Positions 1-64,000 of a stretch of 64,000 nucleotides of DNA are shown here, in pieces. The stretch is taken from contig CAZCZF010000002.1 in assembly GCA_964503025.1 (NCBI GenBank), positions 2,999 through 66,998 on the forward strand, read 5' to 3'. Made by a program: the position numbers and the translations under genes. Each line of letters starts with the position of its first letter. Positions within the stretch are counted from its first letter, which is position 1. The stretch comes from an uncultured Vampirovibrio sp. GTDB lineage: Bacteria > Cyanobacteriota > Vampirovibrionia > Gastranaerophilales > Gastranaerophilaceae. The notes under the pieces are model-generated. The model was not told where the DNA came from, made no database searches, and saw only the letters and a program-made list of their open reading frames with translations.

Positions 1-1
1 C

Positions 2-802
2 GGACAACCAATGGCAATATTTTTTAACGGAGAATTGCAATCAGCACCTGTTATTAGAGAAGCTATTACAGGCGGAAGAGCACAGATTTCCGGTGGTGAT
101 AATGGTTTTGTATATGATGAAGCAAAAACGATGGTAGACCTTCTTAATGCAGGTGCGCTTCCTGTTCCTGCAAAAATCATTGAAGAAAATACAGTAGGAC
201 CTACTCTTGGTGCTGATAGTATTGCAAAATCAAAAATCGCAGGTATTATCGGACTTGGATTTGTAATGTTATTTATGGCTGCTTATTACAAGGTTCCGGG
301 TTTAATTGCCGATGTTGCGTTGGTGTTATACGGGATTATGTTGTTTGCATTGTTTAAAGCAATTCCAATTACATTAACTCTTGCAGGTATCGCAGGTTTT
401 ATTCTAAGTATCGGTATGGCAGTTGACGCAAACATTCTGATTTTTGAAAGAACAAAAGAGGAGTTGAAAGCAGGAAGAACTTTGTTTACAGCTATTAATT
501 CCGGTTTTGACCGCGCATTTACAAGTATTTTTGACTCCAACATGACAACAATCATTACGTGTATAATTCTTTATTGCTGTGGAACAAGTATTGTAAAAGG
601 ATTTGCATTAACACTTGCTGTTGGTGTAATAGTTTCAATGTTCTCTGCAATTACAATTACAAAGAACTTTATGCATTTGATATTTGGAGCAGGAAAGCTT
701 ACACATCCTGCATTGTTCGGGCTTAATGCAAGCGATATAAATGACAGCTATCAAGCAGTTGAGACAAAAAGAGAAAAAGCAAAATTCGGTATTTTGGATT
801 AA
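2..802 (+). CDS. secD: Protein translocase subunit SecD, C-terminal part (5' end lies outside the window)
   Basis: APVIREAITGGRAQISG, GPTLGADSI, GMAVDANILIFER and DSNMTT motifs. Frame is open to the window edge; directly upstream of secF. Confidence 0.95.
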   Translation, partial: GQPMAIFFNGELQSAPVIREAITGGRAQISGGDNGFVYDEAKTMVDLLNAGALPVPAKIIEENTVGPTLGADSIAKSKIAGIIGLGFVMLFMAAYYKVPGLIADVALVLYGIMLFALFKAIPITLTLAGIAGFILSIGMAVDANILIFERTKEELKAGRTLFTAINSGFDRAFTSIFDSNMTTIITCIILYCCGTSIVKGFALTLAVGVIVSMFSAITITKNFMHLIFGAGKLTHPALFGLNASDINDSYQAVETKREKAKFGILD

Positions 803-833
803 ACCGAGTTAGAACTATAAGAAGGAAAAAACA

Positions 834-1769
834 ATGAAATTAGATATAGTAAAAAACAGATTTTTATTCTTAGCAATATCTGCAATCTTGTTGTTGCCGG
901 GGATTATAGCAATGATATATTCAACAATTACTTATCCTACGCATACTCCGCTAAAGGTTGGTATTGACTATACCGGCGGTACGACTTTGCAGTATGGTGT
1001 AAAACAAGACATTTCAAACGAAAAACTCGGAGAAGTAAGAACATCTTTGGAAGAAGGCGGAATTAATAATCCGTATTTGCAAATTATACACGTTAATTCT
1101 CAGCAAGATACCGAGTTAAAATCAATTTTATCTATAAGAACAAAATTCATAGCAGAAGGCTCTGCCGAGCAAGAAAAGATTACGGAAATTATCAATAATC
1201 AATTCACTTCGCCACAGTTGGTTCAAGTTACTTCAGTCGGTGCAACGTTAGGTTCTGAATTGTTTAAAAACTCTATGATTGCGCTTTCTTTGGCATTATT
1301 GGGAATTATTGCATATTTAACAATGAGGTTTCAATTTGATTACGCGCTTGCGGCAATCTTGGGGTTGGTGCATGACACAATTTTTGTATGTGGTGTATTT
1401 TCAATACTTGGCTTGTTCTATGATGTACAAATCGACGCTTTGTTTGTAACAGCATTACTTACGGTAATTGGTTTTTCTGTACACGATACAATTGTTGTAT
1501 TTGACAGAGTGCGTGAAAATTTGAAATACTATTCTAAGAAAATGTCTTTTGGCGAGATTATGAATGCAAGTATTAATCAGACTCTTGCAAGAAGCGTTAA
1601 TACCTCAATTACAACATTGATAACATTGCTTGCTCTTTATTTCTTGGGCGGTGTAACAACAAGAGATTTTGTTTTGGCAATGATTCTTGGTATTGCGATT
1701 GGTACTTATTCAAGTATTTTCTTCTGTTCAACTCTGGTTGATATTTGGGAAGATAAAAAAGCTGTATAA
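834..1769 (+). CDS. secF: Protein translocase subunit SecF
   Basis: GIDYTGGT, VGATLGSEL, GFSVHDTIVVFDRVREN motifs; follows secD. Confidence 0.96.
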   Translation: MKLDIVKNRFLFLAISAILLLPGIIAMIYSTITYPTHTPLKVGIDYTGGTTLQYGVKQDISNEKLGEVRTSLEEGGINNPYLQIIHVNSQQDTELKSILSIRTKFIAEGSAEQEKITEIINNQFTSPQLVQVTSVGATLGSELFKNSMIALSLALLGIIAYLTMRFQFDYALAAILGLVHDTIFVCGVFSILGLFYDVQIDALFVTALLTVIGFSVHDTIVVFDRVRENLKYYSKKMSFGEIMNASINQTLARSVNTSITTLITLLALYFLGGVTTRDFVLAMILGIAIGTYSSIFFCSTLVDIWEDKKAV

Positions 1770-1783
1770 TTAATATGATAAAT

Positions 1784-1817
1784 TTAAAAAGGAAGATTTT
1801 TTAATCTTCCTTTTTAA
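1784..1817. terminator. Intrinsic, probably bidirectional terminator after secF
   Basis: Perfect inverted repeat AAAAAGGAAGATT-tttt-AATCTTCCTTTTT. Confidence 0.85.
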
Positions 1818-1859
1818 TAGTAATAGCAAATTATTTTTTTAGAAGTTTTAACTAGATAT

Positions 1860-3239
1860 ATGAATATTTTACCTGTAAAAATACCTTTTTTAGGAATAAA
1901 AAATAATAATCAAAAAAAAAATAATAATAATACATCTTCCTTAATAACAACTGAAGCTCAGTCTGACTGTTCTGTTATTTTTCAGGGAGGTACTGCAAAG
2001 AACGCAGAGCCGTTAAGAGCTCTTATGCATTATGGAGTTCCTGGGATATATTCGGGCAAATATGTAATTCCTCAAGAAATTATTGATAAAATGCTCAATA
2101 ATCATACGTTTTCCAAAACAATAAGACACATAGTAAAAGCTTTAAAACCTTATGAGAATAGGTTGTTGAATGTAGAATCGCAGTTTTATTCAATTGTAAA
2201 AAGTATGGCTAAAACAAATCCAAACTACCATTTAAAAGATGTGGTGGGGGTTATAGCGCCGGAACATAATAAAAAACTAATAGAACAACAAATTCCTATA
2301 TTAAAAGAGATTTATGCTCTGGCAGCGTATATGCCTGATGAACAGTTTAACAAATTTGACAGTTTGATGGATTCTGTTTGTAAACGAATTAATCGCGAAC
2401 CGGTAGTTTTGCCCTTTGATTTAAAAGAATTAAAGAGTAAGTTGCATCATTTTATGAATGAATATTCAAAACGAAATAAAATGGTGGAATTTGATACTAT
2501 GGTGCAAATTATGCATTTTGCCAAAAGAATGCCGGAAACTCCAAAATCTCTTAATGAAACTTCAAAAGTAAAAAGATTAAAACAGGTAAAAAAATCAAAA
2601 TCTCTGGTTAGAAAAAGAGCTGAGATTTTAACACAGATGGAAATTGCTGCTGCTTCCAGTCCGCTGAAAAATAATCCTGATTTGATGAAATTATTTACAC
2701 AAACTCGTGCTAAAATATATGGAATACCAGTTGTAATACCTTTTAATCGCAAATCTTTTATCGATGATATTGAAAAAATAACAGGTACATTAGAAAATAC
2801 CAAGTTGGCACATAGAATTAATCAAGCTGCAATAAAGCTTCCGACATCGCATAAAAGCTTGTCAGCTTTTGTCATGAAAAACTTGGAACTATCTTCTGAC
2901 AAAATCGGATACAATATGGTTATCGGTTCAGCAGGAAGCATTGACCACCTAATTCCGTTTTCTCAAAAAGGCAAAAATTGTATAGAAAATTACGCAATAA
3001 CTACATCTTATTACAATTCAGAACGTGCTCATCGTTCAATAGAACATCAATTGAAGAAATATCCTGTAGCGTATATTCATTGTCAAGAGTACGTTGATAG
3101 GTTGATAGAATTATATAATCAAGGAATATTTAAAAAAGTTAAATTGCCGAGACATTATATTCTCAACTTTGTAAAACTTATGCAAAAACTATCTCCGCAA
3201 GAAAAACCTCTAATATTGAATGTTGATAAACTTAAATAA
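1860..3239 (+). CDS. Hypothetical protein with C-terminal HNH-like nuclease motif and Asn-rich N-terminal leader
   Basis: 459-aa ORF; SIDHLIPFSQKGKNCIENYAITTSYYNSER fits the DH-x-x-P...N...N HNH pattern. Confidence 0.6.
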   Translation: MNILPVKIPFLGIKNNNQKKNNNNTSSLITTEAQSDCSVIFQGGTAKNAEPLRALMHYGVPGIYSGKYVIPQEIIDKMLNNHTFSKTIRHIVKALKPYENRLLNVESQFYSIVKSMAKTNPNYHLKDVVGVIAPEHNKKLIEQQIPILKEIYALAAYMPDEQFNKFDSLMDSVCKRINREPVVLPFDLKELKSKLHHFMNEYSKRNKMVEFDTMVQIMHFAKRMPETPKSLNETSKVKRLKQVKKSKSLVRKRAEILTQMEIAAASSPLKNNPDLMKLFTQTRAKIYGIPVVIPFNRKSFIDDIEKITGTLENTKLAHRINQAAIKLPTSHKSLSAFVMKNLELSSDKIGYNMVIGSAGSIDHLIPFSQKGKNCIENYAITTSYYNSERAHRSIEHQLKKYPVAYIHCQEYVDRLIELYNQGIFKKVKLPRHYILNFVKLMQKLSPQEKPLILNVDKLK

Positions 3240-3257
3240 TAATGTTATCATGGTAGT

Positions 3258-4064
3258 ATGAAATCAGTAAAAGAAGTATCGGTAGAGTCAAAAATTTTAA
3301 AGCGATTGCAGGATTACCCCAATTGTTTAAAGCTTGTGCATTATTTATTTGATGATGAAGAGCTGCAAGAGATGCAGGATTATGCAAATAATGTTTCAAT
3401 CAAGCGTCTTGGGTATAATGACCATGGTCCTGTGCACATGAGACAAGTGGCTGCGAATTCAATCAAAATGCTCAATATCCTTCACGAATGTGGAATAAAA
3501 ACCTCACTTGAAACAGAAGAAATCGGAACATTTGAGGATAGCATGTGTGCAGTAATTCTTGCGGGGCTTATGCACGATTTGGGTATGATGATAGGCAGAC
3601 AAGGACATGAAGAAATGTCTGTCATTTTGGCAAAACCGCTTATTGAAAGAGCTTTAATGGCAGTTTTTCCGGATGATTTGCACAGGCGTGTTATAATACG
3701 TTCTATTGTAATTGAAGCAATTATCGGACACATGTCATCAAGAAAAATTCATTCTACGGAAGCCGGAATAATATTAATTGCTGATGGTTGTGATATGACA
3801 AAGGGCAGAGCAAGAATTCCGCTTTCAATCAATACAACTCCGAAAGTTGGAGATATTCACAAATATTCTGCGAATGCGATTAACAGAATTAGGATTCAGC
3901 ATGGTGAACGCAAACCTATTAAGATAACGGTAGAAATGTCTGCGGAAGTCGGATTTTTCCAGATAGAAGAAGTTTTGATAACGAAGATTGATTCAAGCCC
4001 TGCAAAAGAATACGTTGAATTATTTGCGGGTGTTGAAGGTGAAGAATCTAAGTGCTATTTATAA
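3258..4064 (+). CDS. HD-domain phosphohydrolase
   Basis: HGPVH, LMHDLG, GHM and ADGCD metal-binding motifs. Confidence 0.85.
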   Translation: MKSVKEVSVESKILKRLQDYPNCLKLVHYLFDDEELQEMQDYANNVSIKRLGYNDHGPVHMRQVAANSIKMLNILHECGIKTSLETEEIGTFEDSMCAVILAGLMHDLGMMIGRQGHEEMSVILAKPLIERALMAVFPDDLHRRVIIRSIVIEAIIGHMSSRKIHSTEAGIILIADGCDMTKGRARIPLSINTTPKVGDIHKYSANAINRIRIQHGERKPIKITVEMSAEVGFFQIEEVLITKIDSSPAKEYVELFAGVEGEESKCYL

Positions 4065-4082
4065 TGCTATCATTTCGTGAAA

Positions 4083-4973
4083 TTAAGCGTCCGTGCGTGA
4101 AGTAGCGAAAAAATCGTAAAAATTATAGAATTGATACGGGTATTTTAGTGTGTATTTTTCCAGAAATCGTACATAAGCTTGTTTCAAATCTTCGAGTTTT
4201 TCGTCTCTTTTTGTCTTTTCTGTTTCAAATTTTTCGGTATAAACTTTAAAGAATTTGCCTTCTTTTGCACAAACAATAAAGTAAATTGGCACATTCATAA
4301 TTTGTGCAAACTTTAGAGTTCCAATAGGAAGTTGAATTTTTCTGGCCAAGAAATCTGCTTCATAAGTTTTGTTGGTATTTTGTGCAGATACTCTATCTCC
4401 TGCCATAAATACAATTTCACCGTCTTTTAAGCGCTCGGAAATTAAAATGGATGTTTCTGCGCTGATGTCTTCCACCGAAAAAACTTCTATATCAAGTTTA
4501 AGCTCCAATGACTTCAAAAAATTATTAAAAATTTCACAGGCATTGGATTGTAAAAATACATTGACGCGTTTTGGTTCATATTCTTTATGCAACTGAAATA
4601 AAGAACGTAAGATTTCAACATTTCCGATATGAGTTGTTATAAAAAAGGCGCCGTTTGCAATTCCTTCATTGGGCAGGATAAATCTGTTTGGATTGATTTT
4701 GCCCAAGCAGGATATAAGTTTGTCTACGAGTGAGTTTCCGTAATTCAGGAATTGAAAAAATGAAGAAATCAAGATGTGTTTTTTGTTTAATATTTTGAAG
4801 AATTTTTGCGATGCGTGACGTTGTTCTTTTGCTTTTATAAAAACAAATAAAACAACAAAAAACGTAATAATCCTAACAGGAATTTCGCCGAAAATCTGAT
4901 AAATATATTTTGTTAAAATCAGGCGCTTTTTACCGGCACCTTGTTCTGAAAACTGAAACCATTTTCTAGACAT
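4083..4973 (-). CDS. LpxL/LpxP-family (lipid A lauroyltransferase-like) acyltransferase, similar to the acyltransferase half of ApeJ
   Basis: TTHIGNVEIL (H-x-G-N-x-E), AGDR, YPYQFYNFYDFF C-terminus; last gene of the acyl cluster. Confidence 0.75.
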   Translation of the reverse strand: MSRKWFQFSEQGAGKKRLILTKYIYQIFGEIPVRIITFFVVLFVFIKAKEQRHASQKFFKILNKKHILISSFFQFLNYGNSLVDKLISCLGKINPNRFILPNEGIANGAFFITTHIGNVEILRSLFQLHKEYEPKRVNVFLQSNACEIFNNFLKSLELKLDIEVFSVEDISAETSILISERLKDGEIVFMAGDRVSAQNTNKTYEADFLARKIQLPIGTLKFAQIMNVPIYFIVCAKEGKFFKVYTEKFETEKTKRDEKLEDLKQAYVRFLEKYTLKYPYQFYNFYDFFATSRTDA

Positions 4974-6009
4974 TTTTTACGCACTCCAGAAGCGTATAAT
5001 CGTGTGCGCCAAGTGAATCGTACACATTTTTGATTTTCAAATCGGATTCTTGTATCAATTTTTCCATATCTTTGTACGAATACATTTTGCTGCATCCGTT
5101 TGCCATACAAGTAAAATAAAGCGATGTATGTATAAGAGAGTACTTTGCTGCTTCAAATTTTTGTCTGTCGATAAATGGCTCAAGAATATAAATTTTTATA
5201 TCATCACTGCTTGATTTTACAATTTTTTGTAAGATAAAGCGTATTTGTTCTTTAGAAAAACAATCCAAAAATTGGCTCATAATTACTGCGCCGGACATTT
5301 TGGGTAAATTATCGGTTTCTTCAAGAATATTTGCGGCATGGAATTTGCATCCTTGAAGTTCTGAATCTTTTTTTATCACATCAATATTTTGAGCCAAGTC
5401 AATCAACGTTAAATCTTGGTTTTTGTTGTGCTTTAGGCATACCTTTTCAAATCTTCCGGTATTTGCGCCAATGTCATATATTTTATCAACAGGAGAAATT
5501 ATTTTATAAATTATGTCAAAACTGTTGTCTGAATAATAGTGGTCAAATTCGTACCAACTTTGTTTCATATCGTCAGGAAGCTTGGAAAGATGCGGATAAA
5601 TTGTTCCGCTAAAGCCGTATTCCTTCAAACCTTCTGCATTTTTTTGCAAAAAACTTTCTTTGAGTTTTTGAGCACCTTTATAACAAACATCTTTTGTGAA
5701 ATTGAAATTTACGCGTGTCATTTCGTCGTACAAAAACATCTGTCCTAAAAGAGTTGTTTGATATTTTTCATTATTTTCTGATATAACACCAATGGCTAAT
5801 GCTGTTTCAAGAAGAGTTGAGACCGTGTATTCCGATAATGATAATTTTTCTTGCAAATCTTCTTTTGTGGCTTCATTCATATCAAGCTCTTTTAAAATTC
5901 CGAAATCCAAAAGTGCTGCAATTGCCTGAAACGAAAGTGGTGCAAAAGCAATTTTTTGTGCTTTTGTCAATGCTTCTATTATATCTTTTTTATGTTCAGT
6001 TCTTTTCAT
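4966..6009 (-). CDS. SAM-dependent O-methyltransferase with N-terminal dimerisation HTH
   Basis: IYDIGANTG SAM motif, MSQFLDCFS, SLYFTCMANG. Confidence 0.85.
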   Translation of the reverse strand: MKRTEHKKDIIEALTKAQKIAFAPLSFQAIAALLDFGILKELDMNEATKEDLQEKLSLSEYTVSTLLETALAIGVISENNEKYQTTLLGQMFLYDEMTRVNFNFTKDVCYKGAQKLKESFLQKNAEGLKEYGFSGTIYPHLSKLPDDMKQSWYEFDHYYSDNSFDIIYKIISPVDKIYDIGANTGRFEKVCLKHNKNQDLTLIDLAQNIDVIKKDSELQGCKFHAANILEETDNLPKMSGAVIMSQFLDCFSKEQIRFILQKIVKSSSDDIKIYILEPFIDRQKFEAAKYSLIHTSLYFTCMANGCSKMYSYKDMEKLIQESDLKIKNVYDSLGAHDYTLLECVKNV

Positions 6010-7942
6010 TACTCGATTTTATCATAAATAAACTTAACAGATATGAAACAGTAATCCCAATAGCTAAGGCTGTTCCGAGCGAACTTATTAATTTAAAACT
6101 TGTAAATGCGAGTAAGCCAAAAGAAAAAATTGTTGATAGTGCGGATATGAATACTGCGGTTTTTGATTTTTCGCATCCGTTTAGGCGGAAAATTGAATAA
6201 TCAAGGCTAAATCCCATGATTAAAAAGAGGGCTAAAATATGGAAAAGATTTAGATTTATTCCGAAAACCGACAAAATAGAAACTGTGAATAAAATTCCAC
6301 AAGCAGGTGGAATGATTATTCTTATGGCATTTTTAATTCCATAGATAAAGCTTAATACTCCGAACAGAATTAACATCATGAACGGTAAAATTTTTAAGCA
6401 TTTGATTCTGAGTTTTTTCAGGATGTTAGAAATTTCTTCGGAAATGTTAATTGCGCCGTCGCATTTATCTGAAACTATCAGAAAAGAAGTATTTTTGTCG
6501 AGCATAAATTCAGAATTAAGAGGGAATTTTTCAACATCATAAATCTTGCTTGCTTGAAGATTGAATTTTGTGCCGAGTTTTTGTTCAAAGTTTTTTGCGT
6601 CATTATTATACAGTTCTTGAACCAATTTAAGATTTTCTTTTTGGCGCTTTTGCGAAGAGACAAAACTACTTAGACCAAAAGCATTTTCAAATTTTTCGGA
6701 TTTTTCCAATATCTCGTCGGTGTTTTTACCCTTTATAATTAGAAAACTGTTTTCGTTTGTACCAAAAACCTTATGATACAAACTTTCTGATTCAAGAAGC
6801 TTTTGAGGAGGTGTGTAAAGATTTTTTATGTTGTCGTCAAAATTTATTTGTAGGCAACCTATGGCTATAACCGTAAAGATTGTGCTGATAAATATTTTTT
6901 GAGAAATTTTGATTTTTGGTAAAGTTCCAAATTCGTAATGATTTTTAAATCGCGGTAAAATAAGTAAGACAAAGAGATATACTCCGATAAGTCCGAAAGA
7001 AGTAAATATTGCAATTTGGCGTAAAATTTCTATGTTAGAAAAAATAAGAGCCCAAAATGCAAAAACGGTTGTCAGCATAGAAGATGTTAAACTTTTTTTA
7101 AAATTTTTCTCATCTCCTGTCAGGAAGTAATGTAAAGAATAATCTAAGCTTATTCCAATTAGTGACGTTGAGAATACAAACGTCAAAATGTGGAGCTTGT
7201 GGAAAATTAATGCCGAAACCGTATATCCGCATAAAAAACCAAATAAGATGCTTAGAGTAATCGGAATAATTATTTTGTAAGAATTAAAAACGGTTTTTAT
7301 CAGAAATCCTAATACTAAGATTGATAAAATACAAATTATATTTATTTCTGATTTTGATTTTTGTGCGGTTATGTAAGAATGAATTGGAGTTCCAGTTAAA
7401 TAGATATTTTTGCCTTCAATTTTATTCAGAAGCTCACTGACTTCATTATCATTTTGTACTTCGAGTCGTAAAATTGAATATGATTTACCGTTATACTCTT
7501 TTGTTTCACTTGTTTGCTTGCTTAAAACAAAATCTGTTGCCAAAAGATATGGGTCTTGGCTTGGAGAAGCAATATAAAATCCGAGAGGGTTGTATAATCC
7601 TTCCAATGCTTGATTTTCCAGAATGCCATATTCTTTATTTTGTAGTAATTTGCGTTTTTGAGGTGTTAAAAAATTGCCTGTATAATTTTTATAAACTTCG
7701 GTGACTTTTTGTACGTTTATTGTTTGTTGCTGAAAATCCGGCATGAAATCTTGTGCGTCGTTTTCAAAAATAAGATTTACTTTGTGCGATGATAAATTTG
7801 CAAGTTTTACAATTTGTTTTTCTGTTTCGGAATGCGGATTTATAAACGCTTTCATTAATTCAGTTTCAGGTGGCTTTGCCGATATAAATGCAATGCAGAA
7901 AAGAATTATGGAAATTGTTAAAAATAAAATTCGTTTAATCAT
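5996..7942 (-). CDS. MMPL/RND-family lipid exporter (ApeM-like)
   Basis: Two TM bundles with GISLDYSLH and GFSLDYSIF motifs. Confidence 0.85.
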   Translation of the reverse strand: MIKRILFLTISIILFCIAFISAKPPETELMKAFINPHSETEKQIVKLANLSSHKVNLIFENDAQDFMPDFQQQTINVQKVTEVYKNYTGNFLTPQKRKLLQNKEYGILENQALEGLYNPLGFYIASPSQDPYLLATDFVLSKQTSETKEYNGKSYSILRLEVQNDNEVSELLNKIEGKNIYLTGTPIHSYITAQKSKSEINIICILSILVLGFLIKTVFNSYKIIIPITLSILFGFLCGYTVSALIFHKLHILTFVFSTSLIGISLDYSLHYFLTGDEKNFKKSLTSSMLTTVFAFWALIFSNIEILRQIAIFTSFGLIGVYLFVLLILPRFKNHYEFGTLPKIKISQKIFISTIFTVIAIGCLQINFDDNIKNLYTPPQKLLESESLYHKVFGTNENSFLIIKGKNTDEILEKSEKFENAFGLSSFVSSQKRQKENLKLVQELYNNDAKNFEQKLGTKFNLQASKIYDVEKFPLNSEFMLDKNTSFLIVSDKCDGAINISEEISNILKKLRIKCLKILPFMMLILFGVLSFIYGIKNAIRIIIPPACGILFTVSILSVFGINLNLFHILALFLIMGFSLDYSIFRLNGCEKSKTAVFISALSTIFSFGLLAFTSFKLISSLGTALAIGITVSYLLSLFMIKSSNEKN

Positions 7943-8412
7943 TCAAAATAAATTGTTGTTTTTGTATTGTCACAAGTTAAAATGGTTATTTTGTCTATTT
8001 TGGTTTTACCTGTTTGAATTTCGATTGCTTTTAAGTAATTAAAAGCAGGAGAAACCGATTTAGGTTTCAGTGTTAAAATTGGTTTATCAAAATAGAACTC
8101 AAATTCTTTTTCCAAGCGTGAATAATTTTTGTTTGAGATTGCATTGATGATATTGTTTATCTGTTTGTATTCGCGCGTAGTATAGGCGGTTGTGCTTTTT
8201 ATCGGATAAGTTGTATAAAAAGTAACACCTTTGCCTTTTTCAAAAACAAAATTCCCTGAAGATTTTAAAACCATATCTGAAATTTGCTTTTCTTGTCTAA
8301 ACTTGCATTTTACGCTGTCATAAGCAGGAATTTCATCAGCTATTTTTTCCAATGATTGTGCAAAGACGGGAATTTGTAATAACACAAATATCGCGAATAC
8401 TATTTTTTTCAT
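7939..8412 (-). CDS. LolA-like periplasmic lipid carrier (ApeL-like)
   Basis: Signal peptide; KFRQEK...LKSSGNFVFEKGKGV pattern; ATGA-coupled to both neighbours. Confidence 0.7.
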   Translation of the reverse strand: MKKIVFAIFVLLQIPVFAQSLEKIADEIPAYDSVKCKFRQEKQISDMVLKSSGNFVFEKGKGVTFYTTYPIKSTTAYTTREYKQINNIINAISNKNYSRLEKEFEFYFDKPILTLKPKSVSPAFNYLKAIEIQTGKTKIDKITILTCDNTKTTIYFE

Positions 8413-9683
8413 AAGTTACTCTCCATTGGTAAAAGTCCTGATGAAAAAATAAAATCTCCTCCGGAGTAACTATAGTCAATTCCTTTTTCTGTTTTTTTGA
8501 TTATTAGTTCTACAATTTCTGCCGGACGAATTATTTTAGAGAATTTTACTCTTCTTATTTGTCCGCAAGTGTAATCTTTGCCAAATGCAATTTGGGCGAA
8601 CAAATTTGCATAAAAAAGTTGAACAACTCCGGCTAGGATTGGAAAATTACTGAAATGACCTTTGAAAAAATTACTGTTCTTGAGGAAACAAAGCTTAAAT
8701 AAAGCAGAATTTTTATTGAGTTCTTTTGTCAGTATTAGCGGAAGAGAAAGGTTTAAATTGAAAATTTCATTGATAAAATTTTTGTCAATTTTGCCGTTTT
8801 CTTTTCTTGGTATTTCATCCCAAAATTTCCATTTTTGTGGCACAATCGGTTGTGATAATTCTTGCTTAAGTGCCTTCACTAAGCTGAGTTTGTCATTATT
8901 AATCACAAATTCTTTTCCTTGTTCACTCAAAACTCCTAATGCAGCAAGTTTTCCTTCAAATTCAAAGCAATGTACATCACTAATAAACTTGGATTTTTTG
9001 ATTGCATTTTCTATATCTTCAGAGATAATGCGTTTTTCCTGAATTTTCAATATTCTGCCACATCTGCCTTTAAATTCTATTTCATCATCGTGAAGTTCGA
9101 TTTTATCTTCGATAATTACAGGCGAAATTCGTGAATATTCGGTTGCGATTTTTGTATAATTTTCTGCTGTTTCTAAAATTTTTATTCCGCGGAACAGCTT
9201 AAATTTTTTTGTTTTATATGTAGTTCTGTAGCCAATAACTCCGGTTTCGGTACTGCCATATATTTCTACAACTTTATCGGAAATGCTCATTGCATATTCA
9301 AAAGTTTCATCTTCAAGCTTTGCTCCGGCAGTAATTATTATTTGTGGTTTAACCGGTGGAACTACATTGTATTTGCGCATAACTTCCAGAAAAGACGGTG
9401 TTGTGATAAGCACTGCGTTTTCCACATTGATATCTTCCGGATAATTAATGCGTGTTTCTTTGCGTCTAAATCCGCAAATACGCGGAAGCATATAATAAAA
9501 AGTGTATCCAAAAAGATGTTCTTCCGTTGTTGTAGAAATAAATTCCAATTCTCCTGAAAGATTTAATTCTGTGCAAATATCACGTACTTCAACTTCAAGG
9601 TTTGCAACTGTTTTCTGAACGGACAAGCCTTCTGATGTTGTACCGCCGGTTTTGAATATCACAATAGAATTATCTTTTTCCAT
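8409..9683 (-). CDS. AMP-binding acyl-ACP/CoA ligase-like protein fused to a C-terminal FabA/FabZ-type hotdog dehydratase (ApeH+ApeI-like)
   Basis: EIYGSTETG, GRCGRILKIQEKRI, PRKENGKID; C-terminal FFKGHFSNFPILAGVVQL. P-loop is degenerate (KTGGTTSEG). Confidence 0.75.
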   Translation of the reverse strand: MEKDNSIVIFKTGGTTSEGLSVQKTVANLEVEVRDICTELNLSGELEFISTTTEEHLFGYTFYYMLPRICGFRRKETRINYPEDINVENAVLITTPSFLEVMRKYNVVPPVKPQIIITAGAKLEDETFEYAMSISDKVVEIYGSTETGVIGYRTTYKTKKFKLFRGIKILETAENYTKIATEYSRISPVIIEDKIELHDDEIEFKGRCGRILKIQEKRIISEDIENAIKKSKFISDVHCFEFEGKLAALGVLSEQGKEFVINNDKLSLVKALKQELSQPIVPQKWKFWDEIPRKENGKIDKNFINEIFNLNLSLPLILTKELNKNSALFKLCFLKNSNFFKGHFSNFPILAGVVQLFYANLFAQIAFGKDYTCGQIRRVKFSKIIRPAEIVELIIKKTEKGIDYSYSGGDFIFSSGLLPMESNL

Positions 9684-10086
9684 GCTTCCTCTTGAAAAAT
9701 ATTCTTACTATATATTCTATAATAAAAACTAAACCTACTAAAATATAAGAAATAAAACCGTTATAAATCGCCCAAATTTTTTCGGGAGTAAATATTGTAA
9801 GACAAGAAACAATGAAATTTAAGAAAGTGAAAACAGACCATACATAAGTGACTTTTCTTGTGTAATTCATTACCGCATCATCTGCATCAGGTTCCATTAA
9901 AAGCGCCATTTTTTGAATGACTGTTCTTTCTTGAAAAATCGACAAGAAAAAAATCAAAAACAAGCAAAAATTTACAATAGGCGGATAAAATTTTAAAACA
10001 ATAAAATCCGTGTAGTGAAAACAAATGATTATAAGAAATATGCAAACAAACGGCAATAAGAACTTCAATTTAGCTAAGCAGTGCAT
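9670..10086 (-). CDS. COG4648-like membrane protein (ApeG-like)
   Basis: LKFYPPIVN, YTRKVTYVWSVF, WAIYNGFISY, EYIVR pattern; start uncertain (10086 or 10101). Confidence 0.75.
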   Translation of the reverse strand: MHCLAKLKFLLPFVCIFLIIICFHYTDFIVLKFYPPIVNFCLFLIFFLSIFQERTVIQKMALLMEPDADDAVMNYTRKVTYVWSVFTFLNFIVSCLTIFTPEKIWAIYNGFISYILVGLVFIIEYIVRIFFKRKHGKR

Positions 10087-10321
10087 AAACAGCTTCCACA
10101 ATATCGTTTACTGTTCTAATCTGTTTAAACTCAGCCGGAGACAATTTTTTATCCGTAAATTTTTGCATACGAACAGCAATATCAACTGCATCAATTGAAT
10201 CTAAATCTAAATCTTCAAATAAATTAGCTTCTAATTTAACATCCTTTTCTGCGACTTCTAATTCTTCAACAAGAATGTTTTTTAATTCATCAAAAATTTG
10301 TTCTTTTGTAAATTTAGCCAT
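10070..10321 (-). CDS. Acyl carrier protein 2 (ApeF-like)
   Basis: LFEDLDLDSIDAVD phosphopantetheine motif; ATG at 10321. Confidence 0.92.
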   Translation of the reverse strand: MAKFTKEQIFDELKNILVEELEVAEKDVKLEANLFEDLDLDSIDAVDIAVRMQKFTDKKLSPAEFKQIRTVNDIVEAVYALLS

Positions 10322-10571
10322 TTTTTTGAGACTCCACAAAATTTGCAAGTGTGTTTATTGAATAAAAATGTTTTTTATTCTCTTCTTTGTTAGCGCTTAA
10401 TACCACATTATATTTGCGTTTTAGTGCCATACCTAATTCCAGCGCATCGATTGAATCCAAACCTAATCCTTCATTGAAGAGCGGTTCTTCATCAACAATA
10501 TCATCTGCTGTAATTTCTTCAAGCGCCAAAGTGTCAATTATTAAATTTTTAATTTCTTCCTTTAATTCCAT
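10314..10571 (-). CDS. Acyl carrier protein 1 (ApeE-like)
   Basis: LFNEGLGLDSIDALEL motif; ATG at 10571. Confidence 0.92.
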   Translation of the reverse strand: MELKEEIKNLIIDTLALEEITADDIVDEEPLFNEGLGLDSIDALELGMALKRKYNVVLSANKEENKKHFYSINTLANFVESQKNG

Positions 10572-10573
10572 GC

Positions 10574-11287
10574 TCACATTATACCATAAAGTTCTTTAAC
10601 AATTTCTGCTGTAATTTTTTGTTTTGTGATAATTTCACTTTCGCATATAAAATCTTTAATATTTATTTCTTTCATTTGTTCAATCTCAAAAGTTACGCGT
10701 CTGTCACTTGCTGCATAAAACGGTTGATTAATAAAAAGAAAATCTGCGTCAGAAAAAAATCTTATCGGAACAATGTTTTTTCTTGCATTAAGTGCTACAA
10801 GAGACGCTCCCTTTTTAATCTTTGGAAATTCATTCTTTCTGTGTCGTATTCCTGACGGAAAAATTATGACATTAAATCCGCAATCAAGCATTTTCTTTGA
10901 TTCGCTTTTAAGCTCATCTAATTCAACCTCATTTGTAATGAAAATACTTGTAACAAGGTTTTTTAAAATCGGATTGTATGCAAGCTCTTTTTTTACAAAG
11001 CATGTGGAGCGTGGAATTAGAGCAATTAAAATTACAATGTCGATAAAGCTTGGATGAGTTGCTACAATAATTTTATTTTCAATTTTTTCAAGTTTTTTGA
11101 TATCAAGTTTGATAAGCCCTATAAAAATCATAAAATATACAAAAATCTTCCACAAAAAATGGATGATATCAGAGCAAAGTTCTTTGTTGTTCTTTATAAA
11201 AGGAAACAACAAAAAGTTGAGAATCATTGCACCGATTCCAAAGACTGTAAAGCAAATAATTGTCAGAAATGAGCGGATGTATTTCAT
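10574..11287 (-). CDS. PlsC-family acyltransferase (ApeD-like)
   Basis: VATHPSFID (HxxxxD), IFPSG, N-terminal TM segment. Confidence 0.88.
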   Translation of the reverse strand: MKYIRSFLTIICFTVFGIGAMILNFLLFPFIKNNKELCSDIIHFLWKIFVYFMIFIGLIKLDIKKLEKIENKIIVATHPSFIDIVILIALIPRSTCFVKKELAYNPILKNLVTSIFITNEVELDELKSESKKMLDCGFNVIIFPSGIRHRKNEFPKIKKGASLVALNARKNIVPIRFFSDADFLFINQPFYAASDRRVTFEIEQMKEINIKDFICESEIITKQKITAEIVKELYGIM

Positions 11288-11301
11288 AGAATAATTATAT
11301 C

Positions 11302-12741
11302 TTATACTAAACTTTTATACATCTCTAAATATTTTTTAGCGCTTTCATTCCAACTAAAATCGGCTTCCATTGCAGATTTGCGCATTGCGTTGAATGTATA
11401 TTTGTTCTTATAAACAGACATTGCGGTAAGAATTGCGTCTTTCATTGCCCATCCGTCATAACCCCAGAATTTGAAGCCGTTAGAATTATCTAAAGGATAT
11501 CCTGTTACGGTATCTTCCAAACCTCCGGTAGCTCTTACGACAGGTAATGAACCAAAGCGCATGGCAATTAATTGTGAAAGTCCGCATGGCTCAAATTTTG
11601 AAGGCATTAAGAAGAAGTCACTTCCTGCGTATATTTGATTTGCCAAGTCGCCTCTGTAACCTACATAGGTTCTGATGTTTGGTGTATTGTTAGATAACCA
11701 AATGAATAAATTTTCGTACGATTTATCACCAGAACCAAGGAATATAAAATCTGCATCAAGGTTTTTTAAATCGTTTTCAACTTGTCTTATTAAGTCCAGT
11801 CCTTTTTGGTCAACAAGTCTTGAAATTAATGCAAATAAAGGTCTTTCAGGATTGTATTTTAATCCGAAATATTCAAGTATTTTCTTTTTGCATTCTTCTT
11901 TGTTTGCCAAAGATTTTACATCATAGTTTTTAATCAAAGTTTTGTCTGTTTTAGGGTTGAAAGCGTCGTAATCAATACCGTTTACAATTCCCAATAACTT
12001 GTTTGTATGTCCGCGAAGTGTGTAGTCCATGCCTTCGCCGTATTCGCCGGTTAAAATTTCTCGTGCATAGTTCGGAGACACTGCAACAACCTTGTCCGAA
12101 TAATTTATTGCACCTTTCATCCAATTGACGCGTCCGTAGTGTTCGCAACCCCATTCATTGAAAACGATGTCTTTTTGCATATTAGCAAAATCTAAAACAT
12201 CTTCAAACCAAACGCCCTGATATGCAAGATTGTGAATTTCAAATACATTTTTTGTCTTTGACCAAAATTCATCAAATTTGTAATTTGCTTTTAGATACAA
12301 CGGAATCATTGCAGTATGCCAATCGTTTGAGTGAATGATATCTGCTCTAAAGTTTAATTGTTTTGCATATTCCAATGTTGCAAGAGAAAATGCAATATAT
12401 CTTTCGTGTTCATATCTCGGATCTAACCAACGAGGGTAAACTTCTTGAAAACAAGAAAAATACCAGTCATTTTCTACAAAGAAAACATTTATATCTGTTT
12501 TTGGAAGTTTTGTCATGTAGAGTTTAAATTTTTGTGGAGAAGAGCTAAAAGTAATCCACATTTCTGAGTTTTCAAGTTCTTTGATTCCCCACTTTGCACG
12601 GTCTATACATCCGTGAAGCGGAGTGAAAATAGCAATTTCTGCATCTTTTTCTAAGGCTTTTGGTAAGCTGCCGACAACATCGGAAAGTCCTCCGGCTTTT
12701 GAAAAAGGTGAAACCTCTGCCGCTGCAAACAATATTTTCAT
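11302..12741 (-). CDS. glgA: Glycogen synthase
   Basis: AAEVSPFSKAGGLSDV, HSNDWHTA, MPSKFEPCGLSQL, TGGLEDTV. Confidence 0.97.
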   Translation of the reverse strand: MKILFAAAEVSPFSKAGGLSDVVGSLPKALEKDAEIAIFTPLHGCIDRAKWGIKELENSEMWITFSSSPQKFKLYMTKLPKTDINVFFVENDWYFSCFQEVYPRWLDPRYEHERYIAFSLATLEYAKQLNFRADIIHSNDWHTAMIPLYLKANYKFDEFWSKTKNVFEIHNLAYQGVWFEDVLDFANMQKDIVFNEWGCEHYGRVNWMKGAINYSDKVVAVSPNYAREILTGEYGEGMDYTLRGHTNKLLGIVNGIDYDAFNPKTDKTLIKNYDVKSLANKEECKKKILEYFGLKYNPERPLFALISRLVDQKGLDLIRQVENDLKNLDADFIFLGSGDKSYENLFIWLSNNTPNIRTYVGYRGDLANQIYAGSDFFLMPSKFEPCGLSQLIAMRFGSLPVVRATGGLEDTVTGYPLDNSNGFKFWGYDGWAMKDAILTAMSVYKNKYTFNAMRKSAMEADFSWNESAKKYLEMYKSLV

Positions 12742-12780
12742 AAAATTACTCCTACTCTCTTCTTCGATTTGTGATACTTG

Positions 12781-12809
12781 ATTATAAACCGATAAATATA
12801 ATTATTCAA
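12781..12809 (-). promoter_or_regulatory. Sigma70-type promoter for glgA and the downstream acyl cluster
   Basis: Minus strand reads TTGAAT-N17-TATAAT; GGAGG RBS before the glgA ATG. Confidence 0.75.
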
Positions 12810-12822
12810 TCAATAAAGTATT

Positions 12823-13596
12823 TTATTGAGCTTTTTGTACCAACTCTTGTTTATATCTTTTATATTGGTTGTTTAAATCAGTTAATTCAATGGCTTTGTC
12901 AATCGCTTTTATTGCATTTTCGTAATCACCAACTACATCATAAGTGTGTGATAAAGCAAAGTATGAATAAGGCGAGTGTTCAATTTCCGCATAAAGTTTG
13001 CTTGCCAAAATTCGTTTTTTATCATATTTGGCTTTTAATCTCTTAGATTCTTCCATGTCTGCGAATGCGCCGTCACTATCGCCCAAGGCTGCTCTGATTT
13101 TACTGCGTTTAGCATAGAGAAAATATGCGTTGATATCTCCGTCAACTTCATCAATTGCGCGAGAAATATAATCCAATGCCATTCGATTGTTAACATTATA
13201 ATATCTGTCTGCACTTGCAAGATATTTTTGCATGTTGCCGGTATTTACAACCGATGTGTCAAAGGAATAATTTATTGTTAAAGAACCTCTCGCTGTTTCC
13301 GCAGGAAAATGTGCAAACGGGGAAGCTTTTTTTAACGCTTCCTTGGTAGATTCGTCAAAAACTGCATCGCCTGAGCTTTCGACAATTTGAACGGAGTATA
13401 TGTCACCGCTTCTTGTGATGCCGAATTTTACCAGAGCATGACCATCTCTTTCAAGGTGTTCCGGCGGGTTCCAACTTTTTTGGATTTTGTCGCGTACTCC
13501 ATCCATGTAGGCAGAAAAATCTTCCGCCGCAAGAACAGGATTGAATACACATCCGCTCAAAAACAATAAGAATAATATTTTAAAACCTACTCCCAT
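12823..13596 (-). CDS. Exported protein with TonB/TolA C-terminal-like domain and TPRs
   Basis: Signal peptide; YMDGVRDKIQKSWNPP...ESSGDAVFD...ASPF; TPR-like C-terminus. Confidence 0.7.
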   Translation of the reverse strand: MGVGFKILFLLFLSGCVFNPVLAAEDFSAYMDGVRDKIQKSWNPPEHLERDGHALVKFGITRSGDIYSVQIVESSGDAVFDESTKEALKKASPFAHFPAETARGSLTINYSFDTSVVNTGNMQKYLASADRYYNVNNRMALDYISRAIDEVDGDINAYFLYAKRSKIRAALGDSDGAFADMEESKRLKAKYDKKRILASKLYAEIEHSPYSYFALSHTYDVVGDYENAIKAIDKAIELTDLNNQYKRYKQELVQKAQ

Positions 13597-13605
13597 AAGA
13601 TTATT

Positions 13606-14079
13606 TTATACAAAATTAAGAAAAGTGTAAATATTTTTAAGCACTTCTTCTGTAAATTTTTGTTTCATTAAAGTTCTTTCAATATTGGACGGAAAAAGAA
13701 TTTTATAAACAATGCACTGGTTTTTAAATGCAATTGCTGAATACATTAAGCCGATCGGTTTTTCTGCGGTTCCGCCGGTAGGTCCGGCAATTCCCGTTGT
13801 TGAAACACAAATATCGGCTCCCGTTACTTTTTGCAATCCTTTTGCCATTTCAATTGCGCATTGTTCACTCACTGCGCCATGTTTTTCAAGAGTTTCTAAT
13901 GTTACTCCTAAAACCTTGTGTTTTGCTTCGTTTGCATAAGTTACGAAATTGAGATGTACAAATGCTGAGCTTCCGCTCACATCGGTAAGCTTGGAGCTTA
14001 AAAGTCCGCCCGTGCATGACTCTGTTGTTGCAATTGTGTATTTTTTGTCAATAAGCAATTTGGCAATTTTTTGTTCCAT
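13606..14079 (-). CDS. CinA C-terminal domain protein (NMN deamidase, PncC-like)
   Basis: ATTESCTGG, HGAVSEQCAIEMA, STTGIAGPTGG. Confidence 0.92.
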   Translation of the reverse strand: MEQKIAKLLIDKKYTIATTESCTGGLLSSKLTDVSGSSAFVHLNFVTYANEAKHKVLGVTLETLEKHGAVSEQCAIEMAKGLQKVTGADICVSTTGIAGPTGGTAEKPIGLMYSAIAFKNQCIVYKILFPSNIERTLMKQKFTEEVLKNIYTFLNFV

Positions 14080-14679
14080 CTAATAAGTTGTCCTCTTTAG
14101 AATTATTTTTGAGTCTTTGTTGTACAAATTATGCTTGTACCAAACACCTTCAAATTCGCCGTTTGGTTTAAACAAATATTGACAATCTTCGGAAACATAA
14201 TAAATTGCACTTATCGGAACTCCTGAAATTTTGTATTGATAAGCGTAATAAGGATAATCAGGGTAAGCACCGTAAATAAAATCTATGTAGCGCAAATGCC
14301 CGAGTGTATCATAATAATAAGATTTTGAAATGTCTTTTTTATCTTGTAATGCGTACATGTATATGTTTTTCATTTTTTTGTAATAAAAGGCTGAAATATT
14401 ATTGCCTTTGTATTCTTTGTACCCAGCGGAGGCTGCGTAATAATTTTCAATGCGGTTCTTGTCTTTTAGTTTATCTTTGAATTGTGATTTTAAATCGAGT
14501 TGTTTTTCAAGTGGTGTTTCGAACATCAAATCGCGGATTTCGCTAATGATAGCTTCTTTGGCAACTTCGGATTTGTTAATCCAATCGTATCGGATATCTG
14601 CTATGTAAATGTCATTAAAATTTGCATAGGCGGTTGTTTGTAAAAATGATAAAGCTAAAATTATTAAAAATTTTCTCAT
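14080..14679 (-). CDS. Exported hypothetical protein, Tyr-rich
   Basis: Clear signal peptide (MRKFLIILALSFLQTTAYA); stop abuts the cinA start. Confidence 0.7.
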   Translation of the reverse strand: MRKFLIILALSFLQTTAYANFNDIYIADIRYDWINKSEVAKEAIISEIRDLMFETPLEKQLDLKSQFKDKLKDKNRIENYYAASAGYKEYKGNNISAFYYKKMKNIYMYALQDKKDISKSYYYDTLGHLRYIDFIYGAYPDYPYYAYQYKISGVPISAIYYVSEDCQYLFKPNGEFEGVWYKHNLYNKDSKIILKRTTY

Positions 14680-14759
14680 AATACTCCTAACATTCTATTT
14701 TCAGTATACCACATTTATAAAAATATCATGTTCCCTCTTTTTATAGTATAATTAATCTT

Positions 14760-15428
14760 ATGAAGTTATTAGAAGGCAAGAATGTAGAGAAGGTTTCCAA
14801 CCTCGTATATAGAATTTTTAAATTTCAAGAGCTTTTTACGCGCATAATTGAAGTTAACAATCCGTTGAAAAAACCGTGCATATATGCAATGTGGCATGCT
14901 CATCAGTTTTGTATTCATGGACTTCCCGACAGAGAAAATGTTAACGTTTTAATAAGTCGTTCTCGTGATGGTGAAATAATTGCTAATGTGGTTGAGAAGT
15001 GGGGGTTCAAGACAATTCGCGGTTCTAAAGGTAAGAAAGGCGCTGTTGAGGCAAGCATGCAGATGTTGTCGGTATTAAAGCAAGGTGAAAATTGCGCAAT
15101 GATGGTTGATGGCCCTCATGGGCCGGCAAAAGTTGTAAAAGACGGAGTAATAAAAATTGCGAAATTATCGGGTGCTCCGATAGTACCTATTTATTGGTTC
15201 TCAAAGAATTTTACTTGGGTTAAATTTCCGTCTTGGGATGAAATGCGCTCACCGATTCTTTCAACCAATATGGTTAATGTTTATGGTGAACCGATTTATG
15301 TTGTTCCGGATGGTGATGAGGAAGAAGCGCGTTTGAAATTGCAAAAGAGTTTTGAAGAACTTGAAAAACAAGCTCCTGACGCGTTCGACGAGGTATTTAA
15401 GTTTGGCTTATGGTTAAGAAAAAAATAA
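14760..15428 (+). CDS. DUF374-type lysophospholipid acyltransferase family protein
   Basis: AMWHAH, LISRSRDGE, IRGS, MVDGPHGP. Confidence 0.85.
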   Translation: MKLLEGKNVEKVSNLVYRIFKFQELFTRIIEVNNPLKKPCIYAMWHAHQFCIHGLPDRENVNVLISRSRDGEIIANVVEKWGFKTIRGSKGKKGAVEASMQMLSVLKQGENCAMMVDGPHGPAKVVKDGVIKIAKLSGAPIVPIYWFSKNFTWVKFPSWDEMRSPILSTNMVNVYGEPIYVVPDGDEEEARLKLQKSFEELEKQAPDAFDEVFKFGLWLRKK

Positions 15429-16231
15429 AAATGCTTGCGGTTCAAATGGAATCTGCAATTGGGGATATTGATTTAAACATAGAAACCGTAAAAAATTTGT
15501 TACGTGCAAATTTAGAAAAGTTTGGCAGTGTGGATTTTATATTTTTGCCGGAGTTGTGGACTGTCGGGTGGGATTGTCCTTCTTTACCAAAATGTGCGGA
15601 AGCTATAGACAGCTCAAAGTCGTTAGCAATGCTTAAAGAAATAGCCGAAGATTATAAAGTTAACATTGTTGGCGGTAGTTTTGTTGAGAAGAAAGATGAT
15701 AAGCTTTTCAATACATGCCCTGTAATAAATCGTGGCGGTGAATTGGTTTGTACATATAACAAAAACCATCTTTTTTCTTATCTCGGTGATACGGAAAATA
15801 GCTATATAACAGTAGGTTCAAATCCTGTAATGGTAGAGGTTGAAGGTGTTAAAATCGGGCTTACGATTTGTTATGATATTCGTTTTCCGGAAATCTACCG
15901 AGCTTACAGAAAAGCCGGAGCAGATATTCTTGTAAATATGGCTGCTTGGCCGAAAACAAGAAAGATTCACTGGGATAGTCTCACGACTGCAAGGGCGGTA
16001 GAAAATCAATCATATTTTGTTGCGCTTACTCAGACCGGACTTTTGGCGGATGGTTCGGAAAACCTTGGTCACTCTATGATTATTGATTACAAAGGTGAAA
16101 TCAGAGATGAAATTGAAGAAAAAGAGGGCGCAATATATGCGGAAATTGATTTGGACGAGATGTATGAATTTAGAAGTCAATGTACTGTTTTGAAAGATAT
16201 TAAAGATTCTTATGAGGTAATAAGAAAATGA
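15410..16231 (+). CDS. Carbon-nitrogen hydrolase (nitrilase/omega-amidase family)
   Basis: FLPELW, YNKNHLF, TICYDIRFPE: E-K-C triad intact. Confidence 0.92.
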   Translation: MVKKKIKMLAVQMESAIGDIDLNIETVKNLLRANLEKFGSVDFIFLPELWTVGWDCPSLPKCAEAIDSSKSLAMLKEIAEDYKVNIVGGSFVEKKDDKLFNTCPVINRGGELVCTYNKNHLFSYLGDTENSYITVGSNPVMVEVEGVKIGLTICYDIRFPEIYRAYRKAGADILVNMAAWPKTRKIHWDSLTTARAVENQSYFVALTQTGLLADGSENLGHSMIIDYKGEIRDEIEEKEGAIYAEIDLDEMYEFRSQCTVLKDIKDSYEVIRK

Positions 16232-17559
16232 AAAAGTTTTTTGCAATATTGATAGTATTTTTTATGGCATTAGGTGTTCAAGCCAAAGGGGCAAAGAACT
16301 GTGATTTTAATGATATTATTAACGATTCCGGCATTGATAAAAATTCCATTGCGATTTCAATAAAAGATTTGGGTAACAGCAAATCAATATATGGATTAAA
16401 TGATAAGATTCTTATGCACCCTGCTTCTGTGCAAAAGGCTTTGACATTGCTTCCTGCAATGGAAGTTTTGGGTGAAGATTATAAATTTACAACATCCATA
16501 TACAAACGCAATGATGATAGTTATGTAATAAAACTTGGTGCTGACCCATATTTAACAACTTCTGATTTAAAAAAACTTGTCGGATATGTTCAGCCCGAAG
16601 CAAGGGTAATTTATATTGACGATAATATTTTAGAAAAAAAGGATTGGGGCGAAGGTTGGCAATGGGATGATGATATGAATGTTCTTATGCCTCGTTTCAA
16701 TTCTTACAATCTTGATAAAAACATGATAAAAATTACGGTTATGCCGACAGAAAAGGGCAAAGCTGCTACAATTATTAATCCGAGTAAATATCCGCTTGTT
16801 TTTTTGAATAATGTAGTTACGGGTGATAATAATGATGTAAAAGCAAGCCGTGATAATTCTATATCCGCAAACACTCTTTCTTTGGAAGGAACGGTTAATA
16901 AGCCGACAATAATTCAAATTCCGGTAAATAATTTGAAAAGATATTTTGATATAAAACTTACCGGTGTATTGGGCGATAGAAATATTTATTTGAAGCAGAA
17001 TTTCATATCGGATAAAGTTTCTCAATCGGATGAGGAACTCGGTTCTGTGGCTCACCCGTTAACGTTGGCGGTGAATGATGTTTTGAAAAACAGTAATAAT
17101 ATGATTGCAGAAACTGTTTCAAAACTTGCAGGTGGAAAAGCTTATGGCGACAGAGGAAGCGATATTAATGGTATAAAAGTCTTTAATGCTTATTGTGAAA
17201 AGATTGGGCTTGATAGTTCCAAAATACGACTTACGGATGCAAGCGGAGTTTCTAAAAATAATCTCATAAGTGCAGATTTTATAACTGAATATTTTGTTAA
17301 AAATAAAGACAATACACTTTATGAACACTTGTCTGCTCCGGGAGAAGGTACTTTGACACATAGAATGCTCCCTATTAAGGATAATTTGAGAGCTAAAACC
17401 GGAACGCACGGTGACGCAAGTTCTATAGCAGGATTTTTGACGACACGAAATGGACACAAGTATGCATTTTGCATAATTATCAATGATACAACTTCTACAA
17501 TCGCCGATATGAAAATGTTGGAAGATTATTTGATTAGAGAAATGTATTTAAGATTATAA
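16228..17559 (+). CDS. dacB: D-Ala-D-Ala carboxypeptidase/endopeptidase (PBP4, peptidase S13)
   Basis: Signal peptide; PASVQK (SxxK), NSNN (SxN), AKTGT (KTG). Confidence 0.92.
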   Translation: MKKFFAILIVFFMALGVQAKGAKNCDFNDIINDSGIDKNSIAISIKDLGNSKSIYGLNDKILMHPASVQKALTLLPAMEVLGEDYKFTTSIYKRNDDSYVIKLGADPYLTTSDLKKLVGYVQPEARVIYIDDNILEKKDWGEGWQWDDDMNVLMPRFNSYNLDKNMIKITVMPTEKGKAATIINPSKYPLVFLNNVVTGDNNDVKASRDNSISANTLSLEGTVNKPTIIQIPVNNLKRYFDIKLTGVLGDRNIYLKQNFISDKVSQSDEELGSVAHPLTLAVNDVLKNSNNMIAETVSKLAGGKAYGDRGSDINGIKVFNAYCEKIGLDSSKIRLTDASGVSKNNLISADFITEYFVKNKDNTLYEHLSAPGEGTLTHRMLPIKDNLRAKTGTHGDASSIAGFLTTRNGHKYAFCIIINDTTSTIADMKMLEDYLIREMYLRL

Positions 17560-17570
17560 TAGTAAATATA

Positions 17571-17599
17571 TTGATTTATTGCAAAAATTTTGATACACT
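17571..17599 (+). promoter_or_regulatory. Sigma70-type promoter with extended -10
   Basis: TTGATT-N17-TACACT, with TG-n preceding the -10. Confidence 0.6.
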
Positions 17600-17671
17600 A
17601 AGACCTGTAGAATACAGGCTAAAGATTTTTGATTAACATTTCACTGATTTCTAATAAGAAATGAGGTGCTG

Positions 17672-17749
17672 ATGAAATTAAAAATCAATGCAAAAGGATT
17701 AGCATTATTAATAATACTAATTCTTGTCATTAAAGTCCTATTTAGTTAG
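17672..17749 (+). CDS. 25-aa hydrophobic micro-protein MKLKINAKGLALLIILILVIKVLFS (missed by the ORF track)
   Basis: ATG at 17672 with GAGGTG RBS just upstream; single TM-like core with a basic N-terminus; own promoter and a 3' hairpin (ATGGGTA/TACCCAT, 17760-17780). Confidence 0.55.
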   Translation: MKLKINAKGLALLIILILVIKVLFS

Positions 17750-17821
17750 GGCTGCGGGTATGGGTATTCGCATTACCCATGTTCACGTTCCTATTTAACG
17801 TATTTACAAGAATTTTTCAAT

Positions 17822-18673
17822 ATGTACCAAATAGTTGCGCAATACTTAGAATATCTCGAATTGGAAAAGGGCCTTTCGCAAAATACGATAGATGCGTATA
17901 GACGTGATTTGTCGGAGTTCAGTAAAAATGTGGAAAGTGTTGATGCAATAAATCGCATGACAATAAACGGATATATCAGAACTTTAAGAGAGCGTAAACT
18001 TGCTGCAACCAGTATAATTCGGAAAATAGCGTCTTTGCGCGGATTTTTTAAATGGGCATTTGCGACGGGTATTATTAATAAAAATCCTGCGTCTACTCTT
18101 GAACAACCAAAAATTCCTCAGAGGCTTCCTAAAATTATTTCAATAAAAGAGATTGATGAAATTTTACACGATGGCTTGACTTTAATGGAGCAAACAATCA
18201 TTGAGCTGTTATACAGTTGTGGACTACGAGTTTCGGAACTTGTAAATTTGAAAATTGGTGATGTGGATCTTTCATCCAAATATGTTCGATGTTTTGGTAA
18301 AGGTTCAAAAGAAAGAATTGTTCCGATGGGAGAGAAGGCAAAAAATATTATAAAAGAATACATGCCTGCGCGTGAATTGTTGGTAAAAAAGTTTAATCTG
18401 AATACAAAACGCTTGTTTATAATGGAAACCGGTCGCTTTATAACTCGTCAGGATGTTTATACTTTAATCCATGCCAGAGGAAAACTAATTCATAAAAATA
18501 TTTCGCCACATACATTGAGACATAGCTTTGCGACTCATCTTTTGGAAAACGGAGCGGATTTAAGAGTGGTACAAGAGCTTCTCGGACATAGCGACGTCTC
18601 TACAACACAGTTATATACGCATATTAGTAAAAAGCGTTTGAAAGATGTGTATTTTTCTATTAATAATGAATAA
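17822..18673 (+). CDS. xerD: Tyrosine recombinase XerD-like
   Basis: YSCGLRVSEL, GKGSKERIVP, HTLRHSFATHLL, LGH, TTQLYTH. Confidence 0.88.
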   Translation: MYQIVAQYLEYLELEKGLSQNTIDAYRRDLSEFSKNVESVDAINRMTINGYIRTLRERKLAATSIIRKIASLRGFFKWAFATGIINKNPASTLEQPKIPQRLPKIISIKEIDEILHDGLTLMEQTIIELLYSCGLRVSELVNLKIGDVDLSSKYVRCFGKGSKERIVPMGEKAKNIIKEYMPARELLVKKFNLNTKRLFIMETGRFITRQDVYTLIHARGKLIHKNISPHTLRHSFATHLLENGADLRVVQELLGHSDVSTTQLYTHISKKRLKDVYFSINNE

Positions 18674-18779
18674 AAATTTCGCACATTTTGCTTAACAAAA
18701 GTTTACAAAGTTCTTTACAAATTTGCGCAGATGTTGATTTTATGTTAAATTTTCAATAGAACTAAGTTGGTGAGGATTT

Positions 18780-19340
18780 ATGAGAAGTACAACACTAAGA
18801 AGATCAAATATTACCAGAGAAAAAGTTGCTATGATGGAAGCTCTAAACCGTTATAACAGAGCACATCAAGATGAAGATTTTTACAGAGCACAGACAAAGA
18901 GCAGAGAATTGGATGCGCTTTGGCAGTCCTTTGGTGTTAAATCTCAAAAGAATGAAAAAGCGCCACAAGTTTATTTTGTAACAGGTTTAATCTCGGGTGT
19001 TATTATTACTCTTCTGATTACAACTTTTGTAAGTTTGTTGATTAATATTTCAACACCAAAAGATGATGTTGTTGTTCCGGTAAAAAAATCAGCAGCTGCA
19101 TCTTCCGGCAGATTTACATTTATTCCTGCAGATAATGCTTCTGCGAAGAAATCTGTTGCGCCCGTAAGTGTAAATGAAGAGTACGTCGTTAAAGAGGGCG
19201 ACACTTTAGAAAGTATTGTTATAAGATTTTACGGTTCTTTTGATATGGATAAGGTTGCAAGGATTCAGGAAGCAAACAAAATGGCTAATCCTAATGCTTT
19301 ATCAATCGGTCAAAAGTTGGTTATTCCGATGAATCAGTAA
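18780..19340 (+). CDS. Single-TM LysM-domain protein
   Basis: TM helix followed by C-terminal YVVKEGDTL...NPNALSIGQKLVIP. Confidence 0.88.
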   Translation: MRSTTLRRSNITREKVAMMEALNRYNRAHQDEDFYRAQTKSRELDALWQSFGVKSQKNEKAPQVYFVTGLISGVIITLLITTFVSLLINISTPKDDVVVPVKKSAAASSGRFTFIPADNASAKKSVAPVSVNEEYVVKEGDTLESIVIRFYGSFDMDKVARIQEANKMANPNALSIGQKLVIPMNQ

Positions 19341-19343
19341 TTT

Positions 19344-20705
19344 ATGGCGAAGATTAAGTCAAAATACGTATGTCAAAGTTGTGGGTATGAAACTGCCGGT
19401 TATTTGGGTAAATGTCCTGAGTGTGGTAGTTGGGGTTCTTTTGTGGAAGAAATTGATACTCCTCAAAAACCTGTCTTGAAAGAGATTGATAATACTAATC
19501 CGCCAATGAGGCTTGATGAAATCGTGACCAATTCTGAAATAAGAATGGGGACGAATATTTCAGAGTTTGATAGAGTTTTAGGCGGAGGGATTGTTCAAGG
19601 TTCTTTGGTGCTTATAGCAGGTGATCCCGGAATAGGAAAATCTACATTGTTGTTGCAAACGGCAGGTGAGCTTTGTAAAAACAATAAAAAGATTTTGTAT
19701 GTGTCAGCAGAAGAGTCTGCGGGACAAATTAAATTGAGAGCGGAGCGACTTGGTATAAAAACGGACAATCTTTATATTTATCCCCAGACGAATTTGGAAT
19801 CAGTAAAAAAATATGTTACGGAAATGCAGCCGGATTTAGTTATTGTGGATAGTATTCAAGCTGTTTATACTGCACAAATTCAAAGTTCTGCGGGTAGCGT
19901 TTCTCAAATCAGAGAGTGCTGCAATATGTTAATGCAAACCGCAAAAACACAAAATATTTCAATCATTGTTATCGGGCATGTGACTAAAGAAGGTAATATT
20001 GCAGGACCGAAAGTTCTGGAACACATGGTTGACACGGTTATTCAATTTGAGGGTGACAAGTATAAAACTTACAGAATTTTGCGTTCTGTTAAAAATCGTT
20101 TTGGTAATACTTCAGAGGTTGGTATTTTTGAAATGAGCGGAAAAGGATTAACAGAAGTTATTAATCCAAGCGAATTGTTTTTGAAAGAATATAATCAAAC
20201 TCAAACTCCGGGGAGTACAATAATTGTAACCAGTGAGGGCACAAGACCATTATTGGTAGAAATTCAAGCTTTGGTCGGAACAACTCCTTATCCTGCGCCG
20301 AGAAGGGTTGCTAATGGTGTGGATACAAGCAGAGTATTGCAAATTCTTGCAGTGTTGGAAAAAAGAATAGGATTAAATCTTTCTAAGCAAGATGTTTATG
20401 TGAATGTAATTGGCGGTATTGATGTTGACGAACCGGCTGCAGATTTGGGCATTGCGCTTGCAATTGTTACGTGCGTAAGAGATGTTCTTTTCGATTCACG
20501 CACGGCAATTGTTGGTGAAATAGGACTTTCAGGAGAGATTAGAGCTGTTAATCATATTGAAAAAAGAATTACTGAGGCTCAAAAACTTGGTTTCAAGCGC
20601 ATTATTATTCCAGAAGCAAATGAGCTTCAGGAAAAAATTGAAGGTATAGAGGTGGTTAAGATTAGGAAAATTTTGGAAGCAATAACACGCGGAGTTGCAA
20701 AATAG
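19344..20705 (+). CDS. radA: DNA repair protein RadA/Sms
   Basis: CQSCG/CPECG zinc finger, GDPGIGKST, KNRFG. Confidence 0.97.
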   Translation: MAKIKSKYVCQSCGYETAGYLGKCPECGSWGSFVEEIDTPQKPVLKEIDNTNPPMRLDEIVTNSEIRMGTNISEFDRVLGGGIVQGSLVLIAGDPGIGKSTLLLQTAGELCKNNKKILYVSAEESAGQIKLRAERLGIKTDNLYIYPQTNLESVKKYVTEMQPDLVIVDSIQAVYTAQIQSSAGSVSQIRECCNMLMQTAKTQNISIIVIGHVTKEGNIAGPKVLEHMVDTVIQFEGDKYKTYRILRSVKNRFGNTSEVGIFEMSGKGLTEVINPSELFLKEYNQTQTPGSTIIVTSEGTRPLLVEIQALVGTTPYPAPRRVANGVDTSRVLQILAVLEKRIGLNLSKQDVYVNVIGGIDVDEPAADLGIALAIVTCVRDVLFDSRTAIVGEIGLSGEIRAVNHIEKRITEAQKLGFKRIIIPEANELQEKIEGIEVVKIRKILEAITRGVAK

Positions 20706-20708
20706 ATT

Positions 20709-21524
20709 ATGATTATTGATTCGCACACTCATGTCGGAAAGTCGTTTTGGGGAGATTTTTCACCGGAATTTTTATTGAATGTTATAGGTGATGTTGATTA
20801 TGCGATATGTTCTCATCTGGAAGGAATTGATACTGTAACAGGAAAAGATGAGACGGAATGTAATCTTGAAATGCTTGAAATATGTAAAAAGTTTACAAAG
20901 TTCAAGGCGCTTGCGGTGTGTGAAGTTCATAAGACGGAAAATGCAAGTCAAATTCGCAAGTTGCTGGGTGAACATCCTGAATTTATTGGGTTGAAGCTTC
21001 ATCCCGAATTTACTAAGCTTACTGCGACTTCTGAAAAATATGACGATTATTTAAGAGTAGCACAAGAGTTCGGGAAGCCATGCCTGTATCATAGTGGACA
21101 TATAAAATCGCGTTTTTCTTCACCTGAGTTAATATATCAAAAAGCAAGAGAGTTTCCCGATGTTCCGATTATTTTGGGACATTTGTCTACAGGACCGAGA
21201 ACATCACATGAAGCAGCAATTGAAATTCTGGTGGAGTCAATTGAGAAAAAGACGGCAACTCTTTATGTTGATACCTCTTGGATTGGAATTGAGGATACGC
21301 TTCTTTTGATTGAAAGATTAAAAAATACAAAGTGCGGTGATTATACCCATCGTATTATGTGGGCATCTGACGCGCCTGTCGGTGATTTTAACCAAAAACA
21401 AGAATTATACCTAAAAAATTTGAAAGAATTTCAATCTGCCGTCAGCGAAAATTTTAATGACAAAAATCTATTGGAAAATTTGTTATTTAAAAATGTCCAA
21501 AAGCTTTATGGCATTAAATTGTAG
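20709..21524 (+). CDS. Metal-dependent amidohydrolase (TIM barrel)
   Basis: DSHTH, LKLHP, YHSGH, LGHL, VDTS, ASDAP. Confidence 0.85.
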   Translation: MIIDSHTHVGKSFWGDFSPEFLLNVIGDVDYAICSHLEGIDTVTGKDETECNLEMLEICKKFTKFKALAVCEVHKTENASQIRKLLGEHPEFIGLKLHPEFTKLTATSEKYDDYLRVAQEFGKPCLYHSGHIKSRFSSPELIYQKAREFPDVPIILGHLSTGPRTSHEAAIEILVESIEKKTATLYVDTSWIGIEDTLLLIERLKNTKCGDYTHRIMWASDAPVGDFNQKQELYLKNLKEFQSAVSENFNDKNLLENLLFKNVQKLYGIKL

Positions 21525-21526
21525 TG

Positions 21527-23230
21527 CTATCTACCCTTTATTTTTGCTGCAATTTTCTGACATCTGAGTTTATCAACTTCTTCCAAAACTTTTGCAACAG
21601 GAACATCCCAAGCACCGGAAGTAGGACATTGGAAAGGCTTAATGCTTTTGTACCAAGCAATATCTTCGCCTTCGGTTTTAAACCAACGCCATTCAACAAT
21701 TCTGTTAAATAAGCCGAAAGTCTTAATTCCGAGTGCTCCCGCAAGGTTCATAACGCCGTTGTCGGTTGTAACCATCAAATCCATGCAATTCATTGCACAA
21801 GCAGTATCTTCCCAATTGTGGAAGGTTTTACCGAGTCGGATAAGTTGGGCATCTTGCGGAATACGATCCATTTGACGCGTTAAATCATCTACTTGGAAGC
21901 TGTATACTTCTACATCAGGAAGTTGCATTAACGGATACAAGAAATGAAGCGGAATGTCTCTGTCTGTTTCCTTGGAAGCAAGTGTACCTTCAAAAGCAAT
22001 ACCGATTTTGATTTTATCGTTGTCGTTAATATGTTCTTTTTTGTATGCGTTAATTTTTGACTTAAGTACTTTCAAGTATCCGCCGGCTTTTGGTATTGTA
22101 GTCGGTTTTGTTTCGCACACAATAGGCAAGTCCATCATCGGAATCCAATAATCGTAATTGATTGTTGGAATTTGATCTTCCGTGTAGATATTTACACCAA
22201 GTTTTGAAGCTTCAAAAAGTGATACAAGAGGTTTTTGTACAACAAGGGAAACTTCTTTGCATCTTTTCTTGAGTTCATCCAAGAATCTGACAAACATAAT
22301 AGAGTCACCGAAACCTTGTTCAAAGTGTACAAGAATTTTTTTGTCTTTGATATCAAGTTTCATGTTCCATTTTTTCTTCTTAGTTGTAAGAAGTGGCGGG
22401 AATGCAACATTTTTTAAATCTTCTTTTAGGAATCTGTGTTGCAGGAATTTGAATCCTTCCGCAAAACGTTGATGACGTACAAGATAAGCGCCGTATGCAT
22501 GTAAATCCGAGTGTGTAGGGCTTAGATACATAAGTTTGGAATAAAACTCATCTGCTTTTTGAACTTCATCAAATTTACCGTAAACGTATGCAAGGTTTTT
22601 AACAATAATTCTGTTTTGCGGAGCAAGTTCATATGCTTTGGTGAGATATTCAATTTGTTTCTCTTTAAATTTGTCTTGATAACAAGTTGAATACAAGTGA
22701 CCGAGCATATTGTAAATTGAAAAATTGTTTATATTCTTTTCAAGTGCTTTTTCGTAGTATTCAATAGCCTTTTTATTATCCTTGATGTCAGTGTAAGTAA
22801 GGTCTGCAAGATATACATAAACATCTTCTTTATCTGGTGATATTTCTTCAAAACGTTTAAGGAATTTGATTGCGAGGTCGGCATTACCAATTGATTTCAT
22901 ACATAAACCGATATTTTTATAGATATTGATTGGAAATCCTGAATAACGCATTATGTCGCGGTATTGTTCGATTGCTTCAATGTATTTTTTGTCTAAATAA
23001 AGTTTTTGTGCAAAGTTCAATGCGGCATTTATATATTGGTTAATAATGCTGTTTCGCTCAGCTTCGTCTGCAATGCTTGTAATTGCTTCTCTGTATATTG
23101 TTAATCCGCGTTCATAATCGTTGTTTTTGCAATAATATTCTGCCATTGCAATGTCCAATGAATTGATTAAGTCTTTTGAATTATCCATTGGAACTTCTTT
23201 TCTTACAACCAAACGTTTTGAAACTTGCAT
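21527..23230 (-). CDS. TPR-containing glycosyltransferase (GT9-like C-terminal domain)
   Basis: N-terminal TPRs; EQGFGDSIMFVRF, IPMMDLP, DNGVMNLAGALG. Confidence 0.8.
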   Translation of the reverse strand: MQVSKRLVVRKEVPMDNSKDLINSLDIAMAEYYCKNNDYERGLTIYREAITSIADEAERNSIINQYINAALNFAQKLYLDKKYIEAIEQYRDIMRYSGFPINIYKNIGLCMKSIGNADLAIKFLKRFEEISPDKEDVYVYLADLTYTDIKDNKKAIEYYEKALEKNINNFSIYNMLGHLYSTCYQDKFKEKQIEYLTKAYELAPQNRIIVKNLAYVYGKFDEVQKADEFYSKLMYLSPTHSDLHAYGAYLVRHQRFAEGFKFLQHRFLKEDLKNVAFPPLLTTKKKKWNMKLDIKDKKILVHFEQGFGDSIMFVRFLDELKKRCKEVSLVVQKPLVSLFEASKLGVNIYTEDQIPTINYDYWIPMMDLPIVCETKPTTIPKAGGYLKVLKSKINAYKKEHINDNDKIKIGIAFEGTLASKETDRDIPLHFLYPLMQLPDVEVYSFQVDDLTRQMDRIPQDAQLIRLGKTFHNWEDTACAMNCMDLMVTTDNGVMNLAGALGIKTFGLFNRIVEWRWFKTEGEDIAWYKSIKPFQCPTSGAWDVPVAKVLEEVDKLRCQKIAAKIKGR

Positions 23231-23349
23231 ACTTTCCTCGCTTTGTAATACCTACTTAGCAAAATGATAGCACATCTTTTCTGCTCTGAAATGGGCTATT
23301 TATAGGATTATTTCGGTATAAACGTCGGTTTTAAAAAAGGTGTTGCCGT

Positions 23350-23384
23350 AAAAAAAAGACTAGCATTGCTGCAAGTCTTTTTTT
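23350..23384 (-). terminator. Intrinsic terminator after tRNA-Leu
   Basis: Minus strand AAAAAAAGACTTGCA-gcaa-TGCTAGTCTTTTTTTT. Confidence 0.75.
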
Positions 23385-23389
23385 AAATA

Positions 23390-23476
23390 TGCCCTTGGCC
23401 AGACTTGAACTGGCACCGAGGGTGAACCCCGATTGGATTTTAAGTCCAACGCGTCTACCGATTCCGCCACAAGGGC
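23390..23476 (-). tRNA. tRNA-Leu (anticodon TAA), long variable arm, CCA not encoded
   Basis: GCCCTTG acceptor stem; D arm GGCGGAATCGGTAGACGC; anticodon arm TTGGA-CTTAAAA-TCCAA; T arm GCCAG-TTCAAGT-CTGGC. Confidence 0.95.
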
Positions 23477-23493
23477 ATATTGTCAACAAACTA

Positions 23494-23522
23494 ATGATAA
23501 TATAAACACTATAATAAGTCAA
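23494..23522 (-). promoter_or_regulatory. Sigma70-type promoter of tRNA-Leu
   Basis: Minus strand TTGACT-N17-TATCAT. Confidence 0.7.
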
Positions 23523-23524
23523 TC

Positions 23525-23553
23525 AAAAAGAGAGCGCAAACTTTGCACTCTCT
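23525..23553 (-). terminator. Intrinsic terminator after the YtxH-like gene
   Basis: Minus strand GAGAGTGCAA-agt-TTGCGCTCTC-TTTTT. Confidence 0.7.
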
Positions 23554-23597
23554 CAATTCTCTTTTTTAGCTGTTTTTAATAGCTATTGTTTAGCGGT

Positions 23598-23861
23598 TTA
23601 TGCTTCGTTTCCTTGTTTGTTGAGCATATCTTGGATTTTTCCCATGATTTCTTCGCTTTTTTCCTGAACATCAGAAACGATATTATCTGCTCTTCTTTGT
23701 ATATCTTTTACTGATTCATCAGTTTTTTTAGCAATATCAGAAGCCATATCGCCAAGCATTTCTCTTGTTTCCGCTCCGGATTTTGGTGCAAGCAAAATAC
23801 CTGCAACTGCGCCGATTGCAGCACCTACCGCAAAGCCTGTTAAAAATTTTGTTACTGACAT
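23598..23861 (-). CDS. YtxH-domain protein
   Basis: GFAVGAAIGAVAGILLAPKSGAETR. Confidence 0.9.
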   Translation of the reverse strand: MSVTKFLTGFAVGAAIGAVAGILLAPKSGAETREMLGDMASDIAKKTDESVKDIQRRADNIVSDVQEKSEEIMGKIQDMLNKQGNEA

Positions 23862-23945
23862 ATATTTTTCTCCTTCAAATGTAGTTTAACTGTATCTTTA
23901 AAATTTTTTATTCGCCAACTGTTTATTTTTGGGCTTTATATCAGC

Positions 23946-24314
23946 CTATGCTTTTTTTGTAAAAAATTTAAAAGCAGTGCTGATTCCGCTTAGGAAACCT
24001 TTTGATATTGTGCCGGTTACGGCAGAAAGTTTGGTTAATAATCTGAGCGGTGAATTTTTAATAATTTCTTTTACCTTGTTTACACCTTCATCAGCCTTAA
24101 TGATAATACCGCTTACGATTTCAACGGATTTGTTAATATTTTTCAGTGTAGGTACTAACTCCGTTTTAATAATAGTGGCAGTCTCATCAACATTTTTTGC
24201 TAGTTTTGATAAATCATACAAAACCTTTATGAGCATTCCTCCGACAAGAATTACGATAACCCCTGTTGAATATGCCAAAAATGTTAAACTTGTATATAAT
24301 TGTGCTGTTTCCAT
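23946..24314 (-). CDS. DUF948-like membrane-anchored coiled-coil protein
   Basis: N-terminal TM followed by helical repeats; located between two YtxH genes. Confidence 0.65.
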   Translation of the reverse strand: METAQLYTSLTFLAYSTGVIVILVGGMLIKVLYDLSKLAKNVDETATIIKTELVPTLKNINKSVEIVSGIIIKADEGVNKVKEIIKNSPLRLLTKLSAVTGTISKGFLSGISTAFKFFTKKA

Positions 24315-24388
24315 GTTTTTTTCCTATTTCTCGTAGTCATGTTCTGTGTCGAGTGTGGTCTTGATTGACTTGATACCCGATTTTATCT

Positions 24389-24700
24389 CTAAAAGTCGTA
24401 TTCGTCCATTTGTTCAAGTTCTTTTGCTTTTCTAAGTTTTTTTGATTTAATCATGTTAGCAAATTTTTTGTATTCTCTTTCTAACTTATATTTCAGTAAG
24501 TCAATTGAATCCATAGCTTGTTTTTTAGCTTCTTGAACAGCAGGAGAATGCTTTTCTGCTAAATCGCAAACGGTTTCCTTAACTTTTTCTCTCATTTCTG
24601 CCCCGGGACGAGGTGCAAAAAGTACGCCGGCGATAAGTCCGCCAACCACACCTGCAAGAAGTCCCATGCCGAAACCAAATGATGATTTATCCTTACTCAT
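24389..24700 (-). CDS. YtxH-domain protein
   Basis: GLLAGVVGGLIAGVLFAPRPGAEMR. Confidence 0.88.
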   Translation of the reverse strand: MSKDKSSFGFGMGLLAGVVGGLIAGVLFAPRPGAEMREKVKETVCDLAEKHSPAVQEAKKQAMDSIDLLKYKLEREYKKFANMIKSKKLRKAKELEQMDEYDF

Positions 24701-24731
24701 AATGTACCTCTTTCTTGTATCTGCTGCTATA

Positions 24732-25103
24732 TTATATCATATTATTAACAAGGGATAAACCCTTAAAAATGGCTTTTAAAAATTTTGATTTTTTAATTTT
24801 ACGCATTACTTTTGTCTTAATGCGCCAAAACAAAATTGCTGACAATAATCCTTCCAGTTTTGAAAGGATTATTTTATCGCGAAATCGGTAGAAGTTATCC
24901 ACTCATATCGGTGTAAGTTCTGCCAGTTGCTCGGAAATTCCTCTTACAAGTTTTGCAATATCGCTAATTTTTGTCATGGATTTTTCTAAGTACAAGTTCT
25001 TTTCCTGAATAAATTTATCGAACTTGAATAGCCAAAAAATTAACGTGAATGCGATTATTAACTGCGAAATAAAAACTATAAACGTAAAAATTGTTAAAAC
25101 CAT
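24732..25103 (-). pseudogene. Probable membrane protein gene interrupted by one in-frame TGA at 24903-24905
   Basis: The 66-codon ORF continues in frame for 56 more sense codons after the TGA (VDNFYRFRDKIILSKLEGLLSAILFWRIK...NNMI) to TAA at 24732-24734. Confidence 0.55.
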
Positions 25104-25185
25104 ATTTTCCCATGTATATTTGTATTATTATATGATTATATTTTATAATTTTGCAAAAATAAATACACTTGGAGGATTATTTCTT

Positions 25186-26526
25186 GTGGATAAATTAACT
25201 TTTTATTTCTCTATAATTACTGCAAAAACGGCATATACGTTGTTGCAGCTAACAAAACTTTCCTCCGGAACATCAATAATCGGCAAAGTTGTTTTAAAAC
25301 TTTGTCCGAATTTTTTGTCAGAGTGCAATAAATACATAAAAACTAAAATCAATGTAACCGGAACTAACGGAAAAACTACGACTTCCGGCTTAATTTCGCA
25401 TTTGTTAAAGAAGAGCAACGCTTCTGTTGTTAATAATGCGCTTGGTGCAAATATGCTAACGGGTGTTGTGAATGCTCTTTCAGTTTCGCTAAATCCTTTT
25501 GTAATGACGGATTATTCAGTAATAGAATCTGACGAGGCTTATCTTTCAAAGATTTATAATCAATTTGAAGCGGATTATCTCGTTGTAACAAATCTTTTTC
25601 GTGATCAATTGGATAGATACGGTGAACTTGCGACGACAAAAAAACTTATTCAGGAAGGTATTGATAAAAAACCGAATTTAACGTTGTTTCTAAATGCTGA
25701 TGACCCTTTGGTAGCTTCTTTTGAAGCTAAAAATAAAATTTTTTACGGGATTGAAAATGTTTATTATGCAAACGAGAAACCTTGCGGATATGGTGTAGAA
25801 AATTCAGATAGGAAATTGGGTGAAACAATTTCTGTAGAAGAAGTTTTTAACTGTATTTGCGGAAAACCTTTGAAATACGAGAAGAAGTTTTTTGCTCAAC
25901 AGGGGCACTATTATTGTGATTGCGGGTACAAACGAGTTGAACCTAAGTATAAAGCTGATGTTACTTTATACAAAGATTTTTCTGTTTTGAAAATCAACGG
26001 AGTAAATTACAATGTTCCTTTAACAGGTTTGTTTAATGCGTATAATGCACTCGCTGCAATCGCGCTTGCGCTTGAATTAGGCATAGATAACATTGAGGAA
26101 AATTTGCAAACTTTTAAAGTCGCGTTTGGGAGAAGTGAAGTAAAGTTTTTAAACGGAAAGCGGACGCTAATCCAGTTGATAAAAAATCCTATCGGTGCAA
26201 ATGAAGTTCTAAAGACGGTTGATAAAGATTCAAACCTTCTGATTATAATTAACGATAATTATGCTGACGGACGTGATGTCTCGTGGCTATGGGATGCGGA
26301 GTTTGAAAAAATAAATGATAATAGTCATGAAATTGTTGTTTCCGGAACACGAGCAGAGGATATGGCTTTGAGACTTAAGTACGCGGATGTAAAAAATATC
26401 AAAGTTATTCCGGATATCAAAAAAGCGGTTGAATATGTAGGAAAATCGGCGGATAATAGTATTACAATATTGCCGACTTATACAGCATTGTTGAAAATTA
26501 ATAAGCTAAAAGAGTTAAAGGATTAA
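25186..26526 (+). CDS. murT: MurT-like Mur ligase with DUF1727 domain (lipid II amidotransferase subunit)
   Basis: GTNGKTTT, NLFRDQLDRYGE, CICG...CDCG, KNPIG, DGRDVSWLWD. GTG start at 25186 follows GGAGGA. Confidence 0.85.
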   Translation: MDKLTFYFSIITAKTAYTLLQLTKLSSGTSIIGKVVLKLCPNFLSECNKYIKTKINVTGTNGKTTTSGLISHLLKKSNASVVNNALGANMLTGVVNALSVSLNPFVMTDYSVIESDEAYLSKIYNQFEADYLVVTNLFRDQLDRYGELATTKKLIQEGIDKKPNLTLFLNADDPLVASFEAKNKIFYGIENVYYANEKPCGYGVENSDRKLGETISVEEVFNCICGKPLKYEKKFFAQQGHYYCDCGYKRVEPKYKADVTLYKDFSVLKINGVNYNVPLTGLFNAYNALAAIALALELGIDNIEENLQTFKVAFGRSEVKFLNGKRTLIQLIKNPIGANEVLKTVDKDSNLLIIINDNYADGRDVSWLWDAEFEKINDNSHEIVVSGTRAEDMALRLKYADVKNIKVIPDIKKAVEYVGKSADNSITILPTYTALLKINKLKELKD

Positions 26527-26554
26527 CCTTTAACCCACTCCTCAACGGAGAAGG
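26527..26554 (+). repeat. Degenerate BoxC-like pyrimidine-tail/palindrome repeat
   Basis: CCTTTAACCCACTCCTCAACGGAGAAGG resembles the reverse complement of the 58687 copy. Confidence 0.35.
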
Positions 26555-26574
26555 TGCGAGACAAAGGAGGAAAA

Positions 26575-27288
26575 ATGTTATTAGGTGTAAATATAGATCA
26601 TATAGCGACATTGAGAAATGCACGTGGCGGACTTGAACCGGATATTATGACTGCTGTCAGAATTGGTAAGGATTGTAATGTTGCATCAATAACCACGCAT
26701 TTACGCGAGGACAGGCGTCATATTAAAGACGCAGATGTTGAAGCTATTAGAAAGTTTCCTCGTGTGCGTTTGAATTTGGAAATGGCAATGACGGATGAAA
26801 TGCAAGAATTTGCACTAAAAATCAGACCTCATGCAATTTGTCTTGTTCCGGAAAAAAGACAAGAGCTTACTACTGAAGGTGGGCTTGATGTGGCAGGACA
26901 ACTTGATAGGGCAAAAGAATTTGTTAAACCTTTGTTGGAAAAGAATATTGAAGTAAGTTTCTTCATTGACCCTGATGTGCACCAAATTTCTGCGGTTTCA
27001 AAAACGGGTGCTCCTTTTATTGAATTACATACGGGCAGATATTCAGAAGCTTTTGGAACACAAGCTGAAGAAAAGGCGTTTCAGGATTTAAAAGGCGGAG
27101 CAATTTTTGCTCAAAATTTTGGGCTTAAAGTTAATGCGGGACACGGTTTGAATTATCAAAATGTTAAAAGAATGCACGAAATTCCAAATTTGTGTGAGCT
27201 TAATATCGGACATTCAATTATTGCTCGTTCTGTGTTTGTAGGTTTAGAACAAGCGGTTAAAGAGATGAAGCAGTTGTGTGAGGGATAA
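26575..27288 (+). CDS. pdxJ: Pyridoxine 5'-phosphate synthase
   Basis: LGVNIDHIATLRNAR, HLREDRRHI, ELHTG, NAGHGL, NIGHSII. ATG at 26575 follows GGAGG. Confidence 0.97.
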   Translation: MLLGVNIDHIATLRNARGGLEPDIMTAVRIGKDCNVASITTHLREDRRHIKDADVEAIRKFPRVRLNLEMAMTDEMQEFALKIRPHAICLVPEKRQELTTEGGLDVAGQLDRAKEFVKPLLEKNIEVSFFIDPDVHQISAVSKTGAPFIELHTGRYSEAFGTQAEEKAFQDLKGGAIFAQNFGLKVNAGHGLNYQNVKRMHEIPNLCELNIGHSIIARSVFVGLEQAVKEMKQLCEG

Positions 27289-27295
27289 ATTATTG

Positions 27296-27325
27296 CCTCT
27301 CCTAAGTGGAGGGAGTTAAGAAAGG
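27296..27325 (-). repeat. Degenerate BoxC-like repeat
   Basis: CCTCTCCTAAGTGGAGGGAGTTAAGAAAGG resembles CCCTCTCCTTGAGGAGAGGGTTAGGGTGAGG at 58687. Confidence 0.4.
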
Positions 27326-27332
27326 ATCGCTA

Positions 27333-27650
27333 ATGAAAAACAAAGAAGAAGTTGTAAAAGAAATGCAGTTGGTCGTTGAACAAATGCGACTTGATGATAT
27401 AGAAGAAAATCCTGATTGCGAAAACGAGTTTTTCACCTGTGATGCTTGTGGTGCAACTAAGTCTCTTGCAGGTTCAGTTCAGTATGGACAAAATTACAGA
27501 TTATGTAACGACTGCGTTTTGCTTGCTGAAGTCGGATTTGAGCTTGGGCAAATTAAAAATATTGAAGAATTAATTGATGCAATGGATGACAAGCGACTTG
27601 AAGCGGATTGTGAATTTCTTAAACAAGAAGAAAAAAAGTTGCAGAATTAA
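27333..27650 (+). CDS. Small acidic protein with CxxC...CxxC metal-binding motif
   Basis: FTCDACG...RLCNDC; ATG at 27333 follows AAGG. Confidence 0.75.
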   Translation: MKNKEEVVKEMQLVVEQMRLDDIEENPDCENEFFTCDACGATKSLAGSVQYGQNYRLCNDCVLLAEVGFELGQIKNIEELIDAMDDKRLEADCEFLKQEEKKLQN

Positions 27651-27720
27651 GGTAATGTAATTTGCTCGTGTTTGTATTAAAATAGACTTGAAAAATCCAA
27701 CTAGACACGAGGTGATAATT

Positions 27721-28551
27721 ATGTGGGAATATTCGGAAAAAGTTTTGGATCACTACAGAAATCCCAGAAATGTAGGAAAAATTGATGACGCGAATTTGAT
27801 TGGTGAAGCAGGTTCGCTCGCGTGTGGTGATTCATTAAAATTATATATAAAATTAGATGGTAATGTTATTAAAGACGCAAAATTCCAAACTTTTGGATGC
27901 GGTTCTGCTGTTGCATCTTCAAGTATTTTGACCGAAATGATTATAGGCAAAACAATTGATGAAGCTGCAAAAATTACCAATAAAGATATTGCAAATGAAC
28001 TTGATGGACTTCCGCAAGAGAAGATGCACTGTTCTGTAATGGGGCACGAAGCATTGGAAAATGCTTTAAAGAAATATTATGGCGAAGATGAGATTGTAGA
28101 AGATGAATTCCATCAGAAAAGTGGTGAAAAAATCGTTTGTACTTGTTTTAACGTTACGGAAAACCAAATATGGGAAGCTATTAAAGTTAACGGACTTAGG
28201 ACAGTAGAAGAGGTTACAAATTATACAAAAGCCGGTGGTGCTTGCGGAAGGTGCAAAGGTGTTATCAAAGATATGATAGAAACATATTTGCGCAAAGAAA
28301 GCAAGGAACAAGAACTTACTCCGACACAAAAGATTTTGAAAATCAGCAAAGTAATTGAGCAGCAAATCTCTCCTCAACTTCAAAAAGACGGTGGAGATAT
28401 TGAGCTTGTTGATATTGAAAACAATATCGTAAAAGTTAGGCTTACCGGCATGTGCAGCGGATGTAAAAATGCACAGATGACGCTTAAAAACTTTGTTGAA
28501 TCAATTTTAAAAGATAAGGTTGATGAGAACTTGGAGATAGAGCAGGTGTAA
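27721..28551 (+). CDS. nifU: Three-domain NifU-type Fe-S scaffold (IscU + BFD-like [2Fe-2S] + Nfu)
   Basis: SLACGD, FGCGSA, KMHCSV; VCTCF...GACGRC; GMCSGC. ATG at 27721. Confidence 0.93.
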   Translation: MWEYSEKVLDHYRNPRNVGKIDDANLIGEAGSLACGDSLKLYIKLDGNVIKDAKFQTFGCGSAVASSSILTEMIIGKTIDEAAKITNKDIANELDGLPQEKMHCSVMGHEALENALKKYYGEDEIVEDEFHQKSGEKIVCTCFNVTENQIWEAIKVNGLRTVEEVTNYTKAGGACGRCKGVIKDMIETYLRKESKEQELTPTQKILKISKVIEQQISPQLQKDGGDIELVDIENNIVKVRLTGMCSGCKNAQMTLKNFVESILKDKVDENLEIEQV

Positions 28552-28607
28552 GTGCGCTTATTAAGCCGGTGGTTCGCTCAAAAGGAGTGCCGGTAGGTAT
28601 AATTTTA

Positions 28608-28634
28608 GTAGGTTGACGGAATGCGCTCCGCCAA
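28608..28634 (+). repeat. GTAG-type REP-like palindrome between nifU and nifS
   Basis: GTAG followed by G-TTGACGGA-atgcgc-TCCGCCAA (one mismatch). Confidence 0.4.
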
Positions 28635-28647
28635 AATGGTATAAAAA

Positions 28648-29832
28648 ATGATATATTTGGATAACAACGCAACGACAAAAATTGATGATAAGGTTTTGGA
28701 AGTTATGCTTCCTTTTCTAAAAGAGGATTTTGCAAACCCTTCCAGCATGTATGATATAGCTAAAAAACCTGCTTCTGCGATTAAGGAAGCGCGTGTGCAG
28801 ATTAGAGATTTTCTGGGTGCAAAAAATGAAAAAGACATTTATTTCACGTCTTGTGGTTCAGAATCTGCCAACATGGCTATCAAGGGTGTTGTTGAATGTA
28901 ATAAAGAAAAAAAACATTTGATAACTACAAAAGTAGAACATCCTTGTGTTTTAAATACTTATAAACAACTTGAAAAACAAGGATATGAAGTAGATTATAT
29001 CGGTGTAGATTCACAAGGTGTGCTTGATATTGATGAGCTTAAATCAAAGCTAAGAAAAGATACTGCGCTCGTTTCTGTTATGTGGGCTAACAATGAAACC
29101 GGTGTGATTCATCCTGTTGAGGAAATCGCAGAATATATTAAAACAAAATCACCTGAAACAAGATTTTATGTTGATGCTGTTCAAGCGGCAGGAAAAATTC
29201 CGATAAATGTAAAAGAAACTAAAATAGATTTATTGGGAATTTCAGGTCACAAGTTTCATGCGCCGAAAGGAGTGGGTGCGCTTTATGTTAAGCCTGATGT
29301 GAGAATACTTCCTTTGATTAATGGCGGACATCAGGAGCGTGGTATGAGAGCAGGTACTGAGAATGTTGCGTATATTGCCGGCATGGGAAAAGCGGCTGAA
29401 CTTGCGCAAAATGCTCTTGGTTATGAAGCGACTGAAATTAAGCGATTGAGAGATAAGCTTGAAGCAGGAATCTTGAAAAATGTGTTTAATGCTCGATTAA
29501 ATACTTCAATTTCCGGAAGAGTGCCAAATACAACAAACATTGGTTTTGAGTACGTAGAAGGTGAGTTGATTCTTTTACATTTGAATGACATTGGAGTTTG
29601 CGCAAGTTCAGGCAGCGCTTGCACATCAGGCTCTTTAGAACCGAGCCATGTTTTGAGAGCAATGGGAATTCCGTTTACTGCACTTCATGGCTCAATAAGA
29701 TTTTCTCTTTCAAGGTTTACGACCGAAAAAGAAATTGATTTTGTGGTGGAAAATATGCCAAAAATTATGGAGAAGCTTACAAAAATTTCTCCATTTCAGG
29801 ATGAATTGAATAAATTAAGAGAGTTGAATTAG
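28648..29832 (+). CDS. nifS: Cysteine desulfurase NifS/IscS
   Basis: IYLDNNATT, SGHKFHAPKG, SSGSACTSGSLEPSHVL. Confidence 0.96.
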   Translation: MIYLDNNATTKIDDKVLEVMLPFLKEDFANPSSMYDIAKKPASAIKEARVQIRDFLGAKNEKDIYFTSCGSESANMAIKGVVECNKEKKHLITTKVEHPCVLNTYKQLEKQGYEVDYIGVDSQGVLDIDELKSKLRKDTALVSVMWANNETGVIHPVEEIAEYIKTKSPETRFYVDAVQAAGKIPINVKETKIDLLGISGHKFHAPKGVGALYVKPDVRILPLINGGHQERGMRAGTENVAYIAGMGKAAELAQNALGYEATEIKRLRDKLEAGILKNVFNARLNTSISGRVPNTTNIGFEYVEGELILLHLNDIGVCASSGSACTSGSLEPSHVLRAMGIPFTALHGSIRFSLSRFTTEKEIDFVVENMPKIMEKLTKISPFQDELNKLRELN

Positions 29833-29846
29833 GAAAAGGTAATGGG

Positions 29847-30692
29847 ATGAATAAAAAAGATATTTTTGAACAATTTTTAGGTTTTATAAAATTACACGCA
29901 GATTTTATAATTGGAATAATTATTAATGCGATTATAATTTATGTTTTTCTGAGAATAACTGATACATTTACTGCAAAATTTGAAAAACGTTTGCGTGATA
30001 GAAATCCGGATTCTCCGTTGTTAAATCTTATGCCTGTGCTTACAAGAATTTTTAAAGCTGTAGTAATATTTATGCTTTTAGCGGGATTTTTACAAAGTTT
30101 CGGATATAATGTTTCATCCTTGGTTGCAGGTTTCGGAATTACAGGTTTAGCAGTCGGTTTTGCGGCAAAAGAAGCAATCGGTAATGTTTTTGGTTCAATC
30201 GGACTCCTTGCTGATAAAGTATACAAGGTAGGCGAGTATATTGTTTTTAATGGATATGAAGGCACTGTGGAAAACGTTAATTTACGCTCTACCACTATTA
30301 GAACTTTAGAAGGGTTCAGAGTTAATGTGCCAAATAACCTTCTTGCGAATGAAGAAATTACAAATGTTTCTCAGGCAAATCAACGCAGAATTGATATTTC
30401 TGTTGATGTTGAGTATGGAACTTCTAATGACAAGCTTGACAGAGCGTGCAGAATATTAACGGAAATTGCAGAAACAGATAAGGATATCAAAGACGGCGCA
30501 ATTTCTTTTATTGATAATATGGCGCCAAGCTCAATTGTTGTAAGACTTGTAGCATATACTCATCTAACAACTTGGGCGGATGTAACAATTGTTAAGAGCA
30601 GAGTTTTGCGAAAAATTATACACAAATACAGAGAAGAAGGAATTGGTTTTGCATTCCCTTCTACAAGTGTGTATATCGAAAAAGGTGAATAA
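29847..30692 (+). CDS. mscS: Small-conductance mechanosensitive channel family protein
   Basis: AGFGITGLAVGFAAKE, VGEYI, EGTVENVNLRSTTIR, GIGFAFP. Confidence 0.88.
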   Translation: MNKKDIFEQFLGFIKLHADFIIGIIINAIIIYVFLRITDTFTAKFEKRLRDRNPDSPLLNLMPVLTRIFKAVVIFMLLAGFLQSFGYNVSSLVAGFGITGLAVGFAAKEAIGNVFGSIGLLADKVYKVGEYIVFNGYEGTVENVNLRSTTIRTLEGFRVNVPNNLLANEEITNVSQANQRRIDISVDVEYGTSNDKLDRACRILTEIAETDKDIKDGAISFIDNMAPSSIVVRLVAYTHLTTWADVTIVKSRVLRKIIHKYREEGIGFAFPSTSVYIEKGE

Positions 30693-30696
30693 TTGA

Positions 30697-31167
30697 ATGA
30701 ATATTAAAATTATTGCACTGGGAAAGATTAAGGAAAAATTTTTAAAAGATGGCATAGATGAATTTCTGAAACGTCTGACTCCGTATACTTCTGTGGAAGT
30801 TGTAGAACTGCAGCCTGTAGAAATTAGAGATGAAAATTTAACGGAAAAAGCTCTTTTGCAAGAAGGCGAGAAAATACTTGCGAATATAAAACCTGATTCT
30901 TTTGTCATTACAATGGAAATTTTGGGGAAACAACTTTCATCGGAAGGTTTTGCGGAAAAAATAAACGAAATCATGATGAGCGGTGTTAGTGAAATCGTTT
31001 TTGTAATCGGCTCTTCCTGTGGACTTGCACCAACTGTTTCTGCGAGAGCAAATTTTAAACTCAGTATATCTAAGATGACGTTTTTGCATCAATTTGCACG
31101 TTTGCTTTTGGTTGAGCAAATTTATAGGGCCTTCAAAATTCTAAAAAATGAGACATATCACAAATAG
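30697..31167 (+). CDS. rlmH: 23S rRNA pseudouridine-1915 N3-methyltransferase
   Basis: IALGKIKE, FVIGSSCG, MTFLHQFARLLLVEQIYRA, YHK end. Confidence 0.96.
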   Translation: MNIKIIALGKIKEKFLKDGIDEFLKRLTPYTSVEVVELQPVEIRDENLTEKALLQEGEKILANIKPDSFVITMEILGKQLSSEGFAEKINEIMMSGVSEIVFVIGSSCGLAPTVSARANFKLSISKMTFLHQFARLLLVEQIYRAFKILKNETYHK

Positions 31168-31183
31168 ATTAGAGTTGCGCTAA

Positions 31184-32497
31184 CTAGCCACCGAGTTGAA
31201 TTAGCTGATTTATGGTATCTTCATATTCAATTTTGTCATCTGTTGATTGGGTTAAAAATTCGTTAATTTGTGGCATCATGGCAATTGCCTTGTCACAGGA
31301 CGGATCAGAACCTTTAACATAAGCTCCGATATTGATTAAGTCCTCATTCTTTTTGTGGACGGCAAGCAGGTTTCTTAAATTACCCGCAGATGCGCGATGT
31401 TCTTTTGTTGTGACATCTCCCATTACCCTGCTTAATGATTGCAAAACATCGACTGCGGGATAGTGGTTTTTGTGTGCCAATTCTCTGGAAAGCATAATGT
31501 GTCCGTCAAGGATGCTTCTTGCTGTATCAGAAATCGGTTCGTTAAAGTCGTCACCTTCTACCAAGACTGTATAAAGTCCCGTGATTGTGCCAAATTCATT
31601 AGTTCCGGCGCGTTCCATTAATTTAGGCATTAATGCAAATACAGAAGGTGTGTATCCTCTTGTCGCAGGTGGTTCTCCGATAGCAAGTCCGACTTCTCTC
31701 TGTGCCATTGCAATACGTGTAATACTATCCAGCATAAAAAGTACATCCATGCCTTTGTCTCGGAAATATTCCGCAATTGAGGTTGCAACGAAAGCTGCTT
31801 TTATCTTAACCAATGATGGTTGTTCGGAAGTCGCTGCAATTACAATTGAGCGCTTCATGCCTTCTGCACCAAGGATTTCTTCTATAAATTCCTTAACCTC
31901 ACGTCCACGTTCTCCTATAAGTGCGATTACGTTTAAATCTGCGGTAGTATTTTTTGCCATCATACCGATGGTTGTACTTTTTCCGACACCAGAACCTGCA
32001 AAAATACCCATTCTCTGTCCTTTTCCGACGGTGGCAAATCCGTCAATAGATTTGATACCGAGAGAAAGCGGTTCTGCAATTCGTTTGCGTTTTAATGGGT
32101 TGATTGCTTCTGCTTGCGTAGAGCGATATTCTGAAAAACGAATTTCTCCTAATGTATCAATCGGGTATCCAAGCCCATCTAAAACTCTTCCGATTAATTG
32201 GTTTCCTACGCCGATTTTCATTGCACCGCCGGTGTTAACTACTAGAGCTCCGGGGTGAATTCCATCGGGTGAAGCAAGAGGCATGAGCAATATTTTGTCA
32301 CGTTTAAATCCTACAACTTCCGCCATCGTAGGTTTATCGCTATAATTGTTATAAATGTAGCACAAGTCGCCAATAGAGGATTTTGGACCGTCGGATTCAA
32401 TCGTTAGTCCGATAATTTCAGTAATCTTGCCGATTTCTTTAATCGTTTGTGACTCTTTTATTATGTTAAGATATTCGTTTTTGTTCCAGTCCGTCAT
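31184..32497 (-). CDS. fliI: Flagellar/type III export ATPase FliI
   Basis: AGSGVGKST, GERGREVKEF, DSITRIAMAQRE, GEPPATRGYTPS, ILDGHIML. Confidence 0.93.
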   Translation of the reverse strand: MTDWNKNEYLNIIKESQTIKEIGKITEIIGLTIESDGPKSSIGDLCYIYNNYSDKPTMAEVVGFKRDKILLMPLASPDGIHPGALVVNTGGAMKIGVGNQLIGRVLDGLGYPIDTLGEIRFSEYRSTQAEAINPLKRKRIAEPLSLGIKSIDGFATVGKGQRMGIFAGSGVGKSTTIGMMAKNTTADLNVIALIGERGREVKEFIEEILGAEGMKRSIVIAATSEQPSLVKIKAAFVATSIAEYFRDKGMDVLFMLDSITRIAMAQREVGLAIGEPPATRGYTPSVFALMPKLMERAGTNEFGTITGLYTVLVEGDDFNEPISDTARSILDGHIMLSRELAHKNHYPAVDVLQSLSRVMGDVTTKEHRASAGNLRNLLAVHKKNEDLINIGAYVKGSDPSCDKAIAMMPQINEFLTQSTDDKIEYEDTINQLIQLGG

Positions 32498-32551
32498 ACG
32501 TTGTACTCTTTATTAACTCCCTTTGTGTTTCAATCAGAACTCGCGATATAT

Positions 32552-33289
32552 TTAGCTTCCTCTTAACATTTTTTCTGCAATTTCTGCGATTTGCGATGAA
32601 ACTCTTGAATCGAGTCTGGTATCCGGAGTTTCTACAATTACACCATCTGCAGAAAGCGAGTTATCCTCAAGAATTTTGAGTGTTTCTAATTTAGAAATTT
32701 CATTTTTAAATTCAGGTGTCAGTTGATTAATATTATCTGTGAGTTTTGGGTTAACAATAATTGTGATGTTTTCTTTATCATTTAATTGTTTAATCGCATC
32801 AAGTGTGACATTATGCAGCACCTCTTCGTTAAATTGTAGGTGGCAAACCTTGTCTGCGATTGCAATAACGAGTTCTATAATATCTCTGGAAGCAGATTCT
32901 ATTATATTTTTTTTGATTTCAAAAGAGCTTGAAGAAAGTGTGTCAAGAGATTTTAACCCTTCAATTGCATCGTTCTGAAATTTGTGTAATCCGTCCAGCT
33001 CTCCTTTTTCAAATCCTTCTTTGTAAGCTTGTTCTTTGATTGCGTCATACTCTTTTTGAGCCTTTTTTTTTGCATTTTCTATGATTGTTTCCGCTTCGGT
33101 ATTTGCGGCTTGAACAACTATTTGTGATTTATTTTCGGCAACACTGATAATTTGCTTAGCTTTTGCATCAGTTTCTTCTAAAATTTGTTGTACTTTTGCT
33201 TGCTGACGTGTTACGCGCGTTTGCTCGATGGGCAAAACGTAATTACCGCCCATTTGTATGTCATCACTTTTAATTCTGTTGCTACTCAA
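32552..33289 (-). CDS. fliH: Flagellar export ATPase regulator FliH
   Basis: Coiled coil with AxxxGxxxGxxxG repeats (AYKEGFEKGELDG); GVIVETPDTRLD; TTG start overlaps the fliG stop. Confidence 0.88.
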   Translation of the reverse strand: MSSNRIKSDDIQMGGNYVLPIEQTRVTRQQAKVQQILEETDAKAKQIISVAENKSQIVVQAANTEAETIIENAKKKAQKEYDAIKEQAYKEGFEKGELDGLHKFQNDAIEGLKSLDTLSSSSFEIKKNIIESASRDIIELVIAIADKVCHLQFNEEVLHNVTLDAIKQLNDKENITIIVNPKLTDNINQLTPEFKNEISKLETLKILEDNSLSADGVIVETPDTRLDSRVSSQIAEIAEKMLRGS

Positions 33290-34331
33290 TTAATTCGTCC
33301 TCAACACTTGCACGTGTAATAGTAATTTCTCCGGTTGCTTCAAGATTTCTGATAGCGTTAACAATTCCCGTTTGAGCTTCCTGAACCTCTTTGGCTCTGA
33401 CAGGACCAAGATATTCCATGTCGTCCGTAAGCATTTGTTTTGCTCTTTCAGACATGTTTTTGAAGATTTTATCTTTAATTTCTTCTTTTGTACCTTTAAG
33501 TGCGAGCGCAAGTTGCTTAGAATCAACTTCCCTAAGTAATCTTTGAATAGCTCTGTCATCAAGAATGATAATATCTTCAAATACGAACATCAAGTCGCGA
33601 ACCTCTTGTGCCATTTGTTGGTTTTCAATGTCTAGCCATTCCATAATGTTCTTTTCAGTACCTCTGTCGCAACAGTTCAAGATGTTTGCAAGAGATTCTA
33701 CACCACCTGCATTTGAAAAATCTTGTACCAATAATGCAGAGAATTTATGTTCTACAATATCTTCAATCGTGGAAAGAATTTCAGGATTTGTAGGTGTCAT
33801 GTCCGCAATACGCATAGAAACTACAGCCTGAATATCCGGAGGTAAAAAGGCAAGAACTTGTGCTGCTTGTTCCGGTCTCAAGTATGCCAAAATAAGTGCC
33901 AGAAGTTGCGGGTTTTCGGAAGAGAATGTGCTTGCTAATTGTGAAGGGTCTGCTTCGTTAAGAAAGTAGAACGGGTTTGTGTTAATCATTGAATTAACTT
34001 TTTCTAACAATTTGGAAGCTTCTGCATCACCATAAGTTTGTGCAAGAAGTTGCTTGGCATATCCGACCCCACCTTGGGCAATATAGTTTTTAGCTTGGAA
34101 AACGCTCTTAAATTCTAACAATACTTCGTTTAAATCTTCATCAGAAATTTTGCCAAGGTTTGCAATATCAAGGGTGATTTGTTCCAATAAATCCTCGTCT
34201 TTTATGTTTTTAAGTATTTCGGAAGCAGTTGCCGGTCCTAACGCGATCAAAAGTGCTGCAACCTTTTGACTCGGACGCGTTATCGTCTTTTTTGCTTCTT
34301 CTTTTGCTTTTTTTATTTCTTCTATTCCCAT
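33282..34331 (-). CDS. fliG: Flagellar motor switch protein FliG
   Basis: QKVAALLIALG, GGVGYAK, ENPQLLALIL, MFVFEDI, MSERA...DDM...GPVR. Confidence 0.95.
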   Translation of the reverse strand: MGIEEIKKAKEEAKKTITRPSQKVAALLIALGPATASEILKNIKDEDLLEQITLDIANLGKISDEDLNEVLLEFKSVFQAKNYIAQGGVGYAKQLLAQTYGDAEASKLLEKVNSMINTNPFYFLNEADPSQLASTFSSENPQLLALILAYLRPEQAAQVLAFLPPDIQAVVSMRIADMTPTNPEILSTIEDIVEHKFSALLVQDFSNAGGVESLANILNCCDRGTEKNIMEWLDIENQQMAQEVRDLMFVFEDIIILDDRAIQRLLREVDSKQLALALKGTKEEIKDKIFKNMSERAKQMLTDDMEYLGPVRAKEVQEAQTGIVNAIRNLEATGEITITRASVEDELIE

Positions 34332-34357
34332 TTTTTAACCTTTATGGTGATAAATCA

Positions 34358-35902
34358 TTAATCTCTGATAAACGATGTCAGAAGTTTTGCGGCTTCATCA
34401 GGAGCGGCCATGACTGCGTCGTTTATTTCGTTTATATTTTGTTCTTTTTGAGATTTAACTTCTTTTCTGTTCAATTCAATTTTTGGCAACTCTTCTTCTT
34501 GCTCTAAATCTTCTTGTTTTTCATTATATTCTTCTTGCTGAATTATATGTTCTGTTCTTTTTGCAGATGGCATCTTTGCAATAAAGTTTTTCAAAATATA
34601 CAGAGCGAATCCACCAAGGATTAGAACAATAAGTAGAGGTATTACGGAAGAAGTTACAAAGTATATCATTTGTTCCTTTTGATATTGCTGAGCAAATTCT
34701 TCTTGTGCGTGTTTATCAATAACAACACCTTCAAATTGAAGTCCTGAAACTGAAATGACGTCTCCTCGTGAATAATCAACTCCGGCAGCAGAAAGAACAA
34801 GATTTTTGAGCTCTTCTTTTTCTGAATCGGTCAAGATTTTGTTTACGGCTACGGCAATCGATAAACGCTTTACAGTCCCAGGTGCATAAACAACTTGTTT
34901 AACTTCTTTTGTTACACTGTAATTTACTGATGTTTTTTGTTTTGAATAATTCAAATTTCTCTGGTTAACGTTATTTGGATTAGGAACATTGTTAGGGTTC
35001 TCATAAGTTTCGACTTCTGTTTGAGAACTTGTAACAACACCTTCTCCTTTTTCATTCGCTGGAATGTAACTTTCTATTGTCGATTTTGCAGAGTTGAAAT
35101 CAATATCTGCATTAACCTGTACTGAAACATTGCCTTTGCCGACAATTTTTTCCAAAACATCTGAAACTTTTTTGGCGGTATCCTTTTCCAAACCACTCTT
35201 GAAGCTTTCCATGTCTGTAGAATTTTTTGATGTTTCATCCGATAACGTATTACCGTTTTGGTCAGTAATAAATACATTTTCCGGTGTCATTCTCGGAACT
35301 GCATAAGCAACGAGATTTTTTATTGCTTTAACCTGTGATGCCTTAATTTTATAGCTTGGTTCAAGAACCAAAACTACTGAAGCAGTTGGCTTTTCGTCAT
35401 TATCGTCAAATATGGAACGTTCAGGCTCTGCAAGTTGAACTCGTGCGTATCTTACACCCTGTATTCTTTCTATTGAACGTGTGAGTTCGCCTTGAAAAAT
35501 TCTCTGTTTTGTAAGTTTGTTTTTAAAGTCGGTAGAACCTAATTGCATATCATCAAGTAGCTCAAATCCGGTGTCACCGTTTTTTATCAAATCGTTTTCT
35601 GCAACAAAAACTCGCATGTCATCTCTTACGTTGGATGGTACTAAAATTGTTTTATGATCTTCGGAAACCTTGTATTGATAGCCGTTTTTCTTCATCCCTT
35701 CAACAATGCTTAACGCGTTTACTTCATTGAGGTCAGAGTATAAAACTACCCAATCAGGCTCCATTGCTTTTGATAAAAAGAATGTTGCAGCAACAATTGT
35801 AATCACAATCAAAGCAAGCATTCCAAGTCTCTGGTTTCCGTCTAAACCATTCCATAATTTCTTTACATCGTTAGCTAGTAGTGCAAAATAATTATTTTCC
35901 AT
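34358..35902 (-). CDS. fliF: Flagellar M-ring protein FliF
   Basis: Two TMs; LYSDL, GFELLD, QGELTRSI, ARVQLA, KPTASV, KRLSIAV. ATG at 35902 follows GGGGAG. Confidence 0.93.
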   Translation of the reverse strand: MENNYFALLANDVKKLWNGLDGNQRLGMLALIVITIVAATFFLSKAMEPDWVVLYSDLNEVNALSIVEGMKKNGYQYKVSEDHKTILVPSNVRDDMRVFVAENDLIKNGDTGFELLDDMQLGSTDFKNKLTKQRIFQGELTRSIERIQGVRYARVQLAEPERSIFDDNDEKPTASVVLVLEPSYKIKASQVKAIKNLVAYAVPRMTPENVFITDQNGNTLSDETSKNSTDMESFKSGLEKDTAKKVSDVLEKIVGKGNVSVQVNADIDFNSAKSTIESYIPANEKGEGVVTSSQTEVETYENPNNVPNPNNVNQRNLNYSKQKTSVNYSVTKEVKQVVYAPGTVKRLSIAVAVNKILTDSEKEELKNLVLSAAGVDYSRGDVISVSGLQFEGVVIDKHAQEEFAQQYQKEQMIYFVTSSVIPLLIVLILGGFALYILKNFIAKMPSAKRTEHIIQQEEYNEKQEDLEQEEELPKIELNRKEVKSQKEQNINEINDAVMAAPDEAAKLLTSFIRD

Positions 35903-35930
35903 ATCTCCCCGCGCACAGTTCTTCAATATA

Positions 35931-35959
35931 ATCATATCCTATAGGAGAAATCTTTTCAA
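35931..35959 (-). promoter_or_regulatory. Sigma70-type promoter of fliFGHI with a palindrome in the spacer
   Basis: Minus strand TTGAAA-N17-TATGAT; spacer contains the perfect palindrome TCCTATAGGA (35937-35946). Confidence 0.7.
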
Positions 35960-36013
35960 CTTGTAAATTTTTTTTAAGTAGAAAAGAGGGGGAGGAAAAG
36001 TTTGACAGTTTGT

Positions 36014-37666
36014 TTAATTTTTGCAACCTTCGTCGGCATTGTCAATAAGTCCGTCATAATCGTTGTCGATACCGTCAGAGCAAGAACCGATAGAGTCTTT
36101 GCCTTCTGCGCGCGGATAAAATTTCAACCACTTGTCGGGAATTTTTGTCCAAAGGTATAAGAAAAATTCTTTGTAAAATTTTGCAGCTTCTATGTTGTCA
36201 ATAATCAATAAATTTTCGTCGTTTTTATTTTCACCGCTGTAAGAAAAGTTCATCGAGCCAACTATCAAATATTTATCATCAATTATAATTGTTTTTGAAT
36301 GCATTTTGCCGGCATAATTTTCTATTTTTACAGGTATTCCGTTGTTTCTTAATTCTTTTACTTTTGAATATTTAGAAGAAGCGTTCAGTGCATCAGTAAT
36401 TATTTTTACGTCAACTCCTCGCTTTTTTGCATTAATAAGTTCTGATGTCAGTTGTTTTTCAGTAATCAAAAATGCAGGTATATAAATATATCTCTGTGCT
36501 TTTCTTATCAAAGGCAATATTTCTCGGGTAATCGGTTTATCTTGTGGCGAAAAATATGCATTACTTTGGCTTTTAGCAGCGATTTTCGCGGTATGGAATT
36601 TGCCGTTGTACATCTGCTCAAATTCACTTTTGTATATATTTGCAATTTCAGGAGAGTTAATTACGGTAATTACATTGGAATTATAACCCGACATATCCGT
36701 ATGTGAAAGATTTGCCGAACCTGTGATAACTGTTTTGTTATCAAAAATATAGAATTTGTTGTGCATAATTGCATTTGCTTCTGATGAATTGATGTCGGAT
36801 TTTGAATTTTTAATTAATTTAACTAAATCAAACGTGTTTTCATAAATATTTTCACCCTTTGCATTGGAATCATACACAAGTCTTATTTCAACTCCGCGTT
36901 GTATTGCTTTGCTTAAAGCATTTTCAAGCGCAGGAACTGTGGAATATCCGTAAATCGCAATATCAATACTTTTGTTTGCATGGTTGATTTGAGTTAATAT
37001 TTCTTTGCACATATCTGTTGAGCAATTTCTATCCGGTTTTAGTTTTGTGGTCATGTCAGAGAGAATAATTTTAACATTTTTTAGATTCAATATATTGTTA
37101 GACCTGATTTTTTCTGTTTTTGTAGATACAGATTTTTTCTTATACCCCTTTTTAACCACAATACAATTGCTGAAATCTATGTCTTTGGCTATTGGGTATG
37201 TTTTGTCATCTTTCAAGTTCAAAAAAACGTAATCTGTGCGCTTTACAGTATTAATAAGTTTTTCAGAAGTATCTTTGTTTAAAAATTTGCCATCTTTAAT
37301 GCAGTATGGTGAATTTTCAAATTTGCTTTTATAGCCGAATTTATAATAAACAAGGTCATTTTGATATACATTTATTTTTCTGCCTGAAAGAATATTTGAA
37401 GCCCAATCCTTTGCAAAATTTCCGATAACAAAAGCTTCTTCTTCGCTTAATCCGAATAAATTTGCTAATTCTTTATTTCTTTTATTAAATTTGGAATCAA
37501 AAGTTTCATATCCGCTAAGTTTGAAGCTTTCGTCATTATTTAAAATTATTTCACAAGGAGAAACAACTTCTTTTATATAATAACTTTTCTTGTTAGGACA
37601 TAAAAACATTGAAAAAAGAATAAAAAGGATTATAAGTATAATGATATAAAGTATTTTTGAGCGCAT
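36014..37666 (-). CDS. Membrane-anchored phospholipase D-family protein with two HKD motifs
   Basis: MHNKFYIFD...GSAN and MHSKTIIID...GSMN; N-terminal TM; C-terminal DGIDNDYDGLIDNADEGC. Confidence 0.85.
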   Translation of the reverse strand: MRSKILYIIILIILFILFSMFLCPNKKSYYIKEVVSPCEIILNNDESFKLSGYETFDSKFNKRNKELANLFGLSEEEAFVIGNFAKDWASNILSGRKINVYQNDLVYYKFGYKSKFENSPYCIKDGKFLNKDTSEKLINTVKRTDYVFLNLKDDKTYPIAKDIDFSNCIVVKKGYKKKSVSTKTEKIRSNNILNLKNVKIILSDMTTKLKPDRNCSTDMCKEILTQINHANKSIDIAIYGYSTVPALENALSKAIQRGVEIRLVYDSNAKGENIYENTFDLVKLIKNSKSDINSSEANAIMHNKFYIFDNKTVITGSANLSHTDMSGYNSNVITVINSPEIANIYKSEFEQMYNGKFHTAKIAAKSQSNAYFSPQDKPITREILPLIRKAQRYIYIPAFLITEKQLTSELINAKKRGVDVKIITDALNASSKYSKVKELRNNGIPVKIENYAGKMHSKTIIIDDKYLIVGSMNFSYSGENKNDENLLIIDNIEAAKFYKEFFLYLWTKIPDKWLKFYPRAEGKDSIGSCSDGIDNDYDGLIDNADEGCKN

Positions 37667-38544
37667 CACAAAAGGTCTCTATAGTTGGTAATTTCAAATC
37701 CGATTTTTTCAATTTTTTCCTTGAGCTTTTGGTTTTTTGTTATTTGAAATTCGGTAAAATGATTGTCAATAGTGCCGTCTTCATATCTGCAAGGATGAAT
37801 TAAGGCTTCTGCAATCACTTTGTCATATCGAATTGCCATTAATCCATAAGAGATGGCAAGGCTGTTCATCATAGAAGTGTATGTTACTCCAATTAAATAA
37901 TCATTTGTATTAAGCCCATATTTCCTTACATTTGTTTCGTTTACAAGTGTAAAAGTATTCAACAAAATGACTTTGATAAGATTAATTGGGTATTTTATTG
38001 TCAAATGTTGATAAATATCAGGAATAATATATGGTTTCTCGTATTGTGTTCTAATTTGTTTAATTCCGTATTCCTTGGCTAAACGACACACAAGTTCAAA
38101 AATTCTCGGAATAGAGTGTGTGTGAACATGTGAATCAATATGCGTAACTTCTGTTTTGCTTTTAATTTTTTCAATCTGTGCTCTAAACTCTTTTTCCAAT
38201 TGTTCCATAAAACGGTTGTCTTTATAATTCAAAGATTTTATTAGCAATTGAATATAAGAATTGCTAAAATTGCCGTTTTCGTCCGTTAATCTATCTAAGT
38301 CAGCGCATAAAGATTTTCCTTCAATAATGTTTAAATGGATGCCGACTCCTAGTTCAGGACAAGAGGGGATAATTCTGTTACAAGCTTCTGCAAAAGCTTC
38401 ACCGTTTGCAACCAGACTTGCACTTTTGAGTATGCCGGACGAATACCCTTCCAGTACCGCCTTGTTAAAAGCGTTACTCATTCCAAAATCATCTGCATTA
38501 AGTATAAATTTTTTATTGCTCACTGTTGACTTCCCTATTAACAT
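37666..38544 (-). CDS. YdjC/ChbG/HpnK-family carbohydrate deacetylase
   Basis: NADDFG, GIHLN, IDSHVHTH, LIHP; start could also be GTG at 38523. Confidence 0.9.
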   Translation of the reverse strand: MLIGKSTVSNKKFILNADDFGMSNAFNKAVLEGYSSGILKSASLVANGEAFAEACNRIIPSCPELGVGIHLNIIEGKSLCADLDRLTDENGNFSNSYIQLLIKSLNYKDNRFMEQLEKEFRAQIEKIKSKTEVTHIDSHVHTHSIPRIFELVCRLAKEYGIKQIRTQYEKPYIIPDIYQHLTIKYPINLIKVILLNTFTLVNETNVRKYGLNTNDYLIGVTYTSMMNSLAISYGLMAIRYDKVIAEALIHPCRYEDGTIDNHFTEFQITKNQKLKEKIEKIGFEITNYRDLL

Positions 38545-38577
38545 AATTTATTGTATTATAATTTTGAGAGGAATACA

Positions 38578-39540
38578 ATGAGCGAAACAAAAACGAAACT
38601 TGCAATTATAATTCCGTGTTTCAATGAGGAACTTGTGATAAAATCAACTATCGAAACACTTTTGAAGGTAATGGAAGAAATCATTGCAAAAGGAAAAATA
38701 TCTGACGAAAGTTATATTTACCTTGTGGATGACGGTTCTAAGGATAAGACTTGGCAAATTATAGAGGAATTGCGCAATGTTTACGGTAATAGAATAAAAG
38801 GAACAAGTTTTGTAAGAAATTACGGTAACCAAAAAGCTTTGATTGCCGGACTTATGAGTGTTAAACAAGTTGGTTGTGATTGCGTAATATCAATAGATGC
38901 CGACTTGCAACAAGATGAATATGCGATTGAAAAATTTATTGATGAATATCATAATGGTGCAGAAATTGTTTCCGGTATCCGGAATGACCGTAAGACGGAT
39001 AGTTTTTTCAAAAAGTGGTCAGCTTTGTGTTTCTATAAATTGATGAATATTCTTGGTGTGAAAATTCCGCCAAACCATTCGGACTACAGACTTGTAAGCA
39101 GCAAAGCTCTTGAAATTATGGAAAAGTATTCGGAAGCAGGATTGTTTTTGAGAGGATTTTTCCACGAAATAGGATTGAAAACGGCTTATGTCCATTTTGA
39201 TGTCAAGGCAAGACAAGCCGGATGTTCAAAATTTAATTTCTTTTCGTTAACAAGCCTTGCATTAAACGGGATTACGGCTTATAGCGTAGTACCTTTACGC
39301 ATAATAGCAGCTCTTGGGATTTTAACTGTTTTAGGAAGCTTCTTGTTTGCAGCAGACGTAATATTTGAAAAATATTTTCTGAACGACATGCCGAGCGGTT
39401 GGGCGACATTAGCTATTTTGCTAGCATTTTTTGGGGGAGTTCAATTATTTTGCTTGGGTATTATTGGCGAATACATTGGGCAAATATTCTACGAAGTAAA
39501 AGCGAGACCTCGATATATTAAAGGAAAAGAATTGTTATAA
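38578..39540 (+). CDS. GT2 polyprenyl-phosphate glycosyltransferase (ArnC/GtrB-like)
   Basis: IPCFNEE, VDDGSKD, NYGNQKAL, IDADLQ, two C-terminal TMs, GEYIGQIFYEVKARPRY. Confidence 0.9.
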   Translation: MSETKTKLAIIIPCFNEELVIKSTIETLLKVMEEIIAKGKISDESYIYLVDDGSKDKTWQIIEELRNVYGNRIKGTSFVRNYGNQKALIAGLMSVKQVGCDCVISIDADLQQDEYAIEKFIDEYHNGAEIVSGIRNDRKTDSFFKKWSALCFYKLMNILGVKIPPNHSDYRLVSSKALEIMEKYSEAGLFLRGFFHEIGLKTAYVHFDVKARQAGCSKFNFFSLTSLALNGITAYSVVPLRIIAALGILTVLGSFLFAADVIFEKYFLNDMPSGWATLAILLAFFGGVQLFCLGIIGEYIGQIFYEVKARPRYIKGKELL

Positions 39541-39873
39541 ATTTTTCCAGTGAGGTTTGAAGTTTGTAATATCTTGGAGCGTTTGTTGAAAATCTCCTTT
39601 AAATTGCAATGCCCTATCGTCAATGATAATACTAGCTCGTGGATTTTTAACATCCGTAATATTGCTTACAAATTGGTTTAGGTTGTATTTTTCCAGCCAT
39701 TTCTGAGTAGTCTCTTTGTCTCTTACAGTAAAAATTTCTATGTTATATGTCTTGGAAATCGTTTCCAAAAATTCGCTCACACCTTCTCTGGGCGGAGCTA
39801 TTTCCAATTCGTTATAATTACCGCTATATGTATTAAGTACACCATCAAGATCGATTAGCAAAGTCTTAGGCAT
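39535..39873 (-). CDS. Small HAD-superfamily hydrolase (5'(3')-nucleotidase-like)
   Basis: LLIDLDGVL and IIIDDRA motifs; ATG at 39873 follows AAGGAGG. Confidence 0.75.
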   Translation of the reverse strand: MPKTLLIDLDGVLNTYSGNYNELEIAPPREGVSEFLETISKTYNIEIFTVRDKETTQKWLEKYNLNQFVSNITDVKNPRASIIIDDRALQFKGDFQQTLQDITNFKPHWKNL

Positions 39874-40002
39874 TATACCTCCTTTGTACATTTCCGAAAA
39901 CGGAAATATATTGCCCTGCAATCATAACATATTTGTCATTCACATGCAAGAATACAATGAATTCTCGTAAAAAAATATAGGACAGCTATACATATTTAGT
40001 AT

Positions 40003-41649
40003 TTATATATTTTCAAATGAATCAATTACGACATCAACAATTGCGGTTCCATCGTGGCGTATTGCTTTTTCAAGAGCGGGTATAAGTTCTTCTTTTTTTG
40101 TAACTCTTATTGCAAACAAATCATAAGCTTCGGCAATTTTTGTAAAATCAGGGTTAATCATCTCAACTTGGAATCTGTTTGAGTATATTTTTTCTTGCAT
40201 TTGGCGCACCATACCCAAATAGCTGTTGTTCATAATGATAATTTTTACGGGAATTTTGTGTTCTCTGCAAGTTGCAAGTTCTTGTAAGTTCATTTGAAAA
40301 GAACCGTCTCCTGTAATGTTTAATATAAGATTGTCAGAGTTTGCAATGTGCGCTCCGATAGCAGCAGGAAGTCCGAATCCCATTGTGCCAAGTCCGCCGG
40401 ATGTTATAAATTTGCGTGGCTTGTTGAAGTTGAAAAACTGCGCGGTTAGCATTTGATGTTGTCCTACATCCGTTACAACGATTGGTTCATAATATTTTGT
40501 ATATTCTGAAAGTGTTGCCAATACATAAGAAGAGTGCAAATAGTCCGAAATTGTATCCGCATATTGAAAATCATCTTTGAATGTATCAATTTCTGCACGC
40601 CATTTTTCATTAATTTGTGGTGAATTTTTTTCTTGAAGGCATGCTGTCAAAAAATCTTTTACGTCAGCCTGTATTCCTAAACAAGTTTCTTGAGAGGAGT
40701 TCTGTATATTGACTGAAATGATGTCACAATTTTCTGCAAAGTTTGTTTTTTTACAAGTAGAACGGTCTGAAAATGCTGTTCCGAGGGCAATCAACAAATC
40801 GCAATGTTTTAGAGCTTCATTTGCGGCATCTACTCCATTAAGCCCAATCATTCCAAGGTATAAATCGTTTTCTGCCGGATAAATGCCAATGCCCATGAGA
40901 GTTGATACGATTGGGATTTGTAAGCGGGAAGCAAAATGTTCGATTTCAGAAGCTGCATCAATACAACCGCCCCCAACCAACAGAAGTGGTTTATTGGCAG
41001 GCTTAAGCTTTTTATAAAATTCTTTTACTGAATCAAAGAGGTTTGAATTGTTTGGCTGTATGTTGGAAGGAATGTTTTTTGATGTTTGTACAAATTCTGA
41101 TTCAAGGATATTTCTTGGTAAAATGATTACAACAGGACCTTTGACTCCGGATTCTGCTTCTTTAAAAGCATTTTTAACAAGTTCTGATATGTCTGAATTT
41201 TTCGTCAGCGTGAATGTTTTTTTGCAACAAGATTTCGTAATGGAAGCAATATCTACGTTTTGGAATATTTTTCCGTCTTTTCCGGTATTTGCAACATCGC
41301 CCGCTAAAATGACGAGAGGAGTGGAATCTGCGAATGCGTTTGCAATTCCGGTAATTGTATTTGTAAAACCTGGACCTGATGTAACTAATACGACACCGGT
41401 TTTTCCGCTAACGCGTGCGTAACCTTCTGCTGCATGTACGGCAGCTTGTTCATGTCTTACAAGATAGTGTTTGATTTTGTTAACTTTGGAAAGCTCATTA
41501 TAGATACTCAGTACTGAAGCTCCGGGGTATCCAAAAATGCTGTTTACGCCAAGTTCAAGCAGTGTCTCAACGAGAGCAGAGGCAACTGTTTTGTTTTGAG
41601 TATGTTTTTCTTGTAAAAGATTTGCCATTGTATCGCTATTATACATCAA
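40003..41649 (-). CDS. ilvB: Acetolactate synthase large subunit (ThDP-dependent)
   Basis: FGYPG, VRHEQAA, TSGPG, TSGGLGTMGFGLPAAIGA, GDGSFQMN...NN. No small-subunit gene adjacent. Confidence 0.88.
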   Translation of the reverse strand: MMYNSDTMANLLQEKHTQNKTVASALVETLLELGVNSIFGYPGASVLSIYNELSKVNKIKHYLVRHEQAAVHAAEGYARVSGKTGVVLVTSGPGFTNTITGIANAFADSTPLVILAGDVANTGKDGKIFQNVDIASITKSCCKKTFTLTKNSDISELVKNAFKEAESGVKGPVVIILPRNILESEFVQTSKNIPSNIQPNNSNLFDSVKEFYKKLKPANKPLLLVGGGCIDAASEIEHFASRLQIPIVSTLMGIGIYPAENDLYLGMIGLNGVDAANEALKHCDLLIALGTAFSDRSTCKKTNFAENCDIISVNIQNSSQETCLGIQADVKDFLTACLQEKNSPQINEKWRAEIDTFKDDFQYADTISDYLHSSYVLATLSEYTKYYEPIVVTDVGQHQMLTAQFFNFNKPRKFITSGGLGTMGFGLPAAIGAHIANSDNLILNITGDGSFQMNLQELATCREHKIPVKIIIMNNSYLGMVRQMQEKIYSNRFQVEMINPDFTKIAEAYDLFAIRVTKKEELIPALEKAIRHDGTAIVDVVIDSFENI

Positions 41650-41673
41650 AGAGGTATTTTTTAAAATAAAGAC

Positions 41674-41702
41674 TTGATTTATGATTTTGTTTCAAGTAAT
41701 AT
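41674..41702 (+). promoter_or_regulatory. Sigma70-type promoter upstream of the tRNA-Pro locus
   Basis: TTGATT-N17-TAATAT. Confidence 0.6.
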
Positions 41703-41746
41703 AGTCATGCACTGGTCGTTGAATCGCGCTTGTGTTTGAAAATTGG

Positions 41747-41761
41747 ATATCGGGATGTAGC
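41747..41761 (+). repeat. 15-bp direct copy of the tRNA-Pro 5' end plus 4 nt of leader
   Basis: ATATCGGGATGTAGC at 41747-41761 is identical to 41881-41895. Confidence 0.9.
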
Positions 41762-41884
41762 AAGGACTCCACGGAAAACGATTAAGTATCGTTTGTAGTG
41801 GAGGGAGGCGAGTCAGTAAGCAAAGCTTAATGCGAGCCGTATAAAGATCGACCAAACTGCATTCCAACTTCGAAATCTGAATAT

Positions 41885-41961
41885 CGGGATGTAGCGCAGT
41901 TTGGTAGCGCACCTCGCTTGGGACGAGGGGGTCGCACGTTCGAATCGTGTCATCCCGACCA
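41885..41961 (+). tRNA. tRNA-Pro (anticodon TGG), CCA encoded
   Basis: CGGGATG/CATCCCG acceptor stem; anticodon arm CCTCG-CTTGGGA-CGAGG; T loop GTTCGAATC; ACCA end. Confidence 0.97.
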
Positions 41962-41964
41962 TTT

Positions 41965-41996
41965 AAAAAAGACTTGCAAAAGTGCAGGTCTTTTTT
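41965..41996 (+). terminator. Intrinsic terminator after tRNA-Pro
   Basis: AAAAAAGACTTGCA-aaag-TGCAGGTCTTTTTT. Confidence 0.85.
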
Positions 41997-42022
41997 GTTT
42001 TTTGTTTATATTTTAGTCTTTT

Positions 42023-42146
42023 TGACACGATTCGAACTTCGAGGTTTGGTGGATATCTCTTTGAGGTCTGCTTGTAGATATACGTTGTATTAGCGGTATT
42101 AGTTTTGCAGACCGACAGTATATCTACGTGTGTAGCACTCGTGTCA
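42023..42146. repeat. 124-bp miniature element bounded by tRNA-derived inverted repeats TGACACGA/TCGTGTCA
   Basis: 42023-42037 is the exact reverse complement of tRNA-Pro 41938-41952; internal inverted repeats GTAGATATAC/GTATATCTAC and GGTCTGC/GCAGACC. Confidence 0.65.
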
Positions 42147-42204
42147 TCCCGACCATTTAAAAAAGACTTGCAGAAATGCAGGTCTTTTTTGTTTTTTTGT
42201 TTTA
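42139..42204 (+). repeat. Direct duplicate of the tRNA-Pro 3' end plus terminator
   Basis: Matches 41945-42009 except for two loop substitutions and one T-run indel. Confidence 0.92.
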
Positions 42205-42259
42205 TTTATACATTAATTTTAGTTAATATGTTTTGAATTGTAAAATTTTGTTATTTGGT

Positions 42260-42298
42260 AAAAAGTTGCGGATGATATGATATACCGCCCGCAACTTT
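42260..42298 (-). terminator. Terminator after the MFS gene
   Basis: AAAGTTGCGG ... CCGCAACTTT inverted repeat, T-run on the minus strand. Confidence 0.7.
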
Positions 42299-42316
42299 AA
42301 TTTGTTTAGAAATTTA

Positions 42317-43711
42317 TTAACAAGTTTTTTTCTTTTCTTTTTGCCAAAGGATTATACATATTGATAACGATATTAATGCTGAAAGAATCCAGAAATTAAT
42401 TGCGCTGTTCCAAGAAAATTTATCAATAATATAACCTGTTCCTACTCCTGATAGAATTGCGCCTATGTATCCAAACATGCCACAGAAGCCGGTTACTGCG
42501 GAAGCAACTTTTTTGGAGCTGGATTCTACAGCCGATAGACCGCCAATTAATACTTGCGGACCGCAGGTAAATACACCTATAGCTGAAATATATACATAAT
42601 CTAATACAGGGATTTGGTTTACTTTGAATAAGTATACACAAACTGCAAGTATGCTTAAGCAGATTATGTTAACAGGAGCTCTTTTCCCTTTAAAGAATTT
42701 ATCTGAAACGAATCCGGCGCCAATTGTTCCGAGAACACCAACCAGAGGTAAAAAGCTTAGTCTTTTCGCTGCAGCGGCAAGAGTATAATGTTTTTCATCA
42801 ACTTGGTACATAACAAGCCAGTCGATTGTTCCGTATCTAACAACGTAAACGAAAATATAAGCTAATGCTAAAAGCCAAACCGTAGGATTTTGTATAATAT
42901 ATTTTTTGAAAATTTGTCCATAAGTAAGTCCATCTTCTTCTGTTGTTTTTGCTTCGCATTCAACATAATTCGGGTCCTTGTAAATCTCAATATCAGGAAG
43001 TCCGATACTTGTCGGTTTGTCTTGCAAATTTTTGTAGAAGAAGTAGCAAAATACCATTGCCATAATAGCAGGAACGTAGAATACTGATTCCCAACCGTAT
43101 TTTGTGATTAAAAATCCTGATAAAATAACGCTTAAGTATGTTCCTACTTCGTGAGAAGATGACCATAATGACCATTTTACACCGCGTTCTTTGTTGGCAA
43201 ACCAGTACGAAAGGTTTTTGGCAATTGGTGGAAAACCCATTGATTGAAACCAACCGTTAACACCCCATAAAAATGCTAAAAACCACAATAGAATTGAAAC
43301 CGGAGGAAGTCCGAAAATAGAAACTTTTTCAGATGGTACGAAATGAGCACATACGACAAACAGAATATTTGTTAGAGCCGATATAAACAGTGCAGTCGGT
43401 AGGATGCGTTTAACATTTGTATTATCGGCAACGATTCCGTTGACAAATTTACCTATTGCGTAAGAAAAATATAATGAACTTCCTAATAATCCAAGTTCAA
43501 CGGTGTTATAACCGAGTGCTTGTTGCATCACGGGTAAAGCTACCGAGATGTTTTTTCTGCAAGTGTAAAAAAGAATGTAGCCAAAGAACATCGACAAAAA
43601 TATTCTCATTCTCCACTTTGCGTACAATTTATCGACTAATTCTTTATCTTGAATTGGCTCAATTGCCGGAGGTTCTTTAAAAAAGTTTTTTAGTGTTGTC
43701 AGTATACTCAT
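42317..43711 (-). CDS. MFS organophosphate:Pi antiporter (GlpT/UhpC family)
   Basis: YILFYTCRKN, GVNGWFQSMGFPP, ERG...WSSSHEVG, YVVRYG, FGYIG. Confidence 0.9.
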   Translation of the reverse strand: MSILTTLKNFFKEPPAIEPIQDKELVDKLYAKWRMRIFLSMFFGYILFYTCRKNISVALPVMQQALGYNTVELGLLGSSLYFSYAIGKFVNGIVADNTNVKRILPTALFISALTNILFVVCAHFVPSEKVSIFGLPPVSILLWFLAFLWGVNGWFQSMGFPPIAKNLSYWFANKERGVKWSLWSSSHEVGTYLSVILSGFLITKYGWESVFYVPAIMAMVFCYFFYKNLQDKPTSIGLPDIEIYKDPNYVECEAKTTEEDGLTYGQIFKKYIIQNPTVWLLALAYIFVYVVRYGTIDWLVMYQVDEKHYTLAAAAKRLSFLPLVGVLGTIGAGFVSDKFFKGKRAPVNIICLSILAVCVYLFKVNQIPVLDYVYISAIGVFTCGPQVLIGGLSAVESSSKKVASAVTGFCGMFGYIGAILSGVGTGYIIDKFSWNSAINFWILSALISLSICIILWQKEKKKTC

Positions 43712-43942
43712 TTTTATCTCCCTTATGTTTTTTTTAATTTTATCATAAATAAATAAGTAAGGTTATTGCTATTATTTTATTTTGCTATACAATAAAAGGT
43801 ATTCGGGATTGAGATGTGTATTCCAAGACAACACGAAATTTCATGTGTGTAGCATTAACAAATGTTAACATTTTTGTTTCAAAGAGGCAATTTTTGATGT
43901 TGTCTAAGCTTTATATATATAGGAAGGTATCTTGGAAAGCGT

Positions 43943-45388
43943 ATGAAAGTAGATAAGATTTATCAAAATTATGAAAGTAGCGGTCGTTATAAACTACGCA
44001 AATCCGGTAGTTATAACGTAAACTTTGCCCAGAAGATGCCTTTGAGCGATAGAATAATGGATGGTTTACCTGACAAAAAATTAATAAAAATGATGAAGAG
44101 TTGGGAATGGTTAAAAGGGGAGATTGGCGGTATTTTAATTACTGCAATCGGTACTGGTGTGGTAGCTCCTTGGCCAATTGCGTATAATCCGTTTGTAAAA
44201 GCTCCGAAAGATGCGACAGAACAAGAGAAAATTGATTTAGAAAATACTAAAAAGTATACTGCTCTCAGACAGCCGATTTCTGCAATTCTTGCAATTTTAT
44301 TTCAAGTAAGCGCATTAAAACCTATCGATAAAGTATTAGATATTGTGTTTAACAAGCCTGAATGGGCAAATGAACGATTTAATGTCGGAATACATGTTAA
44401 TCAATCGGTAATTAACGGCAAGTCATATATAGAAAAATTGGCTAAGCAAAAAATAAAAAATGAGAATCCTTCTTTAAAAGGCAAAGAGTATGATGAATTA
44501 CTATCTGCAACAAAGAGTGAAATAGAAAGTTCTCAAGTGAATAAAGTTGCAGAGAATTTCAAAAAAACCGGTAAAATAATGATTGGTGAAAAAGCTTTGG
44601 ATAATAAATCTCTGGCAGAATTAATTAATCGACAAATTGAAGAGTATATTAATGACGCAAAAGCTTTGAAAATAGATAATGAAAAATTGGCATACTATTC
44701 AGAAAGAGCAAAAATTTTAATAGGGAATGAAGCGCATTTAAAAGAGATGTTTAAAGATGCTCCTAATGATAAATCCAAGATAACGGATTTCGTAAAAAAT
44801 CTTTATGCAAAGGAAAAAAATCCTGATGTAAAGATGTTGTTGGAGGAAATATTGGAAAGGCCTTCTGATATACAGTATAGCAGAATTACAAGAACATTGG
44901 ACAGAATACAAAATATAAAAAATATGTGTGGCGGTGAATATACATACGAAAAATATTTTGATGCTATGTCAACTCGTAATACAAAATTGGATAACATAAT
45001 TACAGACTTAATGCATATAAAGATAGTGAAACCTAAGTTGGCTTCAAATGCTCAAATTAATGAATCAATGAAAAAGGTTATTGAAACTTGTCGTTTTGAT
45101 AAATCGGACAAATTGATGAATACAATATTGCATGATACCAATACATTTAACTTTGACAAAGAAAAACTTTCAAATAAGGTTTATAAGGATACTGCCAAAC
45201 AATATAAAGACTTTGTAAGAAACCACTATAAAGGGTTGAATCAGATTATAAAAATACTTATTGGTGTTTGCATTACATTGCCAATTACTTGTAATGTTTT
45301 GAACTGGGTATATCCTAAAGTAATGGATAAATTTTTCCCGAAATTAGCCGGAGCTAAAAAGGCACAAAAAGAAAGGGAGGATAAATAA
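43943..45388 (+). CDS. Hypothetical membrane protein with a large soluble insertion
   Basis: Two hydrophobic helices near the N-terminus, ~280-aa charged helical region, C-terminal hydrophobic helix. Confidence 0.7.
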   Translation: MKVDKIYQNYESSGRYKLRKSGSYNVNFAQKMPLSDRIMDGLPDKKLIKMMKSWEWLKGEIGGILITAIGTGVVAPWPIAYNPFVKAPKDATEQEKIDLENTKKYTALRQPISAILAILFQVSALKPIDKVLDIVFNKPEWANERFNVGIHVNQSVINGKSYIEKLAKQKIKNENPSLKGKEYDELLSATKSEIESSQVNKVAENFKKTGKIMIGEKALDNKSLAELINRQIEEYINDAKALKIDNEKLAYYSERAKILIGNEAHLKEMFKDAPNDKSKITDFVKNLYAKEKNPDVKMLLEEILERPSDIQYSRITRTLDRIQNIKNMCGGEYTYEKYFDAMSTRNTKLDNIITDLMHIKIVKPKLASNAQINESMKKVIETCRFDKSDKLMNTILHDTNTFNFDKEKLSNKVYKDTAKQYKDFVRNHYKGLNQIIKILIGVCITLPITCNVLNWVYPKVMDKFFPKLAGAKKAQKEREDK

Positions 45389-46098
45389 TGAAAATTGATA
45401 ATTCATCCTTCATTTCTAAAATGGTAAATTATGGTGCAAATGCTGTCGGTTCTGTAACGCGTACAAAGCCTATAAAATGGCTTGGAGATCAGTTCCAAAA
45501 GAATCCTGAAAAAGCGTTGGCTTATACAACCGGAGCTTCAATTGTTATCAAAGATGGTGTTGGTTGTTTTAAATATGTAAGTCAATCTTTGAATAACAAA
45601 GAAATTCCTGATGAAAGAAGAAATTTTGTTGCAGCAATGGATTTGTCAAATGGTCTTTTGATGATTCTTGCTCAGATAGGAATGTTCTTTGCAATGAGAA
45701 AATACAGTGGACCTATTTTTGATAAGTTGTTCAAAAAATCATTTAACCCAAAAGCTTTGGAAAACTTGGCTGCAAAATTGAGAAATGAAGATCATTCTAT
45801 CAGAAAGTTGGTGTTTAACAAAGAAGCTGAAAAAGTAAGAAAAGAATCATTGGATTTGTTCAAGTTTGTTGTTGATATTGCTGCTGCTACAATTATCGGT
45901 AAACGTATTATAGTTCCGTTTGTTGCGACTCCGGTAGCAAACGTTGTTAAAGACAAGATGGATAAAATAACTAAAGAAGAAGAAATAGATGATTCGGATG
46001 ACAATGATAAGATTGAAAAAGAAGATTATAATGAACAAATAGAAGAAAACACGAAAACTAAAGAAGCCGATGATGACGACGATGACGATGATGATTAA
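45388..46098 (+). CDS. Hypothetical membrane protein with poly-Asp C-terminal tail
   Basis: TAATG-coupled to the upstream gene; three hydrophobic segments; ends EADDDDDDDD. Confidence 0.7.
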   Translation: MKIDNSSFISKMVNYGANAVGSVTRTKPIKWLGDQFQKNPEKALAYTTGASIVIKDGVGCFKYVSQSLNNKEIPDERRNFVAAMDLSNGLLMILAQIGMFFAMRKYSGPIFDKLFKKSFNPKALENLAAKLRNEDHSIRKLVFNKEAEKVRKESLDLFKFVVDIAAATIIGKRIIVPFVATPVANVVKDKMDKITKEEEIDDSDDNDKIEKEDYNEQIEENTKTKEADDDDDDDDD

Positions 46099-46237
46099 AT
46101 AATTATCGGTTGGCAATTGTGAAGTGTGTTATGTTTTTTAAAAGGGACTGTTGTTCCATTGCTTTAAATTAGATAAATATTAAGATTTTTCATTGTTTTT
46201 ATTTTTGTTACAAAAGTTAATTGAATAATTATGTTTT

Positions 46238-46255
46238 ATTTCCGCATGCGGAAAT
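46238..46255. promoter_or_regulatory. Perfect 18-bp palindrome upstream of the XRE gene (candidate operator)
   Basis: ATTTCCGCATGCGGAAAT, 33 nt before the ATG. Confidence 0.55.
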
Positions 46256-46288
46256 CATTATTTTTAAGAAGGCATTATTATAGTAGCT

Positions 46289-46537
46289 ATGTGGGATGAT
46301 AATGTTGATATACAAAAAATTGTAGGACGCGTTATACGTGCAGAGAGAAAACGGCGCGGCTTTAAGTTTACTTTGTTTTGTTATGAACATGGTATTCCCA
46401 CAACTACACTTTATATGTTGGAACAGGGCAATAGAAAAATAAGAGTTGATAATTTGTTTAATGTTGTAAATGCTTTGGGTTTAAGTTTTGCTGAATTTGG
46501 TGCTTTAGTAGACAAAGAACTTGCTCAAAATATGTAG
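46289..46537 (+). CDS. XRE-family HTH transcriptional regulator
   Basis: VGRVIRAERKRRG...LYMLEQGNRKIRVDNLFNVVNALG. Confidence 0.8.
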   Translation: MWDDNVDIQKIVGRVIRAERKRRGFKFTLFCYEHGIPTTTLYMLEQGNRKIRVDNLFNVVNALGLSFAEFGALVDKELAQNM

Positions 46538-46570
46538 TTTCTTATTCAATTCTCATGTTAGAATGTTGCT

Positions 46571-46903
46571 ATGGGAAATAAATTGTTGAAATGTCATTAT
46601 TCTTTATTGCCGGCATTTGATACTGATGAACCAGTTAGGGATGCCATGCTTGCAGGAGTGAAAATTACAGGCGTAACTTTTTATTATGAAAATCCTCTCA
46701 AAATAATTGCACAGTACCCTATTTTTATTACAAATGATATGCACTATGAGGATGTTGTACAGCAGCTTACTTATCTTGAACAAGTCTTACGTCCGTTCAT
46801 TGTGGAAAAAATAGCAAAAAATGAGCCGATTGAGCTTAAATCTATGTTGAAACAAAACGGATGTGGTGGTAATTGCAAGGGGTGTGGCGGATGCAAAAGT
46901 TAA
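46571..46903 (+). CDS. Degenerate PurN-like (formyltransferase C-terminal half) protein with Cys-rich tail
   Basis: CHYSLLPAF...VRDAMLAGVKITGVTF...IIAQ matches the NIHPSLLP...GxKxTGxTVH...II.Q pattern; ends GCGGNCKGCGGCKS. Confidence 0.65.
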   Translation: MGNKLLKCHYSLLPAFDTDEPVRDAMLAGVKITGVTFYYENPLKIIAQYPIFITNDMHYEDVVQQLTYLEQVLRPFIVEKIAKNEPIELKSMLKQNGCGGNCKGCGGCKS

Positions 46904-47670
46904 ACATTTTGGTTGTCGGAAACAGTGACACTAATGTCTTGTCTTTGCTTTCTGAATCCAAGTATTTGAATAAAATTTTTACTACATTTGAGTCGGAAGG
47001 ATTTACTAATATTCGCTATAATACATTCAGAGAGCTTGCGGTAAAGTGCAAGTCTTTAAAGATTGATATTGTTTTAGTAGAAGATAAAAAATTGATTTTG
47101 CAGGGTATTGCGGATGTATTGCGTGCGAATTTTATTAATTGTATTGCGCTAACTTCAGATTGGACCAAACTTATTTTATCAAGCCGGTTTGCGCGAAATA
47201 TTGCAGAAAAATATGGTATTGCCGTTCCTGAAAAATTTAAGTATCCAAAAACATTCCCGCTTGTTTTGCGTGCGGATGGAAAGAAAGAATTTGTAAATTC
47301 AATGGCTGAATTAATCGAGGTAAGGAAGAATTTTTTGAATGTGCCTACAGAAATTACTCAAACAATATATCTGGAACAATTCTTGGAAGGTGAAAAATAT
47401 ATGTTAACATCATTTTTTGATGGGAAAAATGCTGTGACATTTCAGGTCGAAGGACTCTCTTCCGATTTAATTGCCGAGTATAACAAAAAAATTCAAACTA
47501 TGTTTGTGAAAGAGGTGGCAAATTTTATCGGATATATAAATTCCGATGTTATTCTCTCAGATGGTGTTTTGTATAATATTGGATTTAATATTGATTTTCC
47601 GCAAAAATTCCCTCAGGATATGCTTTATATTTTTGTTTTAGCTATATATCAAAAACTTGATGAGCTTTAA
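46891..47670 (+). CDS. Degenerate, truncated PurD-like (GAR synthetase N + ATP-grasp remnant) protein
   Basis: LNILVVG, IDIVLV, QGIADVL, KYGIAVP, PLVLRADG, LEQFLEGE; GGREHA absent and C domain absent. Confidence 0.65.
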   Translation: MQKLNILVVGNSDTNVLSLLSESKYLNKIFTTFESEGFTNIRYNTFRELAVKCKSLKIDIVLVEDKKLILQGIADVLRANFINCIALTSDWTKLILSSRFARNIAEKYGIAVPEKFKYPKTFPLVLRADGKKEFVNSMAELIEVRKNFLNVPTEITQTIYLEQFLEGEKYMLTSFFDGKNAVTFQVEGLSSDLIAEYNKKIQTMFVKEVANFIGYINSDVILSDGVLYNIGFNIDFPQKFPQDMLYIFVLAIYQKLDEL

Positions 47671-47714
47671 CCCATCAAGTTTTGATAATATTTTAAAGTT
47701 ATTTACTTATTTAT

Positions 47715-49601
47715 TTATTCTCCAAGAAGCTTGTCAGCTAATGGTGATTCGACTTTCCCGTTCAAGGTTTTAGAAACTTTTTTTATGTTTTCTGCCATTT
47801 TTTCCATTTCCGGAGTCCATACAAAGTTGTCAAGGACATATTTTTCTCCTTTAGAGAAATCGCCCTTTAGCTGAACCTGTATTATTTCTTCTAACATTTT
47901 ACGCGCGGTTGGCACCATTTTGTCGATATTTACATTTAAAATGCCATCCGGAGAAATTTCTATTGCGCCTTCTTTGATGAAATAATAATTTTGCATGACC
48001 GAACGAACCCTATGAGCCTGACTCAAAGTCGGTTTAGACATCATCATATTATCTGCAGCATAAGTTACAATAATTTGTTTTCTCTGCTCCGGTGTGTACA
48101 TTCCGGCTTCTGTCAGCAAATCTAACATGGCAAGAGAAATCATATCAGCTTTGTTTTCTTCAATTATTGATTTATACTTGCCTAATCCTTCTGTGCCGGA
48201 TTTTGGTCCGAGTGAGTGTCCGTTTTCGTGTCCGACAGTAAACCAATGGTCTGCTTCATCGTTGTAGAATTGATGTAATTCAGGATTAAGCGTTGCGTTC
48301 AGTCTCTTTTTCATTTTTTCGCGTGCATCGTCTGATGTAATCAAACGAATTTGCCTGTGGTAAACATTTCTTCTGCCACCGTCAAGTTCTTTGATGGAAA
48401 GCTTGTCGTCATTTGGTAAGTTTTCCGCAAGTGTAATTCCCGCTCTAAATTCTCCAACATCACCGGTTACGGCTACTAAATCCGCATCAACCATAGTCTG
48501 TTTTGATTCTTTGTCAGGAGAAATATTTTGGATGTAATCATCTTTGAACGGCATATTTTGTGCCATTAATGGTAAATAATTTTTAACTCCCAGTATGGCT
48601 TCTGTTCCTTTTTTGTTGATAATTCCCACTCTTCCGCCGAGAAAATCCTTGGCAACCGGTATAATTCCGTTTTCATCAAGCAATTTTTTTAATTCAGGAT
48701 TTTCCACAACCGTTTCTGTTAATTCATCAGAGTAGTTTTCTCTTGTTATTGTAAATTCCAGCGGTGTATCTTGCAGAGTTGCCCACTTTTTATCAGCATA
48801 AGCATCAAGCATTGGATCTGCTGTTCTTAGAGCTTTTGCTTGCAAAAGTAAGAACTCATTAAAATCTGCATTTGTGGAAGTTTCTGCAGCTTTTTCCAAT
48901 TCGGATGCCATAATCGCAAAATCGTCTTTGAATTTGTCTACATAATCGGTTGCAACAAGTTCATTTCCTGCTCTTTCCACAACCGAACGCTGATTAAGTA
49001 TTTTGGCAACTTCGTCCACTTCTCCCTTTTGAAGCATGTTGATAAGGATTGAATGGAACTCTTCTTTTTCCAAATCTTGCGGGTAAACGCCTTTTCCGGC
49101 ACGCATTGAAACTCCTTTTACAAGTTCAATCATGTTACTTTCTCTATCGAGAGAGCAAACTCCCTTTTGTGCATCAAAAAGAATTTTTGTAAGTTTAGCT
49201 TGCTCGTTTCCTTTTGCAATTTCATCTTCAAGAAATTCTTTAAAAGGCAGGTTATTTGGGTTATCAAGTTGCATATTAACCTTGTCTAATGCAATTGCCG
49301 CTTTTACCAAGTGTTTTAATGCTTCTTTGTCTCCATCTGCAAGTTCTGCGTATTCAGGCGCATCAACAGCTAACATTTTTTTTGTTGTTAAATAATCTTT
49401 ATGTGTTCTTTTATTTAGTTCTTCCATTGAAAGATTTAATTCAAAATCTTTTTTTCCAATATTTACGTTGTTAATCATGCTCATTTTATCAAGCTCCTCT
49501 AATAATTTATTTGAATTTTCAGCAATCTTGTTCTGAGGTGCTTTTGAGTCAACACCTCTTGTTGTTATGTTATTAATTCTATTAATCGGGTTAATATTCA
49601 T
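47715..49601 (-). CDS. Peptidase M49 (DPP III / NUDT3-like) zinc metallopeptidase with Asn-rich N-terminal extension
   Basis: AENLPND, GHENGHSLGP (HExxH), IEENKAD. ATG at 49601 (MNINPI...). Confidence 0.78.
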   Translation of the reverse strand: MNINPINRINNITTRGVDSKAPQNKIAENSNKLLEELDKMSMINNVNIGKKDFELNLSMEELNKRTHKDYLTTKKMLAVDAPEYAELADGDKEALKHLVKAAIALDKVNMQLDNPNNLPFKEFLEDEIAKGNEQAKLTKILFDAQKGVCSLDRESNMIELVKGVSMRAGKGVYPQDLEKEEFHSILINMLQKGEVDEVAKILNQRSVVERAGNELVATDYVDKFKDDFAIMASELEKAAETSTNADFNEFLLLQAKALRTADPMLDAYADKKWATLQDTPLEFTITRENYSDELTETVVENPELKKLLDENGIIPVAKDFLGGRVGIINKKGTEAILGVKNYLPLMAQNMPFKDDYIQNISPDKESKQTMVDADLVAVTGDVGEFRAGITLAENLPNDDKLSIKELDGGRRNVYHRQIRLITSDDAREKMKKRLNATLNPELHQFYNDEADHWFTVGHENGHSLGPKSGTEGLGKYKSIIEENKADMISLAMLDLLTEAGMYTPEQRKQIIVTYAADNMMMSKPTLSQAHRVRSVMQNYYFIKEGAIEISPDGILNVNIDKMVPTARKMLEEIIQVQLKGDFSKGEKYVLDNFVWTPEMEKMAENIKKVSKTLNGKVESPLADKLLGE

Positions 49602-49651
49602 AGACTTCGGACTTGATTGTAACACATTTTGCGGGGTATTTCAATGATTGA

Positions 49652-49876
49652 TTAAAAGGTGAAATCAAACAGTTCCTTCATTTCAACATTTAAAGCATTG
49701 GCAAGAATTACCATTGTATGAATTGTTACATTGGCTTCACCTCGTTCTATTTGTCCGATATAGTTAAAGTTCATGTCAACAATTTCTGCAAGCTTCATCT
49801 GTGAAAGCTTCTGCGATTTTCTTATGTATGCCAATTTGGCTCCGAATTTCTTTTCAAGATTTTCATTAACACTCAT
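49652..49876 (-). CDS. XRE-family HTH regulator
   Basis: FGAKLAYIRKSQKLSQMKLAE...YIGQIERGEANVT...LANAL. Confidence 0.9.
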   Translation of the reverse strand: MSVNENLEKKFGAKLAYIRKSQKLSQMKLAEIVDMNFNYIGQIERGEANVTIHTMVILANALNVEMKELFDFTF

Positions 49877-50066
49877 GATAAAAGTATAGTATTAGTGCTG
49901 ACCTATTTCTAATTACTGTTAGATAACAAATACTAGTTATTAACCATTAAGAATTGTAAAAAATAGTATATACTAATGACCAAAAATATTATTTTCATGT
50001 TTACATGCTGTTTCTAAGAACGATACATTTGTTTCTTCTTCGGTTGCATTTGAAGGTATTACACAA

Positions 50067-51851
50067 ATGGGAATTGCACAACAAAGGGGGCTTTTGTTTC
50101 ATATAACAAGTTTGCCTGCAACTCGTTCTTTTTGTGGGCAATTTGGAGATGTGCAGACTTCAGCTTTTATAAAATGGCTTAAGAAAGCAAAACAGACACA
50201 CTGGATTATGAATCCGCTAAATGCCCTTGATGATACGTTATGCCCTTATGGTGCAAATGGAAGATTTAGCAGGAATAAATTTATTGTAAATCTTAACAAG
50301 CTTACAGGAAAAGAGTATGGCAAAATTCTTAAGCCAAAAGAGTTGCCTGATGATATTACAACTCCGAATTTTACTTTAGATATGTTAGAACGACAGAAAA
50401 ATCCGAGATTTAAACTGGCGTATGATAGGTTTAAAAAATTACCGGATGAAATGCCGATAAAGAAAGAGTATAACAATTTTGTTGAAAAGCAGGGTGATCT
50501 GTGGCTTAAGGATTATGCAAGTTTTGATGTTTTATCCAGAAAATTTGGTTCAAATTGGCATAATTGGGAAAAGGAACTTCAATCAGCGCCGGAAGATGCC
50601 AAGAAAAACGGAGTCTCTCTTGATGAACAGATATTAAAAGTTTTAGATGGAAAAATTAATAAAAATGAGTATTATGACGGATTAGGATTATATAAGTTTG
50701 AACAATTTTTGTATGACAAGCAATATAACGAAATGACGGAAGAATTGAAAAGTAATGGCATTCGTATGTTGTTAGATTTACCTATCGGCGTAAGTTCATG
50801 TGGTGTAGATACGTGGGGTAAGAAGGGCATTTTCTTGTTAGATAAAAATTATAAACCATTGAAAGTAAGTGGTTGTCCTTCGGAAAAAGCATATCCGTAT
50901 ACGCAAGTTTGGGGACACGCATTATACAATTATGATTCACCTGAATTTTGGGATTATCAGGAAGCTTCTATCAAGCAACTTCTACAGAATGCCGATTTAA
51001 GGTTGGATCATTTTGTCGGTTATATTAATAGGGCTGCAATACCTACGGAATACAAGAAAGCAGATGGAACTATTTTAAGAGGAAATGATATTTTTAAACC
51101 GGTGGCTAAGGGCGGTATGGGTGAAGGCTTTTTTGATAACTCATGGATTGAAGATATTTATAACAAAAAAAGTCCTAAAGGCGAAAATATTATAGACTTA
51201 TTTATTCGTTCTGCGTGCGAACTTGGTTTGAAACCGGAAGAAACCTATGTTTTAGAAGATTTTGGACCTCTTGCCAAGACAAAGTTATATAAAGAATTTC
51301 AAAAGAAATCCGGAAAGAATTTTATAAGTCAGCATGTTCCTGTAGGAATGGATATTTGTGACTCTAAAAACAAAAAGAAGATGAAGTATAATATAGCAAT
51401 TTTAACCGGAAACCATGATATGCCACCACTAAGAGAGTTTGTGGATAAGTTGATGGGCAAAGGCAAAGATGTTAACCAAAAAACGCAGAAGAAATTTTTA
51501 AACTTTTGCAAAGAAGAATTAAAATTAACAGAAGAAGAATTGAAAGATTCAAATGCAGTTTTTGAAAATTTGTTGAAATGGCATTATACAAATAATGTAA
51601 AACAGGTACAAACAACATTACAGGATGCATTGGGAATATATTTCCGTCCTAATATTCCGGGATTTTGGAATGGAATAAAGGATAAATTCTTGATGAAAAC
51701 AACTCCTGAAGCTCTTTTGCCTTATTGGAGCAGAGTTTTTCCAAAGAACTTTTTGGAACGTAACAGTGAAAGCGGAATAAACTCTGGATATAAAAATCTT
51801 GCAGATAAATTTGTTGAAATTATGCAAAGTTTGTATCCAAAAGAAAAATAA
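50067..51851 (+). CDS. malQ: 4-alpha-glucanotransferase (GH77, amylomaltase)
   Basis: GLLFHITSLP, LDLPIGV, QVWG, RLDHF, EDFG, TGNHD: catalytic D/E/D all present. Confidence 0.85.
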   Translation: MGIAQQRGLLFHITSLPATRSFCGQFGDVQTSAFIKWLKKAKQTHWIMNPLNALDDTLCPYGANGRFSRNKFIVNLNKLTGKEYGKILKPKELPDDITTPNFTLDMLERQKNPRFKLAYDRFKKLPDEMPIKKEYNNFVEKQGDLWLKDYASFDVLSRKFGSNWHNWEKELQSAPEDAKKNGVSLDEQILKVLDGKINKNEYYDGLGLYKFEQFLYDKQYNEMTEELKSNGIRMLLDLPIGVSSCGVDTWGKKGIFLLDKNYKPLKVSGCPSEKAYPYTQVWGHALYNYDSPEFWDYQEASIKQLLQNADLRLDHFVGYINRAAIPTEYKKADGTILRGNDIFKPVAKGGMGEGFFDNSWIEDIYNKKSPKGENIIDLFIRSACELGLKPEETYVLEDFGPLAKTKLYKEFQKKSGKNFISQHVPVGMDICDSKNKKKMKYNIAILTGNHDMPPLREFVDKLMGKGKDVNQKTQKKFLNFCKEELKLTEEELKDSNAVFENLLKWHYTNNVKQVQTTLQDALGIYFRPNIPGFWNGIKDKFLMKTTPEALLPYWSRVFPKNFLERNSESGINSGYKNLADKFVEIMQSLYPKEK

Positions 51852-51863
51852 AATTTAATTTGT

Positions 51864-51895
51864 GCCGCTTTTCACACTTCATAGCGGCTTTTTTT
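51864..51895 (+). terminator. Terminator between convergent malQ and the HD gene
   Basis: GCCGCT ... AGCGGC followed by T7. Confidence 0.6.
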
Positions 51896-52724
51896 ATCCC
51901 AACATTGCAACATTTGTTTTGCCGAATTTTGCGGACAAATCATCAATGTGATGAATAAGATACACATAAGGTTCTAAGTCTTTTTCGTTCAAATCAACGA
52001 TTGCACCCCAGTCTGTTCTTGCGTGGTGTGCTGCAATCATTTTTGCTACACGCTTAAATCCGGATGTCATACAAATTGAAAATCCGTACTGAGAGTGCGA
52101 AATCCATTCTTTGCGGAAATCTTCTTCATAATCAATCAAGCCTGATTCGGTATCTACTTTATATTCAAATATTTTACCAATATCATGCAACAAACAAGCC
52201 GCAAAAACTTCATCACTGTTAACTCTTTGGAAAAATACTTCCAAATTGGCTTCTGCATATTTTAAACATTCGTGGGTATGAACCATTAATCCACCCACGT
52301 AATTGTGATGCATTAACTTTGCTGCCGGCATGATAAGAATTTTGTCTTTATTTTCGCTGTATATATTTGATACAAAGCTTTTTAATTTTTCGTCTTTGAT
52401 TTTTTCGATATAACTTAAAAGAGCGTTATATTCAGAAATTCTTTCTTCTTCGCTAAGTCCAATTTTTGCTTCTTTAATTAATTCCAACGCAGAAACAAGA
52501 CAGTTGTTGTATTTTTCGTTATAAGAACCTGATACTATTCTAAGCAAGTTGCCACATCTGAACAACTTTGAGTCCATTCTGTTTAGAGCTTCTTCCCAGA
52601 GGATACAGTTTAAAGTCTCTCCGTTTTCCGGATTTTTTAACTGTAATTTCCCCATTTTGCTACCGGACTTTGTGTCTCCGATTGCAAATGTTACAACTTC
52701 ATAGATAATATCTGTGCTAAACAT
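51894..52724 (-). CDS. OB-fold + HD-domain 3'-5' exoribonuclease, YhaM-like
   Basis: N-terminal OB fold; HHNYVGGLMVHT, LLHDIGKIFEY, AAHH, IDDLSA. Start uncertain (52724, 52730 or 52757). Confidence 0.78.
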   Translation of the reverse strand: MFSTDIIYEVVTFAIGDTKSGSKMGKLQLKNPENGETLNCILWEEALNRMDSKLFRCGNLLRIVSGSYNEKYNNCLVSALELIKEAKIGLSEEERISEYNALLSYIEKIKDEKLKSFVSNIYSENKDKILIMPAAKLMHHNYVGGLMVHTHECLKYAEANLEVFFQRVNSDEVFAACLLHDIGKIFEYKVDTESGLIDYEEDFRKEWISHSQYGFSICMTSGFKRVAKMIAAHHARTDWGAIVDLNEKDLEPYVYLIHHIDDLSAKFGKTNVAMLG

Positions 52725-52759
52725 TTTCATTCCCCCAGTACGTAAATATTGTAGCATAA

Positions 52760-52791
52760 AAAAAGAATTGAATTTTACTTCAATTCTTTTT
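52760..52791 (-). terminator. Intrinsic terminator after the glycine-zipper gene
   Basis: AAAAAGAATTGAA-ttttac-TTCAATTCTTTTT perfect stem. Confidence 0.85.
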
Positions 52792-52796
52792 CCTTA

Positions 52797-53111
52797 TTAC
52801 GGTTTTTTCTTTTTTTCCTCTTCGTTTACATCATCAATTGCGTGACCAAGCATACCACCGGCTGTACCCATTGTTGCTGCATAAATTCCGTACGCAATAG
52901 GAGTTGCTAAGCCTCCGCTAATAAGTGCTACTGCTCCTATCCCAATAAGTGCTCCCAGACCGGCTCCTTTTGCAGTGTAACCTTTAAAAGCTACTGTGTC
53001 TTGTATTGGTTCTGACTCCGGAGTTGTTTTCAGACCTTGATGATTACGCACACATTTTTGTTTTGAGATTGTGCGAGGGTTCTCATAATGTTGGATAGCA
53101 GAAATTCTCAT
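52797..53111 (-). CDS. Small glycine-zipper membrane protein with polar N-terminal leader
   Basis: 44-aa polar leader ending VAFKG, then GAGLGALIGIG...GTAGGMLGHAID and a charged tail. Confidence 0.75.
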   Translation of the reverse strand: MRISAIQHYENPRTISKQKCVRNHQGLKTTPESEPIQDTVAFKGYTAKGAGLGALIGIGAVALISGGLATPIAYGIYAATMGTAGGMLGHAIDDVNEEEKKKKP

Positions 53112-53144
53112 AATAAAATCCTCTTTTCAAAAACACACCCATGC

Positions 53145-53173
53145 AGATTACACTAAAAAATGGATTTTGTCAA
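53145..53173 (-). promoter_or_regulatory. Near-consensus sigma70 promoter of the glycine-zipper gene
   Basis: Minus strand TTGACA-N17-TAATCT; AGAGG RBS. Confidence 0.75.
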
Positions 53174-53248
53174 CCCTTTAGGGCAAAATATAGCTCTTTG
53201 TGATTAACCGTTGCGGGGAATAAAAAATATTGTATAAACGCGTATTAT

Positions 53249-54838
53249 ATGGGTGCTATGAATTACAATTATAATGAAGATTATCAATATGACAGTTGTG
53301 TCTCACGCGGACTTTGTTCCATAAATCCTAAAACTTCTTCGTTACAGGAAATTTTGGTTTTGTACTTGAAACAAACCGCGCATTACGCACTAAAACTTTA
53401 TGATTACGGTTATTGTGATGAAAGCGCGCGAAATATTATTTTGAACACAATATCAATAATGGTTTCTAATTTTGAATTTTCTGAGACGGATTTTTGGATG
53501 TTAACGTCAGGATTTAATAAAGTTTTGCCGAAATTGATTGATAAATACAAAAAAATGTGTGAAGAGCAAAATGTTTCTCCGCAGATTTTGGAGACGAGTC
53601 TTAAATTTGGTCAAAAGATGGATATAATCAAGTTGATAAGACTTGGGGAAAAAGAATTTTTGAAAAAATCAAAAGAACTTTCTGTAGAAATAATGAATTT
53701 GTACAAGATTGCTTTTGTATTAGCAAAAAGTATTTGTATTAATCTGCTTGATTTGGAGACATTTGATTCAACAAATCCTAAGATAAAAGAAGGGTATTTG
53801 TCTATTTTGCATTTACTTGATTCTTTAAATTCTGTGGAGCAAAATTCTGAAAAAATAAAAATATTTATGGAAGAAATTGCTTCTGTTGATAATTGTTTGA
53901 TGAAAACTCTGCAAACAGTAAAAGAAGAGCGCTATGGTAAGGCGCGAATAAAAGAGGTCTCTTACTCCACTACATCCGGAAAAGCCGTATTAGTTGTCGG
54001 CTCTAATATTAGAGAGTTAGAGGATGTTCTTGAAGCACTCAAAGGTAAGAATATTGATGTTTATACGCATGATGAAATGATTTTGGCGAATACTTATCCC
54101 AAATTTGAAGAGTATCCAAATTTGAAAGGACAATTCGGTCAAGGAATTGAAAATTGTTTGCTTGATTTTGCAACATTTCCGGGACCTATTATTTTAACAA
54201 GACATTCTCTGTATAACGTGGAACATCTCTATAGAGGGTTGTTGTTTACAACAGATTTTGCAACCTCCAAAGGTGTAATTTCGATTAAAAATAAAGATTT
54301 TTCTGAAGTTATAAAATTTGCCGAAGTGGCAAAAGGTTTCAAGAAAGGAAAACAATGCGAAAGCGTGAGCGTTGGATATGATTATGACAAGCTCATAGCA
54401 CAGGTTAAGGAGGCGGAAAAGAGTTATAAACATGTTTTTATTATAGCGTTGGGCGCGTACACGTTAGAACAAAAAGTATACTTTGAAAAGTTGCTTTCAC
54501 AATTGCCTGATGATGTTTTGGCGGTTTCACTTTCTTATTGTGCAAAACGAAGCAACATTATTTGTCTGAATGCTTGTTTTGATTCGGCTGCAATTACCAA
54601 AATTACAGATGGCTTAACAAATGAGATTCCTCTTCCTATAACGGTGTTTTTTCCGACTTGCGGAAGGCATACAATTTCTCAAATGATATATCTTGCAAAA
54701 AAGGAAAAAGTGAATGTTTACGCGGGAAAATGCACTCCTATAATGCTGAATCCTACTATGATGACAACATTTCATACAGTTTTTGGAATAAATGCACTGA
54801 CTTCTGTAAAGAAAGATTTGAAGGAAATATTATCTTAA
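53249..54838 (+). CDS. Degenerate hybrid-cluster protein (Hcp/prismane)-like protein
   Basis: CVSRGLCS...SLQEIL and VYTHDEM...YPKFEEYPNLKGQFG resemble Hcp; many Fe-S ligands missing. Confidence 0.65.
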   Translation: MGAMNYNYNEDYQYDSCVSRGLCSINPKTSSLQEILVLYLKQTAHYALKLYDYGYCDESARNIILNTISIMVSNFEFSETDFWMLTSGFNKVLPKLIDKYKKMCEEQNVSPQILETSLKFGQKMDIIKLIRLGEKEFLKKSKELSVEIMNLYKIAFVLAKSICINLLDLETFDSTNPKIKEGYLSILHLLDSLNSVEQNSEKIKIFMEEIASVDNCLMKTLQTVKEERYGKARIKEVSYSTTSGKAVLVVGSNIRELEDVLEALKGKNIDVYTHDEMILANTYPKFEEYPNLKGQFGQGIENCLLDFATFPGPIILTRHSLYNVEHLYRGLLFTTDFATSKGVISIKNKDFSEVIKFAEVAKGFKKGKQCESVSVGYDYDKLIAQVKEAEKSYKHVFIIALGAYTLEQKVYFEKLLSQLPDDVLAVSLSYCAKRSNIICLNACFDSAAITKITDGLTNEIPLPITVFFPTCGRHTISQMIYLAKKEKVNVYAGKCTPIMLNPTMMTTFHTVFGINALTSVKKDLKEILS

Positions 54839-54906
54839 CATAATTTGTTCTTATTTTGAATTTGAGGTATATTGGAGAAATAAGAAATATTTGGGAGAAG
54901 CAAGGT

Positions 54907-56058
54907 ATGCAAAATTCATCTACGATATTTATTCTTGACAAAAATCAAGATTCAAGAAATATTATCAAATCTTTTGTTCAGGGGCTTGATTTTGTTGATG
55001 ACGTAAAACTTTATGATGATTTTCAACAGGGATATGATGAGATTAAAAAATCGGCATCACCTATTGTTATAATGGATATATCGGAAGAATTTTCTGATTT
55101 GAAGGAAATTGCGGATAATATCAAACTTTGTACTTCCAAGATTATAATAACGTCGGTTAATTATGCGACGGATACGATAATAAAAGCGTTGCGATACGGT
55201 GCTAAGGAATTTTTGCCAAAGCCTGTATTGAAAGATGATTTGATGCGTGTTGTTTCAATGTTGGCGAGTATTTCTCCTGAAAACGAATCTTCTCAATCAA
55301 AAATTATTACGGTTTATTCAAATAAAGGTGGAATTGGAAAAACGACTTTGGCAGTTAATTTAGCAACGGAGCTTGCTAAGGTGACAAAAGAAAAAGTTGC
55401 TCTTATCGATTTGAATTTGCAACTGGGCGATGTTTCAACATTCTTGAATCTCAATCCGCCTTTCGACGTGAACTATGTAATAAAAAGGTTGTTGGATAAG
55501 GATGAAAATATTTTTATAAAAGGTTTTGAAAAATATAAAGATTTACCACTATATGTTTTGTCAGATCCGAGCTACATAGAACAAGCGGAAAGTATTACTG
55601 TAAACCAAGTTACGGCTTTGTTTGCGGCATTGAAAAAAGTTTTTTCATATATAGTAGTTGATATGTCATCAAGTATTGCCCCAATTTCCTTGAAAATTCT
55701 TGATGAATCGGATTGGGTTTTGTTTACTACAATAGTAAACATTCCTGCAATAAGAAATGCTCAAAGATGCTTAAATCTTTTCCGCTCAAGGAAATATCCG
55801 TCGGGTAAGGTTAAAATTGTCATTAATCGTTACATGGAAAATGACGAAATTAAAATTGATGATATTGAAAATACGCTTGGTGAAACTGTTTATTGGAAAA
55901 TTCCGAATAATTACTTTACTATTATGGAAGCAATCAATAAGGGTGTAAGCATATCCGAAGTTAATTCCGAATCCAATATCGGAAGCAGTTTTAGAGATTT
56001 TGCAACAAAAGTTTCGGATGATATTATTGAGCAGTCTGTAATACAATACAGAGTTTAG
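54907..56058 (+). CDS. CpaE/TadZ-like receiver + MinD/ParA-type ATPase
   Basis: Receiver domain (IMDIS, GAKEFLPKP); YSNKGGIGKTT, IDLNLQLGD, VINR. ATG at 54907. Confidence 0.85.
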   Translation: MQNSSTIFILDKNQDSRNIIKSFVQGLDFVDDVKLYDDFQQGYDEIKKSASPIVIMDISEEFSDLKEIADNIKLCTSKIIITSVNYATDTIIKALRYGAKEFLPKPVLKDDLMRVVSMLASISPENESSQSKIITVYSNKGGIGKTTLAVNLATELAKVTKEKVALIDLNLQLGDVSTFLNLNPPFDVNYVIKRLLDKDENIFIKGFEKYKDLPLYVLSDPSYIEQAESITVNQVTALFAALKKVFSYIVVDMSSSIAPISLKILDESDWVLFTTIVNIPAIRNAQRCLNLFRSRKYPSGKVKIVINRYMENDEIKIDDIENTLGETVYWKIPNNYFTIMEAINKGVSISEVNSESNIGSSFRDFATKVSDDIIEQSVIQYRV

Positions 56059-56072
56059 GTTAAGGAGAATAC

Positions 56073-56894
56073 ATGTTAAACTGTGTTAAAGCGAGTTTTG
56101 GACTTACAAACAGATATATAATTTTGGCAACACCTTTGATAATTTTTTCTTTGTTATCAAGTTTGTACCTTTTATTTTCAACCGCCGGAAGCCTTATAAG
56201 TTTGGGAATTGCTGTTGTATTATTTCTATTAATGTTGGCTGCATTTCTTTCCGGATGGTTTTATATGTTAAAGTTGGCTGTTTTGGAAGAAGAAAAAGAA
56301 GATACAAATTTATTAATCAAAGAGTTTCCATCGGGAGTCGGAGAGTATTTTCTTTCGGTTTTGGGTGTGCAATTAAATGTATTTATTCTTTCCGGAATAT
56401 TGCTTACAATTGCTTACTTTTTAGGAATGAAATTTATCGGCAATCTTGGAATTTCGGCTGAAGCTATGTCAGGTGCTTTTGAAACAATTGATACAATGAA
56501 AAAATTTCTGATGTCATTGACGGAAGATCAATTGTTGAGACTTAATTTATGGAATTTTCTGTTATTTGGTGCAATGGGGTTAGAATACTTTATTTTGATG
56601 TTCTATATGCCGGTTGTTGTTTTTAAAGAAAAAAATCCGTTCAAAGCTTTCTTCATATCATTGAGAGATTTGTTTAGCAGAAAGTTTTTTCATAATGTTT
56701 TGCTCTATGTGCTAATCTTTGTTTCATATAGCATTTTATCCGTTTTAACCACATTAGCAGGGTTTAATGTGGTAACGCACTTTGTTTTTACGCTTGTAAA
56801 CTTTTACTACATGGTTTATGTGGCATTGTTGATATGCAAATACTATTATGAAAATTTCGTCAGAATCGGTGGTAATTTAGATAAATCGATTTAG
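56073..56894 (+). CDS. Polytopic membrane protein of unknown function
   Basis: About six hydrophobic segments; RBS AAGGAG. Confidence 0.75.
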   Translation: MLNCVKASFGLTNRYIILATPLIIFSLLSSLYLLFSTAGSLISLGIAVVLFLLMLAAFLSGWFYMLKLAVLEEEKEDTNLLIKEFPSGVGEYFLSVLGVQLNVFILSGILLTIAYFLGMKFIGNLGISAEAMSGAFETIDTMKKFLMSLTEDQLLRLNLWNFLLFGAMGLEYFILMFYMPVVVFKEKNPFKAFFISLRDLFSRKFFHNVLLYVLIFVSYSILSVLTTLAGFNVVTHFVFTLVNFYYMVYVALLICKYYYENFVRIGGNLDKSI

Positions 56895-56900
56895 AAAATT

Positions 56901-58664
56901 TTATGATAATTTTCTAATCATTTCGTGCGCGTCCTCATCTTCCGGAAAAATTGAAACAACTTTGTCTAGATATTCCAGCGCTTTGTCGTTGTCTTTTAAG
57001 CCTTCGTAACATTTTGCAAGACTCATTAACAAAGATATGTTATCTTGTTTTTTTGCGAGCAAGTTGTTAAAAATATTTATTGCAGAATTGTACTCGCCTA
57101 ATTCGTAATAAGTTAGTGCAAGTGTATTCTGTGTTTCAATATCAGGATTTTGTTCAACAGCTCGAATAAGATATTGTTTAGCTTCTTCAAACTCTTTTCT
57201 AGCAAATAAAATTCTTCCTGCGCAGAACTGTATATATTCGTGGTGCGGATTAATTTTAAAGGCTTTCATTATGTAATCTTTTGCCTCGTCAAGCTGGTTT
57301 AAAATAAGCTTGTTTAATGCCATAAATGTTAATGCAAGGATGTTTTCAGGCTCAATATCCAACGCTTCTTGGTAAAATCTTTCTGCTTCCGTGTTTTTGG
57401 AAATTGAATACAAAAAGTTTCCATACTCAAAAATGATTTCAAAATCATTTGGTTGTAGTTTCATTGCTGTTTTAAATTCATCTTCTGCATAATCAAACAA
57501 ACGCTTATTTAAAAATATTATACCAAGATCTTTATGAGCTTTTGCCAAGCTTGGATTCATTTTAATAACTTTTTTTAGCATTCGCTCAGCAGTTTCCGTA
57601 TCGCATAAACTGGATGACAATATTGCGTATTGGTGGATGGTTTCAGCACTTGGTTTATTTTTGAGAAGAATATTATCATAAATATCTTTAGCTTTGGCAA
57701 GTTGGTTTGTTCTTATGTATAGACTTGCCAGTTTTTGCGCAGGAAGAATAAATTTTGTATTAATATAAACCATTTTTTCCAACATGGAAATCGCGGTTTG
57801 GATTTCTCCCAATGCTTCATAGCAAGTTACAAGGTTGTATTTGTAATTTTCTTTTTCCGGATGAGAAATTAATAAGCTTTTGTAAACATCCGCAGCTTCT
57901 TTGTATTGGTTGCATTTTACCAAAGACATTGCAAGTGCAACTTTAAAACTTTCGTCCTCATCGTCCAACTCAACTGCTTTTTGCAGATATTTGCAAGCTT
58001 CTTCGTGGTTTTGTTGGATTTGAAAAGCCGAACCGATATTGTAGTATGCCATCGGATTATTAGGACTTAATTCTAATGCCATGTTGTAATATTTTATTGC
58101 TTCATCGCTTCTTCCAGTTGCAATACAAGCAGTTCCGAGACTGTTTAATGTTCCCAAATTCTCAGGATTTTTTGACAAAGCTCGTTTGAATGGCTCAATA
58201 CTCTTTTCAAACTCTTTTATTTTCATGTACGAAGTTCCGATTATAAAATCAAAGATATAATCATACGGAGCAATTGCAGAAGCTTTAAATGCATATTTTA
58301 TAGCTTCTTCTATTTCATTCAATTTTATAAGTGTTACACAAAGACTTTGGAAGCCTTCTATGTATTCAGGGCGCAAAGTTAGAACCGTTTGATATGCATT
58401 TTTTGCAGAAACTAAGTCGTTCAAATGGTCATAACAATTTCCCAAGTAGAAGAATGAGGAAGCGTCATCTTGGTTGTATTTTACAACTGTTTCAAAATAC
58501 TTGCGCGCATCAGCCCATTTACCCAGATTTACGGCAGTAAGTCCGGCAAGCTTAAGAAGCTCTATGTTGTTTGCATCTTCCCGCAAAGCCTCATTTAACA
58601 GTACTTCTGCTTGTTCAAATTCTTTTTCTCCAACCAATTCGTTAATTCTGTTTATATCAATCAT
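56901..58664 (-). CDS. All-TPR scaffold protein
   Basis: Tandem 34-aa TPR periodicity over the whole length; start likely ATG at 58664. Confidence 0.85.
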   Translation of the reverse strand: MIDINRINELVGEKEFEQAEVLLNEALREDANNIELLKLAGLTAVNLGKWADARKYFETVVKYNQDDASSFFYLGNCYDHLNDLVSAKNAYQTVLTLRPEYIEGFQSLCVTLIKLNEIEEAIKYAFKASAIAPYDYIFDFIIGTSYMKIKEFEKSIEPFKRALSKNPENLGTLNSLGTACIATGRSDEAIKYYNMALELSPNNPMAYYNIGSAFQIQQNHEEACKYLQKAVELDDEDESFKVALAMSLVKCNQYKEAADVYKSLLISHPEKENYKYNLVTCYEALGEIQTAISMLEKMVYINTKFILPAQKLASLYIRTNQLAKAKDIYDNILLKNKPSAETIHQYAILSSSLCDTETAERMLKKVIKMNPSLAKAHKDLGIIFLNKRLFDYAEDEFKTAMKLQPNDFEIIFEYGNFLYSISKNTEAERFYQEALDIEPENILALTFMALNKLILNQLDEAKDYIMKAFKINPHHEYIQFCAGRILFARKEFEEAKQYLIRAVEQNPDIETQNTLALTYYELGEYNSAINIFNNLLAKKQDNISLLMSLAKCYEGLKDNDKALEYLDKVVSIFPEDEDAHEMIRKLS

Positions 58665-58686
58665 TTTTCCAACCTTTTTTATCAAT

Positions 58687-58717
58687 CCCTCTCCTTGAGG
58701 AGAGGGTTAGGGTGAGG
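58687..58717 (-). repeat. BoxC-like palindromic repeat
   Basis: CCCTCTCC-ttga-GGAGAGGG followed by TTAGGGTGAGG; minus strand reads CCTCACCCTAACCCTCTCC... Confidence 0.7.
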
Positions 58718-58751
58718 TGTCAACCAACCCCGCCTTGTCGTTTTACGTTGA

Positions 58752-58826
58752 GGGATGCTTGTGTTTATATATTAAATTGGTAGTTTGTCCAATGCATCCC
58801 GACCCAATATCTACGTGCGTAGCACT
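58752..58826. repeat. Segment sharing three motifs with the tRNA-Pro locus
   Basis: GCTTGTGTTT...AAATTGG (cf. 41728-41746), CATCCCGACC (tRNA 3' end), ATATCTACGTGCGTAGCACT (19/20 identical to 42120-42139). Confidence 0.65.
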
Positions 58827-59826
58827 ATTCTCCAAAATAGTTCTTTAATCCTGCTGTCATGTTTTTGTTTTTACATAATTTTTTGAGCTTTGAAATCGCG
58901 CGATTTTCAATTTGTCTGATACGTTCTCTAGATACACCGTATATAGAACCGATTTCATCCAATGTCTTTTTGTTTCCGTCATTGTTAAGCCCAAAACGCA
59001 AAATCAAAACATCTCTTTCTTTTTGGCTCAACTGTTCAAGCATACCTTTTATGTCATCCAACATGCTTTCTTGTGATACCAATGAGTCAGGTGCAATTGT
59101 TGATTCATCTACAATGTAGTCAATGATTTTATTTGAATCATCTTTTTGCCCTGTTGGAGTATCAATACTTATCGTAGATTGCGTAGACTTAATTATTGAA
59201 GTTAGTTTTGAAACAGGAATGCCCATTTTGTCTGCAATCTCTTGCTTAACAGGTATTCTGCCAAGCTCTGTCGTTAAATCTATTGTAGCTTTTTTAATCT
59301 TGTTTATTGATTCAATCAAATGAATAGGTAGTCTTATAATTCTGGCTTTGTCAGCAATAGCTCTTGTGATTGATTGCTGAATCCACCATGTTGCATAAGT
59401 TGAAAATTTGTATCCTTTTGTGTAATCAAACTTTTCAGTAGCTTTGATAAGTCCCATGTTGCCTTCCTGAATTAAATCCAAGAAAGAAAGACCTCTACCT
59501 ATGTATTTTTTTGCGATACTTACAACAAGTCTTAAATTTGCATTAATGAGAACTTTTCTTGCAAATTCGCTCTGGGTTTCATAAATTTTCTTGGCAACTT
59601 CCAACTCTTCTTCCGGAGTTAAAAGCGGAATTTTTCCGATTTGTTGCAAATAAATTCGCACAGAATCGTCGGAATTAACGGAGTTGAGACTCTCCTGTGT
59701 CTTAGGCTCTTCAATCGCAATAGAATCTTCATCATCCTCTTCAACCGGCTCAATGTTATTAAAATCAACACCCTCATCAGAAATGTCGTCAACCATTATA
59801 TTTAGAGTATCATTCTTTTTTGCCAT
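58825..59826 (-). CDS. RpoD/SigA-family sigma70 factor lacking region 1.1
   Basis: [53 protein letters not shown]. Confidence 0.92.
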
Positions 59827-59827
59827 G

Positions 59828-60589
59828 TTATTTCCCTCTTATTTTGGATTTTTCTAGTTGTTTTACGCTCTCAAACAATATTATAGCAGCAGCGTTTGAA
59901 ACATTTAAAGAATTAAAATTTGTTAACATCGGAATTTTTACAATAAAATCAGATAACTTTAACAAAGATTTTGATATTCCGGCATGTTCAGCACCCATAA
60001 CGAGAACAAAATTCATATCCGTATAATCAATATCATAATAATTATCTTTTGCATGATGATCGGAAGCAATTACCCAGTAGTTGTTTTCTTTTAGCCTTTG
60101 TATTGCATTGACAAGGCTGTTTACTTTGATAATTGATATATGGTTTACAGCTCCGGCACTTGTTTTTTCTACTGTTGAATTGATTAAAACACCACGTCTT
60201 GATGGCAATATTATTGCTTTTATGTCTGCGCAAACGCATGTACGAATTATTGCTCCGACATTGTGTGAATCTTCAACACCGTCAAGTACAACTACAGACG
60301 CTTGTTTGCCTTGGTTTTGTTCAATGAAATCGTCAAGCTCGGTGTATTTTACCGGAGAAATTTGTGCAATTACGCCTTGATGGCGTCCTTCCGGCTCAAT
60401 TTGATTGAGCTTTTGGATGCTAACAAATTGAAATATAATTCCGTTTTTTGAAGCAAGTTCTTTTATTTTTTCAATTTTTACATCGGCATGTGCACTGTTT
60501 GATATCAGAATTTTATTAAAAGTTCTGTTACCACTCTCTAATGCTTCTATTACTGCGTTTTTTCCGTATATTATGGTATTGTTTTCCAT
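59828..60589 (-). CDS. rlmB: 23S rRNA Gm2251 methyltransferase
   Basis: [49 protein letters not shown]. Confidence 0.92.
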
Positions 60590-61497
60590 TATTTTGAAAC
60601 CTTTAACATTCTTTCAATACAACCTGCGCTACGTTTTCTTATGTTTTCGTCTAATGTAATTTCATTGACTTCGTGTTGAAGAGAGTACAAAATCTCTTCA
60701 AGAGTTGTGAGTTTCATGCTTTCGCATAGCATGTGTTTATTAATTGGTATAAATTTCTTGTCCGGATAATCTCGTTCCAAACGGTCTACAACGCCTTTTT
60801 CGGTTACGATTACAAATTGCTTATCCTTGCTTTTTCTTACGTATTCCATTATACCGCTTGTGCTGCCGACATAATCGCCGAGTTTGCTAACTTCCGGCTT
60901 GCACTCAGGATGAATAAGAATTTTTGCGCTTGGATGTTTTTTGCGTGCTAATTCAATATCCTTAATTTCAATGTTGTTGTGAACAGGACAATTGCCATTG
61001 TACGTAATAACTTCTACATTGTCTATTTTGCTTTCAATCCATTTTCCAAGGTTTGCATCCGGCAGGAATAAAACTTTAGAATTGTTAAGACTCTTTACAA
61101 TTCTTAATGCATTTGAGCTTGTGCAGCAAATGTCGCATTCAGCCTTAACTTCAGCAGTAGAATTGATGTAACATACAACTGGTACATTTGGATGATTTTT
61201 TTTGAAATTAATCATCTTTTCATGGTCAATCATATCTGCCATAAGACATCCTGCATTCAAATTCGGAAGTAAAACTTTTTTGTCCGGAGATATTATTTTT
61301 GCTGTTTGTGCCATAAAGTATACACCTGCAAACACAATAATATCAGCGTTTGTGTCTTTTGCTTTCTGGCTCAGATAGAGTGAATCCCCTACAAAATCAG
61401 CAACTTCGTCTATCTCAATATTTTGGTAACTGTGCGCCAAAATGATTGCATTTTTTTCTTTTTTCAGTTTTTTAATTTTTTCAATCAAATTATTCAT
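60589..61497 (-). CDS. nadA: Quinolinate synthase
   Basis: ILAHSYQ, GDSL, AGCLMAD, YINST, CTSSN, CPVH, HPEC, CESMK. Confidence 0.96.
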   Translation of the reverse strand: MNNLIEKIKKLKKEKNAIILAHSYQNIEIDEVADFVGDSLYLSQKAKDTNADIIVFAGVYFMAQTAKIISPDKKVLLPNLNAGCLMADMIDHEKMINFKKNHPNVPVVCYINSTAEVKAECDICCTSSNALRIVKSLNNSKVLFLPDANLGKWIESKIDNVEVITYNGNCPVHNNIEIKDIELARKKHPSAKILIHPECKPEVSKLGDYVGSTSGIMEYVRKSKDKQFVIVTEKGVVDRLERDYPDKKFIPINKHMLCESMKLTTLEEILYSLQHEVNEITLDENIRKRSAGCIERMLKVSK

Positions 61498-61562
61498 TCA
61501 TTTATCCTGTGTACAAAATTTAAGTTTTATTGTACAATAAAAAAAAATAGGAAGAAACTGAT

Positions 61563-63218
61563 ATGATGAGAAAGAGCATAGTAGGTGTATCCGTAACTCC
61601 TGAGATTGGCTTAGAAGTTGCACAAATAGATTTTGCGAGCCAGACTGTCTTAAAATACGGTTATAGACAATTAGAGTATGATCTCGCCAGACGTGAGATT
61701 CTTGATTTAGATGTATTTAAAGAAACTTTACAAGATTTGTTTATCGAACTTCAAATTCCTGCGGGAACAGAAGTGGTTGTGAACATTCCTACGGTTGCAT
61801 TTAATGTAAACGATTATCCGGCTTCGTTGGATGGGGTTCAGATTGAAGGTGCTATTGAAGAAGAACTCAATGAACACTTCATATTCAAGTCTGTAGAGCC
61901 TGCAATCAGCGCAACAAGGTTGCCTAATTCATCAATGCAATTCTATAAAATAGCGTATACGGCAGCTCAAAAACAAATGCTTATTGAAATTGCTATGGGC
62001 ATCAGAGATATCGGATATAAAGTTGCGGTAATTGATACATCGGTTAATTCCGTGTTGAATGCCTTAATGTACAAGCAACGCGTTGATGTAAGTCCTGATA
62101 TGGCATGGGTATTGATGATAGTTGAAACAAATTGTTGTCGAATATTAACAATGAACGGCAAGGATTTTGTTGATGTATTTGAAGAAAAATTAGCTATTGG
62201 TCAGGTGCTTGATGATGCAGAAAACTATGGTACGGTTATTAATGCGGTATCTCCAATATTGAAGAATTTGCCTTCAAAATACTTATGCGTTGTTTCAAAG
62301 ACGAATGTTATAAGTGCAGAAGTTTTAGCAAGCAAACTTACTTATTCGGCACCGATTATTCACCAAGAAGCAAATTGCTACTCAAAAGAGGCATTGCTTG
62401 ACTTGGCGCCAAGTGTTGATGAAAAAGCTGCAAGCTTGATTTCTCTCGATGTTATCGGTGCGGCAATTAATACAAACTTTGCACCGTATTCGGATATACA
62501 TTTTAATTTATTTAATAAGTCTCTTGGAGAAGTTTATACGATTGAGCAACCGCCGGAACTTCAACTTGGTTCAAGAACAATTGTTCTTTCCAAAGAATTT
62601 TTGACCGGAATTGGAATGTTTTTGGCTTTGATAATTGGTGGTATTGCGGCTGCGCTTTTTGTATATTTCAATGTAAGAACTTTGGACGCGCAATCACGCT
62701 TAGACAGACTTGATATGCAAAAAACTCAAATTGAGCAGTACTTGAAAGCTAATGAGGATGTGTCAACAGACTTGTTTAACGAAGGTGAAGAAATTAAACT
62801 CGGTTTAACGCGTAATAAAGGTGTTTATTCTTACTACACTATTGTAGGAACAGAAATACCGAAGAAATTGTGGTTAACACATTTGAAGTTTGGTGATAAA
62901 ACTACGATTGAAGGACAGGCAGATAACCTTGAGAGTGTTTATGCTTTCTTTAGAAGTATAAAAGACTATGCCCCGAATTCTGCAATAAAACTTCAAAAAC
63001 TGGGTTTAGCTGCGAAGTCCAACAGCTCAGTGTTAACAGAAATAAATGGCTCCGGTGGGGCAGAGTTTGATACGGATTCTATTTTAACATCATTGAATGC
63101 AGATTTTTATGAATTTGTTATTTCAGATGAAACACCTGCTAAGAAGGGGGCAAAGAAGAATTCTGATCCGTTGAGCAATGCAATGCCTGCTTTAGAACCA
63201 ATAAATGAAAGTAATTAA
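61563..63218 (+). CDS. Type IV pilus PilM-like actin-fold protein fused to a TM + PilN-like domain
   Basis: PilM-like N-terminal ~330 aa; TM (FLTGIGMFLALIIGGIAAALFVYF); LWLTHLKF...TIEGQA (PilN-like). Confidence 0.7.
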   Translation: MMRKSIVGVSVTPEIGLEVAQIDFASQTVLKYGYRQLEYDLARREILDLDVFKETLQDLFIELQIPAGTEVVVNIPTVAFNVNDYPASLDGVQIEGAIEEELNEHFIFKSVEPAISATRLPNSSMQFYKIAYTAAQKQMLIEIAMGIRDIGYKVAVIDTSVNSVLNALMYKQRVDVSPDMAWVLMIVETNCCRILTMNGKDFVDVFEEKLAIGQVLDDAENYGTVINAVSPILKNLPSKYLCVVSKTNVISAEVLASKLTYSAPIIHQEANCYSKEALLDLAPSVDEKAASLISLDVIGAAINTNFAPYSDIHFNLFNKSLGEVYTIEQPPELQLGSRTIVLSKEFLTGIGMFLALIIGGIAAALFVYFNVRTLDAQSRLDRLDMQKTQIEQYLKANEDVSTDLFNEGEEIKLGLTRNKGVYSYYTIVGTEIPKKLWLTHLKFGDKTTIEGQADNLESVYAFFRSIKDYAPNSAIKLQKLGLAAKSNSSVLTEINGSGGAEFDTDSILTSLNADFYEFVISDETPAKKGAKKNSDPLSNAMPALEPINESN

Positions 63219-63229
63219 AAGGATAAAAA

Positions 63230-63871
63230 ATGGATAAGATTAAAAAATATTATGGTGTAATTATTTTTTGTATAGTAATCGTTGCCTTGTTAGTAGGGTC
63301 TTATATGTTGGTTATGCCAAAGGTTCAGAGCCTGACTTCTTTGGAAGAAACAGTTGCAACGAGAGAAACTGAGGTACAAAACCTTAAGAACAAGATGCAG
63401 GTAGTGCAGAGCAAAATTAAAAAAATGAAAGATGTAGTTAATTCTGTTCAGAAGAAAGTGTATTCTCCGGTTGAATCAGATTTGGGCGATGAAACGCTGT
63501 TCTTTACTTTGTATAATGATGTAATTGAGATGCTACATGCAAATTCTATTAAGATTAAGTCTCTTGATTATAAGTATAATCCGGAGAGTGATAGCTTCGT
63601 AAAATCAGGTAAAGACATTTACTTTGTATGCGATGTTAATATGGAATTGGTTTCTAATTATGTAAATTTAGGAAAATTGATAGAAAACTTGTATCAATAT
63701 CCGTATTACATCAGAATAAACTCGTTGGAAGTTAAACCTTATGCTAAAGATAAGAAGGTTTTGTTATCTAGTTTAAGTTTGAGATTGTATGCTCACACTG
63801 AACCTGAAGAGGAAACAGATGATGTAGCAGTTCCTGTGTTGGATGGTGCAGAAACATCAATTCCACAGTAG
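63230..63871 (+). CDS. pilO: PilO-like type IV pilus alignment protein
   Basis: N-terminal TM, coiled coil, VNMELVSNYVNLGKLIENL...IRINSLEV. Confidence 0.7.
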   Translation: MDKIKKYYGVIIFCIVIVALLVGSYMLVMPKVQSLTSLEETVATRETEVQNLKNKMQVVQSKIKKMKDVVNSVQKKVYSPVESDLGDETLFFTLYNDVIEMLHANSIKIKSLDYKYNPESDSFVKSGKDIYFVCDVNMELVSNYVNLGKLIENLYQYPYYIRINSLEVKPYAKDKKVLLSSLSLRLYAHTEPEEETDDVAVPVLDGAETSIPQ

Positions 63872-63899
63872 TTGTTGAAAATATGAGATTTTAAAATGG

Positions 63900-63928
63900 A
63901 GAGCTGAGCAATCAGCTCTTTGTTTTTT
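63900..63928 (+). terminator. Intrinsic terminator after pilO
   Basis: AGAGCTGA-GCAA-TCAGCTCT followed by TTGTTTTTT. Confidence 0.85.
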
Positions 63929-63937
63929 AGAAAAAGC

Positions 63938-63966
63938 TTGCTAAAAGTTTTTGTTTGGTGTACGAT
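63938..63966 (+). promoter_or_regulatory. Sigma70-type promoter for a gene beyond the window
   Basis: TTGCTA-N17-TACGAT. Confidence 0.5.
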
Positions 63967-64000
63967 TTACATGCACAGAGAACAGAGGTTCAATGTTGCG

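Follow-up and report, generated by a model that had tools for sequence, protein, structure and literature searches.

Our results show that a lineage-specific N-terminal recognition tag, which we call the leader, is present on approximately 40-70 fast-evolving proteins per genome. The leader has an M-x-[I/V]... head, then a stretch that is rich in asparagine, serine, or glutamine and poor in acidic residues, and then an x-F-[K/R/Q]-[G/A/S] box (the F-box). The stretch between the head and the F-box varies freely in length and sequence, and certain leader proteins have two or three F-boxes. We predict, with a probability of roughly 40%, that the leader is an export signal that is read by a flagellar-type III export set that we call the N system.

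Leaders in the window

The window (the whole stretch of 64,000 nucleotides that we analyzed) is from an uncultured gut bacterium, a relative of the cyanobacteria that lacks photosynthesis. We compared its genome (G000) to the closed genome of an aflagellate relative (G058). A sequence-only reading of the window had proposed a shared leader on unrelated proteins and quoted five N-termini, all of which read as stated. The relevant features are:

1824..1849, + strand: promoter-like regulon motif TAGCAA-N15-GTTTT of gene 1860, ending 10 nt before the ATG
1860..1988, + strand: leader of P0001 (residues 1-43), with an MNILPV head, an Asn-rich spacer, and a VIFQG box
1860..3239, + strand: gene for P0001, a 459-aa orphan cargo
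43885..43916, + strand: variant promoter AGGCAA-N18-CTTTATAT of gene 43943
43943..44032, + strand: leader of P0002 (residues 1-30), with an MKVDKI head, a polar spacer, and the variant box VNFAQ
43943..46098, + strand: genes for two orphan membrane proteins (481 and 236 aa), coupled in translation
47715..49601, - strand: gene for P0003, a DPP III (M49)-like peptidase with the motif HENGH
49554..49601, - strand: head-only leader of P0003, MNINPINRINNITTRG
49976..50066, + strand: broken leader of MalQ, separated from its ATG (49976) by a one-base shift in frame
50067..51851, + strand: cargo gene for 4-alpha-glucanotransferase (GH77, MalQ)
52797..53111, - strand: gene for P0004, a 104-aa glycine-zipper microprotein
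52980..53111, - strand: leader of P0004 (residues 1-44), with an MRISAI head, a polar spacer, and a VAFKG box

The five quoted examples are of unequal quality. Those at 1860 and 53111 are full leaders, and P0001 has an additional early IPFLG. The leader at 43943 has the head and a variant box; it is caught by a relaxed filter, with the phenylalanine at residue 28. The leader at 49601 is a head only: there is no phenylalanine in it, and in orthologs that are 90% identical, MNINPIN is invariant while the next 25 residues vary. The weak case at 45388 (MKIDNSSF) is unsupported as a leader; it fails our filters, and its translation is coupled to that of 43943. As for the cargo, the proposed metallopeptidase is indeed DPP III-like, but the proposed HNH nuclease is only a weak match (HNH_4 at residues 345-391 of P0001, E = 0.004, below the cut-off). 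The malQ gene had been overlooked. Its GH77 reading frame is preceded by an in-frame leader remnant, ...FVSSSVAFEGITQ (...SSSVAFEG). The break could be a genuine frameshift or reflect a mistake in a run of five A's, and the ortholog in another genus (G236) has an intact leader.

The promoters of these genes differ. There is no Shine-Dalgarno sequence between the motif at 1824..1849 and the ATG of gene 1860, and the motif is just 10 nt from the ATG, so a leaderless mRNA fits this gene. The promoter layout before gene 43943 is the same as before a leader gene on contig C23. The genes for P0003 and P0004 have sigma-70-like promoters (TGTGTTACAAT and TTGACA-N17-TAATCT, respectively).

The leader is enriched at true N-termini

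For genome-wide statistics, we used home-made gene calls and took internal methionines from the same proteins as decoy starts. Our strict filter requires F[KQR][GSA] at residues 7-70 after a polar, acid-poor, and non-hydrophobic stretch (maximum hydropathy over 11 residues under 1.3). It matches 47 of 1,838 true N-termini (2.6%) and 39 of 6,219 decoys (0.6%; odds ratio 4.2, P = 1.3e-10). If we also require the M-x-[IV] head, 23 true N-termini and 6 decoys remain (odds ratio 13, P = 1.7e-10). The excess is found in two genomes, and the comparison to decoys confirms that unrelated proteins share the leader.

The components of the leader are also concentrated near N-termini. Across the genome, [VI]xFxG is 2-3 times as dense in the first 40 residues as it is deeper in proteins, and 29 of the 64 occurrences of [VIL]xF[KQR]G lie within the first 70 residues, a region that accounts for 23% of the residues overall (binomial P = 5.6e-5). 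The head by itself (M-x-[IV]-x-x-[IVL]) is a weak signal, present in 5% of proteins and slightly above expectation, but it is coupled to the F-box (odds ratio 5, P = 6e-5). Orthologs still show the pattern at 25-60% identity, even though their leaders can no longer be aligned. The phenylalanine is at positions 7-47 (median about 18). In G000, where it spans this range, 24 of 39 are at position 22 or earlier; in G058, 15 of 17 are.

The listed leader proteins have neither a hydrophobic run nor an RR motif, and thus no Sec, lipoprotein, or Tat signal. (We took a Sec-type signal to be a 7-15-residue h-region behind a basic n-region, and a Tat signal to be a twin arginine.) Ordinary Sec signals are present in other proteins of the genome. 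The leader set has no excess of TM-like segments. Overall, these results support the view that proteins with the leader are a real class: they are otherwise unrelated to each other, are mostly orphans, and lack hydrophobic signals of the Sec type.

Many leader genes share a promoter

We counted 32 and 35 copies of the motif TAGCAA-N15/16-GTTTT per genome, compared to 4-6 in shuffled sequences. This is six- to eight-fold over expectation, while scrambled or mis-spaced controls are close to the expected number and reach about threefold at most. We used this DNA motif alone to pick 53 genes. Among these, 43% encode the head M-x-[IV]-x-x-[IVLN] (6.8% of other genes, P = 3e-13), 45% have a relaxed F-box (13% of others, P = 2e-8), and 49% have isoleucine or valine at position 3 (15% of others). 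Seven of the 53 appear to have leaderless mRNAs. These associations show that many leader genes have a dedicated type of predicted promoter and form a putative regulon. Leader genes carry either this promoter or a sigma-70-like one.

We also considered whether leader genes belong to the late flagellar (sigma-28, FliA) regulon, and we rejected this idea. A sigma-28 promoter, TAAAGTTTT..TGCCGATA (TAAA-N15-GCCGATAA), is found upstream of 13 genes in G000, including one for a flagellin, and none of the 13 encodes a leader. This promoter is almost gone from G058. The two regulons do have a similar logic: in both, dispersed targets share a promoter of two elements that are 15-16 nt apart, and a gene for an alternative, group-3-like sigma factor lies beside a gene for the export gate (flhB). 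But the sequences differ (TAGCAA/GTTTT instead of TAAA/GCCGATAA), and the canonical sigma-28 regulon exists separately in the genome. The sigma factor encoded next to flhB may act at the TAGCAA/GTTTT promoter.

Similarity to type III signals

Type III secretion signals are uncleaved, disordered N-termini with an aliphatic residue or proline at position 3 or 4 and no acidic residues among the first 12 or so, and they are rich in serine and other polar residues and poor in leucine. Substrates include the effectors of injectisomes (such as the Hops of Pseudomonas syringae) and the late substrates of flagella. As had been suggested, the make-up of the leader fits these rules: position 3 is aliphatic, early acids are missing, Asn, Ser, and Gln are abundant, and leucine is scarce. 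An aliphatic residue or proline at position 3 or 4, together with no Asp or Glu in the first 12 residues, is found in 30 of 64 leaders but only 328 of 1,949 others (47% vs. 17%, odds ratio 4.4). Leaders have more Asn (14.4% vs. 6.6%) and Ser (9.8% vs. 6.2%), less Leu (5.1% vs. 10.3%) and Glu (2.9% vs. 6.5%), raised Gln, and roughly half as much Asp, although there is some circularity in this match, since low acidity was a selection criterion for part of the leader set. The cargo is also alike, in that it is unrelated, fast-evolving, and effector-like. On the other hand, the leader has a recognizable head (M-x-I/V-N...) and Phe box (x-F-K/R/Q-G/A/S), while to our knowledge, type III signals have no sequence consensus. 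Also, many leader genes have a common promoter, and the genome has no injectisome.

Flagellar substrates have disordered N-terminal signals, and early rod and hook subunits combine N-terminal small hydrophobic residues with a gate-recognition motif, FxxxPhi, that binds FlhB-C (Bryant et al. 2022, PMC8983047). These two signals are separated by at least 19 residues and typically by about 30 (PMC8983047). Similarly, the leader has small non-polar residues at positions 3-7, a replaceable polar linker, and a downstream Phe motif. However, its head and phenylalanine are usually too close together. Its box reads F-[KRQ]-[GAS], where those subunits have FxxxPhi. (By eye, roughly half of the listed members have a hydrophobic residue at +4 of the box, which is near the chance rate.) Furthermore, the cargo proteins are not axial proteins with D0 domains, and the class persists in the absence of a hook or filament.

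There are precedents for unusual uses of such machinery. Buchnera keeps flagellar basal bodies without a filament. In Lysobacter enzymogenes OH11, a flagellar type III system that lacks flagellin exports non-flagellar hydrolases, and fliI and flhB are required to secrete a protease, a glucanase, and a HAD-family protein (Fulano et al. 2020, PMC7688988). As in these systems, the N system, which is known from its genes, retains a flagellar-type gate, ATPase, and basal body without a filament. But those are leftovers of a single flagellar set, with no defined substrate signal or regulon, while the N system is a separate paralog set that is found in every sampled genome of the order, and flagellated members have it alongside a complete flagellum. 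Another parallel is Chlamydia, in which enzymes of glycogen metabolism are reportedly secreted by the type III system (work of Gehre and colleagues from 2016). In both cases, glycogen enzymes that are normally cytoplasmic (MalQ and amylase-family proteins) have type III-like N-terminal signals. Chlamydia, however, is a pathogen that lives inside cells and has an injectisome, and here secretion is a prediction.

Two flagellar-type III export sets

The genome encodes two complete flagellar-type III export sets, and BLAST, Pfam, and NCBIfam confirm the paralog pairs. The window contains part of the flagellum-specific (F) set, which we list for context only:

31184..35935, - strand: fliF-fliG-fliH-fliI of the F set

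This FliG has all three domains, and this FliI passes NCBI's cut-off for the flagellar equivalog. The N set includes FlhA, FlhB, FliPQR, FliO, a FliM/N-like protein, FliI, FliH, FliF, FliE, and rod proteins. Hook, filament, and cap proteins are absent from the N set, and the protein in the FliG position lacks a FliG domain (Pfam). The N-type FlhB on contig C6 has the NPTH motif, but the N-system copies fall short of the scores that NCBI requires for flagellar equivalogs, and the rod genes in G058 were recognized only by sequence pattern and BLAST. Directly 3' of the N-type flhB is a gene for a divergent FliA-like sigma factor (76 bits, compared to a FliA/WhiG cut-off of 189.6). Judging by its gene content, the N system is a flagellar-type export apparatus, yet it does not count as a flagellum.

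FlhB is present in all 121 genomes of the order, while flagellin is present in just 37 and missing from 84. Across the class, the number of copies of FlhB is almost always one, plus one if flagellin is present, and every genome with the flagellar set has the N system as well. The N system thus appears to be universal in the order (121/121 genomes).

Is the leader read by the N system?

G058 lacks the F set, flagellin, the hook (FlgE), and FliD, but it retains leaders and the TAGCAA/GTTTT promoter. This shows that the leader class is independent of the flagellum. It also means that the FliF/G/H/I proteins in the window, which had been proposed as a possible exporter, are the wrong paralogs.

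We consider the N system to be the best candidate for the exporter, but the link is circumstantial. Leader genes are within 2 kb of N-system genes in 4 of 29 cases in G058 (P = 0.001) and in 4 of 50 cases in G000 (P = 0.009), a signal of 3-4 genes per genome that includes one or two false positives. Near flagellar-set genes, there are 2 of 49 (not significant). Co-occurrence across genomes, which the sequence-only reading had put forward as a check, is confounded by phylogeny. Family f10 (from a different order) has features of both the system and the leader class: a homolog of the protein in the FliG position is detectable, the promoter motif is present at 33 sites compared to 6 control sites, and leader-type proteins are encoded downstream of it (for example, MSINLSEVRFRG...DEVAFKG). 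In contrast, a 400-kb sample of G162 (family f15, from another order) has the N-type flhB-sigma synteny, but this sample has no enrichment of leaders (2.4% vs. 2.06% in decoys) and no leader-like N-termini. The N system is therefore not sufficient for the leader class. Also, we identified no outer-membrane conduit for the N system, and the TAGCAA-N15/16-GTTTT motif is absent from the N-system genes themselves.

If the N system does read the leader, then sigma-70 promoters would drive the genes for the apparatus, and an alternative sigma factor would next activate the genes for leader proteins. At the export gate, the unfolded N-terminus would be held by its aliphatic head and Phe box, and the protein would leave the cytoplasm for the periplasm, the surface, the medium, or another cell.

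Alternative explanations

The cargo makes a role within the cytoplasm a serious rival to export by the N system. Much of it has activities that typically belong to the cytoplasm and depend on nucleotides: two AAA ATPases, a protein with a C-terminal J domain (DnaJ), a GGDEF+HD-GYP protein, DPP III, MalQ/GH77, and an amidohydrolase. The leader might be a short linear motif that brings co-regulated enzymes to a scaffold, the cell pole, a chaperone or adaptor, or a protease (as a degron), with no transport across a membrane. A dedicated alternative promoter would suit a developmental or stress program, TM-like segments are not enriched, and f15 has the N system without leaders. However, the cargo also includes two UshA-type 5'-nucleotidases, which are normally extracytoplasmic, a 1,600-aa protein with an alpha-amylase domain, which would usually be exported, and numerous small glycine-zipper or membrane proteins. 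These, the type III-like composition, the modest enrichment of leader genes beside N-system genes, and the lack of an identified candidate for a cytoplasmic reader lead us to view this explanation as possible but somewhat doubtful. Under either explanation, the leader could also be a propeptide, in line with the processing site that the sequence-only reading had suggested, with the F-x-G box as the site for a dedicated protease that removes it after export or for activation. In many members, the box immediately precedes the folded or hydrophobic part (as in VAFKG/YTAKGAGLG, AVHFTG/INGKG..GH77, and FKG/NVYE..metallophosphatase, where the slash marks the potential cut), and the spacer is free in length and sequence. 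But no residue is conserved after the box, some members have more than one box, and we did not find a candidate protease, so we think that cleavage is unlikely. (The known analogue, an N-terminal extension of L27 that Prp cleaves, is absent: L27 begins with MAHKKGMGSTRNGRDS, or MAHKKG.)

Other explanations fit poorly. The flagellar apparatus of the window (FliF/G/H/I with the fliPQR-flhB operon) is intact in a flagellated genome, its substrates have disordered signals (PMC8983047), and one leader gene lies directly 5' of the flagellar flhA on contig C61. Nevertheless, the retention of leaders in G058, the 84 genomes of the order without flagellin, the separation from the sigma-28 regulon, and the lack of enrichment near flagellar genes contradict it as the sole route, and we judge it very unlikely to be the exporter. 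Equally improbable is that the leader has no function and is a by-product of AT-rich starts, constraints from leaderless mRNAs, low-complexity orphan reading frames, or miscalled starts. The genome is 34% GC, with Lys, Asn, and Ile generally enriched at positions 2-6, and the weak head, the seven genes with apparently leaderless mRNAs, and our home-made gene calls would be compatible with this. But the leader is 4-13 times rarer among decoys, the head is coupled to the F-box, and the protein pattern can be predicted from an independent DNA motif. Diverged orthologs retain the pattern, as does another order, and a low-GC relative from f15 has no enrichment. The decoy and promoter tests largely refute this explanation. 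The cargo of contractile injection systems also carries disordered N-terminal signals, and G000 has two sheath genes, so we considered loading into such a system or into a phage-tail-like particle. However, the sheath family (PF04984) is patchy, being present in just 24 of the 121 genomes of the order (presumably as prophages), and we did not find it in G058 even though leaders are present there. This distribution contradicts the idea, which is the least credible of all.

Regardless of its reader, a floppy, acid-poor N-terminal tag is common to about 2-3% of the proteins of this genome. It looks like an address label that has not been described before.

An N-terminal leader on a fast-evolving class of proteins

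The sequence-only reading had proposed that several unrelated proteins encoded in the window begin with a shared leader. We describe this leader as an M-x-[I/V] head, a stretch that is rich in Asn, Ser and Gln and poor in acidic residues, and then an "F-box" (x-F-[K/R/Q]-[G/A/S]). The five N termini that it quoted agree with our translations. The leader itself is complete in two of these proteins, and the others have parts of it or none:

Leaders and promoters of the five example genes (genes named by window position)
Gene 1860: full leader, MNILPV...VIFQG; promoter with the regulon motif (TAGCAA-N15/16-GTTTT)
Gene 53111: full leader, MRISAI...VAFKG; sigma-70-like promoter
Gene 43943: head and a variant box, VNFAQ; variant of the regulon motif
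Gene 49601: head only, without the Phe; sigma-70-like promoter
Gene 45388: leader not supported; coupled to 43943

As for the cargo, the metallopeptidase proposed at 49601 does match dipeptidyl-peptidase III structures (5zum, 6eom). The HNH-like nuclease proposed at 1860 has a Pfam match to HNH_4, but this is below the threshold, and a Pfam scan of the five proteins found nothing else. Orthologs of the 49601 protein at 90% identity all keep the head MNINPIN unchanged, and the following ~25 residues vary freely. (Homologs of this protein carry the names Candidatus Gastranaerophilales or Gastranaerophilaceae.) All of its close homologs are at least 89% identical, so signal peptides in more distant relatives cannot be inferred from them.

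The gene for MalQ (GH77; window 50067-51851) is a leader case that was absent from the earlier list. Upstream of the annotated ATG, its reading frame extends as ...FVSSSVAFEGITQ, with a leader remnant, ..SSSVAFEG (window 49976-50066). The sole upstream ATG, at 49976, is likely the original start; a one-base shift at an A5 run (49983-49987) separates it from that frame. This break is either a true frameshift or an assembly error. A DNA search for MalQ orthologs gave one usable match among 41 genomes. The ortholog in another genus (G236) has an intact leader, MKIRNITAPARVY...AVHFTG, followed by INGKGIVKQRGLLMHITSLP.

We then asked how often leaders occur across the genome of the uncultured Vampirovibrio sp. 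(G000; 2.03 Mb in 135 contigs, 34% GC; the window is C2:2999-66998). The genome-wide set of ~2,000 genes came from a simple home-made caller based on codon usage, with starts picked by Shine-Dalgarno score, so our counts for the size of the class are approximate. Among the called proteins, the density of [VI]xFxG peaks within the first 40 residues, and 29 of the 64 occurrences of [VIL]xF[KQR]G lie inside the first 70 residues (P = 5.6e-5). The leader is enriched over chance: a strict leader filter accepted 47 of 1,838 true N termini and 39 of 6,219 pseudo-N-termini cut at an internal Met (P = 1.3e-10). When the M-x-[IV] head was also required, 23 true N termini and 6 decoys remained (odds ratio 13). 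In a closed genome from an aflagellate relative (G058), the strict filter found 29 leaders among 1,623 proteins, as compared to 0.64% of decoys (P = 6e-5). A relaxed filter gave 52 in G000 and 62 in G058, with ~19 expected, which puts the size of the class at some 40-70 proteins (2-3% of the proteome). The leader is real and non-random.

The listed matches form an evident class (MQINTNTSFKG, MRINSVNSNLNFKG, MNFNIQPINFNTQNVRFKG, MQINRISNINFRA, MNSTINPQTSFKA, MNIQSINRVNTNQKSTNFRA). The position of the Phe ranges from residue 7 to residue 47 (median near 18). Across residues 1-25 of the leaders, Asn, Ser and Gln are elevated, and Leu, Glu and Asp occur about half as often. The set evolves quickly, as only 23 of 64 members from G000 have orthologs in G058 and true members are just 23-60% identical. 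Among 14 ortholog pairs of leaders, the Phe is in register in 7; indels prevent the alignment of the leaders, so per-region identity is uninformative. A short HMM for the leader, run in six frames, was too noisy (22 matches at E ≤ 10, versus 7 in shuffled DNA), so none of our cross-genome counts of leaders are based on it.

Leader genes share a promoter motif

A bipartite motif, [T/A][A/G]GCAA-N15/16-GTTTT(T)A, recurs upstream of leader genes. (A k-mer search, done before the bipartite structure was recognized, gave only borderline significance.) We counted 32 copies of the exact form TAGCAA-N15/16-GTTTT in G000 and 35 in G058, as compared to 4-6 in shuffled sequence. As controls, we scrambled the first box, reversed the second, or used a wrong spacing; the counts of these patterns were near the shuffled expectation (at most ~3 times above it).

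We chose 53 genes from the two genomes by the DNA motif alone (within 130 nt of the start) and compared their products to those of all other genes. M-x-[IV] N termini were found in 49% of the motif-chosen genes and 15% of the others (P = 1.5e-8), M-x-[IV]-x-x-[IVLN] in 43% and 6.8% (P = 3e-13), and a relaxed F-box in 45% and 13% (P = 2e-8). The early acidic content of the motif-chosen set was half that of the others. Thus, independent features of the DNA and of the protein mark the same genes.

Upstream of gene 1860, the motif is at 1824-1849; 10 nt separate the second box from the ATG, and there is no Shine-Dalgarno sequence. The mRNA of gene 1860 is probably leaderless. Seven of the 53 motif genes have this layout, which would fit leaderless mRNAs; in most of the 53, the GTTTT box is 20-40 nt away from the ATG. 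Upstream of 43943 is AGGCAA-N18-CTTTATAT, the same layout as for another leader gene. The regulon and the set of leader genes coincide only in part, as 49601 and 53111 have sigma-70-like promoters. Overall, the leader is an N-terminal tag specific to this lineage, and the proteins that carry it form a partly co-regulated class. We found no paper that describes the tag or its promoter.

As a class-wide marker, the exact promoter pattern is not clean, probably because the consensus drifts: there is clear enrichment in families f1 and f10 of the Vampirovibrionia, a patchy occurrence in others, and no excess over controls in f11.

Two flagellar-type export systems

In G000, BLAST identified paralogous pairs for FliI, FliH, FliF, FliP, FliQ, FliR, FlhB and FlhA, which were confirmed with Pfam and NCBIfam. 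This genome encodes two complete paralogous flagellar-type III export sets. The whole closed genome of G058 (1.867 Mb) has exactly one set, which is orthologous to one of the two in G000; we call it the N (non-flagellar) system. Rod genes are present as well. Flagellin, FlgE and FliD are absent from the whole genome of G058.

Export genes in G000 (contig or position; identity to the G058 ortholog)
C1: N-set FliI; 83%
C1: N-set FliF and FliE; 63% and 69%
C3: N-set FlhA and FliH; 86% and 56%
C3:41112-42152: N-set FliG-position protein (g624); 44%
C10: N-set FliP, FliQ and FliR, with FliM/N-like and FliO; 80%, 74% and 64%
C6:22075-23908: N-set FlhB and the adjacent sigma factor; 76% and 65%
C6:24347-25817: two divergent leader genes adjoining the flhB-sigma pair
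Window 31184-35935: flagellar-set fliFGHI

The FliI encoded in the window is only 48% identical to G058's FliI. Since the set in G058 is orthologous to the other copies, fliFGHI in the window, the fliPQR-flhB operon on contig C86, and flhA on C61 make up the flagellar set. FliI and FlhB from the flagellar set (the two tested) score above NCBI's cut-offs for flagellar equivalogs. N-set FliI, FlhB and FlhA score below those cut-offs but still score higher with flagellar models than with injectisome models.

Between fliF and fliH of the N set is a fast-evolving gene for a protein of 336-346 amino acids in which Pfam finds no FliG domain. A shorter paralog of g624 is present in most genomes of the commonest genus, and in G058 it adjoins a leader-bearing gene for a protein of 723 amino acids (the G058 counterpart of g624 and the paralog are at 768129-769139 and 402213-402905). 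(g624 evolves too fast to be a class-wide marker for the N system; detection is reliable only in f1 and f10.) N-type FliQ (C10:29844-30296) has ~60 extra residues at its C terminus (150 amino acids versus 91). Also, between N-type fliP and fliQ is a 120-codon ORF (C10:29430-29792), whose product we take to resemble an ORF6N/KilA-N-type DNA-binding protein.

Within the order Gastranaerophilales, FlhB is present in 121 of 121 genomes and flagellin in 37. With one exception, each flagellin-positive genome has two FlhB genes, and 78 of the 84 flagellin-negative genomes have one. Across 151 genomes of the class, the number of FlhB copies is almost always one plus the presence of flagellin. Families f14 and f15 have one FlhB and no flagellin; f11 and f16 have no FlhB. 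All 121 genomes sampled from the order retain the N system, as does most of the class.

Most Gastranaerophilales were reported to retain only a subset of the flagellar genes (Soo et al. 2014, PMC4040986). According to a 2026 preprint, ~25% have full flagellar sets, and the genes kept by the remainder are "postulated" to act in secretion. This "remnant" subset is a separate paralogous apparatus under strong retention. We found no paper stating that it is a separate set of paralogs that coexists with the flagellum.

Which system might recognize the leader?

G000 is flagellated: it encodes flagellins, FlgE, rod proteins, FliD and FliS. It also has 13 highly uniform sites for a classical sigma-28 promoter, TAAAGTTTT..TGCCGATA (also written as TAAAGTTTT-N-AAAAATGCCGATA), which define the flagellar late regulon. 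These include a flagellin (C24:11925-12947, L173) and several orphan proteins, one of 2,272 amino acids on C35. None of the 13 genes encodes a leader. This promoter is nearly gone from G058 (2 matches). (G058 retains a canonical FliA/WhiG sigma gene.) Because G058 has the leader class and its promoter, the leader does not need the flagellum, and the class is independent of it. It had been suggested that FliF/G/H/I in the window export the leader proteins, but they belong to the set that G058 lacks. They are not the leader's reader.

The evidence that ties the leader to the N system is circumstantial. More leader genes than expected lie within 2 kb of N-system genes (4 of 29 in G058, P = 0.001; 4 of 50 in G000, P = 0.009), and no such enrichment was seen near flagellar-set genes. 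Of the two divergent leader genes beside N-type flhB-sigma, one encodes a 395-amino-acid protein that starts with MIQPISTISVCGAYKRNLNFKN, and the other encodes a 100-amino-acid glycine-zipper protein (MKVNTINQ...TSFQG) with a layout like that of window gene 53111. A divergent gene for a FliA-like sigma factor follows N-type flhB in G000, G058 and G162 (a genome from f15). This sigma factor, its paralog on C14 and the canonical FliA on C26 are candidates for the one that reads the regulon promoter. The promoters of N-system genes are sigma-70-like, and we found no regulon motif upstream of them or of the sigma genes; sigma-70-like promoters for the machine would fit an early/late hierarchy.

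Two other families also speak for this link. There was no enrichment of leaders in a T3SS-less relative from f11. Family f10, from another order, has two copies of FlhB, a detectable homolog of the FliG-position protein, the regulon promoter, and leader-type proteins downstream of it (MSINLSEVRFRG...DEVAFKG, ...KDTVNFTG, ...KDEVSFAG, MTINLFNFPS); the leader class reaches beyond the Gastranaerophilales. G162, also from outside the order, speaks against the link: it has the N system and the same flhB-sigma synteny, and we found no leader class in 400 kb of it. A further caveat is that the flagellar set was never found in a lineage lacking the N system, and a functional tie therefore cannot be told from shared ancestry by co-occurrence.

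We also considered established signals. The composition of known type III signals agrees with that of the leader. Early flagellar subunits need 19-30 residues between two signals, as well as an FxxxPhi motif (PMC8983047). The leader recalls this two-part layout, but in most leaders the spacing is shorter, and the box is different. Leaders have no hydrophobic core, unlike Sec or Tat signals, and Prp/L27-type cleavage was rejected. A cargo signal for contractile injection was also set aside: the sheath family is patchy, in only 24 of 121 genomes of the order. (The two phage-sheath genes in G000, at C7:5020-5547 and C41:6380-6907, are probably in prophages or tail-like elements.)

Instead of directing export, the leader could be a tag that acts within the cytoplasm. 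Pfam matches were found for 11 of the 20 large members that we scanned. They include an alpha-amylase domain in a 1,600-amino-acid protein and a weak second one in a 582-amino-acid protein, GH77, an amidohydrolase, GGDEF with HD-GYP, two AAA ATPases, a C-terminal J domain, HEAT repeats, and a UshA-type 5'-nucleotidase (a neighboring paralog in the set was left out of the scan). From the window come DPP III, MalQ and a possible HNH protein. Part of this cargo needs ATP or GTP and would work only in a cytoplasm, be it the cell's own or another cell's, while another part is of types that are usually exported. Because the cargo is split in this way, we keep a cytoplasmic tag as a serious rival, if a somewhat less likely one than export. 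Our best candidate for the exporter of the leader proteins is the second flagellar-type apparatus, universal in the order, with a probability of about 0.4.

Implications

A broader proposal is more speculative, and we think it improbable as a whole. Most Vampirovibrionia (Melainabacteria) might carry a second flagellum-derived basal body, without hook or filament, alongside the flagellum or replacing it. It would be a general machine for export or delivery, with a sigma-factor regulon to itself and the first type III substrate signal to be defined by sequence (M-x-I/V... x-F-K/R-G/A). This would be an independent conversion of a flagellar apparatus to secretion, parallel to the origin of the injectisome, and its effectors would include nucleotide-dependent enzymes that make sense only within another cell.

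Gastranaerophilales are widespread gut bacteria of humans and animals, and we know of no cultured member. If the tag is the substrate signal of the N machine, the proteins that an entire bacterial class secretes or delivers could be listed by a sequence rule, and the N machine would be a second natural case of a flagellum made into a secretion system. A cytoplasmic tag would instead be a bacterial sorting motif of a new kind, linked to an alternative sigma regulon. Under either reading, the question can be tested directly by means of the promoter and the leader together.

Follow-up and report, generated by a model that had tools for sequence, protein, structure and literature searches.

The question raised by this locus is why an intact tRNA gene should be flanked on both sides by partial copies of itself, and what process placed them there. 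The gene, tRNA-Pro(UGG), lies in the window (the whole stretch of DNA analysed here, 64,000 nt from an uncultured Vampirovibrio sp. of the Gastranaerophilales) and has two minus-strand neighbours, a gene for a TPP enzyme of acetolactate-synthase type on one side and one for an MFS transporter on the other. The tRNA gene is accompanied by an upstream insert of 107 nt and a downstream insert of 125 nt (Table 1). A sequence-only reading of the same DNA had noted no transposase or integrase inside the region, and none was found within or adjoining it.

Three of the four repeats reported in that reading are real and far beyond chance. More specifically, the copy of the tRNA 5' end at 41747-41761 (ATAT + CGGGATGTAGC), composed of four leader bases and tRNA positions 1-11, is identical to 41881-41895 over all 15 nt and supplies the core of a longer direct repeat of 27 nt (41735-41761 and 41869-41895; 85% identical, spacing 134). 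The copy of the 3' end belongs to a 69-nt direct repeat (41945-42013 and 42139-42207; 93% identical, spacing 194) that covers tRNA positions 61-77 and the terminator. The inverted copy at 42023-42037 (TGACACGATTCGAAC) matches tRNA positions 54-68 (41938-41952) in reverse complement without a mismatch, and the terminator 5' flank likewise recurs in reverse complement in the 9 nt that end on the first base of this copy (42015-42023, AGTCTTTTT). The fourth claim, that the two inserts are related to each other in inverted orientation, did not survive: when the reverse complement of the upstream insert was locally aligned with the downstream insert, the best score was 12, a value matched or exceeded in 227 of 2000 shuffles. 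The words common to both inserts are TTCGAA and GTTTGGT. The latter is the tRNA D-loop, and the former differs in origin, being a variant of the AU-rich leader motif TTGAAAAT in the upstream insert and the T-loop in the downstream one. With the loss of this alignment, the proposal that both flanks are copies of one element in opposite orientation also fails.

Table 1. Features of the tRNA-Pro(UGG) locus, with a remote relic, in window coordinates
Feature	Coordinates	Strand	Remarks
Promoter-like TTGATT-N17-TAATAT	41674-41702	+	5' of the entire leader; read from sequence
77-aa open reading frame	41679-41912	-	Overlaps the upstream insert and the 5' end of tRNA-Pro(UGG)
Left copy of 27-nt direct repeat	41735-41761	+	16 nt of AU-rich leader and tRNA positions 1-11 (41751-41761)
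X hairpin, diverged Z-family member	41763-41808	+	21 bits, E 3e-5, full-length against model R1
Small second hairpin TAAGC-AAA-GCTTA	41817-41829	+	Appears in predicted folds
Antisense segment ACCAAACTGC-ATTCC	41851-41865	+	Complement of tRNA positions 12-21 and (one G-U pair) 2-6
Right copy of AU-rich leader motif, TTCGAAATCTGAATAT	41869-41884	+	Immediately 5' of the tRNA
tRNA-Pro(UGG), intact	41885-41961	+	ARAGORN; Rfam tRNA model, 65.2 bits
Intrinsic terminator 1, symmetric, with A- and T-runs	41964-41997	+	
Inverted copies	42015-42037	+	Terminator 5' flank (42015-42023) and tRNA positions 54-68 (42023-42037)
Y trailer body	42038-42138	+	Hairpins 42065-42071/42107-42113 and 42074-42083/42118-42127; T-arm-like hairpin 42124-42146
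Second copy of 69-nt repeat	42139-42207	+	tRNA positions 61-77 including CCA (42139-42155) and terminator 2 (42158-42191)
Remote relic: decayed tRNA-Pro-like sequence (GGGATGC...GCATCCCGACC) fused to Y terminal hairpin (ATATCTACGTGCGTAGCAC)	58751-58825	+	82% match to Y positions 93-125

The upstream insert forms what is here called a leader cassette, in which a copy of tRNA positions 1-11 is followed by a diverged hairpin of a family termed Z and then by a segment antisense to the D-arm. Its ends had been proposed to mimic the T-loop; the unit is instead a tRNA 5'-end copy with a conserved hairpin at the D-arm position. Z itself is a conserved hairpin of about 45 nt (ACUCUGCCGA, stem, UAAAU-type loop, stem, GAGAGGUA), and 10 of the 39 tRNA genes in the source genome have it or its variant X on their own strand, 40-280 nt before the gene. 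The X hairpin of the present locus matches the Z covariance model R1 (built from seven Z copies) over its full length but does not have the GCCG bulge. Its stems show compensatory changes among copies, and intermediate forms between X and Z are seen in genomes G023 and G006. The AU-rich leader motif has a related form, TTGA(A/C)AAT..AATA, 5' of many tRNAs in the source genome. Because its distance to the tRNA start ranges from 9 to 45 nt, it was not adopted as a promoter.

Matches to R1 occur in all 25 genomes of the genus (2-19 copies each), in two of 16 genomes outside the genus, both of family f8; the other 14, also of the order, gave no match. When public genomes were scanned with a pattern, the hits were mainly gut assemblies of Candidatus Gastranaerophilales and Melainabacteria. 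Rfam (release 15, relaxed thresholds) matched only its tRNA model in the window region, at nine cassette loci of the source genome and at loci L039, L040 and L204, and no description of the Z family was found in the literature. Among 125 model-verified copies, 106 of them distinct, 95.4% of cells were paired, as against 48-60% in slid controls, and 262 cells had changed on both sides, as against 71.5 +/- 8.7 in shuffles. The covarying helices are the two inner ones; the outer CUCU/AGAG helix is invariant, its bases having been fixed by the pattern used to fetch the loci. The unpaired nucleotides are strongly conserved across genus-level hits that were themselves found by the model alone. Z is thus a real structured family that has not been described. 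Its covariation is compatible with either an RNA hairpin or a single-stranded DNA hairpin, and the modest excess of G-U over A-C pairs on the Z strand (15 against 4) is a weak hint of RNA. Tandem G-A pairs are present in many copies and replaced by Watson-Crick pairs in others; the hammerhead, K-turn, box C/D, boxA/boxB, attC and 5S loop E motifs were compared by eye, and none fits.

The placement of Z relative to tRNA genes follows a rule. Of the 73 Z copies with a tRNA or tmRNA gene no more than 600 nt away, 69 are oriented toward that gene; 45 of these are upstream in the same orientation and 24 downstream in the opposite orientation, leaving four exceptions, so that Z points at the tRNA from either side. 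The tRNA 5' sense copies that precede Z end at position 8, 11 or 18/19, which places the hairpin where the D-arm would be. Downstream units read, on the Z strand, as acceptor 5' strand, Z, short hairpin and T-loop, without a 3' acceptor strand. The minus strand of the Y trailer has the same layout (acceptor 5' strand, body, T-loop, pointing at the tRNA), and thus every cassette can be viewed as an incomplete tRNA-like unit in which a module takes the place of the D-arm and the 5' end faces away from the real gene. Arrays of two to four units occur among the genomes. Two further modules were observed: W, which is seen in both orientations within the T-loop of 3' copies, and V, which lies within tRNA 5'-end copies before a tRNA-Met. 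For the remaining 52 of the 125 Z copies, the fetched DNA contains no tRNA or tmRNA within 600 nt. A number of them sit at the end of a contig, others are surrounded by repeat-rich intergenic sequence, and a single copy is found among baseplate genes of an IMG/VR viral contig, with flanks that still resemble a class II tRNA D-arm.

The trailer is a 194-bp duplication unit made up of the tRNA 3' end, a terminator and the 125-nt body, and it starts with a perfect antisense copy of the T-arm. The Y body has a predicted fold of -42.9 kcal/mol (z -3.2), and homologous ends are present in G015, G004 and G003; no consensus structure of the body was recovered from six sequences. The inverted T-arm feature, in each case matched to the local T-arm, recurs at contig C55 of the source genome and in G015 and G037.

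Self-copying of this kind is common in the source genome, where 13 of 39 tRNA genes have tRNA-linked self-copies of at least 10 nt within 400 nt; the chance expectation for 10-mers is about 0.1 per gene, and most of the observed matches are much longer. A 92% copy of the upstream insert precedes tRNA-Pro(CGG) (C55:325-424), and a partial 80% copy precedes tRNA-Leu(GAG) (C52:11055-11102). At the tRNA-Pro(CGG) locus the whole architecture recurs with every piece matched to that tRNA's own sequence: two tRNA 5'-end copies, a segment antisense to the D-loop variant of that tRNA, its T-arm in inverted form and a 3'-end copy. The small second hairpin of the leader is also kept there, with a different loop. 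The tRNA-Leu(GAG) locus of another genome, G017 (L039), is chimeric.

One explanation for this distribution is that Z/X, Y and W are small non-autonomous mobile DNA elements that insert in the D-loop or T-loop of tRNA genes, only those events surviving in which the interrupted end is duplicated. This is close to what the sequence-only reading had proposed, and the part of that proposal which stands is the existence of multi-copy, tRNA-linked non-coding families: the upstream family accompanies 10 tRNA genes here and hundreds in the order as a whole. Also consistent with mobility are the copies away from tRNAs and on a viral contig, the direct repeats that flank empty and filled orthologous sites, and the occupation of the same loop positions by different modules, with W in both orientations. 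In G037, a UGG-type 3'-end unit is placed behind tRNA-Pro(GGG), which indicates transfer between loci, and the orientation rule suggests a strand-specific process on cloverleaf-like DNA. What is missing from the family is defined ends and a target duplication of fixed length. The flanking duplications range from about 10 to more than 50 nt between loci, the units share no conserved 3' end, and there are no terminal inverted repeats of the kind expected of a MITE or DNA transposon. Partial tRNA copies also exist that contain no module at all, as at the tRNA-Arg UCU locus (C48) and in the third unit on C46.

Neither of two candidate trans-acting enzymes, RAYT and reverse transcriptase, has a distribution like that of Z. 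RAYT (PF01797) is present in 17 of the 25 genomes of the genus and absent from the other eight and from both Z-bearing f8 genomes, and the RAYT-like gene at G000:C26:12398-12766 is flanked not by Z but by GTAG-type hairpins (GTAGGATGGGTG...) of its own; Z neither flanks a RAYT gene nor follows the distribution of RAYT genes. REP/REPIN and MITE-like repeats resemble Z in being short, multi-copy, non-coding hairpins with compensatory stem changes and occasional tandem arrangement, but Z differs in its tie to tRNA-end copies, its strict orientation and its 2-19 detected copies per genome. Reverse transcriptase (PF00078), as would be required of a SINE-like or retron-like element, occurs in 11 of the 25 genomes and is missing from those in which Z reaches 12-19 copies (G005, G009, G015, G016 and G023). 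An unusual mode of tRNA 5' processing through loss of RNase P RNA was also considered and rejected: this RNA was detected in every genus, with or without Z, and the seven genomes that gave no hit include Z-bearing and Z-less ones. Together with the variable duplications and the module-less copies, the mismatch of both candidate enzymes favours local partial duplication over dedicated transposition, and the mobile-element explanation appears unlikely. The sequence-only interpretation as a whole is thus partly supported.

Comparison of orthologous loci bears further on this choice. The tRNA-Pro(UGG) locus was compared in eleven species, in eight of which the common upstream gene is visible (G000, G004, G006, G008, G010, G014, G015 and G017). 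The leader cassette, in the order 5' copy, Z or X and spacer before the tRNA, is present at this locus in 10 of the 11 species, in one to three copies; this speaks against mobile elements and looks like vertical inheritance rather than repeated targeting. A promoter-like CTTGAtt-N17-TAAAAT, or a close variant of it, is visible in all eight loci with the common upstream gene. In the window the corresponding site has 8 of 12 matches, which is under the promoter-scan threshold; CTTGAtt-N17-TAAAAT or a close variant stands at the equivalent position in orthologous loci L019, L033, L041 and L075. In L033, the 5' copy carries the tRNA's species-specific base at position 9. Empty sites, which the sequence-only reading had suggested looking for, do exist: G008 has the promoter and the tRNA without a leader cassette, and the Y unit, present in G000, G004 and G015 (in tandem in the last, with a period of about 194), is absent from G006, G010 and G014; the trailer site is empty at loci L033, L036 and L041. 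Cassettes have been tandemly amplified in G015, G016, G017 and G023. Other duplicates of the 3' end, each with its own terminator, occur in G008, G016, G017, G023 and G037.

The duplicated 3' ends invite a second explanation, namely that the partial tRNA copies are attachment-site scars of prophages or islands that integrated and were later almost wholly deleted. Direct repeats of a tRNA 3' end that start in or near the T-loop are a classic mark of integration, and here too such repeats are found beside a tRNA gene that has remained intact. In addition, the proximal and distal terminators differ in G016, G017 and G023, which could mean that DNA was imported. Against this, the integrase and cargo that would lie between the attL/attR repeats of an integrative element are absent, the inserts are of 107 and 125 nt, and the neighbours are genes for a TPP enzyme and an MFS transporter. 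The repeat runs on through the terminator, and the duplicated block has the same terminator type, resembling a duplication made in place. The T-arm piece is inverted and stands apart from the 3' copy, and duplication of 5' ends with a conserved hairpin module, at 10 tRNAs, is not expected from integrases. Attachment-site scars are therefore considered very unlikely as the source of these copies.

A third explanation is that the cassettes are neutral by-products of replication error, through template switching at hairpin DNA or slippage, with the hairpin a functionless passenger. The loci are indeed mosaics of short sense and antisense tRNA pieces, and sense-antisense junction loops of only 1-3 nt are seen at tRNA-Lys, at tRNA-Met (C16) and in G023. 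The inverted T-arm piece always matches the adjacent T-arm (in G037, the piece in each unit matches the T-arm immediately upstream), as would be the case for a copy-corrected quasi-palindrome, and tandem copy number differs among species. A functionless passenger would not, on the other hand, be expected to show the strong conservation of unpaired nucleotides and the covarying stems of Z, and at orthologous loci the cassette is kept while the neighbouring spacer has become unalignable. These observations make a purely neutral origin improbable.

It may also be asked whether the architecture is an assembly artefact, given that the source is a metagenome-assembled genome of 135 contigs, that the cassette array on contig C4 contains a scaffold gap, and that some contigs end within arrays. 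This is extremely unlikely because the same architecture is repeated at the orthologous locus in independent assemblies of many other species; the family is also present in a record titled as a complete genome.

The explanation that we favour, with moderate confidence, is that cassettes formed by local duplication of tRNA ends surround folded modules and place tRNA-Pro(UGG) within a composite unit. That unit, which is typical of gut Gastranaerophilales, consists of promoter, leader cassette, tRNA, terminator, trailer cassette and second terminator. Under local duplication, the cassettes would arise and multiply through partial duplication in place, their identity with the adjacent tRNA would be upheld by gene conversion or template switching, and recombination between repeats would account for clean loss of a cassette. 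Selection would retain the conserved hairpin. The cassettes are probably transcribed together with the tRNA; in particular, a pre-tRNA that includes the leader cassette may start at the conserved upstream promoter.

Scored against the first 36 nt of each tRNA, antisense matches of at least 9 nt to the cognate tRNA are present in 37.5% of 32 leaders, compared with 4.2% for non-cognate tRNAs, and matches of at least 10 nt in 28% compared with 1.4%; several leaders, such as that of tRNA-Val, are without an antisense segment. At tRNA-Pro(UGG), the segment ACCAAACUGC-AUUCC (41851-41865) is complementary to tRNA positions 12-21 and 2-6, and its counterpart on C55 follows the D-loop variant of its own tRNA. 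When the leader is folded alone, this segment is predicted to pair with the leader's own copy of the tRNA 5' end. In the predicted minimum-energy fold of the precursor (-79.2 kcal/mol, z -4.6) it pairs instead with the real D-arm, and the leader's 5' copy takes the 3' acceptor strand. The T-arm antisense of the trailer likewise has two predicted partners, the real T-arm (15 bp) and the downstream 3' copy (8 bp). The antisense segment of the leader may thus pair with either the 5' sense copy or the real tRNA, sense and antisense segments could compete with tRNA folding, and such alternative pairing could affect folding or processing of the precursor. Several observations weigh against the favoured explanation, among them the leaders that have no antisense segment and a covariation that suits single-stranded DNA as well as RNA. 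The downstream Z copies are on the strand opposite to the tRNA, where read-through would yield antisense RNA, and they fit an RNA cis-function poorly; a terminator stands between the tRNA and the trailer unit; and 52 of 125 Z copies are without a nearby tRNA or tmRNA.

These pairings can be extended to a tentative riboregulator reading, in which the leader antisense would clamp the D-arm and the trailer antisense the T-arm, the tRNA-end copies would act as decoys that mask the clamps, and Z would serve as a sensor or protein-binding module that controls the release of a clamp onto the nascent tRNA. Both halves of such a device are present at tRNA-Pro(UGG), where in the predicted precursor fold the decoy replaces the real 5' end in the acceptor stem and the clamp is set on the D-arm. 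Regulation of this kind is considered unlikely.

The closest anatomical parallel among known systems is the tyrT operon of Escherichia coli, in which 178-bp repeats lie downstream of the tRNA gene, at the site of its transcription unit, and each ends in a copy of the tRNA 3' terminal nucleotides. The associated rtT RNA (rttR) is thought to be linked to processing of the tRNA transcript (bioRxiv 10.1101/2024.07.17.603846). The trailer shares with the tyrT/rtT repeats, in anatomy only, the tandem downstream units that end in a tRNA 3' end with CCA (a 69-nt repeat at 194-nt spacing here, and at least two units in G015). It differs in that a separate terminator and an inverted T-arm piece belong to every unit, in that a second, 5'-side type of cassette exists, and in that the cassettes are spread over many tRNAs and the whole order. 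Nor does the Y trailer show homology to rtT in sequence or structure, the only Rfam match being to tRNA; Rfam presumably includes rtT. Leader attenuators and tRNA spacer RNAs, such as the 3' external transcribed spacer of glyW-cysT-leuZ, are likewise non-coding parts of tRNA transcripts or leaders with a possible function as RNA. Mutually exclusive pairings follow a logic like that of an attenuator, but no terminator/antiterminator pair was identified here, and the competing partner is predicted to be the tRNA body.

The cassette family that lies next to tRNA genes throughout gut Gastranaerophilales is thus undescribed, and its significance depends on which of these explanations applies. If the cassettes act as RNA, they would constitute a lineage-wide control of tRNA maturation exerted from inside the tRNA's own transcript, and to our knowledge no equivalent has been described. 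If they are instead selfish or neutral, they would indicate that single-copy essential tRNA genes can tolerate and gather structured DNA at their loops by duplicating the interrupted end, and they would point to duplication being unusually active in a gut lineage that has received little study. The Z hairpin, as a well-supported and unannotated structured motif with hundreds of copies, merits a curated model, and the cassette arrays in which it occurs disrupt short-read assembly at tRNA loci.

A third module, W, consists of GCGCGAGUGAGCUGAGG, a hairpin and CGUUAAACGCGAACGAGCAAGACA, spans about 90 nt, and has two ends that pair with each other. W is inserted, in either orientation, into the T-loop of incomplete copies of tRNA 3' ends, and no Rfam match was obtained for it. 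In a related genome (G017) a tRNA-Leu(GAG)-like gene is interrupted by W, which stands in place of the segment between the anticodon stem (3' side included) and the T-loop; ARAGORN called no tRNA at this W-containing gene. Yet another module (CCUGAGUGAACGCAGUGAACGAUUUACAGAAAAUG) is present upstream of a tRNA-Met gene, whose 5' part is repeated there in three partial tandem copies; two of the three hold the module in the D-loop and the remaining one is without it.

Locations of the features discussed (G000, genome of the window; G017, related genome; C, contigs; L, fetched loci)
Feature	Location	Other loci
W module	G000:C3, ~160-270 nt downstream of tRNA-Arg(CCU) (29858-29936, minus strand)	L040, L075
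tRNA-Leu(GAG)-like gene with W	L039 (G017:C4), ~1590-1770, minus strand	
tRNA-Met array	G000:C46, upstream of tRNA-Met (1886-1962, minus strand)	
Scaffold gap	G000:C4:2090-2260	
Z hairpin on viral contig	L204 (IMGVR_UViG_3300011008_000426), 3444-3496, minus strand	
GC-rich hairpin repeat	window 58686-58730	L193, L149, L189
tRNA-Pro-like sequence	window 58751-58825	
Y-unit start	window 42022-42053	
RAYT-like gene with GTAG-type hairpins	G000:C26:12200-12860	
AU-rich motif	window 41869-41884	

The cassette array before tRNA-Val(GAC) contains a scaffold gap (a run of N), and several contigs of related genomes terminate inside such arrays; short-read assemblies are broken by the repeats of these arrays.

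The Z hairpin is also found away from tRNA genes. On a viral contig with no tRNA gene of its own, a Z hairpin scoring 50.7 bits is intergenic between two genes that, judged by eye, resemble phage baseplate genes, and its flanks exhibit likeness to the D-arm of a class II tRNA. A GC-rich hairpin repeat (CCCTCTCC-TTGA-GGAGAGGG-TTAGGGTGAGG) occurs in the window and elsewhere, and in other Gastranaerophilales genomes clusters of this repeat enclose Z hairpins with no tRNA close by; in these clusters the GAGAGG strand of Z replaces the GGAGAGGG arm of the repeat.

The start (TTGACACGATTCGAACTTCGAGGTTTGGTGGA) of the Y unit, the trailer duplication 3' of tRNA-Pro(UGG), aligns weakly to the Z model (6.5 bits, E 0.2) with the apical hairpin absent, an alignment that could reflect either a decayed Z or chance. 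The terminal hairpin of the Y unit is joined, 17 kb from the tRNA-Pro locus and with no adjoining tRNA, to a decayed tRNA-Pro-like sequence (GGGATGC...TTGGTAG...GCATCCCGACC), which may be what is left of an old copy of tRNA-Pro, or of a unit that has moved.

Elsewhere in the genome of the window, inverted GTAG-type hairpins (GTAGGATGGGTGGAACAATTGTCATTCCACCCATC) border both sides of a RAYT-like gene (PF01797, 36 bits); these hairpins are a REP-type family of their own.

An AU-rich motif, approximately (A/T)CAATTGAATA or TTGAAAATTGAATAT, recurs 9-45 nt 5' of many tRNA genes in this genome, window 41869-41884 being an instance, and could be a processing signal or a protein-binding signal; it also precedes the cassette-free tRNAs Arg-ACG and Ser-UGA.

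Follow-up and report, generated by a model that had tools for sequence, protein, structure and literature searches.

A reduced PurN-like and PurD-like gene pair at an ancestral pur locus of gut Gastranaerophilales, probably retained for non-catalytic roles

AIR, the product of PurM, links purine synthesis to thiamine, since ThiC builds the thiamine pyrimidine. Work on Salmonella has shown that PRA can arise independently of PurF, and the vGAT of herpesviruses derives from a purine-pathway enzyme. These viral pseudo-amidotransferases (pseudo-GAT) are covered in the review PMC7605207, and AIR is described as the substrate of ThiC (PMC11117688, PMC12661338). The closest enzymes to the genes studied here are PurN (TIGR00639/PF00551; PDB 3kcq, 3av3, 1cde) and PurD (TIGR00877; PDB 2qk4, 1gso, 2yw2).

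The window, which is the whole stretch of 64,000 nucleotides analysed here, belongs to a genome of 2.0 Mb that is 99% complete. It carries two overlapping reading frames, ORF A and ORF B, which a preliminary description had presented as PurN-like and PurD-like, each with a list of lost motifs and without internal stops, and the alignments agree with this description throughout. Comparisons were made within a genus set of 98 species genomes of the same GTDB genus and within an order sample of 201 genomes, 166 of them from the same family (GTDB family f1, gut Gastranaerophilales), all genomes being MAGs. The locus comprises the following features.

46289..46537, plus strand: Xre-type HTH gene of 82 aa (PF01381, E 1.8e-4), 33 nt upstream of ORF A
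46538..46570, plus strand: relic of the missing N-terminal part of ORF A, in frame and TAG-interrupted (PurN profile match)
46571..46903, plus strand: ORF A, PurN-derived pseudoenzyme of 110 aa, C-terminal formyltransferase half with a Cys-rich tail (family matches, alignments, AF2, dN/dS)
46862..46894, plus strand: tail C-GGN-C-KG-C-GG-C, residues 98-108 of ORF A (Cys columns invariant or nearly so in the family)
46891..47670, plus strand: ORF B, PurD-derived pseudoenzyme of 259 aa with N, B and partial A domains left (profiles, alignment, AF2, dN/dS)
47715..49625, minus strand: convergent gene for a conserved 636-aa protein of no Pfam family, with an HExxH-like HENGH (marker of the ancestral pur locus)

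Two reduced reading frames related to PurN and PurD

In a Pfam profile search the match of ORF A to PF00551 is confined to residues 3-40 (E 7e-6), while the PurN model TIGR00639 gives 27.1 bits over model positions 102-188 of 192, far under its curated cutoff of 150.1. ORF A differs from PurN in having half of the fold: the N-terminal nucleotide-binding half and the G-x-G-S-N loop for the GAR phosphate are not found in its 110 aa. In the family alignment the N-x-H motif has become K-C-H (local sequence LLKCHYSLLP), with Lys in place of Asn, and at least four residues of the Asp-bearing loop are gone, ORF A reading YYENPL----KIIAQ where full-length relatives have HEVTPELDSGRIIAQ. The protein ends in GCGGNCKGCGGCKS. 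What it shares with PurN is the fold of the C-terminal subdomain and the HxSLLP and IIAQ core motifs. Indeed, AF2 predicts residues 5-90 with a pLDDT above 90, and the core of the model superposes on the PurN C-terminal subdomain at ~1.9 Å rmsd over 83 columns with ~31% identity, hence a predicted formyltransferase fold limited to that subdomain.

On the upstream side the PurN profile match runs 33 nt beyond the ATG of ORF A, through a TAG (G000:C2:49536-49895, model positions 38-155, one TAG), and this stop-interrupted relic is located between the HTH gene and that ATG. The HTH gene is lineage-specific and sits where the lost N-terminal coding region of ORF A was; the same 82-aa gene is found upstream in L086, the closest relative of the window, and in L088. 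It is probably co-transcribed with ORF A. A terminator-like hairpin (46238-46255) lies ahead of the HTH gene, and besides this hairpin a scan for promoters and terminators gave nothing above chance.

For ORF B the listed start was a TTG at 46873, giving 265 aa, which is unlikely to be the one used: the start shared by all homologues is the ATG of position 46891, which is preceded by AAGGGG and gives a protein of 259 aa beginning with MQKLN. Because ORF B starts at this ATG, its overlap with ORF A is 13 nt. The start and stop overlap recurs wherever A and B both exist, which suggests that they are made together where both are present. The prediction of a complex between the two proteins gave an ipSAE of 0.05 and was weighed neither for nor against binding.

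The PurD model TIGR00877 scores ORF B at 30.9 bits, over model positions 39-210 only, against a cutoff of 288. Alignment with full-length PurD of the same genus, to which ORF B is 36-38% identical, shows GSGGREHA replaced by GNS--DTN and SSKLVAK by SSRFAR, while the Gly-rich B-loop LKADGLCGGKG is reduced to LRADGK----- with five residues gone. A deletion of 26-27 residues covers the SPNTGGMGSY region and thus the PNTGGMG A-loop; the E/N Mg ligands are missing together with the GDPE motif, and the protein stops ~94 residues short, lacking the C-terminal GARS_C domain. Its likeness to PurD lies in the fold of the N, B and A domains, since the AF2 model (pLDDT 91.8) has the ATP-grasp/PurD fold, and the closest solved structures to it are human and bacterial PurD enzymes with TM 0.76-0.83 (0.82 for 2qk4). 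Neither ORF A nor ORF B contains an internal stop. Taking profiles and predicted models together, the resemblance of the two proteins to PurN and PurD is beyond chance and, as the preliminary description held, neither of them is a canonical member of its family.

It could be asked whether A and B are still enzymes with a changed chemistry, B as a ligase- or kinase-like user of ATP and A as a protein that binds or hydrolyses formyl-folate. The hinge Glu (E168) is invariant in the ORF B family and a basic residue is kept at the VxKADG position, and the longer A-like forms of other genera often keep N-x-H, all of which would suit such a reading. It is nevertheless improbable, since B has neither the Gly-rich B-loop nor the A-loop and is without its two Mg ligands and its C domain, and the window's A has lost the N-terminal half of the fold entirely, along with the phosphate loop, the catalytic Asn and the Asp-bearing loop; the family score of B falls ~10-fold under the cutoff. 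The more specific proposal of a folate sensor is unlikely for the 110-aa ORF A because half of the folate pocket is lost.

Constraint and distribution of the two families

The dN/dS of A and B by the NG86 (Nei-Gojobori) method ranges from 0.07 to 0.24 in unsaturated pairs, a range that rests on closer pairs only, dS being saturated in distant ones. Between the window and L086 it is 0.08 for A and 0.11 for B, with flanking genes at 0.04-0.22. At most 4 of the 89 reduced B genes have a stop inside the match, and the frames are still intact in proteins that have diverged down to 42% identity. Enzyme homology, loss of the catalytic residues and purifying selection are thus found together, and A and B are probably pseudoenzymes. 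The dS values of the same window and L086 comparison are 1.11 for A and 0.31 for B, a 3.6-fold gap between overlapping genes that may come from sampling error, A having only 110 codons, or from a recombination breakpoint.

Within the genus set the B family is present in 94 of 98 genomes, at full length in 5 and reduced in ~89. The A family is found in 54 genomes and has no match in the other 44/98, and when five of the A-less genomes were searched genome-wide no A was found anywhere. Five genomes of the genus carry full-length, overlapping purN (194-220 aa) and purD (~397 aa) with all catalytic motifs kept, scoring 143-152 bits for PurN (cutoff 150.1) and 289-302 bits for PurD (cutoff 288). 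On the B tree the reduced forms make up one clade with a support of 100 and a long stem, beside the slowly evolving full-length PurD. The members of this clade have invariant residues of their own (NTF, E-x-EK-x-ILQG and NC) in the former active-site cleft. The reduced A family of the genus shows several sizes: forms of ~160 aa, from which the phosphate loop, a central segment and the Asp loop are gone; forms of 100-134 aa, the window's copy included, from which the N-terminal half is gone as well; or the gene is missing altogether. On the B tree the losses of A number at least 3-4, and two of the clades affected, with 8 and 9 species, have retained B.

These data also bear on whether ORF A and ORF B have no function and have been decaying slowly and neutrally since the pathway was lost. 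Decay would be in keeping with a window genome from which the purine/AIR pathway is gone, with the stepwise shrinking of A from ~200 to 160 to 110 aa before its loss, and with the few B matches that contain a stop. We consider it very improbable, given dN/dS values of 0.07-0.24 like those of neighbouring genes, frames that stay open in ~85-89 species despite the divergence of the proteins, a confident AF2 model of B, and a reduced B clade with its own invariant residues. The preliminary description had likewise seen retained rather than decaying genes, and the dN/dS values, the presence of B in 94/98 genomes and the scarcity of stops bear it out.

That description had further proposed that the two genes are a co-retained pseudoenzyme module. 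Retention stands, since both are kept by selection, whereas the module does not, given the genomes without A, its repeated losses, and A-like genes that occur elsewhere without B. Indeed, Cys-tailed A-like genes are present in 98 of the 166 family genomes, most of which lack purM according to a comparison of genome lists, and in genera without purM and almost without a PurD relic they are found in 26/26 (g8), 24/32 (g2) and 10/11 (g12) genomes. PurD relics of other genera measure 251-373 aa, show other deletion patterns and occur in genomes without purM, while B is missing from most other genera that lack purM. A and B are therefore retained independently in different lineages and are not an obligate module. 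B needs no A, because it persists in genomes without A, and neither role is essential, because nearly half of the genus does without A and most of the other purM-less genera have no B. Their pairing in this genus is best described as two retentions that happen to coincide, perhaps with a degree of cooperation.

In other genera of the family (L095-L098, from G147, G167, G114 and G197), single proteins of 583-669 aa are PurN-PurD fusions without a Cys tail at the junction, and these genomes are purM- and thiC-positive.

The ancestral locus, the lost pathway and the Cys-rich tail

In one locus of the genus, L074, the genes are arranged as glgA-purM-purN-purD, and downstream of purD comes a gene of 633 aa that shares 85% identity with the 636-aa gene of the window. 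Since the gene following purD in L074 matches the convergent neighbour of ORF B, the window pair lies at the ancestral pur locus. The purN-purD neighbourhood invoked in the preliminary description is confirmed by this synteny, the pair descending from neighbouring purN and purD at the same place. The 636-aa gene adjoins the locus in 25 of 61 related loci; its product is 85% identical between species that are strongly diverged in A and B. In other genera the A-like gene lies between oadGAB and glgC, the position that purM-purN-purD occupies in the purM-positive genus of G133, and because of this shared position the A-like genes there are explained by deletion in place. Among the neighbours in 61 pair loci and 14 A-like loci of other genera no functional partner was found, and the conserved ones (glgA, glgC, oadGAB and a 630-aa gene) are explained by synteny by descent.

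The preliminary description had asked for canonical purN and purD elsewhere in the genome. The search of the window genome found neither canonical purD, purN or purF nor any purM or thiC, and relics of purL and purM were likewise absent. Across the genus set, the six genomes with purM (6/98) are precisely those with thiC; full-length purN and purD are present in five of these six, and none was detected in the sixth, G276. Furthermore, all purM-positive genomes of the family sample (26/26) are thiC-positive, and purM is found in none of the 136 thiC-negative ones. purC is absent from all 166 family genomes (0/166), and no canonical purF was found in the five purM-positive genomes tested, whose purL measures 511-526 aa. 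The purL of thiC-positive species is short, 502-526 aa (G133, G171, G272, G119; L104:2045-3553, minus strand), spanning positions 5-540 of the 718-position FGAM synthase II model with the C-terminal quarter missing. The possibility that the pair is a genuine, though diverged, PurN and PurD belonging to a pathway with all its other steps in place was considered and rejected, purM, purF, purL, purC and thiC all being missing.

The survival of purD, purN, short purL and purM with thiC only was seen in G265, G266, G272, G276, G277, G278, G133, G171, G119 and others, with L074, L104, L105 and L106 as loci. We lean towards the view that the ancestral purM-purN-purD operon served the supply of AIR for thiamine and not purine synthesis. 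Neither a TPP riboswitch nor any other Rfam element was found near the pair or the examined pur operons, and because no TPP riboswitch lies beside these operons the thiamine link rests on co-occurrence and pathway logic.

Elsewhere in the window genome, an ORF of 283-296 aa (G000:C8:2968-3819, minus strand, equal to L014:1504-2352) matches PurH in its AICAR-transformylase part only (PF01808, E 1.5e-33), the IMP cyclohydrolase domain being absent. This ORF may be a further truncated relic of the purine pathway, or else an AICARFT that stands alone.

The Cys4 tail of ORF A had been regarded as new and as a companion of the erosion of the enzyme, which does not hold. A Cys-rich tail is already found on PurN proteins of the genus whose catalytic motifs are intact (L072-L076), with the ending NCSGCQGNCGGC, and on the intact PurN of G133, from another genus, with the ending GCNGGCGGCGGCH; the tail is thus not tied to erosion. 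Together with HxSLLP, GVKVTG, IIAQYP and the invariant His H58, it is among the best-kept features of the A family, and in the AF2 model of ORF A it is disordered (residues 95-110, pLDDT <50). Canonical PurN is without such a tail. In a survey of 1.84 billion representatives, in which a tail was defined by at least three Cys and proteins were clustered at 50% identity, ~74 clusters of tailed A-like proteins were found, nearly all without the catalytic Asp and the phosphate loop. In contrast, their tail-less PurN neighbours are canonical, with N, H and D kept in 57 of 63 representatives, D being almost never present in the tailed ones. The tail may be a Cys4(-His) metal site, for Zn or Fe-S, and would then already have been a second property of the ancestral PurN, an assignment that we make with low confidence.

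The idea that A is a peptide-precursor-like or carrier protein whose Cys tail is modified or loaded by B, as in ATP-grasp RiPP or LysW/LysX systems, would fit the translational coupling of a protein as small as A, with its flexible, Cys-rich C-terminus, to one of ATP-grasp fold, but is scarcely credible with a B that lacks the ATP-grasp catalytic residues, a tail already present on PurN with intact catalytic motifs, tailed A-like genes widespread without B and B occurring without A, and Cys positions that are conserved, not hypervariable.

Other proteins of the window genome also end in Cys-rich stretches. Its C-terminal windows with at least three Cys number 11 observed against 4.9 expected (p = 0.012), a modest excess, and Cys-rich C-termini may be a habit of the lineage. 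Such endings occur in a DtxR-type iron repressor (C7:25102-25575, minus strand; CLNCKSGCCGCK), an SDR (C3:61631-62326, plus strand; CAGLTCGC) and an ATP-grasp_5 fragment (C12:34147-34572, minus strand; GYCCKDGVCACGC). A pyruvate formate-lyase (G000:C7:21973-24452, minus strand, equal to L099:474-2953) is split within the glycyl-radical domain into pieces of 696 aa and 85 aa, of which the 85-aa piece bears RVSGYAV, and each of the two finishes with a short Cys-rich tail (...DCGCSEGTCGC and ...GGCSCGC).

Origin, possible roles and comparison with known systems

We favour, with a probability of about three in four, the reading that ORF A and ORF B are selected, non-catalytic relics of a purM-purN-purD operon. 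According to the proposed course of events, this operon and the short purL would have made AIR for ThiC through the four steps PurD, PurN, PurL and PurM in purine auxotrophs, the phosphoribosylamine for this branch coming from a source other than PurF. Once most species of the genus had lost thiC, purM and purL, the catalytic apparatus of purN and purD would have gone as well, and the descendants of these two genes would have been kept intact under constraint, each with a non-catalytic role. Such roles are deduced because A and B were kept as intact, constrained proteins after catalysis was lost.

As to what these roles are, two proposals can be made, neither of which we hold with confidence. 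In the wider one, which is possible and yet on the unlikely side, the Cys-tailed PurN-like proteins (~74 clusters) would be an undescribed non-catalytic family with regulatory or metal-handling functions, present in most purM-lacking genomes of the family, while the PurD relic would be largely genus-specific; both would have been born from the stand-alone AIR branch for thiamine, and a metal or Fe-S site functioning in the tail would be a second task of the ancestral PurN that has outlived the enzyme. A slightly more doubtful proposal concerns the two proteins themselves: B would be a stable, PurD-shaped, non-catalytic scaffold whose remodelled cleft, with the new invariant residues, the adenine-hinge Glu and a basic residue of the former ATP site, might receive a small ligand or a partner protein, and A a small alpha/beta domain presenting a flexible metal-binding Cys4(-His) tail.

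In the literature on purines in Gastranaerophilales and Melainabacteria, on ATP-grasp pseudoenzymes and on partial purine pathways with ThiC, nothing was found that describes the pair or the stand-alone branch. The pair consists of undescribed pseudoenzymes with a well-resolved origin. It offers a natural series from enzyme to pseudoenzyme in one genus and at one locus, from the intact operon through the reduced pair and a shorter pair to the lone survivor, all under selection. Moreover, automated names such as 'formyltransferase' and 'phosphoribosylamine-glycine ligase' would mislead metabolic models of common gut bacteria, and the vitamin B1 and purine dependencies of gut Melainabacteria are touched by a four-step AIR branch that is apparently kept only with thiC.

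In comparison with the purine-thiamine branch point, at which AIR is drawn off for ThiC, the co-occurrence of purM and thiC fits the known scheme, and the difference is that the AIR branch here appears to survive alone, with purC in 0/166 genomes and no canonical purF in those tested. The vGATs resemble A and B in being catalytically dead homologues of purine enzymes kept for a non-catalytic role. They are, however, viral proteins with known host partners, whereas A and B are bacterial and chromosomal, two adjacent relics left after the loss of their pathway.
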